Below are positions 1 to 64,000 of a stretch of DNA of 64,000 nt, one piece after another (positions within the stretch are counted from its first letter, which is position 1; every line of letters begins with the position of its first letter). The stretch is from Auanema rhodensis. Taxonomy: Eukaryota; Animalia; Nematoda. The stretch spans positions 10,664,001 to 10,728,000 of the forward strand of contig OZ059895.1 of NCBI GenBank assembly GCA_964057225.1, in the 5' to 3' direction. A program made the position numbers and the translations under genes. The notes beneath the pieces were generated by a model that had not been told where the DNA came from, searched no databases, and saw only the letters and a list, made by a program, of their open reading frames with translations.

Positions 1-436
1 GTTTCTATCTTTTTCCTATCGTAACAAACATTGTTGAAACACTATACAACTGTGAAACCTTTTTTAATTTATTGTATTTGGATCTCATAAGATTTGATAT
101 CATCGAGGAATTTAGATGTAACGTAGAAAATTACATAACTAACACAGAAGCTCAAACAGTGGAAGATGAAGGAAAAAATGGAATCGCACTGGAACTACCT
201 CATATAGGACCAATATAGGATGTAATGATGACGAACTGGAAATGGATAATGCCACTTGTAACCGTGATTACCGCTGCTATATACTTTCTCTCTACTTCTG
301 CTTCATTCTTCATGCCAGCTCTTATATCGGTCATACTTTCCTACTGCTGTTTCGAAAAAACCAGCAATCCCCCTGTTGCAGTATCAAGAAATGTCTGATT
401 AAATTACATCTCACCCATTGACCTAGTACATATATA

Positions 437-478
437 AAGATATCTGATTACAATATTAAGATATCTGAATACAATTTC
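437..478. repeat. 21-bp direct duplication in the spacer, each half with palindrome AGATATCT
   Basis: AAGATATCTGATTACAATATT / AAGATATCTGAATACAATTTC; present in all three long units. Confidence 0.75.
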
Positions 479-737
479 AAGAAAATAACGATCATTATTT
501 TATTATTGCGCAACACTAACTCTCCCATTGTATCAACTTTCTAAACAACATCAAACCATATATAAGCTCGAATATACGAGCCATTTTTTACTCTTAATTT
601 AATTTCACCACTGAACCTATACCGATCTTATAATAAACTCTTCTCATTCAACTAACTGTTTGGATTTGCCACTAACTCATATTATCCCTATTAACCGGGG
701 AACAACCGAGTATAGACGCTTGTCATTGGGAACATTA

Positions 738-856
738 AAACACAAACATACCACGTTCAAAGTACGCCATCCCGTCCAATCTGGCACGTCGAGCAAAGTT
801 GGGCCTGGTTAGTAGTTGGATCGGAGACGGCTTGGAAATCCCGGGTGGCATAAGCT
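738..856 (+). pseudogene. 5S rRNA pseudogene (nematode-like), 5' end degenerate or replaced
   Basis: CATACCACGTTCAAAGTACGCCATCCCGTCCAATCTGGCA...GTTAGTAGTTGGATCGGAGACGGCTTGGAAATCCCGGGTGGCATAAGCT followed by TTT; gap-free against the nematode 5S as I recall it. Nt 1-9 read AAACACAAA rather than GCTTACGAC, so helix I cannot form; CCGATC is CCAATC and AGTAC is AGTAG. Confidence 0.9.
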
Positions 857-870
857 TTTCAAATTTTTTT
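856..870 (+). terminator. Pol III-type oligo-T terminator after the 5S 3' end (TTTT-CAAA-T7), repeated in each monomer
   Basis: AAGCTTTTCAAATTTTTTT immediately follows the 5S 3' end; runs of 4 or more T terminate Pol III. Confidence 0.6.
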
Positions 871-871
871 A

Positions 872-900
872 ACGATCATAACACGTTGAAAGTACGCCAT
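872..900 (+). pseudogene. 5S rRNA 5' fragment (nt ~5-33), head-to-tail after the full copy
   Basis: ACGATCATAACACGTTGAAAGTACGCCAT aligns with 742-770 (ACAAACATACCACGTTCAAAGTACGCCAT); also present in every satellite monomer. Confidence 0.85.
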
Positions 901-1130
901 GCAGCTGATTTTCAATTTGATCTCTTCCGTAACAAATGTTCTCAATTTTCAATCAGTTCTACTTAGATAGCTCAACCCAAGGCATCAAAATATCTTCAAT
1001 CTAATTTCTATATAACAGTTATAAACCAGCAGTCAATGAACCTTCATCTTAACTTTACTGTTTCTATCTTTTTCCTATCGTAACAAACATTGTTGAAACA
1101 CTATACAACTGTGAAACCTTTTTTAATTTA

Positions 1131-1457
1131 TTGTATTTGGAGCTCATAAGATTTGATATCATCGAGGGATTTAGATGGAACGTGGAAATTTACATAACTA
1201 ACACAGAAGCTCGAACAGTGGAAGACGAAGGAAAAAATGGAATCGCACTAGAACTACCTCATATAGAACTAATATGTGATATAATGATGACGAACTGGAA
1301 ATGGATAATGCCACTTGTAACCGTGATTGCCGCTGCTATATACTTTCTCTCTACTTCTGCTTCATTCTTCATGCCAGCTCTTATATCGGTCATACTTTCC
1401 TACTGCTGTTTAGAAAAAACCAGCAATCCCCCTGTTGCAGTATCAGGAAATGCCTAA
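1131..1457 (+). pseudogene. Possible coding relic with hydrophobic C-terminus in the long-repeat spacer (also 72-398 with a stop, and 2266-2592)
   Basis: Open frame ending in WKWIMPLVTVIAAAIYFLSTSASFFMPALISVILSYCC; TTG start only; TAG at 216-218 in copy 1; no family recognised. Confidence 0.2.
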
Positions 1458-1936
1458 TTGAATTACATTTCACCTATTGACTTAGTAGATATTTTAAGAT
1501 ATCTGATTACAATATTAAGATATCTGAATACAATTTTAAGAAAATACCGATCATTATCTTATTATTGCGCAACACTAACCCTCCCATTGTATCAACTTTC
1601 TAAACAACCTCAAACCATATAAAAGCTCGAATATACAAGCCATTTTTTACTCTTAATTTAATTCTACCACTGAACCTATACCGATCTTATAATAAACTCT
1701 TCTCATTCAACTAACTGTTTGGATTCGCCACTAACTCATATTATCCCCATTAACCGGGGAACACCCGAGTATAGACGCTTGTCATTGGGAACATTAAAAC
1801 ACAAACATACCTCTTCCGTAATAATTGTTTTCAATTTTCAAGCAGTCTTACTTAGATAGCTAAACCCAAGGCAGCAAATTATCTTCAATCTTATTCCTAT
1901 ATTACAGTTATGAACCAGTAGTTAATGAACCTCCAT

Positions 1937-2182
1937 GGCCCGGTTAGTAGTTGGATCGCAGACGGCTTGGGAATCCCGGATGGCATAAGCTTTTCAAATT
2001 TTTTTAACAATCATAACACGTTGAAAGTACGCCATGCAGCTGATTTTTAATTTAATCTCTTCCGTAACAAATGTTTTCAATTTTCAAGCAGTCTTACTTA
2101 GATAGCTAAACCCAAGGCAGCAAATTATCTTTAATCTTATTTCTATATAACAGCTATGAACCAGCAGTCAATGAACCTTCAT
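1937..2182 (+). repeat. Single 246-bp satellite monomer embedded in long unit B
   Basis: GGCCCGGTTAGTAG...AATGAACCTTCAT, 246 bp, then returns to long-unit sequence CTTAACTTTACTG. Confidence 0.88.
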
Positions 2183-2194
2183 CTTAACTTTACT

Positions 2195-3241
2195 GTTTCT
2201 ATCTTTTTCCTATCGTAACAAACATTGTTGAAACACTATACAATTGTGAAACCCTTTTTAATTTATTGTATTTGGAGCTCATAAGTTTTGATATCATCAA
2301 GGGATTCAGATGGAACGTGGAAAATTACATAACTAACACAGAAGCTCAAACAGTGGATGATGAAGGAAAATATGGAATCGCACTAGAACTACCTCATATA
2401 GAACTAATATGTGATATAATGATGACGAACTGGAAATGGATAATGCCACTTGTAACCGTGATTGCCGCTGCTATATACTTTCTCTCTACTTCTGCTTCAT
2501 TCTTTATGCCAGCTCTTATATCGGTCATACTTTCCTACTGCTGTTTGGAAAAAACCAGCAATCCCCTTGTTGCAGTATCAAGAAATGTCTGATTAAATTA
2601 CATTTCACCCATTGACCTAGTACATATATTAAGATATCTGATTACAATATTAAGATATCTGAATACAATTTCAAGAAAATACCGATCATTATTTTATTAT
2701 TGCGCAACACTAACTCTCCCATTGTATCAACTTTCTAAACAACCTCAAACCATATAAAAGCTCGAATATACGAGCCATTTTTTACTCTTAATTTAATTTC
2801 ACCACTGAACCTATACCGATCTTATAATAAACTCTTCTCATTCAACTAACTGTTTGGATTTGCCACTAACTCATATTATCCCTATTAACCGGGGAACAAC
2901 CGAGTATAGACGCTTGTCATTGGGAACATTAAAACACAAACATACCACGTTCAAAGTACGCCATCCCGTCCAATCTGGCACGTCGAGCAAAGTTGGGCCT
3001 GGTTAGTAGTTGGATCGGAGACGGCTTGGAAATCCCGGGTGGCGTAAGCTTTTCAAATTTTTTTAACAATCATAACACGTTGAAAATACGCCATGTAGCT
3101 GATTTTTAATTTTATCTCTTCCGTAACAAATGTTTCCAATTTTCAAGCAGTTTTACTTAGATAGCTCAACCCAAGGCAGCAAATTATCTTTAATCTTATT
3201 TCTATATTACAGTTATGAACCAGTAGTTAATGAACCTTCAT
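2195..3241 (+). repeat. Long repeat unit A', running directly into the satellite array
   Basis: Colinear with 1-1047 at offset 2194; after AACCTTCAT (3241) it continues GGCCCGG (satellite) instead of CTTAACTTT (long unit). Confidence 0.92.
2932..3050 (+). pseudogene. 5S rRNA pseudogene, second copy; its 3' half is the start of the satellite array
   Basis: Near-identical to 738-856 at offset 2194; ends GGCGTAAGCT+TTT; same missing 5' strand of helix I. Confidence 0.9.
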
Positions 3242-3256
3242 GGCCCGGTTAGTAGT

Positions 3257-3274
3257 TGGATCGGAGACGGCTTG
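3257..3274 (+). promoter_or_regulatory. 5S internal control region box C (TFIIIA site); representative of the copy in each monomer
   Basis: TGGATCGGAGACGGCTTG equals 5S nt 80-97; nearly invariant along the array. Function not shown. Confidence 0.55.
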
Positions 3275-6200
3275 AGAATCCCGGGTGGCGTATGCTTTTC
3301 AAATTTTTTTAACAATCATAACACGTTAAAAGTGCGCCATGCAGCTGATTTTCAATTTTATCTCTTCCGTAATAAATGTTTTCAATTTTCAAGCAGTCTT
3401 ACTTAGATAGCAAAACCCAAGGCAGCAAATTATCTTTAATCTTGATTCTATATTACAACTATGAACCAGTAGGTAATGAACCTCCATGGCCGGTTAGTAG
3501 TTGGATCGGAGACGGCTGGGGAATCCCGGGTGGCGTAAGCTTTTCAAATTTTTTAACAATCATAACACGTTGAAAACACGCCATGTAGCTGATTTTTAAT
3601 TTTATCTCTTCCGTAACAAATGTTTCCAATTTTCAAGCAGTTTTACTTAGATAGCTCAACCCAAGGCAGCAAATTATCTTTAGTCTTATTTCTATATTAC
3701 AGTTATGAACCAGTAGTTAATGAACCTTAATGGCCCGGTTAGTAGTTGGATCGGAGACGGCTTGAGAATCCCGGGTGGCGTATGCTTTTCAAATTTTTTT
3801 AACAATCATAACACGTTGAAAGTACGCCATGCAGCTGATTTTCAATTTTATCTCTTCCGTAATAAATGTTTTCAATTTTCAAGCAGTCTTACTTAGATAG
3901 CAAAACCCAAGGCAGCAAATTATCTTTAATCTTGATTCTATATTACAGCTATGAACCAGTAGGTAATGAACCTCCATGGCCGGTTAGTAGTTGGATCGGA
4001 GACGGCTGGGGAATCCCGGGTGGCGTAAGCTTTTCAAATTTTTTTAACATTCATAACACGTTGAAAGTACGCCATGCAGCTGATTTTTAATTTTATCTCT
4101 TCCGTAAGAAATGTTTCCAATTTTCAAGCAGTTTTACTTAGATAGCTCAACCCAAGGCAGCAAATTATCTTTAATCTTATTCCTATATTACAGTTATGAA
4201 CCAGTAGTTAATGAACCTTCATGGCCCGGTTAGTAGTTGGATCGGAGACGGCTTGGGAATCCCGGGTAGCGTAAGCTTTTCAAATTATTTCAACAATCAT
4301 AACACGTTGAAAGTACGCCATGCAGCTGATTTTCAATTTTATCTCTTCCGTAACAAACTTATTCAATTTTCAAGCAGTCTTACTTAGATAGCAAAACCCA
4401 AGGCAGCAAATTATCTTCAATCTTGATTTTATATTACAGCTATGAACCAGAAGTTAATGAACCTCCATGGCCGGTTAGTAGTTGGATCGGAGACGGCTTG
4501 GGAATCCCGGATGGCGTAAGCTTTTCAAATCTTTTCAACAATCATAACACGTTGAAAGTACGGCATGCAGCTGATTTTTAATTTTATCTCTTCCGTAACA
4601 AATGTTTCCAATTTTCAAGCAGTTTTACTTAGATAGCTCAAACCAAGGCAGCAAATTATCTTCAATCTTATTTCTGTACTACAGTTATGAACCAGTAGTT
4701 AATGAACCTTCATGGCCCGGTTAGTAGTTGGATCGGAGACGGCTTGGGAATCCCGGATGGCGTAAACTTTTCAAATTTTTTTAACAATCATAACATGTTG
4801 AAAGTACGCCATGCAGCTGATTTTTAATTTTATCTCTTCCGTAACAAATGTTTCCAATTTTCAAGCAGTTTTACTTAGATAGCTCAACCCAAGGCAGCAA
4901 ATTATCTTTAATCTTATTTCTATATTACAGTTATGAACCAGTAGTTAATGAACCTTCATGGCCCGGTTAGTAGTTGGATCGGAGACGGCTTGGGAATCCC
5001 GGGTGGCGTAAGCTTTTCAAATTTTTTTAACAATCATAACACGTTGAAAGTACGCCATTCAGCTGATTTTCAATTTTATCTCTTCCGTAATAAATGTTTT
5101 CAATTTTCAAGCAGTTTTACTTAGATAGCAAAACCCAAGGCAGCAAATTATCTTTAATCTTGATTCTATATTACAGCTATGAACCAGTAGTTAATGAACC
5201 TCCATGGCCGGTTAGTAGTTGGATCGGAGACGGCTTGGGAATCCCGGGTGGCGTAAGCTTTTCAAATTTTTTTAACAATCATAACACGTTGAAAGTACGC
5301 CATTCAGCTGATTTTCAATTTTATCTCTTCCGTAATAAATGTTTTCAATTTTCAAGCAGTTTTACTTAGATAGCAAAACCCAAGGCAGCAAATTATCTTT
5401 AATCTTGATTCTATATTACAGCTATGAACCAGTAGTTAATGAACCTCCATGGCCGGTTAGTAGTTGGATCGGAGACGGCTTGGGAATCCCGGGTGGCGTA
5501 AGCTTTTCAAATTTTTTTAACAATCATAACACGTTAAAAGTACGCCATGCAGCTGATTTTTAATTTTGTCTCTTCCGTAACAAATTTATTCAATTTTCAA
5601 GCAGTTTTACTTAGATAGCTCAAACCACGGCAGCAAATTATCTTCAATCTTATTTCTATATTACAGTTATGAACCAGTAGTTAATGAACCTTCATGGCCC
5701 GGTTAGTAGTTGGATCGGAGACGGCTTTGGGAATCCCGGATGGCGTAAGCTTTTCAAATTTTTTTAACAATCATAACACGTTGAAAATACGCCATGCAGC
5801 TGATTTTTAATTTTATCTGTTCCGTAACAAATGTTTTCAATTTTCAAGCAGTTTTACTTAGACAGCTCAACCCAAGGCAGCAAATTATCTCCAGTCTTAT
5901 TTCTATATTACAGTTATGAACCAGTTGTTAATGAACCTTCATGGCCCGGTTAGTAGTTGGATCGGAGACGGCTTGGGAATCCCGGATGGCGTAAACTTTT
6001 CAAATTTTTTTAACAATCATAACATGTTGAAAGTACGCCATGCAGCTCATTTTTAATTTTATCTCTTCCGTAACAAATGTTTCCAATTTTCAAGCAGTTT
6101 TACTTAGATAGCTCAACCCAAGGCAGCAAATTATCTTTAATCTTATTTCTATATTACAGTTATGAACCAGTAGTTAATGAACCTTCATGGCCCGGTTAGT

Positions 6201-9200
6201 AGTTGGATTGGAGACGGCTTGGGAATCCCGGGTGGCGTAAGCTTTTCAATTTTTTTTAACAATCATAACACGTTGAAAGTACGCCATTCAGCTGATTTTC
6301 AATTTTATCTCTTCCGTAATAAATGTTTTCAATTTTCAAGCAGTCTTACTTAGATAGCAAAACCCAAGGCAGCAAATTATCTTTAATCTTGATTCTATAT
6401 TACAGCTATGAACCAGTAGGTAATGAACCTCCATGGCCGGTTAGTAGTTGGATCGGAGACGGCTGGGGAATCCCGGGTGGCGTAAGCTTTTCAAATTTTT
6501 TTAACATTCATAACACGTTGAAAGTACGCCATGCAGCTCATTTTTAATTTTATCTCTTCCGTAAGAAATGTTTCCAATTTTCAAGCAGTTTTACTTAGAT
6601 AGCTCAACCCAAGGCAGCAAATTATCTTTAATCTTATTCCTGTATTACAGTTATGAACCAGTAGTTAATGAACCTTCATGGCCCGGTTAGTAGTTGGATC
6701 GGAGACGGCTTGGGAATCCCGGGTGGCGTAAGCTTTTCAAATTTTTTCAACAATCATAACACGTTGAAAGTACGCCATGCAGCTGATTTTTAATTTTATC
6801 TCTTCCGTAACAAATGTTTCCAATTTTCAAGCAGTTTTACTTAGATAGCTCAACCCAAGGCAGCAAATTATCTTTAATCTTATTTCTATATTACAGTTAT
6901 GAACCAGTAGTTAATGAACCTTTATGGCCCGGTTAGTAGTTGGATCGGAGACGGCTTGGGAATCCCGGGTGGCGTAAGCTTTTCAAATTTTTTTAACAAT
7001 CATAACACGTTAAAAGTACGCCATGCAGCTGATTTTTAATTTTGTCTCTTCCGTAACAAATTTATTCAATTTTCAAGCAGTTTTACTTAGATAGCTCAAA
7101 CCACGGCAGCAAATTATCTTCAATCTTATTTCTATATTACAGTTATGAACCAGTAGTTAATGAACCTTCATGGCCCGGTTAGTAGTTGGATCGGAGACGG
7201 CTTGGGAATCCCGGATGGCGTAAGCTTTTCAAATTTTTTTAACAATCATAACACGTTGAAAATACGCCATGCAGCTGATTTTTAATTTTATCTGTTCCGT
7301 AACAAATGTTTTCAATTTTCAAGCAGTTTTACTTAGACAGCTCAACCCAAGGCAGCAAATTATCTTCAGTCTTATTTCTATAATACAGTTATGAACCAGT
7401 TGTTAATGAACCTTCATGGCCCGGTTAGTAGTTGGATCGGAGACGGCTTGGGAATCCCGGATGGCGTAAACTTTTCAAATTTTTTTAACAATCATAACAT
7501 GTTGAAAGTACGCCATGCAGCTGATTTTTAATTTTATCTCTTCCGTAACAAATGTTTCCAATTTTCAAGCAGTTTTACTTAGATAGCTCAACCCAAGGCA
7601 GCAAATTATCTTTAATCTTATTTCTATATTACAGTTATGAACCAGTAGTTAATGAACCTTCATGGCCCGGTTAGTAGTTGGATCGGAGACGGCTTGGGAA
7701 TCCCGGGTGGCGTAAGCTTTTCAAATTTTTTTAACAATCATAACACGTTGAAAGTACGCCATTCAGCTGATTTTCAATTTTATCTCTTCCGTAATAAATG
7801 TTTTCAATTTTCAAGCAGTCTTACTTAGATAGCAAAACCCAAGGCAGCAAATTATCTTTAATCTTGATTCTATATTACAGCTATGAACCAGTAGGTAATG
7901 AACCTCCATGGCCGGTTAGTAGTTGGATCGGAGACGGCTGGGGAATCCCGGGTGGCGTAAGCTTTTCAAATTTTTTTAACATTCATAACACGTTGAAAGT
8001 ACGCCATGCAGCTCATTTTTAATTTTATCTCTTCCGTAAGAAATGTTTCCAATTTTCAAGCAGTTTTACTTAGATAGCTCAACCCAAGGCAGCAAATTAT
8101 CTTTAATCTTATTCCTGTATTACAGTTATGAACCAGTAGTTAATGAACCTTCATGGCCCGGTTAGTAGTTGGATCGGAGACGGCTTGGGAATCCCGGGTG
8201 GCGTAAGCTTTTCAAATTTTTTCAACAATCATAACACGTTGAAAGTACGCCATGCAGCTGATTTTTAATTTTATCTCTTCCGTAACAAATGTTTCCAATT
8301 TTCAAGCAGTTTTACTTAGATAGCTCAACCCAAGGCAGCAAATTATCTTTAATCTTATTTCTATATTACAGTTATGAACCAGTAGTTAATGAACCTTTAT
8401 GGCCCGGTTAGTAGTTGGATCGGAGACGGCTTGGGAATCCCGGGTGGCGTAAGCTTTTCAAATTTTTTTTAACAATCATAACACGTTAAAAGTACGCCAT
8501 GCAGCTGATTTTTAATTTTGTCTCTTCCGTAACAAATTTATTCAATTTTCAAGCAGTTTTACTTAGATAGCTCAAACCACGGCAGCAAATTATCTTCAAT
8601 CTTATTTCTATATTACAGTTATGAACCAGTAGTTAATGAACCTTCATGGCCCGGTTAGTAGTTGGATCGGAGACGGCTTGGGAATCCCGGATGGCGTAAG
8701 CTTTTCAAATTTTTTTAACAATCATAACACGTTGAAAATACGCCATGCAGCTGATTTTTAATTTTATCTGTTCCGTAACAAATGTTTTCAATTTTCAAGC
8801 AGTTTTACTTAGACAGCTCAACCCAAGGCAGCAAATTATCTTCAGTCTTATTTCTATAATACAGTTATGAACCAGTTGTTAATGAACCTTCATGGCCCGG
8901 TTAGTAGTTGGATCGGAGACGGCTTGGGAATCCCGGATGGCGTAAACTTTTCAAATTTTTTTAACAATCATAACATGTTGAAAGTACGCCATGCAGCTGA
9001 TTTTTAATTTTATCTCTTCCGTAACAAATGTTTCCAATTTTCAAGCAGTTTTACTTAGATAGCTCAACCCAAGGCAGCAAATTATCTTTAATCTTATTTC
9101 TATATTACAGTTATGAACCAGTAGTTAATGAACCTTCATGGCCCGGTTAGTAGTTGGATCGGAGACGGCTTGGGAATCCCGGGTGGCGTAAGCTTTTCAA

Positions 9201-12200
9201 ATTTTTTTAACAATCATAACACGTTGAAAGTACGCCATTCAGCTGATTTTCAATTTTATCTCTTCCGTAATAAATGTTTTCAATTTTCAAGCAGTTTTAC
9301 TTAGATAGCAAAACCCAAGGCAGCAAATTATCTTTAATCTTGATTCTATATTACAGCTATGAACCAGTAGTTAATGAACCTCCATGGCCGGTTAGTAGTT
9401 GGATCGGAGACGGCTTGGGAATCCCGGGTGGCGTAAGCTTTTCAAATTTTTTTAACAATCATAACACGTTGAAAGTACGCCATTCAGCTGATTTTCAATT
9501 TTATCTCTTCCGTAATAAATGTTTTCAATTTTCAAGCAGTTTTACTTAGATAGCAAAACCCAACGCAGCAAATTATCTTTAATCTTGATTCTATATTACA
9601 GCTATGAACCAGTAGTTAATGAACCTCCATGGCCGGTTAGTAGTTGGATCGGAGACGGCTTGGGAATCCCGGGTGGCGTAAGCTTTTCAAATTTTTTTAA
9701 CAATCATAACACGTTAAAAGTACGCCATGCAGCTGATTTTTAATTTTGTCTCTTCCGTAACAAATTTATTCAATTTTCAAGCAGTTTTACTTAGATAGCT
9801 CAAACCACGGCAGCAAATTATCTTCAATCTTATTTCTATATTACAGTTATGAACCAGTAGTTAATGAACCTTCATGGCCCGGTTAGTAGTTGGATCGGAG
9901 ACGGCTTTGGGAATCCCGGATGGCGTAAGCTTTTCAAATTTTTTTAACAATCATAACACGTTGAAAATACGCCATGCAGCTGATTTTTAATTTTATCTGT
10001 TCCGTAACAAATGTTTTCAATTTTCAAGCAGTTTTACTTACACAGCTCAACCCAAGGCAGCAAATTATCTTCAGTCTTATTTCTATATTACAGTTATGAA
10101 CCAGTTGTTAATGAACCTTCATGGCCCGGTTAGTAGTTGGATCGGAGACGGCTTGGGAATCCCGGATGGCGTAAACTTTTCAAATTTTTTTAACAATCAT
10201 AACATGTTGAAAGTACGCCATGCAGCTGATTTTTAATTTTATCTCTTCCGTAACAAATGTTTCCAATTTTCAAGCAGTTTTACTTAGATAGCTCAACCCA
10301 AGGCAGCAAATTATCTTTAATCTTATTTCTATATTACAGTTATGAACCAGTAGTTAATGAACCTTCATGGCCCGGTTAGTAGTTGGATCGGAGACGGCTT
10401 GGGAATCCCGGGTGGCGTAAGCTTTTCAAATTTTTTTAACAATCATAACACGTTGAAAGTACGCCATTCAGCTGATTTTCAATTTTATCTCTTCCGTAAT
10501 AAATGTTTTCAATTTTCAAGCAGTTTTACTTAGATAGCAAAACCCAAGGCAGCAAATTATCTTTAATCTTGATTCTATATTACAGCTATGAACCAGTAGT
10601 TAATGAACCTTCATGGCCGGTTAGTAGTTGGATCGGAGACGGCTTGGGAATCCCGAGTGGCGTAAGCTGTTCAAATTTTTTTAACAATCATAACACGTTA
10701 AAAGTACGCCATGCAGCTGATTTTTAATTTTGTCTCTTCCGTAACAAATTTATTCAATTTTCAAGCAGTTTTACTTAGATAGCTCAAACCACGGCAGCAA
10801 ATTATCTTCAATCTTATTTCTATATTACAGTTATGAACCAGTAGTTAATGAACCTTCATGGCCCGGTTAGTAGATGGATCGGAGACGGCTTGGGAATCCC
10901 GGATGGCGTAAACTTTTCAAATTTTTTTAACAATCATAACACGTTGAAAGTACGCCATGCAGCTGATTTTTAATTTTATCTCTTCCGTAACAAATGTTTC
11001 CAATTTTCAAGCAGTTTTACTTAGATAGCTCAACCCAAGGCAGCAAATTATCTTTAATCTTATTTCTATATTACAGTTATGAACCAGTAGTTAATGAACC
11101 TTCATGGCCCGGTTAGTAGTTGGATCGGAGACGGCTTGGGAATCCCGGGTGGCGTAAGCTTTTCAAATTTTTTTAACAATCATAACACGTTAAAAGTACG
11201 CCATGCAGCTGATTTTTAATTTTGTCTCTTCCGTAACAAATTTATTCAATTTTCAAGCAGTTTTACTTAGATAGCTCAAACCACGGCAGCAAATTATCTT
11301 CAATCTTATTTCTATATTACAGTTATGAACCAGTAGTTAATGAACCTTCATGGCCCGGTTAGTAGTTGGATCGGAGACGGCTTGGGAATCCCGGATGGCG
11401 TAAACTTTTCAAATTTTTTTAACAATCATAATACGTTGAAAGTACGCCATGCAGCTGATTTTTAATTTTATCTCTTCCGTAACAAATGTTTCCAATTTTC
11501 AAGCAGTTTTACTTAGATAGCTCAACCCAAGGCAGCAAATTATCTTTAATCTTATTTCTATATTACAGTTATGAACCAGTAGTTAATGAACCTTCATGGC
11601 CCGGTTAGTAGTTGGATCGGAGACGGCTTTGGGAATCCCGGATGGCGTAAGCTTTTCAAATTTTTTTAACAATCATAACACGTTAAAAGTACGCCATGCA
11701 GCTGATTTTTAATTTTATCTCTTCCGTAACAAATGTTTCCAATTTTCAAGCAGTTTTACTTAGATAGCTCAAACCACGGCAGCAAATTATCTTCAATCTT
11801 ATTTCTATATTACAGTTATGAACCAGTAGTTAATGAACCTTCATGGCCCGGTTAGTAGTTGGATCGGAGACGGCTTTGGGAATCCCGGATGGCGTAAGCT
11901 TTTCAAATTTTTTTAACAATCATAACACGTTGAAAATACGCCATGCAGCTGATTTTTAATTTTATCTGTTCCGTAACAAATGTTTTCAATTTTCAAGCAG
12001 TTTTACTTAGACAGCTCAACCCAAGGCAGCAAATTATCTTCAGTCTTATTTCTATAATACAGTTATGAACCAGTTGTTAATGAACCTTCATGGCCCGGTT
12101 AGTAGTTGGATCGGAGACGGCTTGGGAATCCCGGATGGCGTAAACTTTTCAAATTTTTTTAACAATCATAACATGTTGAAAGTACGCCATGCAGCTGATT

Positions 12201-15200
12201 TTTAATTTTATCTCTTCCGTAACAAATGTTTCCAATTTTCAAGCAGTTTTACTTAGATAGCTCAACCCAAGGCAGCAAATTATCTTTAATCTTATTTCTA
12301 TATTACAGTTATGAACCAGTAGTTAATGAACCTTCATGGCCCGGTTAGTAATTGGATCGGAGACGGCTTGGGAATCCCGGGTGGCGTAAGCTTTTCAAAT
12401 TTTTTTAACAATCATAACACGTTGAAAGTACGCCATTCAGCTGATTTTCAATTTTATCTCTTCCGTAATAAATGTTTTCAATTTTCAAGCAGTTTTACTT
12501 AGATAGCAAAACCCAAGGCAGCAAATTATCTTTAATCTTGATTCTATATTACAGCTATGAACCAGTAGTTAATGAACCTCCATGGCCGGTTAGTAGTTGG
12601 ATCGGAGACGGCTTGGGAATCCCGGGTGGCGTAAGCTTTTCAAATCTTTTCAACAATCATAACACGTTAAAAATACGCCATGCAGCTGATTTTTAATTTT
12701 GTCTCTTCCGTAACAAATTTATTCAATTTTCAAGCAGTTTTACTTAGACAGCTCAAACCACGGCAGCAAATTATCTTCAATCTTATTTCTATATTACAGT
12801 TATGAACCAGTAGTTAATGAACCTTCATGGCCCGGTTAGTAGTTGGATCGGAGACGGCTTTGGGAATCCCGGATGGCGTAAGCTTTTCAAATCTTTTCAA
12901 CAATCATAACACGTTAAAAGTACGCCATGCAGCTGATTTTTAATTTTGTCTCTTCCGTAACAAATTTATTCAATTTTCAAGCAGTTTTACTTAGATAACT
13001 CAAACCACGGCAGCAAATTATCTTCAATCTTATTTCTATATTACAGTTATGAACCAGTAGTTAATGAACCTTCATGGCCCGGTTAGTAGTTGGATCGGAG
13101 ACGGCTTGGGAATCCCGGATGGCGTAAGCTTTTCAAATTTTTTTAACAATCATAACACGTTGAAAATACGCCATGCAGCTGATTTTTAATTTTATCTGTT
13201 CCGTAACAAATGTTTTCAATTTTCAAGCAGTTTTACTTAGACAGCTCAACCCAAGGCAGCAAATTATCTTCAGTCTTATTTCTATAATACAGTTATGAAC
13301 CAGTTGTTAATGAACCTTCATGGCCCGGTTAGTAGTTGGATCGGAGACGGCTTGGGAATCCCGGATGGCGTAAACTTTTCAAATTTTTTTAACAATCATA
13401 ACATGTTGAAAGTACGCCATGCAGCTGATTTTTAATTTTATCTCTTCCGTAACAAATGTTTCCAATTTTCAAGCAGTTTTACTTAGATAGCTCAACCCAA
13501 GGCAGCAAATTATCTTTAATCTTATTTCTATATTACAGTTATGAACCAGTAGTTAATGAACCTTCATGGCCCGGTTAGTAGTTGGATCGGAGACGGCTTG
13601 GGAATCCCGGGTGGCGTAAGCTTTTCAAATTTTTTTAACAATCATAACACGTTGAAAGTACGCCATTCAGCTGATTTTCAATTTTATCTCTTCCGTAATA
13701 AATGTTTTCAATTTTCAAGCAGTTTTACTTAGATAGCAAAACCAAAGGCAGCAAATTATCTTTAATCTTGATTCTATATTACAGCTATGAACCAGTAGTT
13801 AATGAACTTCCATGGCCGGTTAGTAGTTGGATCGGAGACGGCTTGGGAATCCCGGGTGGCGTAAGCTTTTCAAATTTTTTTAACAATCATAACACGTTAA
13901 AAGTACGCCATGCAGCTGATTTTTAATTTTGTCTCTTCCGTAACAAATTTATTCAATTTTCAAGCAGTTTTACTTAGATAGCTCAAACCACGGCAGCAAA
14001 TTATCTTCAATCTTATTTCTATATTACAGTTATGAACCAGTAGTTAATGAACCTTCATGGCCCGGTTAGTAGTTGGATCGGAGACGGCTTTGGGAATCCC
14101 GGATGGCGTAAGCTTTTCAAATTTTTTTAACAATCATAACACGTTGAAAATACGCCATGCAGCTGATTTCTAATTTTATCTGTTCCGTAACAAATGTTTT
14201 CAATTTTCAAGCAGTTTTACTTACACAGCTCAACCCAAGGCAGCAAATTATCTTCAGTCTTATTTCTATATTACAGTTATGAACCAGTTGTTAATGAACC
14301 TTCATGGCCCGGTTAGTAGTTGGATCGGAGACGGCTTGGGAATCCCGGATGGCGTAAACTTTTCAAATTTTTTTAACAATCATAACATGTTGAAAGTACG
14401 CCATGCAGCTGATTTTTAATTTTATCTCTTCCGTAACAAATGTTTCCAATTTTCAAGCAGTTTTACTTAGATAGCTCAACCCAAGGCAGCAAATTATCTT
14501 TAATCTTATTTCTATATTACAGTTATGAACCAGTAGTTAATGAACCTTCATGGCCCGGTTAGTAGTTGGATCGGAGACGGCTTGGGAATCCCGGGTGGCG
14601 TAAGCTTTTCAAATTTTTTTAACAATCATAACACGTTGAAAGTACGCCATTCAGCTGATTTTCAATTTTATCTCTTCCGTAATAAATGTTTTCAATTTTC
14701 AAGCAGTTTTACTTAGATAGCAAAACCCAAGGCAGCAAATTATCTTTAATCTTGATTCTATATTACAGCTATGAACCAGTAGTTAATGAACCTTCATGGC
14801 CGGTTAGTAGTTGGATCGGAGACGGCTTGGGAATCCCGAGTGGCGTAAGCTTTTCAAATTTTTTTAACAATCATAACACGTTAAAAGTACGCCATGCAGC
14901 TGATTTTTAATTTTGTCTCTTCCGTAACAAATTTATTCAATTTTCAAGCAGTTTTACTTAGATAGCTCAAACCACGGCAGCAAATTATCTTCAATCTTAT
15001 TTCTATATTACAGTTATGAACCAGTAGTTAATGAACCTTCATGGCCCGGTTAGTAGTTGGATCGGAGACGGCTTGGGAATCCCGGATGGCGTAAACTTTT
15101 CAAATTTTTTTAACAATCATAACACGTTGAAAGTACGCCATGCAGCTGATTTTTAATTTTATCTCTTCCGTAACAAATGTTTCCAATTTTCAAGCAGTTT

Positions 15201-18200
15201 TACTTAGATAGCTCAACCCAAGGCAGCAAATTATCTTTAATCTTATTTCTATATTACAGTTATGAACCAGTAGTTAATGAACCTTCATGGCCCGGTAAGT
15301 AGTTGGATCGGAGACGGCTTGGGAATCCCGGGTGGCGTAAGCTTTTCAAATTTTTTTAACAATCATAACACGTTAAAAGTACGCCATGCAGCTGATTTTT
15401 AATTTTGTCTCTTCCGTAACAAATTTATTCAATTTTCAAGCAGTTTTACTTAGATAGCTCAAACCACGGCAGCAAATTATCTTCAATCTTATTTCTATAT
15501 TACAGTTATGAACCAGTAGTTAATGAACCTTCATGGCCCGGTTAGTAGTTGGATCGGAGACGGCTTGGGAATCCCGGATGGCGTAAACTTTTCAAATTTT
15601 TTTAACAATCATAACACGTTGAAAGTACGCCATGCAGCTGATTTTTAATTTTATCTCTTCCGTAACAAATGTTTCCAATTTTCAAGCAGTTTTACTTAGA
15701 TAGCTCAACCCAAGGCAGCAAATTATCTTTAATCTTATTTCTATATTACAGTTATGAACCAGTAGTTAATGAACCTTCATGGCCCGGTTAGTAGTTGGAT
15801 CGGAGACGGCTTTGGGAATCCCGGGTGGCGTAAGCTTTTCAAATTTTTTTAACAATCATAACACGTTGAAAGTACGCCATGCAGCTGATTTTTAATTTTA
15901 TCTCTTCCGTAACAAATGTTTCCAATTTTCAAGCAGTTTTACTTAGATAGCTCAACCCAAGGCAGCAAATTATCTTTAATCTTATTTCTATATTACAGTT
16001 ATGAACCAGTAGTTAATGAACCTTCATGGCCCGGTTAGTAGTTGGATCGGAGACGGCTTGGGAATCCCGGGTGGCGTAAGCTTTTCAAATTTTTTTAACA
16101 ATCATAACACGTTAAAAGTACGCCATGCAGCTGATTTTTAATTTTGTCTCTTCCGTAACAAATTTATTCAATTTTCAAGCAGTTTTACTTAGATAGCTCA
16201 AACCACGGCAGCAAATTATCTTCAATCTTATTTCTATATTACAGTTATGAACAAGTAGTTAATGAACCTTCATGGCCCGGTTAGTAGTTGGATCGGAGAC
16301 GGCTTGGGAATCCCGGATGGCGTAAACTTTTCAAATTTTTTTAACAATCATAATACGTTGAAAGTACGCCATGCAGCTGATTTTTAATTTTATCTCTTCC
16401 GTAACAAATGTTTCCAATTTTCAAGCAGTTTTACTTAGATAGCTCAACCCAAGGCAGCAAATTATCTTTAATCTTATTTCTATATTACAGTTATGAACCA
16501 GTAGTTAATGAACCTTCATGGCCCGGTTAGTAGTTGGATCGGAGACGGCTTTGGGAATCCCGGATGGCGTAAGCTTTTCAAATTTTTTTAACAATCATAA
16601 CACGTTGAAAGTACGCCATGCAGCTGATTTTTAATTTTATCTCTTCCGTAACAAATGTTTCCAATTTTCAAGCAGTTTTACTTAGATAGCTCAAACCACG
16701 GCAGCAAATTATCTTCAATCTTATTTCTATATTACAGTTATGAACCAGTAGTTAATGAACCTTCATGGCCCGGTTAGTAGTTGGATCGGAGACGGCTTTG
16801 GGAATCCCGGATGGCGTAAGCTTTTCAAATTTTTTTAACAATCATAACACGTTGAAAATACGCCATGCAGCTGATTTTTAATTTTATCTGTTCCGTAACA
16901 AATGTTTTCAATTTTCAAGCAGTTTTACTTAGACAGCTCAACCCAAGGCAGCAAATTATCTTCAGTCTTATTTCTATAATACAGTTATGAACCAGTTGTT
17001 AATGAACCTTCATGGCCCGGTTAGTAGTTGGATCGGAGACGGCTTGGGAATCCCGGATGGCGTAAACTTTTCAAATTTTTTTAACAATCATAACATGTTG
17101 AAAGTACGCCATGCAGCTGATTTTTAATTTTATCTCTTCCGTAACAAATGTTTCCAATTTTCAAGCAGTTTTACTTAGATAGCTCAACCCAAGGCAGCAA
17201 ATTATCTTTAATCTTATTTCTATATTACAGTTATGAACCAGTAGTTAATGAACCTTCATGGCCCGGTTAGTAATTGGATCGGAGACGGCTTGGGAATCCC
17301 GGGTGGCGTAAGCTTTTCAAATTTTTTTAACAATCATAACACGTTGAAAGTACGCCATTCAGCTGATTTTCAATTTTATCTCTTCCGTAATAAATGTTTT
17401 CAATTTTCAAGCAGTTTTACTTAGATAGCAAAACCCAAGGCAGCAAATTATCTTTAATCTTGATTCTATATTACAGCTATGAACCAGTAGTTAATGAACC
17501 TCCATGGCCGGTTAGTAGTTGGATCGGAGACGGCTTGGGAATCCCGGGTGGCGTAAGCTTTTCAAATCTTTTCAACAATCATAACACGTTGAAAGTACGC
17601 CATGCAGCTGATTTTTAATTTTATCTCTTCCGTAACAAATGTTTCCAATTTTCAAGCAGTTTTACTTAGATAGCAAAACCCAAGGCAGCAAATTATCTTT
17701 AATCTTGATTCTATATTACAGCTATGAACCAGTAGTTAATGAACCTCCATGGCCGGTTAGTAGTTGGATCGGAGACGGCTTGGGAATCCCGGGTGGCGTA
17801 AGCTTTTCAAATTTTTTTAACAATCATAACACGTTAAAAGTACGCCATGCAGCTGATTTTTAATTTTGTCTCTTCCGTAACAAATTTATTCAATTTTCAA
17901 GCAGTTTTACTTAGATAGCTCAAACCACGGCAGCAAATTATCTTCAATCTTATTTCTATATTACAGTTATGAACAAGTAGTTAATGAACCTTCATGGCCC
18001 GGTTAGTAGTTGGATCGGAGACGGCTTGGGAATCCCGGATGGCGTAAACTTTTCAAATTTTTTTAACAATCATAATACGTTGAAAGTACGCCATGCAGCT
18101 GATTTTTAATTTTATCTCTTCCGTAACAAATGTTTCCAATTTTCAAGCAGTTTTACTTAGATAGCTCAACCCAAGGCAGCAAATTATCTTTAATCTTATT

Positions 18201-21200
18201 TCTATATTACAGTTATGAACCAGTAGTTAATGAACTTTCATGGCCCGGTTAGTAGTTGGATCGGAGACGGCTTGGGAATCCCGGATGGCGTAAGCTTTTC
18301 AAATTTTTTTAACAATCATAACACGTTGAAAGTACGCCATGCAGCTGATTTTTAATTTTATCTCTTCCGTAACAAATGTTTCCAATTTTCAAGCAGTTTT
18401 ACTTAGATAGCTCAAACCACGGCAGCAAATTATCTTCAATCTTATTTCTATATTACAGTTATGAACCAGTAGTTAATGAACCTTCATGGCCCGGTTAGTA
18501 GTTGGATCGGAGACGGCTTTGGGAATCCCGGATGGCGTAAGCTTTTCAAATTTTTTTAACAATCATAACACGTTGAAAATACGCCATGCAGCTGATTTTT
18601 AATTTTGTCTCTTCCGTAACAAATTTATTCAATTTTCAAGCAGTTTTACTTAGATAGCTCAAACCACGGCAGCAAATTATCTTCAATCTTATTTCTATAT
18701 TACAGTTATGAACAAGTAGTTAATGAACCTTCATGGCCCGGTTAGTAGTTGGATCGGAGACGGCTTGGGAATCCCGGATGGCGTAAACTTTTCAAATTTT
18801 TTTAACAATCATAATACGTTGAAAGTACGCCATGCAGCTGATTTTTAATTTTATCTCTTCCGTAACAAATGTTTCCAATTTTCAAGCAGTTTTACTTAGA
18901 TAGCTCAACCCAAGGCAGCAAATTATTTTTAATCTTATTTCTATATTACAGTTATGAACCAGTAGTTAATGAACCTTCATGGCCCGGTTAGTAGTTGGAT
19001 CGGAGACGGCTTTGGGAATCCCGGATGGCGTAAGCTTTTCAAATTTTTTTAACAATCATAACACGTTGAAAGTACGCCATGCAGCTGATTTTTAATTTTA
19101 TCTCTTCCGTAACAAATGTTTCCAATTTTCAAGCAGTTTTACTTAGATAGCTCAAACCACGGCAGCAAATTATCTTCAATCTTATTTCTATATTACAGTT
19201 ATGAACCAGTAGTTAATGAACCTTCATGGCCCGGTTAGTAGTTGGATCGGAGACGGCTTTGGGAATCCCGGATGGCGTAAGCTTTTCAAATTTTTTTAAC
19301 AATCATAACACGTTGAAAATACGCCATGCAGCTGATTTTTAATTTTATCTGTTCCGTAACAAATGTTTTCAATTTTCAAGCAGTTTTACTTAGACAGCTC
19401 AACCCAAGGCAGCAAATTATCTTCAGTCTTATTTCTATAATACAGTTATGAACCAGTTGTTAATGAACCTTCATGGCCCGGTTAGTAGTTGGATCGGAGA
19501 CGGCTTGGGAATCCCGGATGGCGTAAACTTTTCAAATTTTTTTAACAATCATAACATGTTGAAAGTACGCCATGCAGCTGATTTTTAATTTTATCTCTTC
19601 CGTAACAAATGTTTCCAATTTTCAAGCAGTTTTACTTAGATAGCTCAACCCAAGGCAGCAAATTATCTTTAATCTTATTTCTATATTACAGTTATGAACC
19701 AGTAGTTAATGAACCTTCATGGCCCGGTTAGTAATTGGATCGGAGACGGCTTGGGAATCCCGGGTGGCGTAAGCTTTTCAAATTTTTTTAACAATCATAA
19801 CACGTTGAAAGTACGCCATTCAGCTGATTTTCAATTTTATCTCTTCCGTAATAAATGTTTTCAATTTTCAAGCAGTTTTACTTAGATAGCAAAACCCAAG
19901 GCAGCAAATTATCTTTAATCTTGATTCTATATTACAGCTATGAACCAGTAGTTAATGAACCTCCATGGCCGGTTAGTAGTTGGATCGGAGACGGCTTGGG
20001 AATCCCGGGTGGCGTAAGCTTTTCAAATCTTTTCAACAATCATAACACGTTGAAAGTACGCCATGCAGCTGATTTTTAATTTTATCTCTTCCGTAACAAA
20101 TGTTTCCAATTTTCAAGCAGTTTTACTTAGATAGCAAAACCCAAGGCAGCAAATTATCTTTAATCTTGATTCTATATTACAGCTATGAACCAGTAGTTAA
20201 TGAACCTCCATGGCCGGTTAGTAGTTGGATCGGAGACGGCTTGGGAATCCCGGGTGGCGTAAGCTTTTCAAATTTTTTTAACAATCATAACACGTTAAAA
20301 GTACGCCATGCAGCTGATTTTTAATTTTGTCTCTTCCGTAACAAATTTATTCAATTTTCAAGCAGTTTTACTTAGATAGCTCAAACCACGGCAGCAAATT
20401 ATCTTCAATCTTATTTCTATATTACAGTTATGAACAAGTAGTTAATGAACCTTCATGGCCCGGTTAGTAGTTGGATCGGAGACGGCTTGGGAATCCCGGA
20501 TGGCGTAAACTTTTCAAATTTTTTTAACAATCATAATACGTTGAAAGTACGCCATGCAGCTGATTTTTAATTTTATCTCTTCCGTAACAAATGTTTCCAA
20601 TTTTCAAGCAGTTTTACTTAGATAGCTCAACCCAAGGCAGCAAATTATCTTTAATCTTATTTCTATATTACAGTTATGAACCAGTAGTTAATGAACCTTC
20701 ATGGCCCGGTTAGTAGTTGGATCGGAGACGGCTTTGGGAATCCCGGATGGCGTAAGCTTTTCAAATTTTTTTAACAATCATAACACGTTGAAAGTACGCC
20801 ATGCAGCTGATTTTTAATTTTATCTCTTCCGTAACAAATGTTTCCAATTTTCAAGCAGTTTTACTTAGATAGCTCAAACCACGGCAGCAAATTATCTTCA
20901 ATCTTATTTCTATATTACAGTTATGAACCAGTAGTTAATGAACCTTCATGGCCCGGTTAGTAGTTGGATCGGAGACGGCTTTGGGAATCCCGGATGGCGT
21001 AAGCTTTTCAAATTTTTTTAACAATCATAACACGTTGAAAATACGCCATGCAGCTGATTTTTAATTTTATCTGTTCCGTAACAAATGTTTTCAATTTTCA
21101 AGCAGTTTTACTTAGACAGCTCAACCCAAGGCAGCAAATTATCTTCAGTCTTATTTCTATAATACAGTTATGAACCAGTTGTTAATGAACCTTCATGGCC

Positions 21201-24200
21201 CGGTTAGTAGTTGGATCGGAGACGGCTTGGGAATCCCGGATGGCGTAAGCTTTTCAATTTTTTTTAACAATCATAACACGTTAAAAGTACGCCATGCAGC
21301 TGATTTTTAATTTTGTCTCTTCCGTAACAAATTTATTCAATTTTCAAGCAGTTTTACTTAGATAGCTCAAACCACGGCAGCAAATTATCTTCAATCTTAT
21401 TTCTATATAACAGTTATGAACCAGTAGTTAATGAACTTTCATGGCCCGGTTAGTAGTTGGATCGGAGACGGCTTGGGAATCCCGGATGGCGTAAACTTTT
21501 CAAATTTTTTTAACAATCATAACACGTTGAAAGTACGCCATGCAGCTGATTTTTAATTTTATCTCTTCCGTAACAAATGTTTCCAATTTTCAAGCAGTTT
21601 TACTTAGATAGCTCAACCCAAGGCAGCAAATTATCTTTAATCTTATTTCTATATTACAGTTATGAACCAGTAGTTAATGAACTTTCATGGCCCGGTTAGT
21701 AGTTGGATCGGAGACGGCTTGGGAATCCCGGGTGGTGTAAGCTTTTCAAATTTTTTTAACAATCATAACACGTTGAAAGTACGCCATGCAGCTGATTTTT
21801 AATTTTATCTCTTCCGTAACAAATGTTTCCAATTTTCAAGCAGTTTTACTTAGATAGCTCAAACCACGGCAGCAAATTATCTTCAATCTTATTTCTATAT
21901 AACAGTTATGAACCAGTAGTTAATGAACTTTCATGGCCCGGTTAGTAGTTGGATCGGAGACGGCTTGGGAATCCCGGATGGCGTAAGCTTTTCAATTTTT
22001 TTTAACAATCATAACACGTTAAAAGTACGCCATGCAGCTGATTTTTAATTTTGTCTCTTCCGTAACAAATTTATTCAATTTTCAAGCAGTTTTACTTAGA
22101 TAGCTCAAACCACGGCAGCAAATTATCTTCAATCTTATTTCTATATAACAGTTATGAACCAGTAGTTAATGAACTTTCATGGCCCGGTTAGTAGTTGGAT
22201 CGGAGACGGCTTGGGAATCCCGGATGGCGTAAACTTTTCAAATTTTTTTAACAATCATAACACGTTGAAAGTACGCCATGCAGCTGATTTTTAATTTTAT
22301 CTCTTCCGTAACAAATGTTTCCAATTTTCAAGCAGTTTTACTTAGATAGCTCAACCCAAGGCAGCAAATTATCTTTAATCTTATTTCTATATTACAGTTA
22401 TGAACCAGTAGTTAATGAACTTTCATGGCCCGGTTAGTAGTTGGATCGGAGACGGCTTGGGAATCCCGGGTGGTGTAAGCTTTTCAAATTTTTTTAACAA
22501 TCATAACACGTTGAAAGTACGCCATGCAGCTGATTTTTAATTTTATCTCTTCCGTAACAAATGTTTCCAATTTTCAAGCAGTTTTACTTAGATAGCAAAA
22601 CCCAAGGCAGCAAATTATTTTTAATCTTGATTCTATATTACAGCTATGAACCAGTAGTTAATGAACCTCCATGGCCGGTTAGTAGTTGGATCGCAGACGG
22701 CTTGGGAATCCCGGGTGGCGTAAGCTTTTCAAATTTTTTTAACAATCATAACACGTTGAAAGTACGCCATGCAGCTGATTTTTAATTTTGTCTCTTCCGT
22801 AACAAATTTATTCAATTTTCAAGCAGTTTTACTTAGATAGCTCAAACCACGGCAGCAAATTATCTTCAATCTTATTTCTATATTACAGTTATGAACCAGT
22901 AGTTAATGAACCTTCATGGCCCGGTTAGTAGTTGGATCGGAGACGGCTTGGGAATCCCGGGTGGCGTAAGCTTTTCAAATTTTTTTAACAATCATAACAC
23001 GTTGAAAGTACGCCATTCAGCTGATTTTCAATTTTATCTCTTCCGTAATAAATGTTTTCAATTTTCAAGCAGTTTTACTTAGATAGCAAAACCCAAGGCA
23101 GCAAATTATTTTTAATCTTGATTCTATATTACAGCTATGAACCAGTAGTTAATGAACCTCCATGGCCGGTTAGTAGTTGGATCGGAGACGGCTTGGGAAT
23201 CCCGGGTGGCGTAAGCTTTTCAAATTTTTTTAACAATCATAACACGTTGAAAGTACGCCATTCAGCTGATTTTCAATTTTATCTCTTCCGTAATAAATGT
23301 TTTCAATTTTCAAGCAGTTTTACTTAGATAGCAAAACCCAAGGCAGCAAATTATCTTTAATCTTGATTCTATATTACAGCTATGAACCAGTAGTTAATGA
23401 ACCTCCATGGCCGGTTAGTAGTTGGATCGGAGACGGCTTGGGAATCCCGGGTGGCGTAAGCTTTTCAAATTTTTTTAACAATCATAACACGTTAAAAGTA
23501 CGCCATGCAGCTGATTTTTAATTTTGTCTCTTCCGTAACAAATTTATTCAATTTTCAAGCAGTTTTACTTAGATAGCTCAAACCACGGCAGCAAATTATC
23601 TTCAATCTTATTTCTATATTACAGTTATGAACCAGTAGTTAATGAACCTTCATGGCCCGGTTAGTAGTTGGATCAGAGACGGCTTTGGGAATCCCGAGTG
23701 GCGTAAGCTTTTCAAATTTTTTTAACAATCATAACATGTTGAAAGTACGCCATGCAGCTGATTTTTAATTTTATCTCTTCCGTAACAAATGTTTCCAATT
23801 TTCAAGCAGTTTTACTTAGATAGCTCAACCCAAGGCAGCAAATTATCTTTAATCTTATTTCTATATTACAGTTATGAACCAGTTGTTAATGAACCTTCAT
23901 GGCCCGGTTAGTAGTTGGATCGGAGACGGCTTGGGAATCCCGGATGGCGTAAACTTTTCAAATTTTTTTAACAATCATAACATGTTGAAAGTACGCCATG
24001 CAGCTGATTTTTAATTTTATCTCTTCCGTAATAAATGTTTTCAATTTTCAAGCAGTTTTACTTAGATAGCAAAACCCAAGGCAGCAAATTATCTTTAATC
24101 TTGATTCTATATTACAGCTATGAACCAGTAGTTAATGAACCTTCATGGCCGGTTAGTAGTTGGATCGGAGACGGCTTGGGAATCCCGGATGGCGTAAACT

Positions 24201-27200
24201 TTTCAAATTTTTTTAACAATCATAACATGTTGAAAGTACGCCATGCAGCTGATTTTTAATTTTATCTCTTCCGTAACAAATGTTTCCAATTTTCAAGCAG
24301 TTTTACTTAGATAGCTCAACCCAAGGCAGCAAATTATCTTCAGTCTTATTTCTATATTACAGTTATGAACCAGTTGTTAATGAACCTTCATGGCCCGGTT
24401 AGTAGTTGGATCGGAGACGGCTTGGGAATCCCGGATGGCGTAAACTTTTCAAATTTTTTTAACAATCATAACATGTTGAAAGTACGCCATGCAGCTGATT
24501 TTTAATTTTATCTCTTCCGTAACAAATGTTTCCAATTTTCAAGCAGTTTTACTTAGATAGCTCAACCCAAGGCAGCAAATTATCTTTAATCTTATTTCTA
24601 TATTACAGTTATGAACCAGTTGTTAATGAACCTTCATGGCCCGGTTAGTAGTTGGATCGGAGACGGCTTGGGAATCCCGGATGGCGTAAACTTTTCAAAT
24701 TTTTTTAACAATCATAACATGTTGAAAGTACGCCATGCAGCTGATTTTTAATTTTATCTCTTCCGTAACAAATGTTTCCAATTTTCAAGCAGTTTTACTT
24801 AGATAGCTCAACCCAAGGCAGCAAATTATCTTCAGTCTTATTTCTATATTACAGTTATGAACCAGTTGTTAATGAACCTTCATGGCCCGGTTAGTAGTTG
24901 GATCGGAGACGGCTTGGGAATCCCGGATGGCGTAAACTTTTCAAATTTTTTTAACAATCATAACATGTTGAAAGTACGCCATGCAGCTGATTTTTAATTT
25001 TATCTCTTCCGTAACAAATGTTTCCAAGTTTCAAGCAGTTTTACTTAGATAGCTCAACCCAAGGCAGCAAATTATCTTTAATCTTATTTCTATATTACAG
25101 TTATGAACCAGTTGTTAATGAACCTTCATGGCCCGGTTAGTAGTTGGATCGGAGACGGCTTGGGAATCCCGGATGGCGTAAACTTTTCAAATTTTTTTAA
25201 CAATCATAACATGTTGAAAGTACGCCATGCAGCTGATTTTTAATTTTATCTCTTCCGTAATAAATGTTTTCAATTTTCAAGCAGTTTTACTTAGATAGCA
25301 AAACCCAAGGCAGCAAATTATCTTTAATCTTATTTCTATATTACAGTTATGAACCAGTTGTTAATGAACCTTCATGGCCGGTTAGTAGTTGGATCGGAGA
25401 CGGCTTGGGAATCCCGAGTGGCGTAAGCTTTTCAAATTTTTTTAACAATCATAACACGTTAAAAGTACGCCATGCAGCTGATTTTTAATTTTGTCTCTTC
25501 CGTAACAAATTTATTCAATTTTCAAGCAGTTTTACTTAGATAGCTCAAACCACGGCAGCAAATTATCTTCAATCTTATTTCTATATTACAGTTATGAACC
25601 AGTAGTTAATGAACCTTCATGGCCCGGTTAGTAGTTAGATCGGAGACGGCTTGGGAATCCCGGATGGCGTAAACTTTTCAAATTTTTTTAACAATCATAA
25701 CACGTTGAAAGTACGCCATGCAGCTGATTTTTAATTTTATCTCTTCCGTAACAAATGTTTCCAATTTTCAAGCAGTTTTACTTAGATAGCTCAACCCAAG
25801 GCAGCAAATTATCTTTAATCTTATTTCTATATTACAGTTATGAACCAGTAGTTAATGAACCTTCATGGCCCGGTTAGTAGTTGGATCGGAGACGGCTTGG
25901 GAATCCCGGGTGGCGTAAGCTTTTCAAATTTTTTTAACAATCATAACACGTTAAAAGTACGCCATGCAGCTGATTTTTAATTTTGTCTCTTCCGTAACAA
26001 ATTTATTCAATTTTCAAGCAGTTTTACTTAGATAGCTCAAACCACGGCAGCAAATTATCTTCAATCTTATTTCTATATTACAGTTATGAACCAGTAGTTA
26101 ATGAACCTTCATGGCCCGGTTAGTAGTTGGATCGGAGACGGCTTGGGAATCCCGGATGGCGTAAACTTTTCAAATTTTTTTAACAATCATAACACGTTGA
26201 AAGTACGCCATGCAGCTGATTTTTCATTTTATCTCTTCCGTAACAAATGTTTCCAATTTTCAAGCAGTTTTACTTAGATAGCTCAACCCAAGGCAGCAAA
26301 TTATCTTTATTCTTATTTCTATATTACAGTTATGAACCAGTAGTTAATGAACCTTCATGGCCCGGTTAGTAGTTGGATCGGAGACGGCTTTGGGAATCCC
26401 GGATGGCGTAAGCTTTTCAAATTTTTTTAACAATCATAACACGTTGAAAGTACGCCATGCAGCTGATTTTTAATTTTATCTCTTCCGTAACAAATGTTTC
26501 CAATTTTCAAGCAGTTTTACTTAGATAGCTCAACCCAAGGCAGCAAATTATCTTTAATCTTATTTCTATATTACAGTTATGAACCAGTAGTTAATGAACC
26601 TTCATGGCCCGGTTAGTAGTTGGATCGGAGACGGCTTGGGAATCCCGGGTGGCGTAAGCTTTTCAAATTTTTTTAACAATCATAACACGTTGAAAGTACG
26701 CCATTCAGCTGATTTTCACATTTATCTCTTCCGTAATAAATGTTTTCAATTTTCAAGCAGTTTTACTTAGATAGCAAAACCCAAAGCAGCAAATTATCTT
26801 TAATCTTGATTCTATATTACAGCTATGAACCAGTAGTTAATGAACCTCCATGGCCGGTTAGTAGTTGGATCGGAGACGGCTTGGGAATCCCGGGTGGCGT
26901 AAGCTTTTCAAATTTTTTTAACAATCATAACACGTTAAAAGTACGCCATGCAGCTGATTTTTAATTTTGTCTCTTCCGTAACAAATTTATTCAATTTTCA
27001 AGCAGTTTTACTTAGATAGCTCAAACCACGGCAGCAAATTATCTTCAATCTTATTTCTATATTACAGTTATGAACAAGTAGTTAATGAACCTTCATGGCC
27101 CGGTTAGTAGTTGGATCGGAGACGGCTTGGGAATCCCGGATGGCGTAAACTTTTCAAATTTTTTTAACAATCATAATACGTTGAAAGTACGCCATGCAGC

Positions 27201-30200
27201 TGATTTTTAATTTTATCTCTTCCGTAACAAATGTTTCCAATTTTCAAGCAGTTTTACTTAGATAGCTCAACCCAAGGCAGCAAATTATCTTTAATCTTAA
27301 TTCTATATTACAGTTATGAACCAGTAGTTAATGAACCTTCATGGCCCGGTTAGTAGTTGGATCGGAGACGGCTTTGGGAATCCCGGATGGCGTAAGCTTT
27401 TCAAATTTTTTTAACAATCATAACACGTTGAAAGTACGCCATGCAGCTGATTTTTAATTTTATCTCTTCCGTAACAAATGTTTCCAATTTTCAAGCAGTT
27501 TTACTTAGATAGCTCAAACCACGGCAGCAAATTATCTTCAATCTTATTTCTATATTACAGTTATGAACCAGTAGTTAATGAACCTTCATGGCCCGGTTAG
27601 TAGTTGGATCGGAGACGGCTTTGGGAATCCCGGATGGCGTAAGCTTTTCAAATTTTTTTAACAATCATAACACGTTGAAAATACGCCATGCAGCTGATTT
27701 TTAATTTTATCTGTTCCGTAACAAATGTTTTCAATTTTCAAGCAGTTTTACTTAGACAGCTCAACCCAAGGCAGCAAATTATCTTCAGTCTTATTTCTAT
27801 AATACAGTTATGAACCAGTTGTTCATGAACCTTCATGGCCCGGTTAGTAGTTGGATCGGAGACGGCTTGGGAATCCCGGATGGCGTAAACTTTTCAAATT
27901 TTTTTAACAATCATAACATGTTGAAAGTACGCCATGCAGCTGATTTTTAATTTTATCTCTTCCGTAACAAATGTTTCCAATTTTCAAGCAGTTTTACTTA
28001 GATAGCTCAACCCAAGGCAGCAAATTATCTTTAATCTTATTTCTATATTACAGTTATGAACCAGTAGTTAATGAACCTTCATGGCCCGGTTAGTAATTGG
28101 ATCGGAGACGGCTTGGGAATCCCGGGTGGCGTAAGCTTTTCAAATTTTTTTAACAATCATAACACGTTGAAAGTACGCCATTCAGCTGATTTTCAATTTT
28201 ATCTCTTCCGTAATAAATGTTTTCAATTTTCAAGCAGTTTTACTTAGATAGCAAAACCCAAGGCAGCAAATTATCTTTAATCTTGATTCTATATTACAGC
28301 TATGAACCAGTAGTTAATGAACCTCCATGGCCGGTTAGTAGTTGGATCGGAGACGGCTTGGGAATCCCGGGTGGCGTAAGCTTTTCAAATCTTTTCAACA
28401 ATCATAACACGTTAAAAGTACGCCATGCAGCTGATTTTTAATTTTGTCTCTTCCGTAACAAATTTATTCAATTTTCAAGCAGTTTTACTTAGACAGCTCA
28501 AACCACGGCAGCAAATTATCTTCAATCTTATTTCTATATTACAGTTATGAACCAGTAGTTAATGAACCTTCATGGCCCGGTTAGTAGTTGGTTCGGAGAC
28601 GGCTTTGGGAATCCCGGATGGCGTAAGCTTTTCAAATCTTTTCAACAATCATAACACGTTAAAAGTACGCCATGCAGCTGATTTTTAATTTTGTCTCTTC
28701 CGTAACAAATTTATTCAATTTCCAAGCAGTTTTACTTAGATAGCTCAAACCACGGCAGCAAATTATCTTCAATCTTATTTCTATATTACAGTTATGAACC
28801 AGTAGTTAATGAACCTTCATGGCCCGGTTAGTAGTTGGATCGGAGACGGCTTGGGAATCCCGGATGGCGTAAACTTTTCAAATTTTTTTAACAATCATAA
28901 CACGTTAAAAGTACGCCATGCAGCTGATTTTTAATTTTATCTCTTCCGTAACAAATGTTTCCAATTTTCAAGCAGTTTTACTTAGATAGCTCAAACCACG
29001 GCAGCAAATTATCTTCAATCTTATTTCTATATAACAGTTATGAACCAGTAGTTAATGAACTTTCATGGCCCGGTTAGTAGTTGGATCGGAGACGGCTTGG
29101 GAATCCCGGATGGCGTAAGCTTTTCAATTTTTTTTAACAATCATAACACGTTAAAAGTACGCCATGCAGCTGATTTTTAATTTTGTCTCTTCCGTAACAA
29201 ATTTATTCAATTTTCAAGCAGTTTTACTTAGATAGCTCAAACCACGGCAGCAAATTATCTTCAATCTTATTTCTATATAACAGTTATGAACCAGTAGTTA
29301 ATGAACTTTCATGGCCCGGTTAGTAGTTGGATCGGAGACGGCTTGGGAATCCCGGATGGCGTAAACTTTTCAAATTTTTTTAACAATCATAACACGTTGA
29401 AAGTACGCCATGCAGCTGATTTTTAATTTTATCTCTTCCGTAACAAATGTTTCCAATTTTCAAGCAGTTTTACTTAGATAGCTCAACCCAAGGCAGCAAA
29501 TTATCTTTAATCTTATTTCTATATTACAGTTATGAACCAGTAGTTAATGAACTTTCATGGCCCGGTTAGTAGTTGGATCGGAGACGGCTTGGGAATCCCG
29601 GGTGGTGTAAGTTTTTCAAATTTTTTTAACAATCATAACACGTTGAAAGTACGCCATGCAGCTGATTTTTAATTTTATCTCTTCCGTAACAAATGTTTCC
29701 AATTTTCAAGCAGTTTTACTTAGATAGCTCAAACCACGGCAGCAAATTATCTTCAATCTTATTTCTATATAACAGTTATGAACCAGTACTTAATGAACTT
29801 TCATGGCCCGGTTAGTAGTTGGATCGGAGACGGCTTGGGAATCCCGGATGGCGTAAGCTTTTCAGTTTTTTTTAACAATCATAACACGTTAAAAGTACGC
29901 CATGCAGCTGATTTTTAATTTTGTCTCTTCCGTAACAAATTTATTCAATTTTCAAGCAGTTTTACTTAGATAGCTCAAACCACGGCAGCAAATTATCTTC
30001 AATCTTATTTCTATATAACAGTTATGAACCACTAGTTAATGAACTTTCATGGCCCGGTTAGTAGTTGGATCGGAGACGGCTTGGGAATCCCGGATGGCGT
30101 AAACTTTTCAAATTTTTTTAACAATCATAACACGTTGAAAATACGCCATGCAGCTGATTTTTAATTTTATCTGTTCCGTAACAAATGTTTTCAATTTTCA

Positions 30201-33200
30201 AGCAGTTTTACTTAGACAGCTCAACCCAAGGCAGCAAATTATCTTTAATCTTATTTCTATATTACAGTTATGAACCAGTAGTTAATGAACTTTCATGGCC
30301 CGGTTAGTAGTTGGATCGGAGACGGCTTGGGAATCCCGGATGGCGTAAACTTTTCAAATTTTTTTAACAATCATAACACGTTGAAAGTACGCCATGCAGC
30401 TGATTTTTAATTTTATCTCTTCCGTAACAAATGTTTCCAATTTTCAAGCAGTTTTACTTAGATAGCTCAAACCACGGCAGCAAATTATCTTCAATCTTAT
30501 TTCTATATTACAGTTATGAACCAGTAGTTAATGAACCTTCATGGCCCGGTTAGTAGTTGGATCGGAGACGGCTTTGGGAATCCCGGATGGCGTAAGCTTT
30601 TCAAATTTTTTTAACAATCATAACACGTTGAAAGTACGCCATTCAGCTGATTTTCAATTTTATCTCTTGCGTAATAAATGTTTTCAATTTTCAAGCAGTT
30701 TTACTTAGATAGCAAAACCCAAGGCAGCAAATTATCTTTAATCTTGATTCTATATTACAGCTATGAACCAGTAGTTAATGAACCTCCATGGCCGGTTAGT
30801 AGTTGGATCGGAGACGGCTTGGGAATCCCGGGTGGCGTAAGCTTTTCAAATCTTTTCAATAATCATAACACGTTAAAAGTACGCCATGCAGCTGATTTTT
30901 AATTTTGTCTCTTCCGTAACAAATTTATTCAATTTTCAAGCAGTTTTACTTAGACAGCTCAAACCACGGCAGCAAATTATCTTCAATCTTATTTCTATAT
31001 TACAGTTATGAACCAGTAGTTAATGAACCTTCATGGCCCGGTTAGTAGTTGGATCGGAGACGGCTTTGGGAATCCCGGATGGCGTAAGCTTTTCAAATCT
31101 TTTCAACAATCATAACACGTTAAAAGTACGCCATGCAGCTGATTTTTAATTTTGTCTCTTCCGTAACAAATTTATTCAATTTTCAAGCAGTTTTACTTAG
31201 ATAGCTCAAACCACGGCAGCAAATTATCTTCAATCTTATTTCTATATTACAGTTATGAACCAGTAGTTAATGAACCTTCATGGCCCGGTTAGTAGTTGGA
31301 TCGGAGACGGCTTGGGAATCCCGGATGGCGTAAACTTTTCAAATTTTTTTAACAATCATAACACGTTGAAAGTACGCCATGCAGCTGATTTTTAATTTTA
31401 TCTCTTCCGTAACAAATGTTTCCAATTTTCAAGCAGTTTTACTTAGATAGCTCAACCCAAGGCAGCAAATTATCTTCAATCTTATTTCTATATAACAGTT
31501 ATGAACCACTAGTTAATGAACTTTCATGGCCCGGTTAGTAGTTGGATCGGAGACGGCTTGGGAATCCCGGATGGCGTAAACTTTTCAAATTTTTTTAACA
31601 ATCATAACACGTTGAAAATACGCCATGCAGCTGATTTTTAATTTTATCTGTTCCGTAACAAATGTTTTCAATTTTCAAGCAGTTTTACTTAGACAGCTCA
31701 ACCCAAGGCAGCAAATTATCTTTAATCTTATTTCTATATTACAGTTATGAACCAGTAGTTAATGAACTTTCATGGCCCGGTTAGTAGTTGGATCGGAGAC
31801 GGCTTGGGAATCCCGGGTGGTGTAAGCTTTTCAAATTTTTTTAACAATCATAACACGTTGAAAGTACGCCATGCAGCTGATTTTTAATTTTATCTCTTCC
31901 GTAACAAATGTTTCCAATTTTCAAGCAGTTTTACTAAGATAGCAAAACCCAAGGCAGCAAATTATCTTTAATCTTGATTCTATATTACAGCTATGAACCA
32001 GTAGTTAATGAACCTCCATGGCCGGTTAGTAGTTGGTTCGCAGACGGCTTGGGAATCCCGGGTGGCGTAAGCTTTTCAAATTTTTTTAACAATCATAACA
32101 CGTTGAAAGTACGCCATGCAGCTGATTTTTAATTTTGTCTCTTCCGTAACAAATTTATTCAATTTTCAAGCAGTTTTACTTAGATAGCTCAAACCACGGC
32201 AGCAAATTATCTTCAATCTTATTTCTATATTACAGTTATGAACCAGTAGTTAATGAACCTTCATGGCCCGGTTAGTAGTTGGATCGGAGACGGCTTGGGA
32301 ATCCCGGATGGCGTAAACTTTTCAAATTTTTTTAACAATCATAACACGTTGAAAATACGCCATGCAGCTGATTTTTAATTTTATCTGTTCCGTAACAAAT
32401 GTTTTCAATTTTCAAGCAGTTTTACTTAGACAGCTCAACCCAAGGCAGCAAATTATCTTTAATCTTATTTCTATATTACAGTTATGAACCAGTAGTTAAT
32501 GAACTTTCATGGCCCGGTTAGTAGTTGGATCGGAGACGGCTTGGGAATCCCGGGTGGCGTAAGCTTTTCAAATTTTTTTAACAATCATAACACGTTGAAA
32601 GTACGCCATGCAGCTGATTTTTAATTTTGTCTCTTCCGTAACAAATTTATTCAATTTTCAAGCAGTTTTACTTAGATAGCTCAAACCACGGCAGCAAATT
32701 ATCTTCAATCTTATTTCTATATTACAGTTATGAACCAGTAGTTAATGAACCTTCATGGCCCGGTTAGTAGTTGGATCGGAGACGGCTTGGGAATCCCGGA
32801 TGGCGTAAACTTTTCAAATTTTTTTAACAATCATAACACGTTGAAAGTACGCCATGCAGCTGATTTTTAATTTTATCTCTTCCGTAACAAATGTTTCCAA
32901 TTTTCAAGCAGTTTTACTTAGATAGCTCAAACCACGGCAGCAAATTATCTTCAATCTTATTTCTATATTACAGTTATGAACCAGTAGTTAATGAACCTTC
33001 ATGGCCCGGTTAGTAGTTGGATCGGAGACGGCTTTGGGAATCCCGGATGGCGTAAGCTTTTCAAATTTTTTTAACAATCATAACACGTTGAAAGTACGCC
33101 ATTCAGCTGATTTTCAATTTTATCTCTTGCGTAATAAATGTTTTCAATTTTCAAGCAGTTTTACTTAGATAGCAAAACCCAAGGCAGCAAATTATCTTTA

Positions 33201-36200
33201 ATCTTGATTCTATATTACAGCTATGAACCAGTAGTTAATGAACCTCCATGGCCGGTTAGTAGTTGGATCGGAGACGGCTTGGGAATCCCGGATGGCGTAA
33301 ACTTTTCAAATTTTTTTAACAATCATAACACGTTGAAAATACGCCATGCAGCTGATTTTTAATTTTATCTGTTCCGTAACAAATGTTTTCAATTTTCAAG
33401 CAGTTTTACTTAGACAGCTCAACCCAAGGCAGCAAATTATCTTTAATCTTATTTCTATATTACAGTTATGAACCAGTAGTTAATGAACCTTCATGGCCCG
33501 GTTAGTAGTTGGATCGGAGACGGCTTTGGGAATCCCGGATGGCGTAAGCTTTTCAAATCTTTTCAACAATCATAACACGTTAAAAGTACGCCATGCAGCT
33601 GATTTTTAATTTTGTCTCTTCCGTAACAAATTTATTCAATTTTCAAGCAGTTTTACTTAGATAGCTCAAACCACGGCAGCAAATTATCTTCAATCTTATT
33701 TCTATATTACAGTTATGAACCAGTAGTTAATGAACCTTCATGGCCCGGTTAGTAGTTGGATCGGAGACGGCTTGGGAATCCCGGATGGCGTAAACTTTTC
33801 AAATTTTTTTAACAATCATAACACGTTGAAAGTACGCCATGCAGCTGATTTTTAATTTTATCTCTTCCGTAACAAATGTTTCCAATTTTCAAGCAGTTTT
33901 ACTTAGATAGCTCAACCCAAGGCAGCAAATTATCTTTAATCTTATTTCTATATTACAGTTATGAACCAGTAGTTAATGAACCTTCATGGCCCGGTTAGTA
34001 GTTGGATCGGAGACGGCTTTAGGAATCCCGGATGGCGTAAGCTTTTCAAATTTTTTTAACAATCATAACACGTTGAAAGTACGCCATGCAGCTGATTTTT
34101 AATTTTATCTCTTCCGTAACAAATTTATTCAATTTTCAAGCAGTTTTACTTAGATAGCTCAAACCACGGCAGCAAATTATCTTCAATCTTATTTCTATAT
34201 TACAGTTATGAACCAGTAGTTAATGAACCTTCATGGCCCGGTTAGTAGTTGGATCGGAGACGGCTTTAGGAATCCCGGATGGCGTAAGCTTTTCAAATTT
34301 TTTTAACAATCATAACACGTTGAAAGTACGCCATGCAGCTGATTTTTAATTTTATCTCTTCCGTAACAAATTTATTCAATTTTCAAGCAGTTTTACTTAG
34401 ATAGCTCAAACCACGGCAGCAAATTATCTTCAATCTTATTTCTATATTACAGTTATGAACCAGTAGTTAATGAACCTTCATGGCCCGGTTAGTAGTTGGA
34501 TCGGAGACGGCTTGGGAATCCCGGATGGCGTAAACTTTTCAAATTTTTTTAACAATCATAACACGTTGAAAGTACGCCATGCAGCTGATTTTTAATTTTA
34601 TCTCTTCCGTAACAAATTTATTCAATTTTCAAGCAGTTTTACTTAGATAGCTCAACTCAAGGCAGCAAATTATCTTTAATCTTATTTCTATATTACAGTT
34701 ATGAACCAGTAGTTAATGAACCTTCATGGCCCGGTTAGTAGTTGGATCGGAGACGGCTTGGGAATCCCGGGTGGTGTAAGCTTTTCAAATTTTTTTAACA
34801 ATCATAACACGTTGAAAGTACGCCATGCAGCTGATTTTTAATTTTATCTCTTCCGTAATAAATGTTTTCATTTTTCAAGCAGTCTTACTTAGATAGCAAA
34901 ACCCAAGGCAGCAATATATCTTTAATCTTGATTCTATATTACAGCTATGAACCAGTAGTTAATGAACCTCCATGGCCGGTTAGTAGTTGGATCGCAGACG
35001 GCTTGGGAATCCCGGGTGGCGTAAGCTTTTCAAATTTTTTTAACAATCATAACACGTTAAAAGTACGCCATGCAGCTGATTTTTAATTTTGTCTCTTCCG
35101 TAACAAATTTATTCAATTTTCAAGCAGTTTTACTTAGACAGCTCAAACCACGGCAGCAAATTATCTTCAATCTTATTTCTATATTACAGTTATGAACCAG
35201 TAGTTAATGAACCTTCATGGCCCGGTTAGTAGTTGGATCGGAGACGGCTTTGGGAATCCCGGATGGCGTAAGCTTTTCAAATCTTTTCAACAATCATAAC
35301 ACGTTAAAAGTGCGCCATGCAGCTGATTTTCAATTTTATCTCTTCCGTAATAAATGTTTTCAATTTTCAAGCAGTCTTACTTAGATAGCAAAACCCAAGG
35401 CAGCAAATTATCTTTAATCTTGATTCTATATTACAACTATGAACCAGTAGTTAATGAACCTCCATGGCCGGTTAGTAGTTGGATCGGAGACGGCTTTGGG
35501 AATCCCGGATGGCGTAAGCTTTTCAAATCTTTTCAACAATCATAACACGTTAAAAGTACGCCATGCAGCTGATTTTTAATTTTGTCTCTTCCGTAACAAA
35601 TTTATTCAATTTTCGAGCAGTTTTACTTAGATAGCTCAAACCACGGCAGCAAATTATCTTCAATCTTATTTCTATATTACAGCTATGAACCAGTAGTTAA
35701 TGAACCTCCATGGCCGGTTAGTAGTTGGATCGGAGACGGCTTGGGAATCCCGGGTGGCGTAAGCTTTTCAAATCTTTTCAATAATCATAACACGTTAAAA
35801 GTACGCCATGCAGCTGATTTTTAATTTTGTCTCTTCCGTAACAAATTTATTCAATTTTCAAGCAGTTTTACTTAGACAGCTCAAACCACGGCAGCAAATT
35901 ATCTTCAATCTTATTTCTATATTACAGTTATGAACCAGTAGTTAATGAACCTTCATGGCCCGGTTAGTAGTTGGATCGGAGACGGCTTTGGGAATCCCGG
36001 ATGGCGTAAGCTTTTCAAATCTTTTCAACAATCATAACACGTTAAAAGTACGCCATGCAGCTGATTTTTAATTTTGTCTCTTCCGTAACAAATTTATTCA
36101 ATTTTCAAGCAGTTTTACTTAGATAGCTCAAACCACGGCAGCAAATTATCTTCAATCTTATTTCTATATTACAGTTATGAACCAGTAGTTAATGAACCTT

Positions 36201-39200
36201 CATGGCCCGGTTAGTAGTTGGATCGGAGACGGCTTGGGAATCCCGGATGGCGTAAACTTTTCAAATTTTTTTAACAATCATAACACGTTGAAAGTACGCC
36301 ATGCAGCTGATTTTTAATTTTATCTCTTCCGTAACAAATGTTTCCAATTTTCAAGCAGTTTTACTTAGATAGCTCAACCCAAGGCAGCAAATTATCTTTA
36401 ATCTTATTTCTATATTACAGTTATGAACCAGTAGTTAATGAACCTTCATGGCCCGGTTAGTAGTTGGATCGGAGACGGCTTGGGAATCCCGGGTGGCGTA
36501 AGCTTTTCAAATTTTTTTAACAATCATAACACGTTAAAAGTACGCCATGCAGCTGATTTTTAATTTTGTCTCTTCCGTAACAAATTTATTCAATTTTCAA
36601 GCAGTTTTACTTAGATAGCTCAAACCACGGCAGCAAATTATCTTCAATCTTATTTCTATATTACAGTTATGAACCAGTAGTTAATGAACCTTCATGGCCC
36701 GGTTAGTAGTTGGATCGGAGACGGCTTGGGAATCCCGGATGGCGTAAACTTTTCAAATTTTTTTAACAATCATAACACGTTGAAAGTACGCCATGCAGCT
36801 GATTTTTAATTTTATCTCTTCCGTAACAAATGTTTCCAATTTTCAAGCAGTTTTACTTAGATAGCTCAACTCAAGGCAGCAAATTATCTTTAATCTTATT
36901 TCTATATTACAGTTATGAACCAGTAGTTAATGAACCTTCATGGCCCGGTTAGTAGTTGGATCGGAGACGGCTTGGGAATCCCGGGTGGTGTAAGCTTTTC
37001 AAATTTTTTTAACAATCATAACACGTTGAAAGTACGCCATGCAGCTGATTTTTAATTTTATCTCTTCCGTAATAAATGTTTTCATTTTTCAAGCAGTCTT
37101 ACTTAGATAGCAAAACCCAAGGCAGCAATATATCTTTAATCTTGATTCTATATTACAGCTATGAACCAGTAGTTAATGAACCTCCATGGCCGGTTAGTAG
37201 TTGGATCGCAGACGGCTTGGGAATCCCGGGTGGCGTAAGCTTTTCAAATTTTTTTAACAATCATAACACGTTAAAAGTACGCCATGCAGCTGATTTTTAA
37301 TTTTGTCTCTTCCGTAACAAATTTATTCAATTTTCAAGCAGTTTTACTTAGACAGCTCAAACCACGGCAGCAAATTATCTTCAATCTTATTTCTATATTA
37401 CAGTTATGAACCAGTAGTTAATGAACCTTCATGGCCCGGTTAGTAGTTGGATCGGAGACGGCTTTGGGAATCCCGGATGGCGTAAGCTTTTCAAATCTTT
37501 TCAACAATCATAACACGTTAAAAGTACGCCATGCAGCTGATTTTTAATTTTGTCTCTTCCGTAACAAATTTATTCAATTTTCAAGCAGTTTTACTTAGAT
37601 AGCTCAAACCACGGCAGCAAATTATCTTCAATCTTATTTCTATATTACAGTTATGAACGAGTAGTTAATGAACCTTCATGGCCCGGTTAGTAGTTGGATC
37701 GGAGACGGCTTGAGAATCCCGGGTGGCGTATGCTTTTCAAATTTTTTTAACAATCATAACACGTTAAAAGTGCGCCATGCAGCTGATTTTCAATTTTATC
37801 TCTTCCGTAATAAATGTTTTCAATTTTCAAGCAGTCTTACTTAGATAGCAAAACCCAAGGCAGCAAATTATCTTTAATCTTGATTCTATATTACAACTAT
37901 GAACCAGTAGGTAATGAACCTCCATGGCCGGTTAGTAGTTGGATCGGAGACGGCTGGGGAATCCCGGGTGGCGTAAGCTTTTCAAATTTTTTAACAATCA
38001 TAAGACGTTGAAAATACGCCATGTAGCTGATTTTTAATTTTATCTCTTCCGTAACAAATGTTTCCAATTTTCAAGCAGTTTTACTTAGATAGCTCAACCC
38101 AAGGCAGCAAATTATCTTTAGTCTTATTTCTATATTACAGTTATGAACCAGTAGTTAATGAACCTCCATGGCCGGTTAGTAGTTGGATCGGAGACGGCTT
38201 TGGGAATCCCGGATGGCGTAAGCTTTTCAAATCTTTTCAACAATCATAACACGTTAAAAGTACGCCATGCAGCTGATTTTTAATTTTGTCTCTTCCGTAA
38301 CAAATTTATTCAATTTTCGAGCAGTTTTACTTAGATAGCTCAAACCACGGCAGCAAATTATCTTCAATCTTATTTCTATATTACAGTTATGAACCAGTAG
38401 TTAATGAACCTTCATGGCCCGGTTAGTAGTTGGATCGGAGACGGCTTGAGAATCCCGGGTGGCGTATGCTTTTCAAATTTTTTTAACAATCATAACACGT
38501 TAAAAGTGCGCCATGCAGCTGATTTTCAATTTTATCTCTTCCGTAATAAATGTTTTCAATTTTCAAGCAGTCTTACTTAGATAGCAAAACCCAAGGCAGC
38601 AAATTATCTTTAATCTTGATTCTATATTACAACTATGAACCAGTAGGTAATGAACCTCCATGGCCGGTTAGTAGTTGGATCGGAGACGGCTGGGGAATCC
38701 CGGGTGGCGTAAGCTTTTCAAATTTTTTAACAATCATAACACGTTGAAAATACGCCATGTAGCTGATTTTTAATTTTATCTCTTCCGTAACAAATGTTTC
38801 CAATTTTCAAGCAGTTTTACTTAGATAGCTCAACCCAAGGCAGCAAATTATCTTTAGTCTTATTTCTATATTACAGTTATGAACCAGTAGTTAATGAACC
38901 TCCATGGCCGGTTAGTAGTTGGATCGGAGACGGCTTTGGGAATCCCGGATGGCGTAAGCTTTTCAAATCTTTTCAACAATCATAACACGTTAAAAGTACG
39001 CCATGCAGCTGATTTTTAATTTTGTCTCTTCCGTAACAAATTTATTCAATTTTCGAGCAGTTTTACTTAGATAGCTCAAACCACGGCAGCAAATTATCTT
39101 CAATCTTATTTCTATATTACAGTTATGAACCAGTAGTTAATGAACCTTCATGGCCCGGTTAGTAGTTGGATCGGAGACGGCTTGAGAATCCCGGGTGGCG

Positions 39201-39285
39201 TATGCTTTTCAAATTTTTTTAACAATCATAACACGTTAAAAGTGCGCCATGCAGCTGATTTTCCATTTTATCTCTTCCGTAATAA

Positions 39286-40422
39286 ATGTTTTCAATTTTC
39301 AAGCAGTCTTACTTAGATAGCAAAACCCAAGGCAGCAAATTATTTTTAATCTTGATTCTATATTACAACTATCTAATTGATCACTCGGTTCTTTTCCACA
39401 AATTTAAAACCATTGGTATCTGCGGTTCTCTTCAAACTTTTCTCAAAAACTTCATCACTGGCAGATCTTACTCAGTTCTTGTCAATGGTTCTCTTTCTAC
39501 TTCTGTAAACTTATCTTGTGGTGTCCCACAAGGCACTGTTCTCGGTCCTCTTCTATTCCTTTTCTACATTAATGACATTACGTCTTCTCTCCCTGAAGAC
39601 GTTCATCCTACACTTTTTGCCGATGATCTCAAACTATACAGTACTAATCCGGTAAGTCTACAGATTGCCTTAAACACAATCAACGCCTGGTGCAAAAATA
39701 ATGGAATGATGGTCAACACCACCAAATCCAAAATTATGATTGTGTGCAATAATAGCTCAACCCTCAACCCCACCAAGCCATTTACCTTTGGTGAGTTTCC
39801 TTTAGACTTTGTACCTCATTATAAAGACCTTGGAGTCTTAACTGATAACAATCTAACATTTGATTGTCACATAAACGCCATCTCTTGCGCCGGAGCTCTC
39901 AAATGTCGCATCCTGCTACGTTGCTTCTACTCTAGATCACCTTCATTTATGTTCAACCTTTTTTGCAGCTACGTTCGACCAATCCTTGAATATGCATCCG
40001 TGATATGGTCTCCCCAAGTATCTAAAAAAATATCTCGTATTGAGATGGTTCAAAAAAAATTCTTGCGAGCAGTCTTCTCAAGAGCAGGAATTTTTTCCGA
40101 CTACAAAAGTCAGCTCACTTTTTTGAATGCTCAAGAACTATCAACCAGGAGACAGGTAACTGATCTAGGTTTCTATTTCTCTCAAATTAAAGACGTATCA
40201 ACGGACAGTATTTTAAGAATTTTTCAAATTAAACATTTCACCCACTCTCTTCGCAGACACCAATGGAATATCGACTATCCCGAGCTTCGGAAAAAGGCGA
40301 CAAGAAATGGTATTGAGTACAGAAGCATCAAAACATGGAACGATCTACCTGAAAACCTTATCAACCTTACTAATGTTCATAATTTTAAAAAACACCTACT
40401 CTCTGCTCCAATTGATTTGTAA
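39286..40422 (+). CDS. Chimeric ORF: 29 satellite-derived codons fused in frame to the C-terminal 349 aa of a LINE ORF2 reverse transcriptase (partial)
   Basis: MFSIFKQ...YYNY from satellite then LIDHSVL...; contains PQG and FADD motifs but lacks the endonuclease and the DxxKAFD motif. Confidence 0.8.
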   Translation: MFSIFKQSYLDSKTQGSKLFLILILYYNYLIDHSVLFHKFKTIGICGSLQTFLKNFITGRSYSVLVNGSLSTSVNLSCGVPQGTVLGPLLFLFYINDITSSLPEDVHPTLFADDLKLYSTNPVSLQIALNTINAWCKNNGMMVNTTKSKIMIVCNNSSTLNPTKPFTFGEFPLDFVPHYKDLGVLTDNNLTFDCHINAISCAGALKCRILLRCFYSRSPSFMFNLFCSYVRPILEYASVIWSPQVSKKISRIEMVQKKFLRAVFSRAGIFSDYKSQLTFLNAQELSTRRQVTDLGFYFSQIKDVSTDSILRIFQIKHFTHSLRRHQWNIDYPELRKKATRNGIEYRSIKTWNDLPENLINLTNVHNFKKHLLSAPIDL

Positions 40423-40909
40423 ACCATCCATTGTAATTAATGTTCTCACCTCTCGAAAAACTATTTTTTTTTCTTTTATCAGGCTCCTTTTTATTTGTAG
40501 TTCGTATTTTTTCACACTTCTCTATGACCACATGGCAACAGTCTACCATCTATTTTTCTTTGTCCCTTCTCAATAATTGTTACTTCGTCACTATTCCTAT
40601 AGACATTAGTCATACGGATCGGACGCTAGTTACCTCCAAATTGCTAGAACGGGCTTGCCTCACATCACGAGTACCACCGTACCTAACAACCACATTAGTG
40701 AGGTCAGCCATTGTGCTGAACAAACCCCAAGCATACAGCAAGAATTTTATTTGGCAGACTGTTCACTATTGATCATAGATAAGCGAGCTCTTATCGCACT
40801 TACAATATTAAAAGTCCTTTTTTATGTTCTTATTGAATGGTTCTTGATTTTTTCACTCCATGACTTAACAGCTACTGTCTTAACCTGTGATATTGAACAA
40901 TAAACATTA
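39373..40909 (+). mobile_element. 5'-truncated non-LTR retrotransposon (CR1-like LINE), copy 1, 1537 bp
   Basis: RT motifs GVPQGTVLGPLLFLFYIND, LFADDLKLY, YKDLGV; CR1/L2-type C-terminal motifs YVRPILEYASVIWSP, IEMVQKK, WNDLPE; 487-bp 3' UTR with AATAAA at 40899-40904; flanked by AACTAT at 39367-39372 and 40910-40915. Confidence 0.95.
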
Positions 40910-42790
40910 AACTATGAACCAGTAGGTAATGAACCTCCATGGCCGGTTAGTAGTTGGATCGGAGACGGCTGGGGAATCCCGGGTGGCGTAAGCTTTTCAA
41001 ATTTTTTAACAATCATAACACGTTGAAAATACGCCATGTAGCTGATTTTTAATTTTATCTCTTCCATAACAAATGTTTCCAATTTTCAAGCAGTTTTACT
41101 TAGATAGCTCAACCCGAGGCAGCAAATTATCTTTAGTCTTATTTCTATATTACAGTTATGAACCAGTAGTTAATGAACCTTCATGGCCCGGTTAGTAGTT
41201 GGATCGGAGACGGCTTGAGAATCCCGGGTGGCGTATGCTTTTCAAATTTTTTTAACAATCATAACACGTTGAAAGTACGCCATGCAGCTGATTTTCAATT
41301 TTATCTCTTCCGTAATAAATGTTTTCAATTTTCAAGCGATCTTACTTAGATAGCAAAACCCAAGGCAGCAAATTATCTTTAATCTTGATTCTATATTACA
41401 GCTATGAACCAGTAGGTAATGAACCTCCATGGCCGGTTAGTAGTTGGATCGGAGACGGCTGGGGAATCCCGGGTGGCGTAAGCTTTTCAAATTTTTTTAA
41501 CATTCATAACACGTTGAAAGTACGCCATGCAGCTGATTTTTAATTTTATCTCTTCCGTAAGAAATGTTTCCAATTTTCAAGCAGTTTTACTTAGATAGCT
41601 CAACCCAAGGCAGCAAATTATCTTTAATCTTATTCCTATATTACAGTTATGAACCAGTAGTTAATGAACCTTCATGGCCCGGTTAGTAGTTGAATCGGAG
41701 ACGGCTTGGGAATCCCGGGTGGCGTAAGCTTTTCAAATTTTTTCAACAATCATAACACGTTGAAAGTACGCCATGCAGCTGATTTTCAATTTTATCTCTT
41801 CCGTAACAAACTTATTCAATTTTCAAGCAGTCTTACTTAGATAGCAAAACCCAAGGCAGCAAATTATCTTCAATCTTGATTCTATATTACAGCTATGAAC
41901 CGGAAGTTAATGAACCTCCATGGCCGGTTAGTAGTTGGATCGGAGACGGCTTGGGAATCCCGGGTGGCGTAAGATTTTCAAATCTTTTCAACAATCATAA
42001 CACGTTAAAAGTACGCCATGCAGCTGATTTTTAATTTTGTCTCTTCCGTAACAAATTTATTCAATTTTCAAGCAGTCTTACTTAGATAGCAAAACCCAAG
42101 GCAGCAAATTATCTTCAATCTTGATTCTATATTACAGCTATGAACCAGTAGTTAATGAACCTCCATGGCCGGTTAGTAGTTGGATCGGAGACGGCTTGGG
42201 AATCCCGGGTGGCGTAAGATTTTCAAATCTTTTCAACAATCATAACACGTTAAAAGTACGCCATGCAGCTGGTTTTTAATTTTGTCTCTTCCGTAACAAA
42301 TTTATTCAATTTTCAAGCAGTTTTACTTAGACAGCTCAAACCACGGCAGCAAATTATCTTCAATCTTATTTCTATATTACAGTTATGAACCAGTAGTTAA
42401 TGAACCTTCATGGCCCGGTTAGTAGTTGGATCGGAGACGGCTTGGGAATCCCGGATGGCGTAAACTTTTCAAATTTTTTTAACAATCATAACACGTTGAA
42501 AGTACGCCATGCAGCTGATTTTTAATTTTATCTCTTCCGTAACAAATGTTTCCAATTTTCAAGCAGTTTTACTTAGATAGCTCAACCCAAGGCAGCAAAA
42601 TATCTTTAATCTTATTTCTATATTACAGTTATGAACCAGTAGTTAATGAACCTCCATGGCCGGTTAGTAGTTGGATCGGAGACGGCTGGGGAATCCCGGA
42701 TGGCGTAAACTTTTCAAATTTTTTTAACAATCATAACACGTTGAAAGTGCGCCATGCAGCTGATTTTCAATTTTATCTCTTCCGTAATAA

Positions 42791-43927
42791 ATGTTTTCAA
42801 TTTTCAAGCAGTCTTACTTAGATAGCAAAACCCAAGGCAGCAAATTATTTTTAATCTTGATTCTATATTACAACTATCTAATTGATCACTCGGTTCTTTT
42901 CCACAAATTTAAAACCATTGGTATCTGCGGTTCTCTTCAAACTTTTCTCAAAAACTTCATCACTGGCAGATCTTACTCAGTTCTTGTCAATGGTTCTCTT
43001 TCTACTTCTGTAAACTTATCTTGTGGTGTCCCACAAGGCACTGTTCTCGGTCCTCTTCTATTCCTTTTCTACATTAATGACATTACGTCTTCTCTCCCTG
43101 AAGACGTTCATCCTACACTTTTTGCCGATGATCTCAAACTATACAGTACTAATCCGGTAAGTCTACAGATTGCCTTAAACACAATCAACGCCTGGTGCAA
43201 AAATAATGGAATGATGGTCAACACCACCAAATCCAAAATTATGATTGTGTGCAATAATAGCTCAACCCTCAACCCCACCAAGCCATTTACCTTTGGTGAG
43301 TTTCCTTTAGACTTTGTACCTCATTATAAAGACCTTGGAGTCTTAACTGATAACAATCTAACATTTGATTGTCACATAAACGCCATCTCTTGCGCCGCAG
43401 CTCTCAAATGTCGCATCCTGCTACGTTGCTTCTACTCTAGATCACCTTCATTTATGTTCAACCTTTTTTGCAGCTACGTTCGACCAATCCTTGAATATGC
43501 ATCCGTGATATGGTCTCCCCAAGTATCTAAAAAAATATCTCGTATTAAGATGGTTCAAAAAAAATTCTTGCGAGCAGTCTTCTCAAGAGCAGGAATTTTT
43601 TCCGACTACAAAAGTCAGCTCACTTTTTTGAATGCTCAAGAACTATCAACCAGGAGACAGGTAACTGATCTAGGTTTCTATTTCTCTCAAATTAAAGACG
43701 TATCAACGGACAGTATTTTAAGAATTTTTCAAATTAAACATTTCACCCACTCTCTTCGCAGACACCAATGGAATATCGACTATCCCGAGCTTCGGAAAAA
43801 GGCGACAAGAAATGGTATTGAGTACAGAAGCATCAAAACATGGAACGATCTACCTGAAAACCTTATCAACCTTACTAATGTTCATAATTTTAAAAAACAC
43901 CTACTCTCTGCTCCAATTGATTTGTAA
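42791..43927 (+). CDS. Chimeric satellite/partial LINE reverse transcriptase ORF, copy 2
   Basis: 378 aa, two substitutions relative to copy 1. Confidence 0.8.
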   Translation: MFSIFKQSYLDSKTQGSKLFLILILYYNYLIDHSVLFHKFKTIGICGSLQTFLKNFITGRSYSVLVNGSLSTSVNLSCGVPQGTVLGPLLFLFYINDITSSLPEDVHPTLFADDLKLYSTNPVSLQIALNTINAWCKNNGMMVNTTKSKIMIVCNNSSTLNPTKPFTFGEFPLDFVPHYKDLGVLTDNNLTFDCHINAISCAAALKCRILLRCFYSRSPSFMFNLFCSYVRPILEYASVIWSPQVSKKISRIKMVQKKFLRAVFSRAGIFSDYKSQLTFLNAQELSTRRQVTDLGFYFSQIKDVSTDSILRIFQIKHFTHSLRRHQWNIDYPELRKKATRNGIEYRSIKTWNDLPENLINLTNVHNFKKHLLSAPIDL

Positions 43928-44414
43928 ACCATCCATTGTAATTAATGTTCTCACCTCTCGAAAAACTATTTTTTTTTCTTTTATCAGGCTCCTTTTTATT
44001 TGTAGTTCGTATTTTTTCACACTTCTCTATGACCACATGGCAACAGTCTACCATCTATTTTTCTTTGTCCCTTCTCAATAATTGTTACTTCGTCACTATT
44101 CCTATAGACATTAGTCATACGGATCGGACGCTAGTTACCTCCAAATTGCTAGAACGGGCTTGCCTCACATCACGAGTACCACCGTACCTAACAACCACAT
44201 TAGTGAGGTCAGCCATTGTGCTGAACAAACCCCAAGCATACAGCAAGAATTTTATTTGGCAGACTGTTCACTATTGATCATAGATAAGCGAGCTCTTATC
44301 GCACTTACAATATTAAAAGTCCTTTTTTATGTTCTTATTGAATGGTTCTTGATTTTTTCACTCCATGACTTAACAGCTACTGTCTTAACCTGTGATATTG
44401 AACAATAAACATTA
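42878..44414 (+). mobile_element. 5'-truncated CR1-like LINE, copy 2
   Basis: Same junctions, length and TSD as copy 1; offset 3505. Confidence 0.95.
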
Positions 44415-46050
44415 AACTATGAACCAGTAGGTAATGAACCTCCATGGCCGGTTAGTAGTTGGATCGGAGACGGCTGGGGAATCCCGGGTGGCGTAAGCTT
44501 TTCAAATTTTTTAACAATCATAACACGTTGAAAATACGCCATGTAGCTGATTTTTAATTTTATCTCTTCCATAACAAATGTTTCCAATTTTCAAGCAGTT
44601 TTACTTAGATAGCTCAACCCGAGGCAGCAAATTATCTTTAGTCTTATTTCTATATTACAGTTATGAACCAGTAGTTAATGAACCTTCATGGCCCGGTTAG
44701 TAGTTGGATCGGAGACGGCTTGAGAATCCCGGGTGGCGTATGCTTTTCAAATTTTTTTAACAATCATAACACGTTGAAAGTACGCCATGCAGCTGATTTT
44801 CAATTTTATCTCTTCCGTAATAAATGTTTTCAATTTTCAAGCGATCTTACTTAGATAGCAAAACCCAAGGCAGCAAATTATCTTTAATCTTGATTCTATA
44901 TTACAGCTATGAACCAGTAGGTAATGAACCTCCATGGCCGGTTAGTAGTTGGATCGGAGACGGCTGGGGAATCCCGGGTGGCGTAAGCTTTTCAAATTTT
45001 TTTAACATTCATAACACGTTGAAAGTACGCCATGCAGCTGATTTTTAATTTTATCTCTTCCGTAAGAAATGTTTCCAATTTTCAAGCAGTTTTACTTAGA
45101 TAGCTCAACCCAAGGCAGCAAATTATCTTTAATCTTATTCCTATATTACAGTTATGAACCAGTAGTTAATGAACCTTCATGGCCCGGTTAGTAGTTGGAT
45201 CGGAGACGGCTTGGGAATCCCGGGTGGCGTAAGCTTTTCAAATTTTTTCAACAATCATAACACGTTGAAAGTACGCCATGCAGCTGATTTTCAATTTTAT
45301 CTCTTCCGTAACAAACTTATTCAATTTTCAAGCAGTCTTACTTAGATAGCAAAACCCAAGGCAGCAAATTATCTTCAATCTTGATTCTATATTACAGCTA
45401 TGAACCAGTAGTTAATGAACCTCCATGGCCGGTTAGTAGTTGGATCGGAGACGGCTTGGGAATCCCGGGTGGCGTAAGATTTTCAAATCTTTTCAACAAT
45501 CATAACACGTTAAAAGTACGCCATGCAGCTGATTTTTAATTTTGTCTCTTCCGTAACAAATTTATTCAATTTTCAAGCAGTTTTACTTAGATAGCTCAAA
45601 CCACGGCAGCAAATTATCTTCAATATTATTTCTATATTACAGTTATGAACCAGTAGTTAATGAACTTTCATGGCCCGGTTAGTAGTTGGATCGGAGACGG
45701 CTTGGGAATCCCGGATGGCGTAAACTTTTCAAATTTTTTTAACAATCATAACACGTTGAAAGTACGCCATGCAGCTGATTTTTAATTTTATCTCTTCCGT
45801 AACAAATGTTTCCAATTTTCAAGCAGTTTTACTTAGATAGCTCAACCCAAGGCAGCAAAATATCTTTAATCTTATTTCTATATTACAGTTATGAACCAGT
45901 AGTTAATGAACCTCCATGGCCGGTTAGTAGTTGGATCGGAGACGGCTGGGGAATCCCGGATGGCGTAAACTTTTCAAATTTTTTTAACAATCATAACACG
46001 TTGAAAGTGCGCCATGCAGCTGATTTTCAATTTTATCTCTTCCGTAATAA

Positions 46051-47187
46051 ATGTTTTCAATTTTCAAGCAGTCTTACTTAGATAGCAAAACCCAAGGCAG
46101 CAAATTATTTTTAATCTTGATTCTATATTACAACTATCTAATTGATCACTCGGTTCTTTTCCACAAATTTAAAACCATTGGTATCTGCGGTTCTCTTCAA
46201 ACTTTTCTCAAAAACTTCATCACTGGCAGATCTTACTCAGTTCTTGTCAATGGTTCTCTTTCTACTTCTGTAAACTTATCTTGTGGTGTCCCACAAGGCA
46301 CTGTTCTCGGTCCTCTTCTATTCCTTTTCTACATTAATGACATTACGTCTTCTCTCCCTGAAGACGTTCATCCTACACTTTTTGCCGATGATCTCAAACT
46401 ATACAGTACTAATCCGGTAAGTCTACAGATTGCCTTAAACACAATCAACGCCTGGTGCAAAAATAATGGAATGATGGTCAACACCACCAAATCCAAAATT
46501 ATGATTGTGTGCAATAATAGCTCAACCCTCAACCCCACCAAGCCATTTACCTTTGGTGAGTTTCCTTTAGACTTTGTACCTCATTATAAAGACCTTGGAG
46601 TCTTAACTGATAACAATCTAACATTTGATTGTCACATAAACGCCATCTCTTGCGCCGCAGCTCTCAAATGTCGCATCCTGCTACGTTGCTTCTACTCTAG
46701 ATCACCTTCATTTATGTTCAACCTTTTTTGCAGCTACGTTCGACCAATCCTTGAATATGCATCCGTGATATGGTCTCCCCAAGTATCTAAAAAAATATCT
46801 CGTATTAAGATGGTTCAAAAAAAATTCTTGCGAGCAGTCTTCTCAAGAGCAGGAATTTTTTCCGACTACAAAAGTCAGCTCACTTTTTTGAATGCTCAAG
46901 AACTATCAACCAGGAGACAGGTAACTGATCTAGGTTTCTATTTCTCTCAAATTAAAGACGTATCAACGGACAGTATTTTAAGAATTTTTCAAATTAAACA
47001 TTTCACCCACTCTCTTCGCAGACACCAATGGAATATCGACTATCCCGAGCTTCGGAAAAAGGCGACAAGAAATGGTATTGAGTACAGAAGCATCAAAACA
47101 TGGAACGATCTACCTGAAAACCTTATCAACCTTACTAATGTTCATAATTTTAAAAAACACCTACTCTCTGCTCCAATTGATTTGTAA
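46051..47187 (+). CDS. Chimeric satellite/partial LINE reverse transcriptase ORF, copy 3
   Basis: 378 aa, same as copy 2. Confidence 0.8.
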   Translation: MFSIFKQSYLDSKTQGSKLFLILILYYNYLIDHSVLFHKFKTIGICGSLQTFLKNFITGRSYSVLVNGSLSTSVNLSCGVPQGTVLGPLLFLFYINDITSSLPEDVHPTLFADDLKLYSTNPVSLQIALNTINAWCKNNGMMVNTTKSKIMIVCNNSSTLNPTKPFTFGEFPLDFVPHYKDLGVLTDNNLTFDCHINAISCAAALKCRILLRCFYSRSPSFMFNLFCSYVRPILEYASVIWSPQVSKKISRIKMVQKKFLRAVFSRAGIFSDYKSQLTFLNAQELSTRRQVTDLGFYFSQIKDVSTDSILRIFQIKHFTHSLRRHQWNIDYPELRKKATRNGIEYRSIKTWNDLPENLINLTNVHNFKKHLLSAPIDL

Positions 47188-47674
47188 ACCATCCATTGTA
47201 ATTAATGTTCTCACCTCTCGAAAAACTATTTTTTTTTCTTTTATCAGGCTCCTTTTTATTTGTAGTTCGTATTTTTTCACACTTCTCTATGACCACATGG
47301 CAACAGTCTACCATCTATTTTTCTTTGTCCCTTCTCAATAATTGTTACTTCGTCACTATTCCTATAGACATTAGTCATACGGATCGGACGCTAGTTACCT
47401 CCAAATTGCTAGAACGGGCTTGCCTCACATCACGAGTACCACCGTACCTAACAACCACATTAGTGAGGTCAGCCATTGTGCTGAACAAACCCCAAGCATA
47501 CAGCAAGAATTTTATTTGGCAGACTGTTCACTATTGATCATAGATAAGCGAGCTCTTATCGCACTTACAATATTAAAAGTCCTTTTTTATGTTCTTATTG
47601 AATGGTTCTTGATTTTTTCACTCCATGACTTAACAGCTACTGTCTTAACCTGTGATATTGAACAATAAACATTA
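46138..47674 (+). mobile_element. 5'-truncated CR1-like LINE, copy 3
   Basis: Same junctions and TSD; offset 3260 from copy 2; identical translated ORF. Confidence 0.95.
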
Positions 47675-49310
47675 AACTATGAACCAGTAGGTAATGAACC
47701 TCCATGGCCGGTTAGTAGTTGGATCGGAGACGGCTGGGGAATCCCGGGTGGCGTAAGCTTTTCAAATTTTTTAACAATCATAACACGTTGAAAATACGCC
47801 ATGTAGCTGATTTTTAATTTTATCTCTTCCATAACAAATGTTTCCAATTTTCAAGCAGTTTTACTTAGATAGCTCAACCCGAGGCAGCAAATTATCTTTA
47901 GTCTTATTTCTATATTACAGTTATGAACCAGTAGTTAATGAACCTTCATGGCCCGGTTAGTAGTTGGATCGGAGACGGCTTGAGAATCCCGGTTGGCGTA
48001 TGCTTTTCAAATTTTTTTAACAATCATAACACGTTGAAAGTATGCCATGCAGCTGATTTTCAATTTTATCTCTTCCGTAATAAATGTTTTCAATTTTCAA
48101 GCGATCTTACTTAGATAGCAAAACCCAAGGCAGCAAATTATCTTTAATCTTGATTCTATATTACAGCTATGAACCAGTAGGTAATGAACCTCCATGGCCG
48201 GTTAGTAGTTGGATCGGAGACGGCTGGGGAATCCCGGGTGGCGTAAGCTTTTCAAATTTTTTTAACATTCATAACACGTTGAAAGTACGCCATGCAGCTG
48301 ATTTTTAATTTTATCTCTTCCGTAAGAAATGTTTCCAATTTTCAAGCAGTTTTACTTAGATAGCTCAACCCAAGGCAGCAAATTATCTTTAATCTTATTC
48401 CTATATTACAGTTATGAACCAGTAGTTAATGAACCTTCATGGCCCGGTTAGTAGTTGGATCGGAGACGGCTTGGGAATCCCGGGTGGCGTAAGCTTTTCA
48501 AATTTTTTCAACAATCATAACACGTTGAAAGTACGCCATGCAGCTGATTTTCAATTTTATCTCTTCCGTAACAAACTTATTCAATTTTCAAGCAGTCTTA
48601 CTTAGATAGCAAAACCCAAGGCAGCAAATTATCTTCAATCTTGATTCTATATTACAGCTATGAACCAGTAGTTAATGAACCTCCATGGCCGGTTAGTAGT
48701 TGGATCGGAGACGGCTTGGGAATCCCGGGTGGCGTAAGATTTTCAAATCTTTTCAACAATCATAACACGTTAAAAGTACGCCATGCAGCTGATTTTTAAT
48801 TTTGTCTCTTCCGTAACAAATTTATTCAATTTTCAAGCAGTTTTACTTAGATAGCTCAAACCACGGCAGCAAATTATCTTCAATATTATTTCTATATTAC
48901 AGTTATGAACCAGTAGTTAATGAACTTTCATGGCCCGGTTAGTAGTTGGATCGGAGACGGCTTGGGAATCCCGGATGGCGTAAACTTTTCAAATTTTTTT
49001 AACAATCATAACACGTTGAAAGTACGCCATGCAGCTGATTTTTAATTTTATCTCTTCCGTAACAAATGTTTCCAATTTTCAAGCAGTTTTACTTAGATAG
49101 CTCAACCCAAGGCAGCAAAATATCTTTAATCTTATTTCTATATTACAGTTATGAACCAGTAGTTAATGAACCTCCATGGCCGGTTAGTAGTTGGATCGGA
49201 GACGGCTGGGGAATCCCGGATGGCGTAAACTTTTCAAATTTTTTTAACAATCATAACACGTTGAAAGTGCGCCATGCAGCTGATTTTCAATTTTATCTCT
49301 TCCGTAAGAA

Positions 49311-50447
49311 ATGTTTTCAATTTTCAAGCAGTCTTACTTAGATAGCAAAACCCAAGGCAGCAAATTATTTTTAATCTTGATTCTATATTACAACTATCTA
49401 ATTGATCACTCGGTTCTTTTCCACAAATTTAAAACCATTGGTATCTGCGGTTCTCTTCAAACTTTTCTCAAAAACTTCATCACTGGCAGATCTTACTCAG
49501 TTCTTGTCAATGGTTCTCTTTCTACTTCTGTAAACTTATCTTGTGGTGTCCCACAAGGCACTGTTCTCGGTCCTCTTCTATTCCTTTTCTACATTAATGA
49601 CATTACGTCTTCTCTCCCTGAAGACGTTCATCCTACACTTTTTGCCGATGATCTCAAACTATACAGTACTAATCCGGTAAGTCTACAGATTGCCTTAAAC
49701 ACAATCAACGCCTGGTGCAAAAATAATGGAATGATGGTCAACACCACCAAATCCAAAATTATGATTGTGTGCAATAATAGCTCAACCCTCAACCCCACCA
49801 AGCCATTTACCTTTGGTGAGTTTCCTTTAGACTTTGTACCTCATTATAAAGACCTTGGAGTCTTAACTGATAACAATCTAACATTTGATTGTCACATAAA
49901 CGCCATCTCTTGCGCCGCAGCTCTCAAATGTCGCATCCTGCTACGTTGCTTCTACTCTAGATCACCTTCATTTATGTTCAACCTTTTTTGCAGCTACGTT
50001 CGACCAATCCTTGAATATGCATCCGTGATATGGTCTCCCCAAGTATCTAAAAAAATATCTCGTATTAAGATGGTTCAAAAAAAATTCTTGCGAGCAGTCT
50101 TCTCAAGAGCAGGAATTTTTTCCGACTACAAAAGTCAGCTCACTTTTTTGAATGCTCAAGAACTATCAACCAGGAGACAGGTAACTGATCTAGGTTTCTA
50201 TTTCTCTCAAATTAAAGACGTATCAACGGACAGTATTTTAAGAATTTTTCAAATTAAACATTTCACCCACTCTCTTCGCAGACACCAATGGAATATCGAC
50301 TATCCCGAGCTTCGGAAAAAGGCGACAAGAAATGGTATTGAGTACAGAAGCATCAAAACATGGAACGATCTACCTGAAAACCTTATCAACCTTACTAATG
50401 TTCATAATTTTAAAAAACACCTACTCTCTGCTCCAATTGATTTGTAA
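49311..50447 (+). CDS. Chimeric satellite/partial LINE reverse transcriptase ORF, copy 4
   Basis: 378 aa, same as copy 2. Confidence 0.8.
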   Translation: MFSIFKQSYLDSKTQGSKLFLILILYYNYLIDHSVLFHKFKTIGICGSLQTFLKNFITGRSYSVLVNGSLSTSVNLSCGVPQGTVLGPLLFLFYINDITSSLPEDVHPTLFADDLKLYSTNPVSLQIALNTINAWCKNNGMMVNTTKSKIMIVCNNSSTLNPTKPFTFGEFPLDFVPHYKDLGVLTDNNLTFDCHINAISCAAALKCRILLRCFYSRSPSFMFNLFCSYVRPILEYASVIWSPQVSKKISRIKMVQKKFLRAVFSRAGIFSDYKSQLTFLNAQELSTRRQVTDLGFYFSQIKDVSTDSILRIFQIKHFTHSLRRHQWNIDYPELRKKATRNGIEYRSIKTWNDLPENLINLTNVHNFKKHLLSAPIDL

Positions 50448-50934
50448 ACCATCCATTGTAATTAATGTTCTCACCTCTCGAAAAACTATTTTTTTTTCTT
50501 TTATCAGGCTCCTTTTTATTTGTAGTTCGTATTTTTTCACACTTCTCTATGACCACATGGCAACAGTCTACCATCTATTTTTCTTTGTCCCTTCTCAATA
50601 ATTGTTACTTCGTCACTATTCCTATAGACATTAGTCATACGGATCGGACGCTAGTTACCTCCAAATTGCTAGAACGGGCTTGCCTCACATCACGAGTACC
50701 ACCGTACCTAACAACCACATTAGTGAGGTCAGCCATTGTGCTGAACAAACCCCAAGCATACAGCAAGAATTTTATTTGGCAGACTGTTCACTATTGATCA
50801 TAGATAAGCGAGCTCTTATCGCACTTACAATATTAAAAGTCCTTTTTTATGTTCTTATTGAATGGTTCTTGATTTTTTCACTCCATGACTTAACAGCTAC
50901 TGTCTTAACCTGTGATATTGAACAATAAACATTA
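49398..50934 (+). mobile_element. 5'-truncated CR1-like LINE, copy 4
   Basis: Same junctions and TSD; offset 3260 from copy 3; identical translated ORF. Confidence 0.95.
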
Positions 50935-53900
50935 AACTATGAACCAGTAGGTAATGAACCTCCATGGCCGGTTAGTAGTTGGATCGGAGACTGCTGGGGA
51001 ATCCCGGGTGGCGTAAGCTTTTCAAATTTTTTAACAATCATAACACGTTGAAAATACGCCATGTAGCTGATTTTTAATTTTATCTCTTCCATAACAAATG
51101 TTTCCAATTTTCAAGCAGTTTTACTTAGATAGCTCAACCCGAGGCAGCAAATTATCTTTAGTCTTATTTCTATATTACAGTTATGAACCAGTAGTTAATG
51201 AACCTTCATGGCCCGGTTAGTAGTTGGATCGGAGACGGCTTGAGAATCCCGGGTGGCGTATGCTTTTCAAATTTTTTTAACAATCATAACACGTTGAAAG
51301 TACGCCATGCAGCTGATTTTCAATTTTATCTCTTCCGTAATAAATGTTTTCAATTTTCAAGCGATCTTACTTAGATAGCAAAACCCAAGGCAGCAAATTA
51401 TCTTTAATCTTGATTCTATATTACAGCTATGAACCAGTAGGTAATGAACCTCCATGGCCGGTTAGTAGTTGGATCGGAGACGGCTGGGGAATCCCGGGTG
51501 GCGTAAGCTTTTCAAATTTTTTTAACATTCATAACACGTTGAAAGTACGCCATGCAGCTGATTTTTAATTTTATCTCTTCCGTAAGAAATGTTTCCAATT
51601 TTCAAGCAGTTTTACTTAGATAGCTCAACCCAAGGCAGCAAATTATCTTTAATCTTATTCCTATATTACAGTTATGAACCAGTAGTTAATGAACCTTCAT
51701 GGCCCGGTTAGTAGTTGAATCGGAGACGGCTTGGGAATCCCGGGTGGCGTAAGCTTTTCAAATTTTTTCAACAATCATAACACGTTGAAAGTACGCCATG
51801 CAGCTGATTTTCAATTTTATCTCTTCCGTAACAAACTTATTCAATTTTCAAGCAGTCTTACTTAGATAGCAAAACCCAAGGCAGCAAATTATCTTCAATC
51901 TTGATTCTATATTACAGCTATGAACCGGAAGTTAATGAACCTCCATGGCCGGTTAGTAGTTGGATCGGAGACGGCTTGGGAATCCCGGGTGGCGTAAGCT
52001 TTTCAAATTTTTTTAACAATCATAACACGTTAAAAGTACGCCATGCAGCTGATTTTTAATTTTGTCTCTTCCGTAACAAATTTATTCAATTTTCAAGCAG
52101 TTTTACTTAGATAGCTCAAACCACGGCAGCAAATTATCTTCAATATTATTTCTATATTACAGTTATGAACCAGTAGTTAATGAACTTTCATGGCCCGGTT
52201 AGTAGTTGGATCGGAGACGGCTTGGGAATCCCGGATGGCGTAAACTTTTCAAATTTTTTTAACAATCATAACACGTTGAAAGTACGCCATGCAGCTGATT
52301 TTTAATTTTATCTCTTCCGTAACAAATGTTTCCAATTTTCAAGCAGTTTTACTTAGATAGCTCAACCCAAGGCAGCAAAATATCTTTAATCTTATTTCTA
52401 TATTACAGTTATGAACCAGTAGTTAATGAACCTTCATGGCCCGGTTAGTAGTTGGATCGGAGACGGCTTGGGAATCCCGGGTGGTGTAAGCTTTTCAAAT
52501 TTTTTTAACAATCATAACACGTTGAAAGTACGCCATGCAGCTGATTTTCAATTTTATCTCTTCCGTAATAAATGTTTTCATTTTTCAAGCAGTCTTACTT
52601 AGATAGCAAAACCCAAGGCAGCAATATATCTTTAGTCTTGATTCTATATTACAGCTATGAACCAGTAGTTAATGAACCTCCATGGCCGGTTAGTAGTTGG
52701 ATCGCAGACGGCTTGGGAATCCCGGGTGGCGTAAGCTTTTCAAATTTTTTTAACAATCATAACACGTTAAAAGTACGCCATGCAGCTGATTTTTAATTTT
52801 GTCTCTTCCGTAACAAATTTATTCAATTTTCAAGCAGTTTTACTTAGACAGCTCAAACCACGGCAGCAAATTATCTTCAATCTTATTTCTATATTACAGT
52901 TATGAACCAGTAGTTAATGAACCTTCATGGCCCGGTTAGTAGTTGGATCGGAGACGGCTTTGGGAATCCCGGATGGCGTAAGCTTTTCAAATCTTTTCAA
53001 CAATCATAACACGTTAAAAGTACGCCATGCAGCTGATTTTTAATTTTGTCTCTTCCGTAACAAATTTATTCAATTTTCAAGCAGTTTTACTTAGATAGCT
53101 CAAACCACGGCAGCAAATTATCTTCAATCTTATTTCTATATTACAGTTATGAACGAGTAGTTAATGAACCTTCATGGCCCGGTTAGTAGTTGGATCGGAG
53201 ACGGCTTGAGAATCCCGGGTGGCGTATGCTTTTCAAATTTTTTTAACAATCATAAAACGTTAAAAGTGCGCCATGCAGCTGATTTTCAATTTTAACTCTT
53301 CCGTAATAAATGTTTTCAATTTTCAAGCAGTCTTACTTAGATAGCAAAACCCAAGGCAGCAAATTATCTTTAATCTTGATTCTATATTACAACTATGAAC
53401 CAGTAGGTAATGAACCTCCATGGCCGGTTAGTAGTTGGATCGGAGACGGCTGGGGAATCCCGGGTGGCGTAAGCTTTTCAAATTTTTTAACAATCATAAC
53501 ACGTTGAAAATACGCCATGTAGCTGATTTTTAATTATATCTCTTCCGTAACAAATGTTTCCAATTTTCAAGCAGTTTTACTTAGATAGCTCAACCCAAGG
53601 CAGCAAATTATCTTTAGTCTTATTTCTATATTACAGTTATGAACCAGTAGTTAATGAACCTCCATGGCCGGTTAGTAGTTGGATCGGAGACGGCTTTGGG
53701 AATCCCGGATGGCGTAAGCTTTTCAAATCTTTTCAACAATCATAACACGTTAAAAGTACGCCATGCAGCTGATTTTTAATTTTGTCTCTTCCGTAACAAA
53801 TTTATTCAATTTTCGAGCAGTTTTACTTAGATAGCTCAAACCACGGCAGCAAATTATCTTCAATCTTATTTCTATATTACAGTTATGAACCAGTAGTTAA

Positions 53901-56900
53901 TGAACCTTCATGGCCCGGTTAGTAGTTGGATCGGAGACGGCTTGAGAATCCCGGGTGGCGTATGCTTTTCAAATTTTTTTAACAATCATAACACGTTGAA
54001 AGTACGCCATGCAGCTGATTTTCAATTTTATCTCTTCCGTAATAAATGTTTTCAATTTTCAAGCAGTCTTACTTAGATAGCAAAACCCAAGGCAGGAAAT
54101 TATCTTTAATCTTGATTCTATATTACAACTATGAACCAGTAGGTAATGAACCTCCATGGCCGGTTAGTAGTTGGATCGGAGACGGCTGGGGAATCCCGGG
54201 TGGCGTAAGCTTTTCAAATTTTTTAACAATCATAACACGTTGAAAATACGCCATGTAGCTGATTTTTAATTTTATCTCTTCCGTAACAAATGTTTCCAAT
54301 TTTCAAGCAGTTTTACTTAGATAGCTCAACCCAAGGCAGCAAATTATCTTTAGTCTTATTTCTATATTACAGTTATGAACCAGTAGTTAATGAACCTTCA
54401 TGGCCCGGTTAGTAGTTGGATCGGAGACGGCTTGAGAATCCCGGGTGGCGTATGCTTTTCAAATTTTTTTAACAATCATAACACGTTGAAAGTACGCCAT
54501 GCAGCTGATTTTCAATTTTATCTCTTCCGTAATAAATGTTTTCAATTTTCAAGCAGTCTTACTTAGATAGCAAAACCCAAGGCAGCAAATTATCTTTAAT
54601 CTTGATTCTATATTACAGCTATGAACCAGTAGGTAATGAACCTCCATGGCCGGTTAGTAGTTGGATCGGAGACGGCTGGGGAATTCCGGGTGGCGTAAGC
54701 TTTTCAAATTTTTTTAACATTCATAACACGTTGAAAGTACGCCATGCAGCTGATTTTTAATTTTATCTCTTCCGTAAGAAATGTTTCCAATTTTCAAGCA
54801 GTTTTACTTAGATAGCTCAACCCAAGGCAGCAAAATATCTTTAATCTTATTTCTATATTACAGTTATGAACCAGTAGTTAATGAACCTTCATGGCCCGGT
54901 TAGTAGTTGGATCTGAGACGGCTTGGGAATCCCGGGTGGTGTAAGTTTTTCAAATTTTTTTAACAATCATAACACGTTGAAAGTACGCCATGCAGCTGAT
55001 TTTCAATTTTATCTCTTCCGTAATAAATGTTTTCATTTTTCAAGCAGTCTTACTTAGATAGCAAAACCCAAGGCAGCAATATATCTTTAGTCTTGATTCT
55101 ATATTACAGCTATGAACCAGTAGTTAATGAACCTCCATGGCCGGTTAGTAGTTGGATCGCAGACGGCTTGGGAATCCCGGGTGGCGTAAGCTTTTCAAAT
55201 TTTTTTAACAATCATAACACGTTAAAAGTACGCCATGCAGCTGATTTTTAATTTTGTCTCTTCCGTAACAAATTTATTCAATTTTCAAGCAGTTTTACTT
55301 AGACAGCTCAAACCACGGCAGCAAATTATCTTCAATCTTATTTCTATATTACAGTTATGAACCAGTAGTTAATGAACCTTCATGGCCCGGTTAGTAGTTG
55401 GATCGGAGACGGCTTTGGGAATCCCGGATGGCGTAAGCTTTTCAAATCTTTTCAACAATCATAACACGTTAAAAGTACGCCATGCAGCTGATTTTTAATT
55501 TTGACTCTTCCGTAACAAATTTATTCAATTTTCAAGCAGTTTTACTTAGATAGCTCAAACCACGGCAGCAAATTATCTTCAATCTTATTTCTATATTACA
55601 GTTATGAACGAGTAGTTAATGAACCTTCATGGCCCGGTTAGTAGTTGGATCGGAGACGGCTTGAGAATCCCGGGTGGCGTATGCTTTTCAAATTTTTTTA
55701 ACAATCATAACACGTTAAAAGTGCGCCATGCAGCTGATTTTCAATTTTATCTCTTCCGTAATAAATGTTTTCAATTTTCAAGCAGTCTCACTTAGATAGC
55801 TCAAACCACGGCAGCAAATTATCTTCAATATTATTTCTATATTACAGTTATGAACCAGTAGTTAATGAACTTTCATGGCCCGGTTAGTAGTTGGATCGGA
55901 GACGGCTTGGGAATCCCGGATGGCGTAAACTTTTCAAATTTTTTTAACAATCATAACACGTTGAAAGTACGCCATGCAGCTGATTTTCAATTTTATCTCT
56001 TCCGTAATAAATGTTTTCATTTTTCAAGCAGTCTTACTTAGATAGCAAAACCCAAGGCAGCAATATATCTTTAGTCTTGATTCTATATTACAGCTATGAA
56101 CCAGTAGTTAATGAACCTCCATGGCCGGTTAGTAGTTGGATCGCAGACGGCTTGGGAATCCCGGGTGGCGTAAGCTTTTCAAATTTTTTTAACAATCATA
56201 ACACGTTAAAAGCACGCCATGCAGCTGATTTTTAATTTTGTCTCTTCCGTAACAAATTTATTCAATTTTCAAGCAGTTTTACTTAGACAGCTCAAACCAC
56301 GGCAGCAAATTATCTTCAATCTTATTTCTATATTACAGTTATGAACCAGTAGTTAATGAACCTTCATGGCCCGGTTAGTAGTTGGATCGGAGACGGCTTT
56401 GGGAATCCCGGATGGCGTAAGCTTTTCAAATCTTTTCAACAATCATAACACGTTAAAAGTACGCCATGCAGCTGATTTTTAATTTTGCCTCTTCCGTAAC
56501 AAATTTATTCAATTTTCAAGCAGTTTTACTTAGATAGCTCAAACCACGGCAGCAAATTATCTTCAATCTTATTTCTATATTACAGTTATGAACGAGTAGT
56601 TAATGAACCTTCATGGCCCGGTTAGTAGTTGGATCGGAGACGGCTTGAGAATCCCGGGTGGCGTATGCTTTTCAAATTTTTTTAACAATCATAACACGTT
56701 AAAAGTGCGCCATGCAGCTGATTTTCAATTTTATCTCTTCCGTAATAAATGTTTTCAATTTTCAAGCAGTCTTACTTAGATAGCAAAACCCAAGGCAGCA
56801 AATTATCTTTAATCTTGATTCTATATTACAACTATGAACCAGTAGGTAATGAACCTTCATGGCCGGTTAGTAGTTGGATCGGAGACGGCTGGGGAATCCC

Positions 56901-59900
56901 GGGTGGCGTAAGCTTTTCAAATTTTTTAACAATCATAACACGTTGAAAATACGCCATGTAGCTGATTTTTAATTTTATCTCTTCCGTAACAAATGTTTCC
57001 AATTTTCAAGCAGTTTTACTTAGATAGCTCAACCCAAGGCAGCAAATTATCTTTAGTCTTATTTCTATATTACAGTTATGAACCAGTAGTTAATGAACCT
57101 CCATGGCCGGTTAGTAGTTGGATCGGAGACGGCTTTGGGAATCCCGGATGGCGTAAGCTTTTCAAATCTTTTCAACAATCATAACACGTTAAAAGTACGC
57201 CATGCAGCTGATTTTTAATTTTGTCTCTTCCGTAACAAATTTATTCAATTTTCGAGCAGTTTTACTTAGATAGCTCAAACCACGGCAGCAAATTATCTTC
57301 AATCTTATTTCTATATTACAGTTATGAACCAGTAGTTAATGAACCTTCATGGCCCGGTTAGTAGTTGGATCGGAGACGGCTTGAGAATCCCGGGTGGCGT
57401 ATGCTTTTCAAATTTTTTTAACAATCATAACACGTTAAAAGTGCGCCATGCAGCTGATTTTCAATTTTATCTCTTCCGTAATAAATGTTTTCAATTTTCA
57501 AGCAGTCTTACTTAGATAGCAAAACCCAAGGCAGCAAATTATCTTTAATCTTGATTCTATATTACAACTATGAACCAGTAGGTAATGAACCTCCATGGCC
57601 GGTTAGTAGTTGGATCGGAGACGGCTGGGGAATCCCGGGTGGCGTAAGCTTTTCAAATTTTTTAACAATCATAACACGTTGAAAATACGCCATGTAGCTG
57701 ATTTTTAATTTTATCTCTTCCGTAACAAATGTTTCCAATTTTCAAGCAGTTTTACTTAGATAGCTCAACCCAAGGCAGCAAATTATCTTTAGTCTTATTT
57801 CTATATTACAGTTATGAACCAGTAGTTAATGAACCTTCATGGCCCGGTTAGTAGTTGGATCGGAGACGGCTTGAGAATCCCGGGTGGCGTATGCTTTTCA
57901 AATTTTTTTAACAATCATAACACGTTGAAAGTACGCCATGCAGCTGATTTTCAATTTTATCTCTTCCGTAATAAATGTTCTCAATTTTCAAGCAGTCTTA
58001 CTTAGATAGCTCAACCCAACGCAGCAAATTATCTTTAGTCTTATTTCTATATTACAGTTATGAACCAGTAGTTAATGAACCTCCATGGCCGGTTAGTAGT
58101 TGGATCGGAGACGGCTTTGGGAATCCCGGATGGCGTAAGCTTTTCAAATCTTTTCAACAATCATAACACGTTAAAAGTACGCCATGCAGCTGATTTTTAA
58201 TTTTGTCTCTTCCGTAACAAATTTATTCAATTTTCGAGCAGTTTTACTTAGATAGCTCAAACCACGGCAGCAAATTATCTTCAATCTTATTTCTATATTA
58301 CAGTTATGAACCAGTAGTTAATGAACCTTCATGGCCCGGTTAGTAGTTGGATCGGAGACGGCTTGAGAATCCCGGGTGGCGTATGCTTTTCAAATTTTTT
58401 TAACAATCATAACACGTTAAAAGTGCGCCATGCAGCTGATTTTCAATTTTATCTCTTCCGTAATAAATGTTTTCAATTTTCAAGCAGTCTTACTTAGATA
58501 GCAAAACCCAAGGCAGCAAATTATCTTTAATCTTGATTCTATATTACAACTATGAACCAGTAGGTAATGAACCTCCATGGCCGGTTAGTAGTTGGATCGG
58601 AGACGGCTGGGGAATCCCGGGTGGCGTAAGCTTTTCAAATTTTTTAACAATCATAACACGTTGAAAATACGCCATGTAGCTGATTTTTAATTTTATCTCT
58701 TCCGTAACAAATGTTTCCAATTTTCAAGCAGTTTTACTTAGATAGCTCAACCCAAGGCAGCAAATTATCTTTAGTCTTATTTCTATATTACAGTTATGAA
58801 CCAGTAGTTAATGAACCTTCATGGCCCGGTTAGTAGTTGGATCGGAGACGGCTTGAGAATCCCGGGTGGCGTATGCTTTTCAAATTTTTTTAACAATCAT
58901 AACACGTTGAAAGTACGCCATGCAGCTGATTTTCAATTTTATCTCTTCCGTAATAAATGTTTTCAATTTTCAAGCAGTCTTACTTAGATAGCAAAACCCA
59001 AGGCAGCAAATTATCTTTAATCTTGATTCTATATTACAGCTATGAACCAGTAGGTAATGAACCTCCATGGCCGGTTAGTAGTTGGATCGGAGACGGCTTT
59101 GGGAATCCCGGATGGCGTAAGCTTTTCAAATCTTTTCAACAATCATAACACGTTAAAAGTACGCCATGCAGCTGATTTTTAATTTTGCCTCTTCCGTAAC
59201 AAATTTATTCAATTTTCAAGCAGTTTTACTTAGATAGCTCAACCCAAGGCAGCAAATTATCTTTAGTCTTATTTCTATATTACAGTTATGAACCAGTAGT
59301 TAATGAACCTCCATGGCCGGTTAGTAGTTGGATCGGAGACGGCTTTGGGAATCCCGGATGGCGTAAGCTTTTCAAATCTTTTCAACAATCATAACACGTT
59401 AAAAGTACGCCATGCAGCTGATTTTTAATTTTGTCTCTTCCGTAACAAATTTATTCAATTTTCGAGCAGTTTTACTTAGATAGCTCAAACCACGGCAGCA
59501 AATTATCTTCAATCTTATTTCTATATTACAGTTATGAACCAGTAGTTAATGAACCTTCATGGCCCGGTTAGTAGTTGGATCGGAGACGGCTTGAGAATCC
59601 CGGGTGGCGTATGCTTTTCAAATTTTTTTAACAATCATAACACGTTAAAAGTGCGCCATGCAGCTGATTTTCAATTTTATCTCTTCCGTAATAAATGTTT
59701 TCAATTTTCAAGCAGTCTTACTTAGATAGCAAAACCCAAGGCAGCAAATTATCTTTAATCTTGATTCTATATTACAACTATGAACCAGTAGGTAATGAAC
59801 CTCCATGGCCGGTTAGTAGTTGGATCGGAGACGGCTGGGGAATCCCGGGTGGCGTAAGCTTTTCAAATTTTTTAACAATCATAACACGTTGAAAATACGC

Positions 59901-62900
59901 CATGTAGCTGATTTTTAATTTTATCTCTTCCGTAACAAATGTTTCCAATTTTCAAGCAGTTTTACTTAGATAGCTCAACCCAAGGCAGCAAATTATCTTT
60001 AGTCTTATTTCTATATTACAGTTATGAACCAGTAGTTAATGAACCTTCATGGCCCGGTTAGTAGTTGGATCGGAGACGGCTTGAGAATCCCGGGTGGCGT
60101 ATGCTTTTCAAATTTTTTTAACAATCATAACACGTTGAAAGTACGCCATGCAGCTGATTTTCAATTTTATCTCTTCCGTAATAAATGTTTTCAATTTTCA
60201 AGCAGTCTTACTTAGATAGCAAAACCCAAGGCAGCAAATTATCTTTAATCTTGATTCTATATTACAGCTATGAACCAGTAGGTAATGAACCTCCATGGCC
60301 GGTTAGTAGTTGGATCGGAGACGGCTTTGGGAATCCCGGATGGCGTAAGCTTTTCAAATCTTTTCAACAATCATAACACGTTAAAAGTACGCCATGCAGC
60401 TGATTTTTAATTTTGCCTCTTCCGTAACAAATTTATTCAATTTTCAAGCAGTTTTACTTAGATAGCTCAAACCACGGCAGCAAATTATCTTCAATCTTAT
60501 TTCTATATTACAGTTATGAACGAGTAGTTAATGAACCTTCATGGCCCGGTTAGTAGTTGGATCGGAGACGGCTTGAGAATCCCGGGTGGCGTATGCTTTT
60601 CAAATTTTTTTAACAATCATAACACGTTAAAAGTGCGCCATGCAGCTGATTTTCAATTTTATCTCTTCCGTAATAAATGTTTTCAATTTTCAAGCAGTCT
60701 TACTTAGATAGCAAAACCCAAGGCAGCAAATTATCTTTAATCTTGATTCTATATTACAACTATGAACCAGTAGGTAATGAACCTCCATGGCCGGTTAGTA
60801 GTTGGATCGGAGACGGCTGGGGAATCCCGGGTGGCGTAAGCTTTTCAAATTTTTTAACAATCATAACACGTTGAAAATACGCCATGTAGCTGATTTTTAA
60901 TTTTATCTCTTCCGTAACAAATGTTTCCAATTTTCAAGCAGTTTTACTTAGATAGCTCAACCCAAGGCAGCAAATTATCTTTAGTCTTATTTCTATATTA
61001 CAGTTATGAACCAGTAGTTAATGAACCTCCATGGCCGGTTAGTAGTTGGATCGGAGACGGCTTTGGGAATCCCGGATGGCGTAAGCTTTTCAAATCTTTT
61101 CAACAATCATAACACGTTAAAAGTACGCCATGCAGCTGATTTTTAATTTTGTCTCTTCCGTAACAAATTTATTCAATTTTCGAGCAGTTTTACTTAGATA
61201 GCTCAAACCACGGCAGCAAATTATCTTCAATCTTATTTCTATATTACAGTTATGAACCAGTAGTTAATGAACCTTCATGGCCCGGTTAGTACTTGGATCG
61301 GAGACGGCTTTGGGAATCCCGGATGGCGTAAGCTTTTCAAATCTTTTCAACAATCATAACACGTTGAAAGTACGCCATGCAGCTGATTTTTAATTTTATC
61401 TCTTCCGTAACAAATGTTTCCAATTTTCAAGCAGTTTTACTTAGATAGCTCAACCCAAGGCAGCAAAATATCTTTAATCTTATTTCTATATTACAGTTAT
61501 GAACCAGTAGTTAATGAACCTTCATGGCCCGGTTAGTAGTTGGATCGGAGACGGCTTGGGAATCCCGGGTGGCGTAAGCTTTTCAAATTTTTTTAACAAT
61601 CATAACACGTTAAAAGTACGCCATGCAGCTGATTTTTAATTTTGTCTCTTCCGTAACAAATTTATTCAATTTTCAAGCAGTTTTACTTAGATAGCTCAAA
61701 CCACGGCAGCAAATTATCTTCAATATTATTTCTATATTACAGTTATGAACCAGTAGTTAATGAACTTTCATGGCCCGGTTAGTAGTTGGATCGGAGACGG
61801 CTTGGGAATCCCGGATGGCGTAAACTTTTCAAATTTTTTTAACAATCATAACACGTTGAAAGTACGCCATGCAGCTGATTTTTAATTTTATCTCTTCCGT
61901 AACAAATGTTTCCAATTTTCAAGCAGTTTTACTTAGATAGCTCAACCCAAGGCAGCAAAATATCTTTAATCTTATTTCTATATTACAGTTATGAACCAGT
62001 AGTTAATGAACCTTCATGGCCCGGTTAGTAGTTGGATCGGAGACGGCTTGGGAATCCCGGGTGGTGTAAGCTTTTCAAATTTTTTTAACAATCATAACAC
62101 GTTGAAAGTACGCCATGCAGCTGATTTTCAATTTTATCTCTTCCGTAACAAATTTATTCAATTTTCAAGCAGTTTTACTTAGACAGCTCAAACCACGGCA
62201 GCAAAATATCTTTAATCTTGATTCTATATTACAACTATGAACCAGTAGGTAATGAACCTCCATGGCCGGTTAGTAGTTGGATCGCAGACGGCTTGGGAAT
62301 CCCGGGTGGCGTAAGCTTTTCAAATTTTTTTAACAATCATAACACGTTAAAAGTACGCCATGCAGCTGATTTTTAATTTTGTCTCTTCCGTAACAAATTT
62401 ATTCAATTTTCAAGCAGTTTTACTTAGACAGCTCAAACCACGGCAGCAAATTATCTTCAATCTTATTTCTATATTACAGTTATGAACCAGTAGTTAATGA
62501 ACCTTCATGGCCCGGTTAGTAGTTGGATCGGAGACGGCTTTGGGAATCCCGGATGGCGTAAGCTTTTCAAATCTTTTCAACAATCATAACACGTTAAAAG
62601 TACGCCATGCAGCTGATTTTTAATTTTGTCTCTTCCGTAACAAATTTATTCAATTTTCAAGCAGTTTTACTTAGATAGCTCAAACCACGGCAGCAAATTA
62701 TCTTCAATCTTATTTCTATATTACAGTTATGAACGAGTAGTTAATGAACCTTCATGGCCCGGTTAGTAGTTGGATCGGAGACGGCTTGAGAATCCCGGGT
62801 GGCGTATGCTTTTCAAATTTTTTTAACAATCATAACACGTTAAAAGTGCGCCATGCAGCTGATTTTCAATTTTATCTCTTCCGTAATAAATGTTTTCATT

Positions 62901-64000
62901 TTTCAAGCAGTCTTACTTAGATAGCAAAACCCAAGGCAGCAATATATCTTTAGTCTTGATTCTATATTACAGCTATGAACCAGTAGTTAATGAACCTCCA
63001 TGGCCGGTTAGTAGTTGGATCGCAGACGGCTTGGGAATCCCGGGTGGCGTAAGCTTTTCAAATTTTTTTAACAATCATAACACGTTAAAAGTACGCCATG
63101 CAGCTGATTTTTAATTTTGTCTCTTCCGTAACAAATTTATTCAATTTTCAAGCAGTTTTACTTAGACAGCTCAAACCACGGCAGCAAATTATCTTCAATC
63201 TTATTTCTATATTACAGTTATGAACCAGTAGTTAATGAACCTTCATGGCCCGGTTAGTAGTTGGATCGGAGACGGCTTTGGGAATCCCGGATGGCGTAAG
63301 CTTTTCAAATCTTTTCAACAATCATAACACGTTAAAAGTACGTCATGCAGCTGATTTTTAATTTTGTCTCTTCCGTAACAAATTTATTCAATTTTCAAGC
63401 AGTTTTACTTAGATAGCTCAAACCACGGCAGCAAATTATCTTCAATCTTATTTCTATATTACAGTTATGAACGAGTAGTTAATGAACCTTCATGGCCCGG
63501 TTAGTAGTTGGATCGGAGACGGCTTGAGAATCCCGGGTGGCGTATGCTTTTCAAATTTTTTTAACAATCATAACACGTTAAAAGTGCGCCATGCAGCTGA
63601 TTTTCAATTTTATCTCTTCCGTAATAAATGTTTTCAATTTTCAAGCAGTCTTACTTAGATAGCAAAACCCAAGGCAGCAAATTATCTTTAATCTTGATTC
63701 TATATTACAACTATGAACCAGTAGGTAATGAACCTCCATGGCCGGTTAGTAGTTGGATCGGAGACGGCTGGGGAATCCCGGGTGGCGTAAGCTTTTCAAA
63801 TTTTTTAACAATCATAACACGTTGAAAATACGCCATGTAGCTGATTTTTAATTTTATCTCTTCCGTAACAAATGTTTCCAATTTTCAAGCAGTTTTACTT
63901 AGATAGCTCAACCCAAGGCAGCAAATTATCTTTAGTCTTATTTCTATATTACAGTTATGAACCAGTAGTTAATGAACCTTCATGGCCCGGTTAGTAGTTG

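Follow-up and report, generated by a model that had tools for sequence, protein, structure and literature searches.

A 246-bp satellite array in a nematode-like genome, probably derived from a 5S rDNA-related tandem repeat

Satellite DNAs that carry fragments of the 5S rRNA gene form an established class known from fish, frogs, plants and hagfish, and the literature agrees with an initial sequence-only reading of the DNA studied here, which had named PcP190 and 5SHindIII as precedents. 5SHindIII-DNA of the fish Hoplias malabaricus is reported to be a 5S-derived tandem satellite that lies beside true 5S arrays and to be centromeric by FISH (Martins et al. 2006). PcP190 of hyloid frogs has a monomer of ~190 bp and is distinct from 5S rDNA, with which there is evidence of occasional recombination, while EEEb3 of the hagfish Eptatretus burgeri has a tandem unit that is a mosaic of partial 5S rDNA and unrelated DNA. 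The 246-bp satellite described here, found in a 64-kb window (the whole stretch of DNA that was analysed), resembles 5SHindIII-DNA in having a monomer composed of a partial gene and spacer-derived DNA. It comes from a different phylum, however, and is unrelated in sequence, the centromeric location by FISH being a feature of the Hoplias satellite; moreover, parental and hybrid units still adjoin the array here, and the monomer contains pieces of two gene copies. In PcP190, a 120-bp region of ~70% similarity extends over the whole transcribed 5S sequence, whereas the 246-bp monomer has only nt 65–119 and nt 5–33, at 90–96% identity to the neighbouring 5S copy, which suggests that it is much younger than PcP190. 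EEEb3 is confined to the germline and includes GTA repeats alongside SINE2-like DNA, whereas the 246-bp monomer contains no SINE. We found no description of a 5S-derived satellite family of this kind in nematodes in the searchable literature, which leaves standing the earlier suggestion of an undescribed nematode family, and this may be the first time that a 5S-derived satellite has been described from a nematode-like genome. No new principle is involved, since several phyla are known to have satellites of 5S origin that contain partial genes.

TRF reported a single array at 2996–64000 with a period of 246 bp and 247.1 copies, bearing out the sequence-only reading's satellite of more than 60 kb. 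The ~247 forward-strand copies, all in one orientation and with a monomer length of their own, stand head to tail over at least 61 kb, and the array continues past the right end of the window. A 16-nt anchor matched 225 times on the forward strand and not once on the reverse strand of the 64-kb window, at spacings of 244–247 bp except for four gaps of 1,788 bp. Mean pairwise identity among 218 clean monomers was 94%, rising to 97.6–98.9% within each of six main subfamilies, which are arranged as a mosaic with local higher-order patterns such as AEBC, ABB, ADF and FDGIAB. A single higher-order period for the whole array was considered and rejected, as identity was flat (0.936–0.948) at lags of 1–30 and only local patterns were present. 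A 5S-derived mobile element of the SINE3 or Cassandra TRIM type was likewise rejected, as the copies abut head to tail throughout the 64-kb window, with neither tails nor duplications between them.

The composition that the sequence-only reading had given for the monomer was recovered by alignment to the adjacent 5S copy. Consensus positions 1–55 correspond to 5S nt 65–119 (53/55 identical, ungapped), positions 56–70 to a T-run spacer, positions 71–99 to 5S nt 5–33 (26/29 identical; nhmmer E = 4e-4 for this 5' fragment in a search of 3.3 kb) and positions 100–246 to 147 bp of AT-rich DNA with 30% GC; in the same alignment, 5S nt 34–64 have no counterpart in the consensus. The match to RF00001 that had been expected of both the 738–856 copy and the monomer fragments was borne out for the former, which scores above threshold (52.9 bits at 747–846), but not for the monomers, none of which reaches the gathering score. 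Every monomer examined nonetheless gave a sub-threshold 5S match (18–33 bits) resting on the 3' half, and the monomer is thus homologous to 5S, incomplete as a gene and distinct from functional 5S rDNA. In a functional 5S array, each repeat would contain a complete ~119-nt gene above threshold, with helix I formed by its 5' and 3' ends; only two above-threshold matches were found in the 64-kb window (747–846 and 2932–3050), both outside the array proper, and neither flanking copy forms helix I in this way. The nematode spliced leader SL1 had no match at three or fewer mismatches in the 64-kb window, and this is therefore not a classical SL1-5S unit. We also considered whether a degenerate 5' half might be present, as global cmscan alignments pair an upstream TCTTATT with the GTAAGC 3' end; since this involves only five complementary bases within ~100 nt of AT-rich DNA, it was treated as chance. 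A box A-like element at the junction was considered too; inspection by eye gave ~8 matches in 16 positions, no better than chance for AT-rich DNA.

To the left of the array lie units of a 1.1-kb tandem repeat. Unit 1 begins with a unit-specific part (1–737, forward strand, as are all features below), which is cut by the window start and contains a 21-bp mini-repeat detected by TRF and an ORF without a Pfam match; its sequence recurs at 1048–~1800 and 2183–2931. It is followed by a 5S rRNA-like copy at 738–856, whose RF00001 match is local and covers model positions 10–110 only. The first 9 nt of this copy are AAACACAAA, whereas an expressed 5S gene, represented by a contig from a small RNA run, has GCTTACGAC ahead of the homologous point; because of this difference helix I of the copy would be unable to pair, and the copy is probably a pseudogene. 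Unit 3 repeats this arrangement, with a unit-specific part (2183–2931) collinear with 1–737 and a 5S rRNA-like copy at 2932–3050 (53.9 bits; helix I carries non-pair marks), with whose 3' half the first satellite monomer begins. With the contig from RNA run X12 aligned to 2941–3053, this second copy and the expressed 5S disagree at 9 of the 113 positions, and both flanking copies look like pseudogenes. We also considered that the 750-bp unit-specific part might itself have been inserted into a 5S gene, as a solo LTR or otherwise, leaving CTTAAC (1048) or GCTTGTC (~2905) as the remnant of nt 1–7; these matches are within chance expectation, however, and a search for a target duplication found none.

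Using an nhmmer profile of the monomer, we found that the satellite has a full-length counterpart within the parent unit. The profile matched 802–1046, 1937–2181 and 2996–3240 end to end and ungapped. In unit 1 the parental equivalent of the monomer, 802–1047 (model positions 1–245, 261 bits), consists of the 5S 3' half (802–856), the T-run spacer (857–871), the nt 5–33 fragment (872–900) and the AT-rich part (901–1047). The parent-unit 5S copy is thus complete but for its first 9 nt and is followed by the T-run, the nt 5–33 fragment, which lies 15 nt behind it, and the AT-rich DNA; in both unit 1 and unit 3, 5S nt 10–64 stand directly upstream of the monomer-equivalent stretch. Between these units lies a hybrid, unit 2 (1048–2182), in which the unit-specific part is followed by a sequence resembling 5S nt 1–15, a jump to monomer position 118 and then a full monomer. 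The hybrid therefore contains a partial monomer at 1808–1936 and a full one at 1937–2182 (nhmmer matches 1808–1935, model 118–245, and 1937–2181, model 1–245), lacks 5S nt 16–64 and gives a sub-threshold RF00001 match at 1889–1991. A related arrangement is reportedly found in the oocyte-type 5S unit of Xenopus laevis, said to have been described by Jacq, Miller and Brownlee in 1977 and by Fedoroff and Brown in 1978, in which the gene is followed, after a ~73-bp linker and within a functional array, by a 5' partial pseudogene comprising nt 1–101. As in that unit, the parent-unit 5S copy is followed in the same orientation by duplicated sequence from the 5' part of the gene; unlike in Xenopus, this sequence consists here of nt 5–33 alone, at a distance of 15 nt, and the preceding gene copy appears defective.

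These data make it very likely that the array is a non-coding satellite derived from the 5S rDNA-related 1.1-kb tandem repeat, in which a 246-bp stretch was duplicated and then amplified by unequal exchange. One tandem duplication beginning inside a 5S copy, at nt 65, would account for the structure: the duplicated stretch would have run from 5S nt 65 through the Pol III T-run and an older vestige of another 5S copy (nt 5–33) to the end of the 147-bp AT-rich spacer, and would then have been multiplied by unequal exchange. What the locus itself shows is that the monomer is collinear with the parent unit, that a hybrid unit borders the array, that the subfamilies form a mosaic and that a 3.26-kb block with a LINE fragment in it was amplified recently. 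The direction from parent to satellite follows because a satellite without nt 34–64 would be unable to regenerate them. Since the parent unit already has an nt 5–33 fragment behind its 5S copy, the monomer would owe its two 5S fragments to separate 5S copies in that unit, one being the 3' half of a gene and the other what is left of another copy. The sequence-only reading had instead proposed a single rearranged 5S gene whose centre was replaced. Its view that this is a true satellite with 5S rDNA ancestry, as opposed to a working 5S array, stands, but the splitting of one gene does not: the monomer is collinear with the uninterrupted stretch 802–1047 (and with 1937–2182 and 2996–3241), and a 5S gene with a 147-bp centre merely reflects the phase chosen in a tandem repeat. 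The 1.1-kb repeat and the satellite could both go back to a 5S unit of ~314 bp.

The start of the satellite 5S part at nt 65 could also be read as the mark of a site-specific retroelement that disrupted a 5S gene between nt 64 and 65, leaving the 147 bp of AT-rich DNA as a terminal-repeat remnant, with amplification of the disrupted gene afterwards; the last letters of the AT-rich part are TTCA, and one T separates them from GGCC, a sequence that would fit an LTR end. A single coincidence between such a target site and the start of the satellite 5S part has a chance of roughly 4%. In the parent unit, however, the AT-rich end is followed by unit-specific DNA and not by 5S nt 65, and nt 64 and 65 are contiguous within the parent-unit 5S copy, making this origin quite improbable. 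If duplication of the parental stretch is the correct reading, the 64 kb hold successive stages of satellite birth, from the 1.1-kb parent through the hybrid unit and the first monomer on a near-complete 5S copy (lacking its first 9 nt) to the 61-kb array and its LINE-marked later growth, and the locus offers a good case for teaching and for modelling unequal exchange.

Because nt 1–4 and 34–64, including box A, are absent, the monomers are expected to yield no 5S rRNA. As they retain the intermediate element and box C, which form the TFIIIA-binding core of 5S, and the Pol III terminator, with nt 65–119 at 53/55 identity, each might instead work as a chimeric Pol III unit or bind TFIIIA, the array producing short RNAs or serving as a factor-binding platform. 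Diversity is low at box C positions (0.020), the first TTTT run is near-invariant (0.002), and the frog satellite PcP190 is transcribed. We nevertheless consider such a role unlikely, if slightly less so than the retroelement origin: box A (nt 50–64) is missing, the monomer scores below the Rfam threshold, and conservation of the 5S-derived parts does not significantly exceed that of the rest (diversity 0.046 vs 0.065; Mann-Whitney p = 0.30, Fisher p = 0.69), on which ground selection on the 5S parts was also rejected. In addition, small RNA run X12 gave no satellite contig although true 5S was present, in a single contig set that shows presence and not absence; the expressed 5S in the RNA contig has flanks unlike those of the satellite. 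Were the monomers active, thousands of them would bind 5S transcription factors, as a sink or a platform, or give rise to short chimeric Pol III RNAs, and satellite copy number would be coupled to 5S rRNA expression. We infer instead that the array is ordinary satellite DNA, probably heterochromatic and maintained by recombination, not by selection on its 5S parts. In genome annotation, counts of 5S genes should leave out both the partial 5S matches, which number in the thousands, and the flanking 5S copies.

Later growth of the array is recorded by a 5'-truncated non-LTR retrotransposon fragment (39373–40915; Pfam RVT_1 E = 2.9e-18), which contains the C-terminal half of the reverse transcriptase and a 3' tail and is inserted within a monomer with a duplication of AACTAT. 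A second copy at 42878–44420 has the same insertion site and truncation, and those at 46138–47680 and 49398–50940 are identical to the second. All four fragments share one insertion site, one truncation point and one AACTAT duplication and are 99.9–100% identical, and two of the 3,260-bp blocks that carry them differ at 3 positions. A single truncated LINE insertion has thus been multiplied four times as a 3,260-bp unit, and growth by unequal exchange is therefore recent.

Assemblies are prone to errors in long satellite arrays, and this one is cut by the window end, so the possibility that the assembler inflated or mis-joined a short repeat has to be weighed. We regard this as extremely improbable, since the non-periodic subfamily mosaic and the embedded LINE block are not products of collapse or inflation, and the monomer is present at very high depth in independent short-read DNA runs from three studies with three organism codes. 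Many contigs from these runs cover the satellite at 99% identity or more, and in three DNA runs the summed depth of satellite contigs exceeded that of the unit-specific flank by a factor of 100 to 1,000, which indicates a high copy number in a qualitative sense, contig depth not being equivalent to copy number. Metagenome scans with words derived from 5S or the satellite returned no matches, and two ORFs of the window had no exact-protein match on record. The nematode source that the sequence-only reading had called probable is plausible: a protein search with the LINE fragment found only distant relatives, at most 36% identical, and the only named ones were nematode proteins (32–36%).

A single tandem array with a period of 246 bp and 247.1 copies was delineated by TRF from position 2996 to the end of the window (64000). 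A 16-nt anchor taken from the monomer, the 246-bp satellite unit, matched the window 225 times on the + strand and 0 times on the − strand, at a spacing of 244–247 bp except for four gaps, each exactly 1,788 bp long, and the 218 uninterrupted monomers had a mean identity of 94%. Using the 5S copy at 2932–3050 as the numbering reference (nt 1–119), we found that the monomer consensus consists of a 5S 3' part (positions 1–55, nt 65–119; 53/55 identical), a T-run spacer (positions 56–70; 7% GC), a 5S 5' fragment (positions 71–99, nt 5–33; 26/29 identical) and an AT-rich part without a 5S match (positions 100–246; 30% GC), while nt 34–64 are absent. This bears out the make-up proposed in a sequence-only reading of this DNA, namely a 3' half, T-run and 5' fragment lacking nt 34–64. 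Taken alone, the 5' fragment also matched the 5' part of 5S significantly (nhmmer E = 4e-4 in 3.3 kb). The RF00001 check proposed in that reading gave significant 5S matches for the flanking copies, as the Rfam gathering score was exceeded in the window only at 747–846 (52.9 bits) and 2932–3050 (53.9 bits); monomers of the first 5 kb were scored as 5S only below this threshold, at 18–33 bits under a relaxed setting, and these scores rest on helices IV and V in the 5S 3' half.

To the left of the array lies a 5S-bearing tandem repeat of ~1.1 kb, the parent unit (1–1047, 1048–2182 and 2183–3241), within which the window begins. Its layout, in which a second version of the 5S 5' part stands behind the gene, recalls the gene-pseudogene unit of Xenopus oocyte 5S. 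A profile of the 218 monomers matched this repeat gap-free and end to end at 802–1046, 1937–2181 and 2996–3240 (nhmmer). Since 5S nt 10–64 lie directly upstream of the monomer-like stretch in units 1 and 3, the 5S 3' part of the monomer comes from the 3' half of a 5S copy that is otherwise full-length. As the T-run and the nt 5–33 fragment are already present behind the 5S copy in the parent (857–900), the two-fragment structure was inherited rather than made by rearranging one gene, and the earlier proposal of a rearranged single 5S gene is not supported: both fragments pre-exist in one collinear stretch. A single tandem duplication would be enough, with its left end at 5S nt 64/65 and its right end at 1047/1048; the new junction, CAT/GGCC, has at most 1 base of microhomology. 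Seeding by insertion of a BEL/Pao-type retroelement at 5S nt 64–68 is highly improbable, as nt 64 and 65 are contiguous in the parent unit. Since a repeat without nt 34–64 would be unable to recreate them, these comparisons argue that the satellite was derived from the parent unit, not the reverse.

Unit 2 is a hybrid that jumps after 5S nt ~15 to monomer position 118 (1808–1936) and is followed by a full monomer (1937–2182). Its junction at 1796–1812 (ACATACC/TCTTCCG) has no more than 1 nt of microhomology and reflects either an illegitimate deletion or illegitimate recombination. In the monomer starting at 2996, the 5S part has the letters of the parent (T at nt 69, A at nt 98), while the remainder is of satellite type. 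Parent, hybrid unit and array preserve all stages of satellite birth side by side, and this is the main value of the satellite, its class being already known. Published reports establish 5S-derived satellites in Hoplias (5SHindIII-DNA), on a Plantago B chromosome and in switchgrass centromeric repeats; PcP190 of frogs is likewise derived from 5S rDNA, in agreement with the examples cited in the sequence-only reading, and the hagfish EEEb3 unit is a mosaic of partial 5S and other DNA. That reading had also suggested an undescribed family: in the open-access literature no nematode satellite derived from 5S was found, but such satellites are already established in other groups.

Variation within the array clusters at few positions, each common to many monomers, and clustering gave six main subfamilies with internal identities of 97.6–98.9%. 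Their order forms local patterns (AEBC, ABB, ADF, FDGIAB), and neither monomer identity nor subfamily order revealed one overall higher-order period across the array. Each of the four 1,788-bp gaps holds the same 1,543-bp fragment, whose open frame matches a reverse transcriptase over that protein's C-terminal half (Pfam RVT_1, E = 2.9e-18); the fragment is a 5'-truncated non-LTR element (LINE). Named relatives of its protein come from the nematodes Meloidogyne hapla, Caenorhabditis elegans (C49A1.8) and Ancylostoma ceylanicum but are only 32–36% identical, and a nematode host is plausible. The four copies (39373–50940) are 99.9–100% identical, with three identical to one another, and two successive 3,260-bp blocks, each comprising the LINE and six monomers, differ at 3 positions. 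Since all four share one monomer position, one truncation and one AACTAT duplication and are nearly identical, a single insertion was carried by recent block duplication, by which the LINE was incorporated into a higher-order unit of 3,260 bp and amplified to four copies. Such recent block duplication is the signature of unequal exchange.

An annotation pipeline would call the flanking copies at 738–856 and 2932–3050 as 5S genes, and their sequence presumably resembles C. elegans 5S. Both begin with the nine bases AAACACAAA where the expressed gene starts with GCTTACGAC, so that helix I cannot form; in the Rfam alignment this helix is shown without pairing. A contig from an RNA run under the same organism code aligned to 2941–3053 with 9 differences in 113 positions, two of them in the box A region (2981 and 2985). 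Upstream, this contig reads ...GCTTACGAC, and both its flanks differ from the window. This places the expressed 5S gene elsewhere, and the flanking copies are probably pseudogenes. A Pol III or TFIIIA role for the monomers is quite unlikely and only a minor rival: there is little variation in box C and the first TTTT run, but the same is true of long AT-rich stretches, box A is missing, and the lower nucleotide diversity of the 5S-derived parts (0.046 vs 0.065 elsewhere) was not significant (p = 0.30; variable-site count, Fisher p = 0.69). One RNA contig set likewise contained true 5S without the satellite, although such sets show presence, not absence.

Words from window positions 1–6000 were present in eleven DNA runs (three organism codes, three studies). 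In three of these, contigs placed on the window gave a summed depth, which does not equal copy number, of 10^4 to 10^5 or more over the satellite and 5S-related parts and of 3 to ~1,100 over unit-specific DNA (1201–1600, 2401–2800), the portion of each unit outside its monomer-like and 5S parts. For at least a third of the placed contigs, identity to the window was 99% or higher. The repeat is real and abundant, and close relatives share it. The first ~150 bp of unit-specific DNA (1–170, 1048–1200, 2183–2340) reached at least satellite depth in all three runs and is probably part of a different, highly abundant repeat family of the genome; the remainder is low-copy. Each 1.1-kb unit also carries 2.3–2.6 copies of a 21-bp mini-tandem repeat (427–482, 1494–1541, 2621–2676) and an ORF of 108 aa that contains a hydrophobic stretch (1131–1457, 2266–2592; split in unit 1 into 72–218 and 225–398). 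This ORF differs at 9 amino acids between two units, matches no Pfam family and is not among called genes on record; it is unlikely to be a gene. The SL1 leader gave no match in the window at up to 3 mismatches.

Loose contig ends (at 877, 4299 and 5526) revealed a sister variant whose 5S fragment begins exactly at nt 1, GCTTAC (GCTTACAAC...), with ATTGAAAATCAG before it. In reverse complement, this 12-base sequence follows the 5S fragment at 905–916 in the parent and then once in every monomer (218 matches vs ~1 expected), and ATTGAAATC lies immediately upstream of the true 5S gene. The AT-rich part may therefore open with a segment of the 5S upstream flank in inverted orientation.
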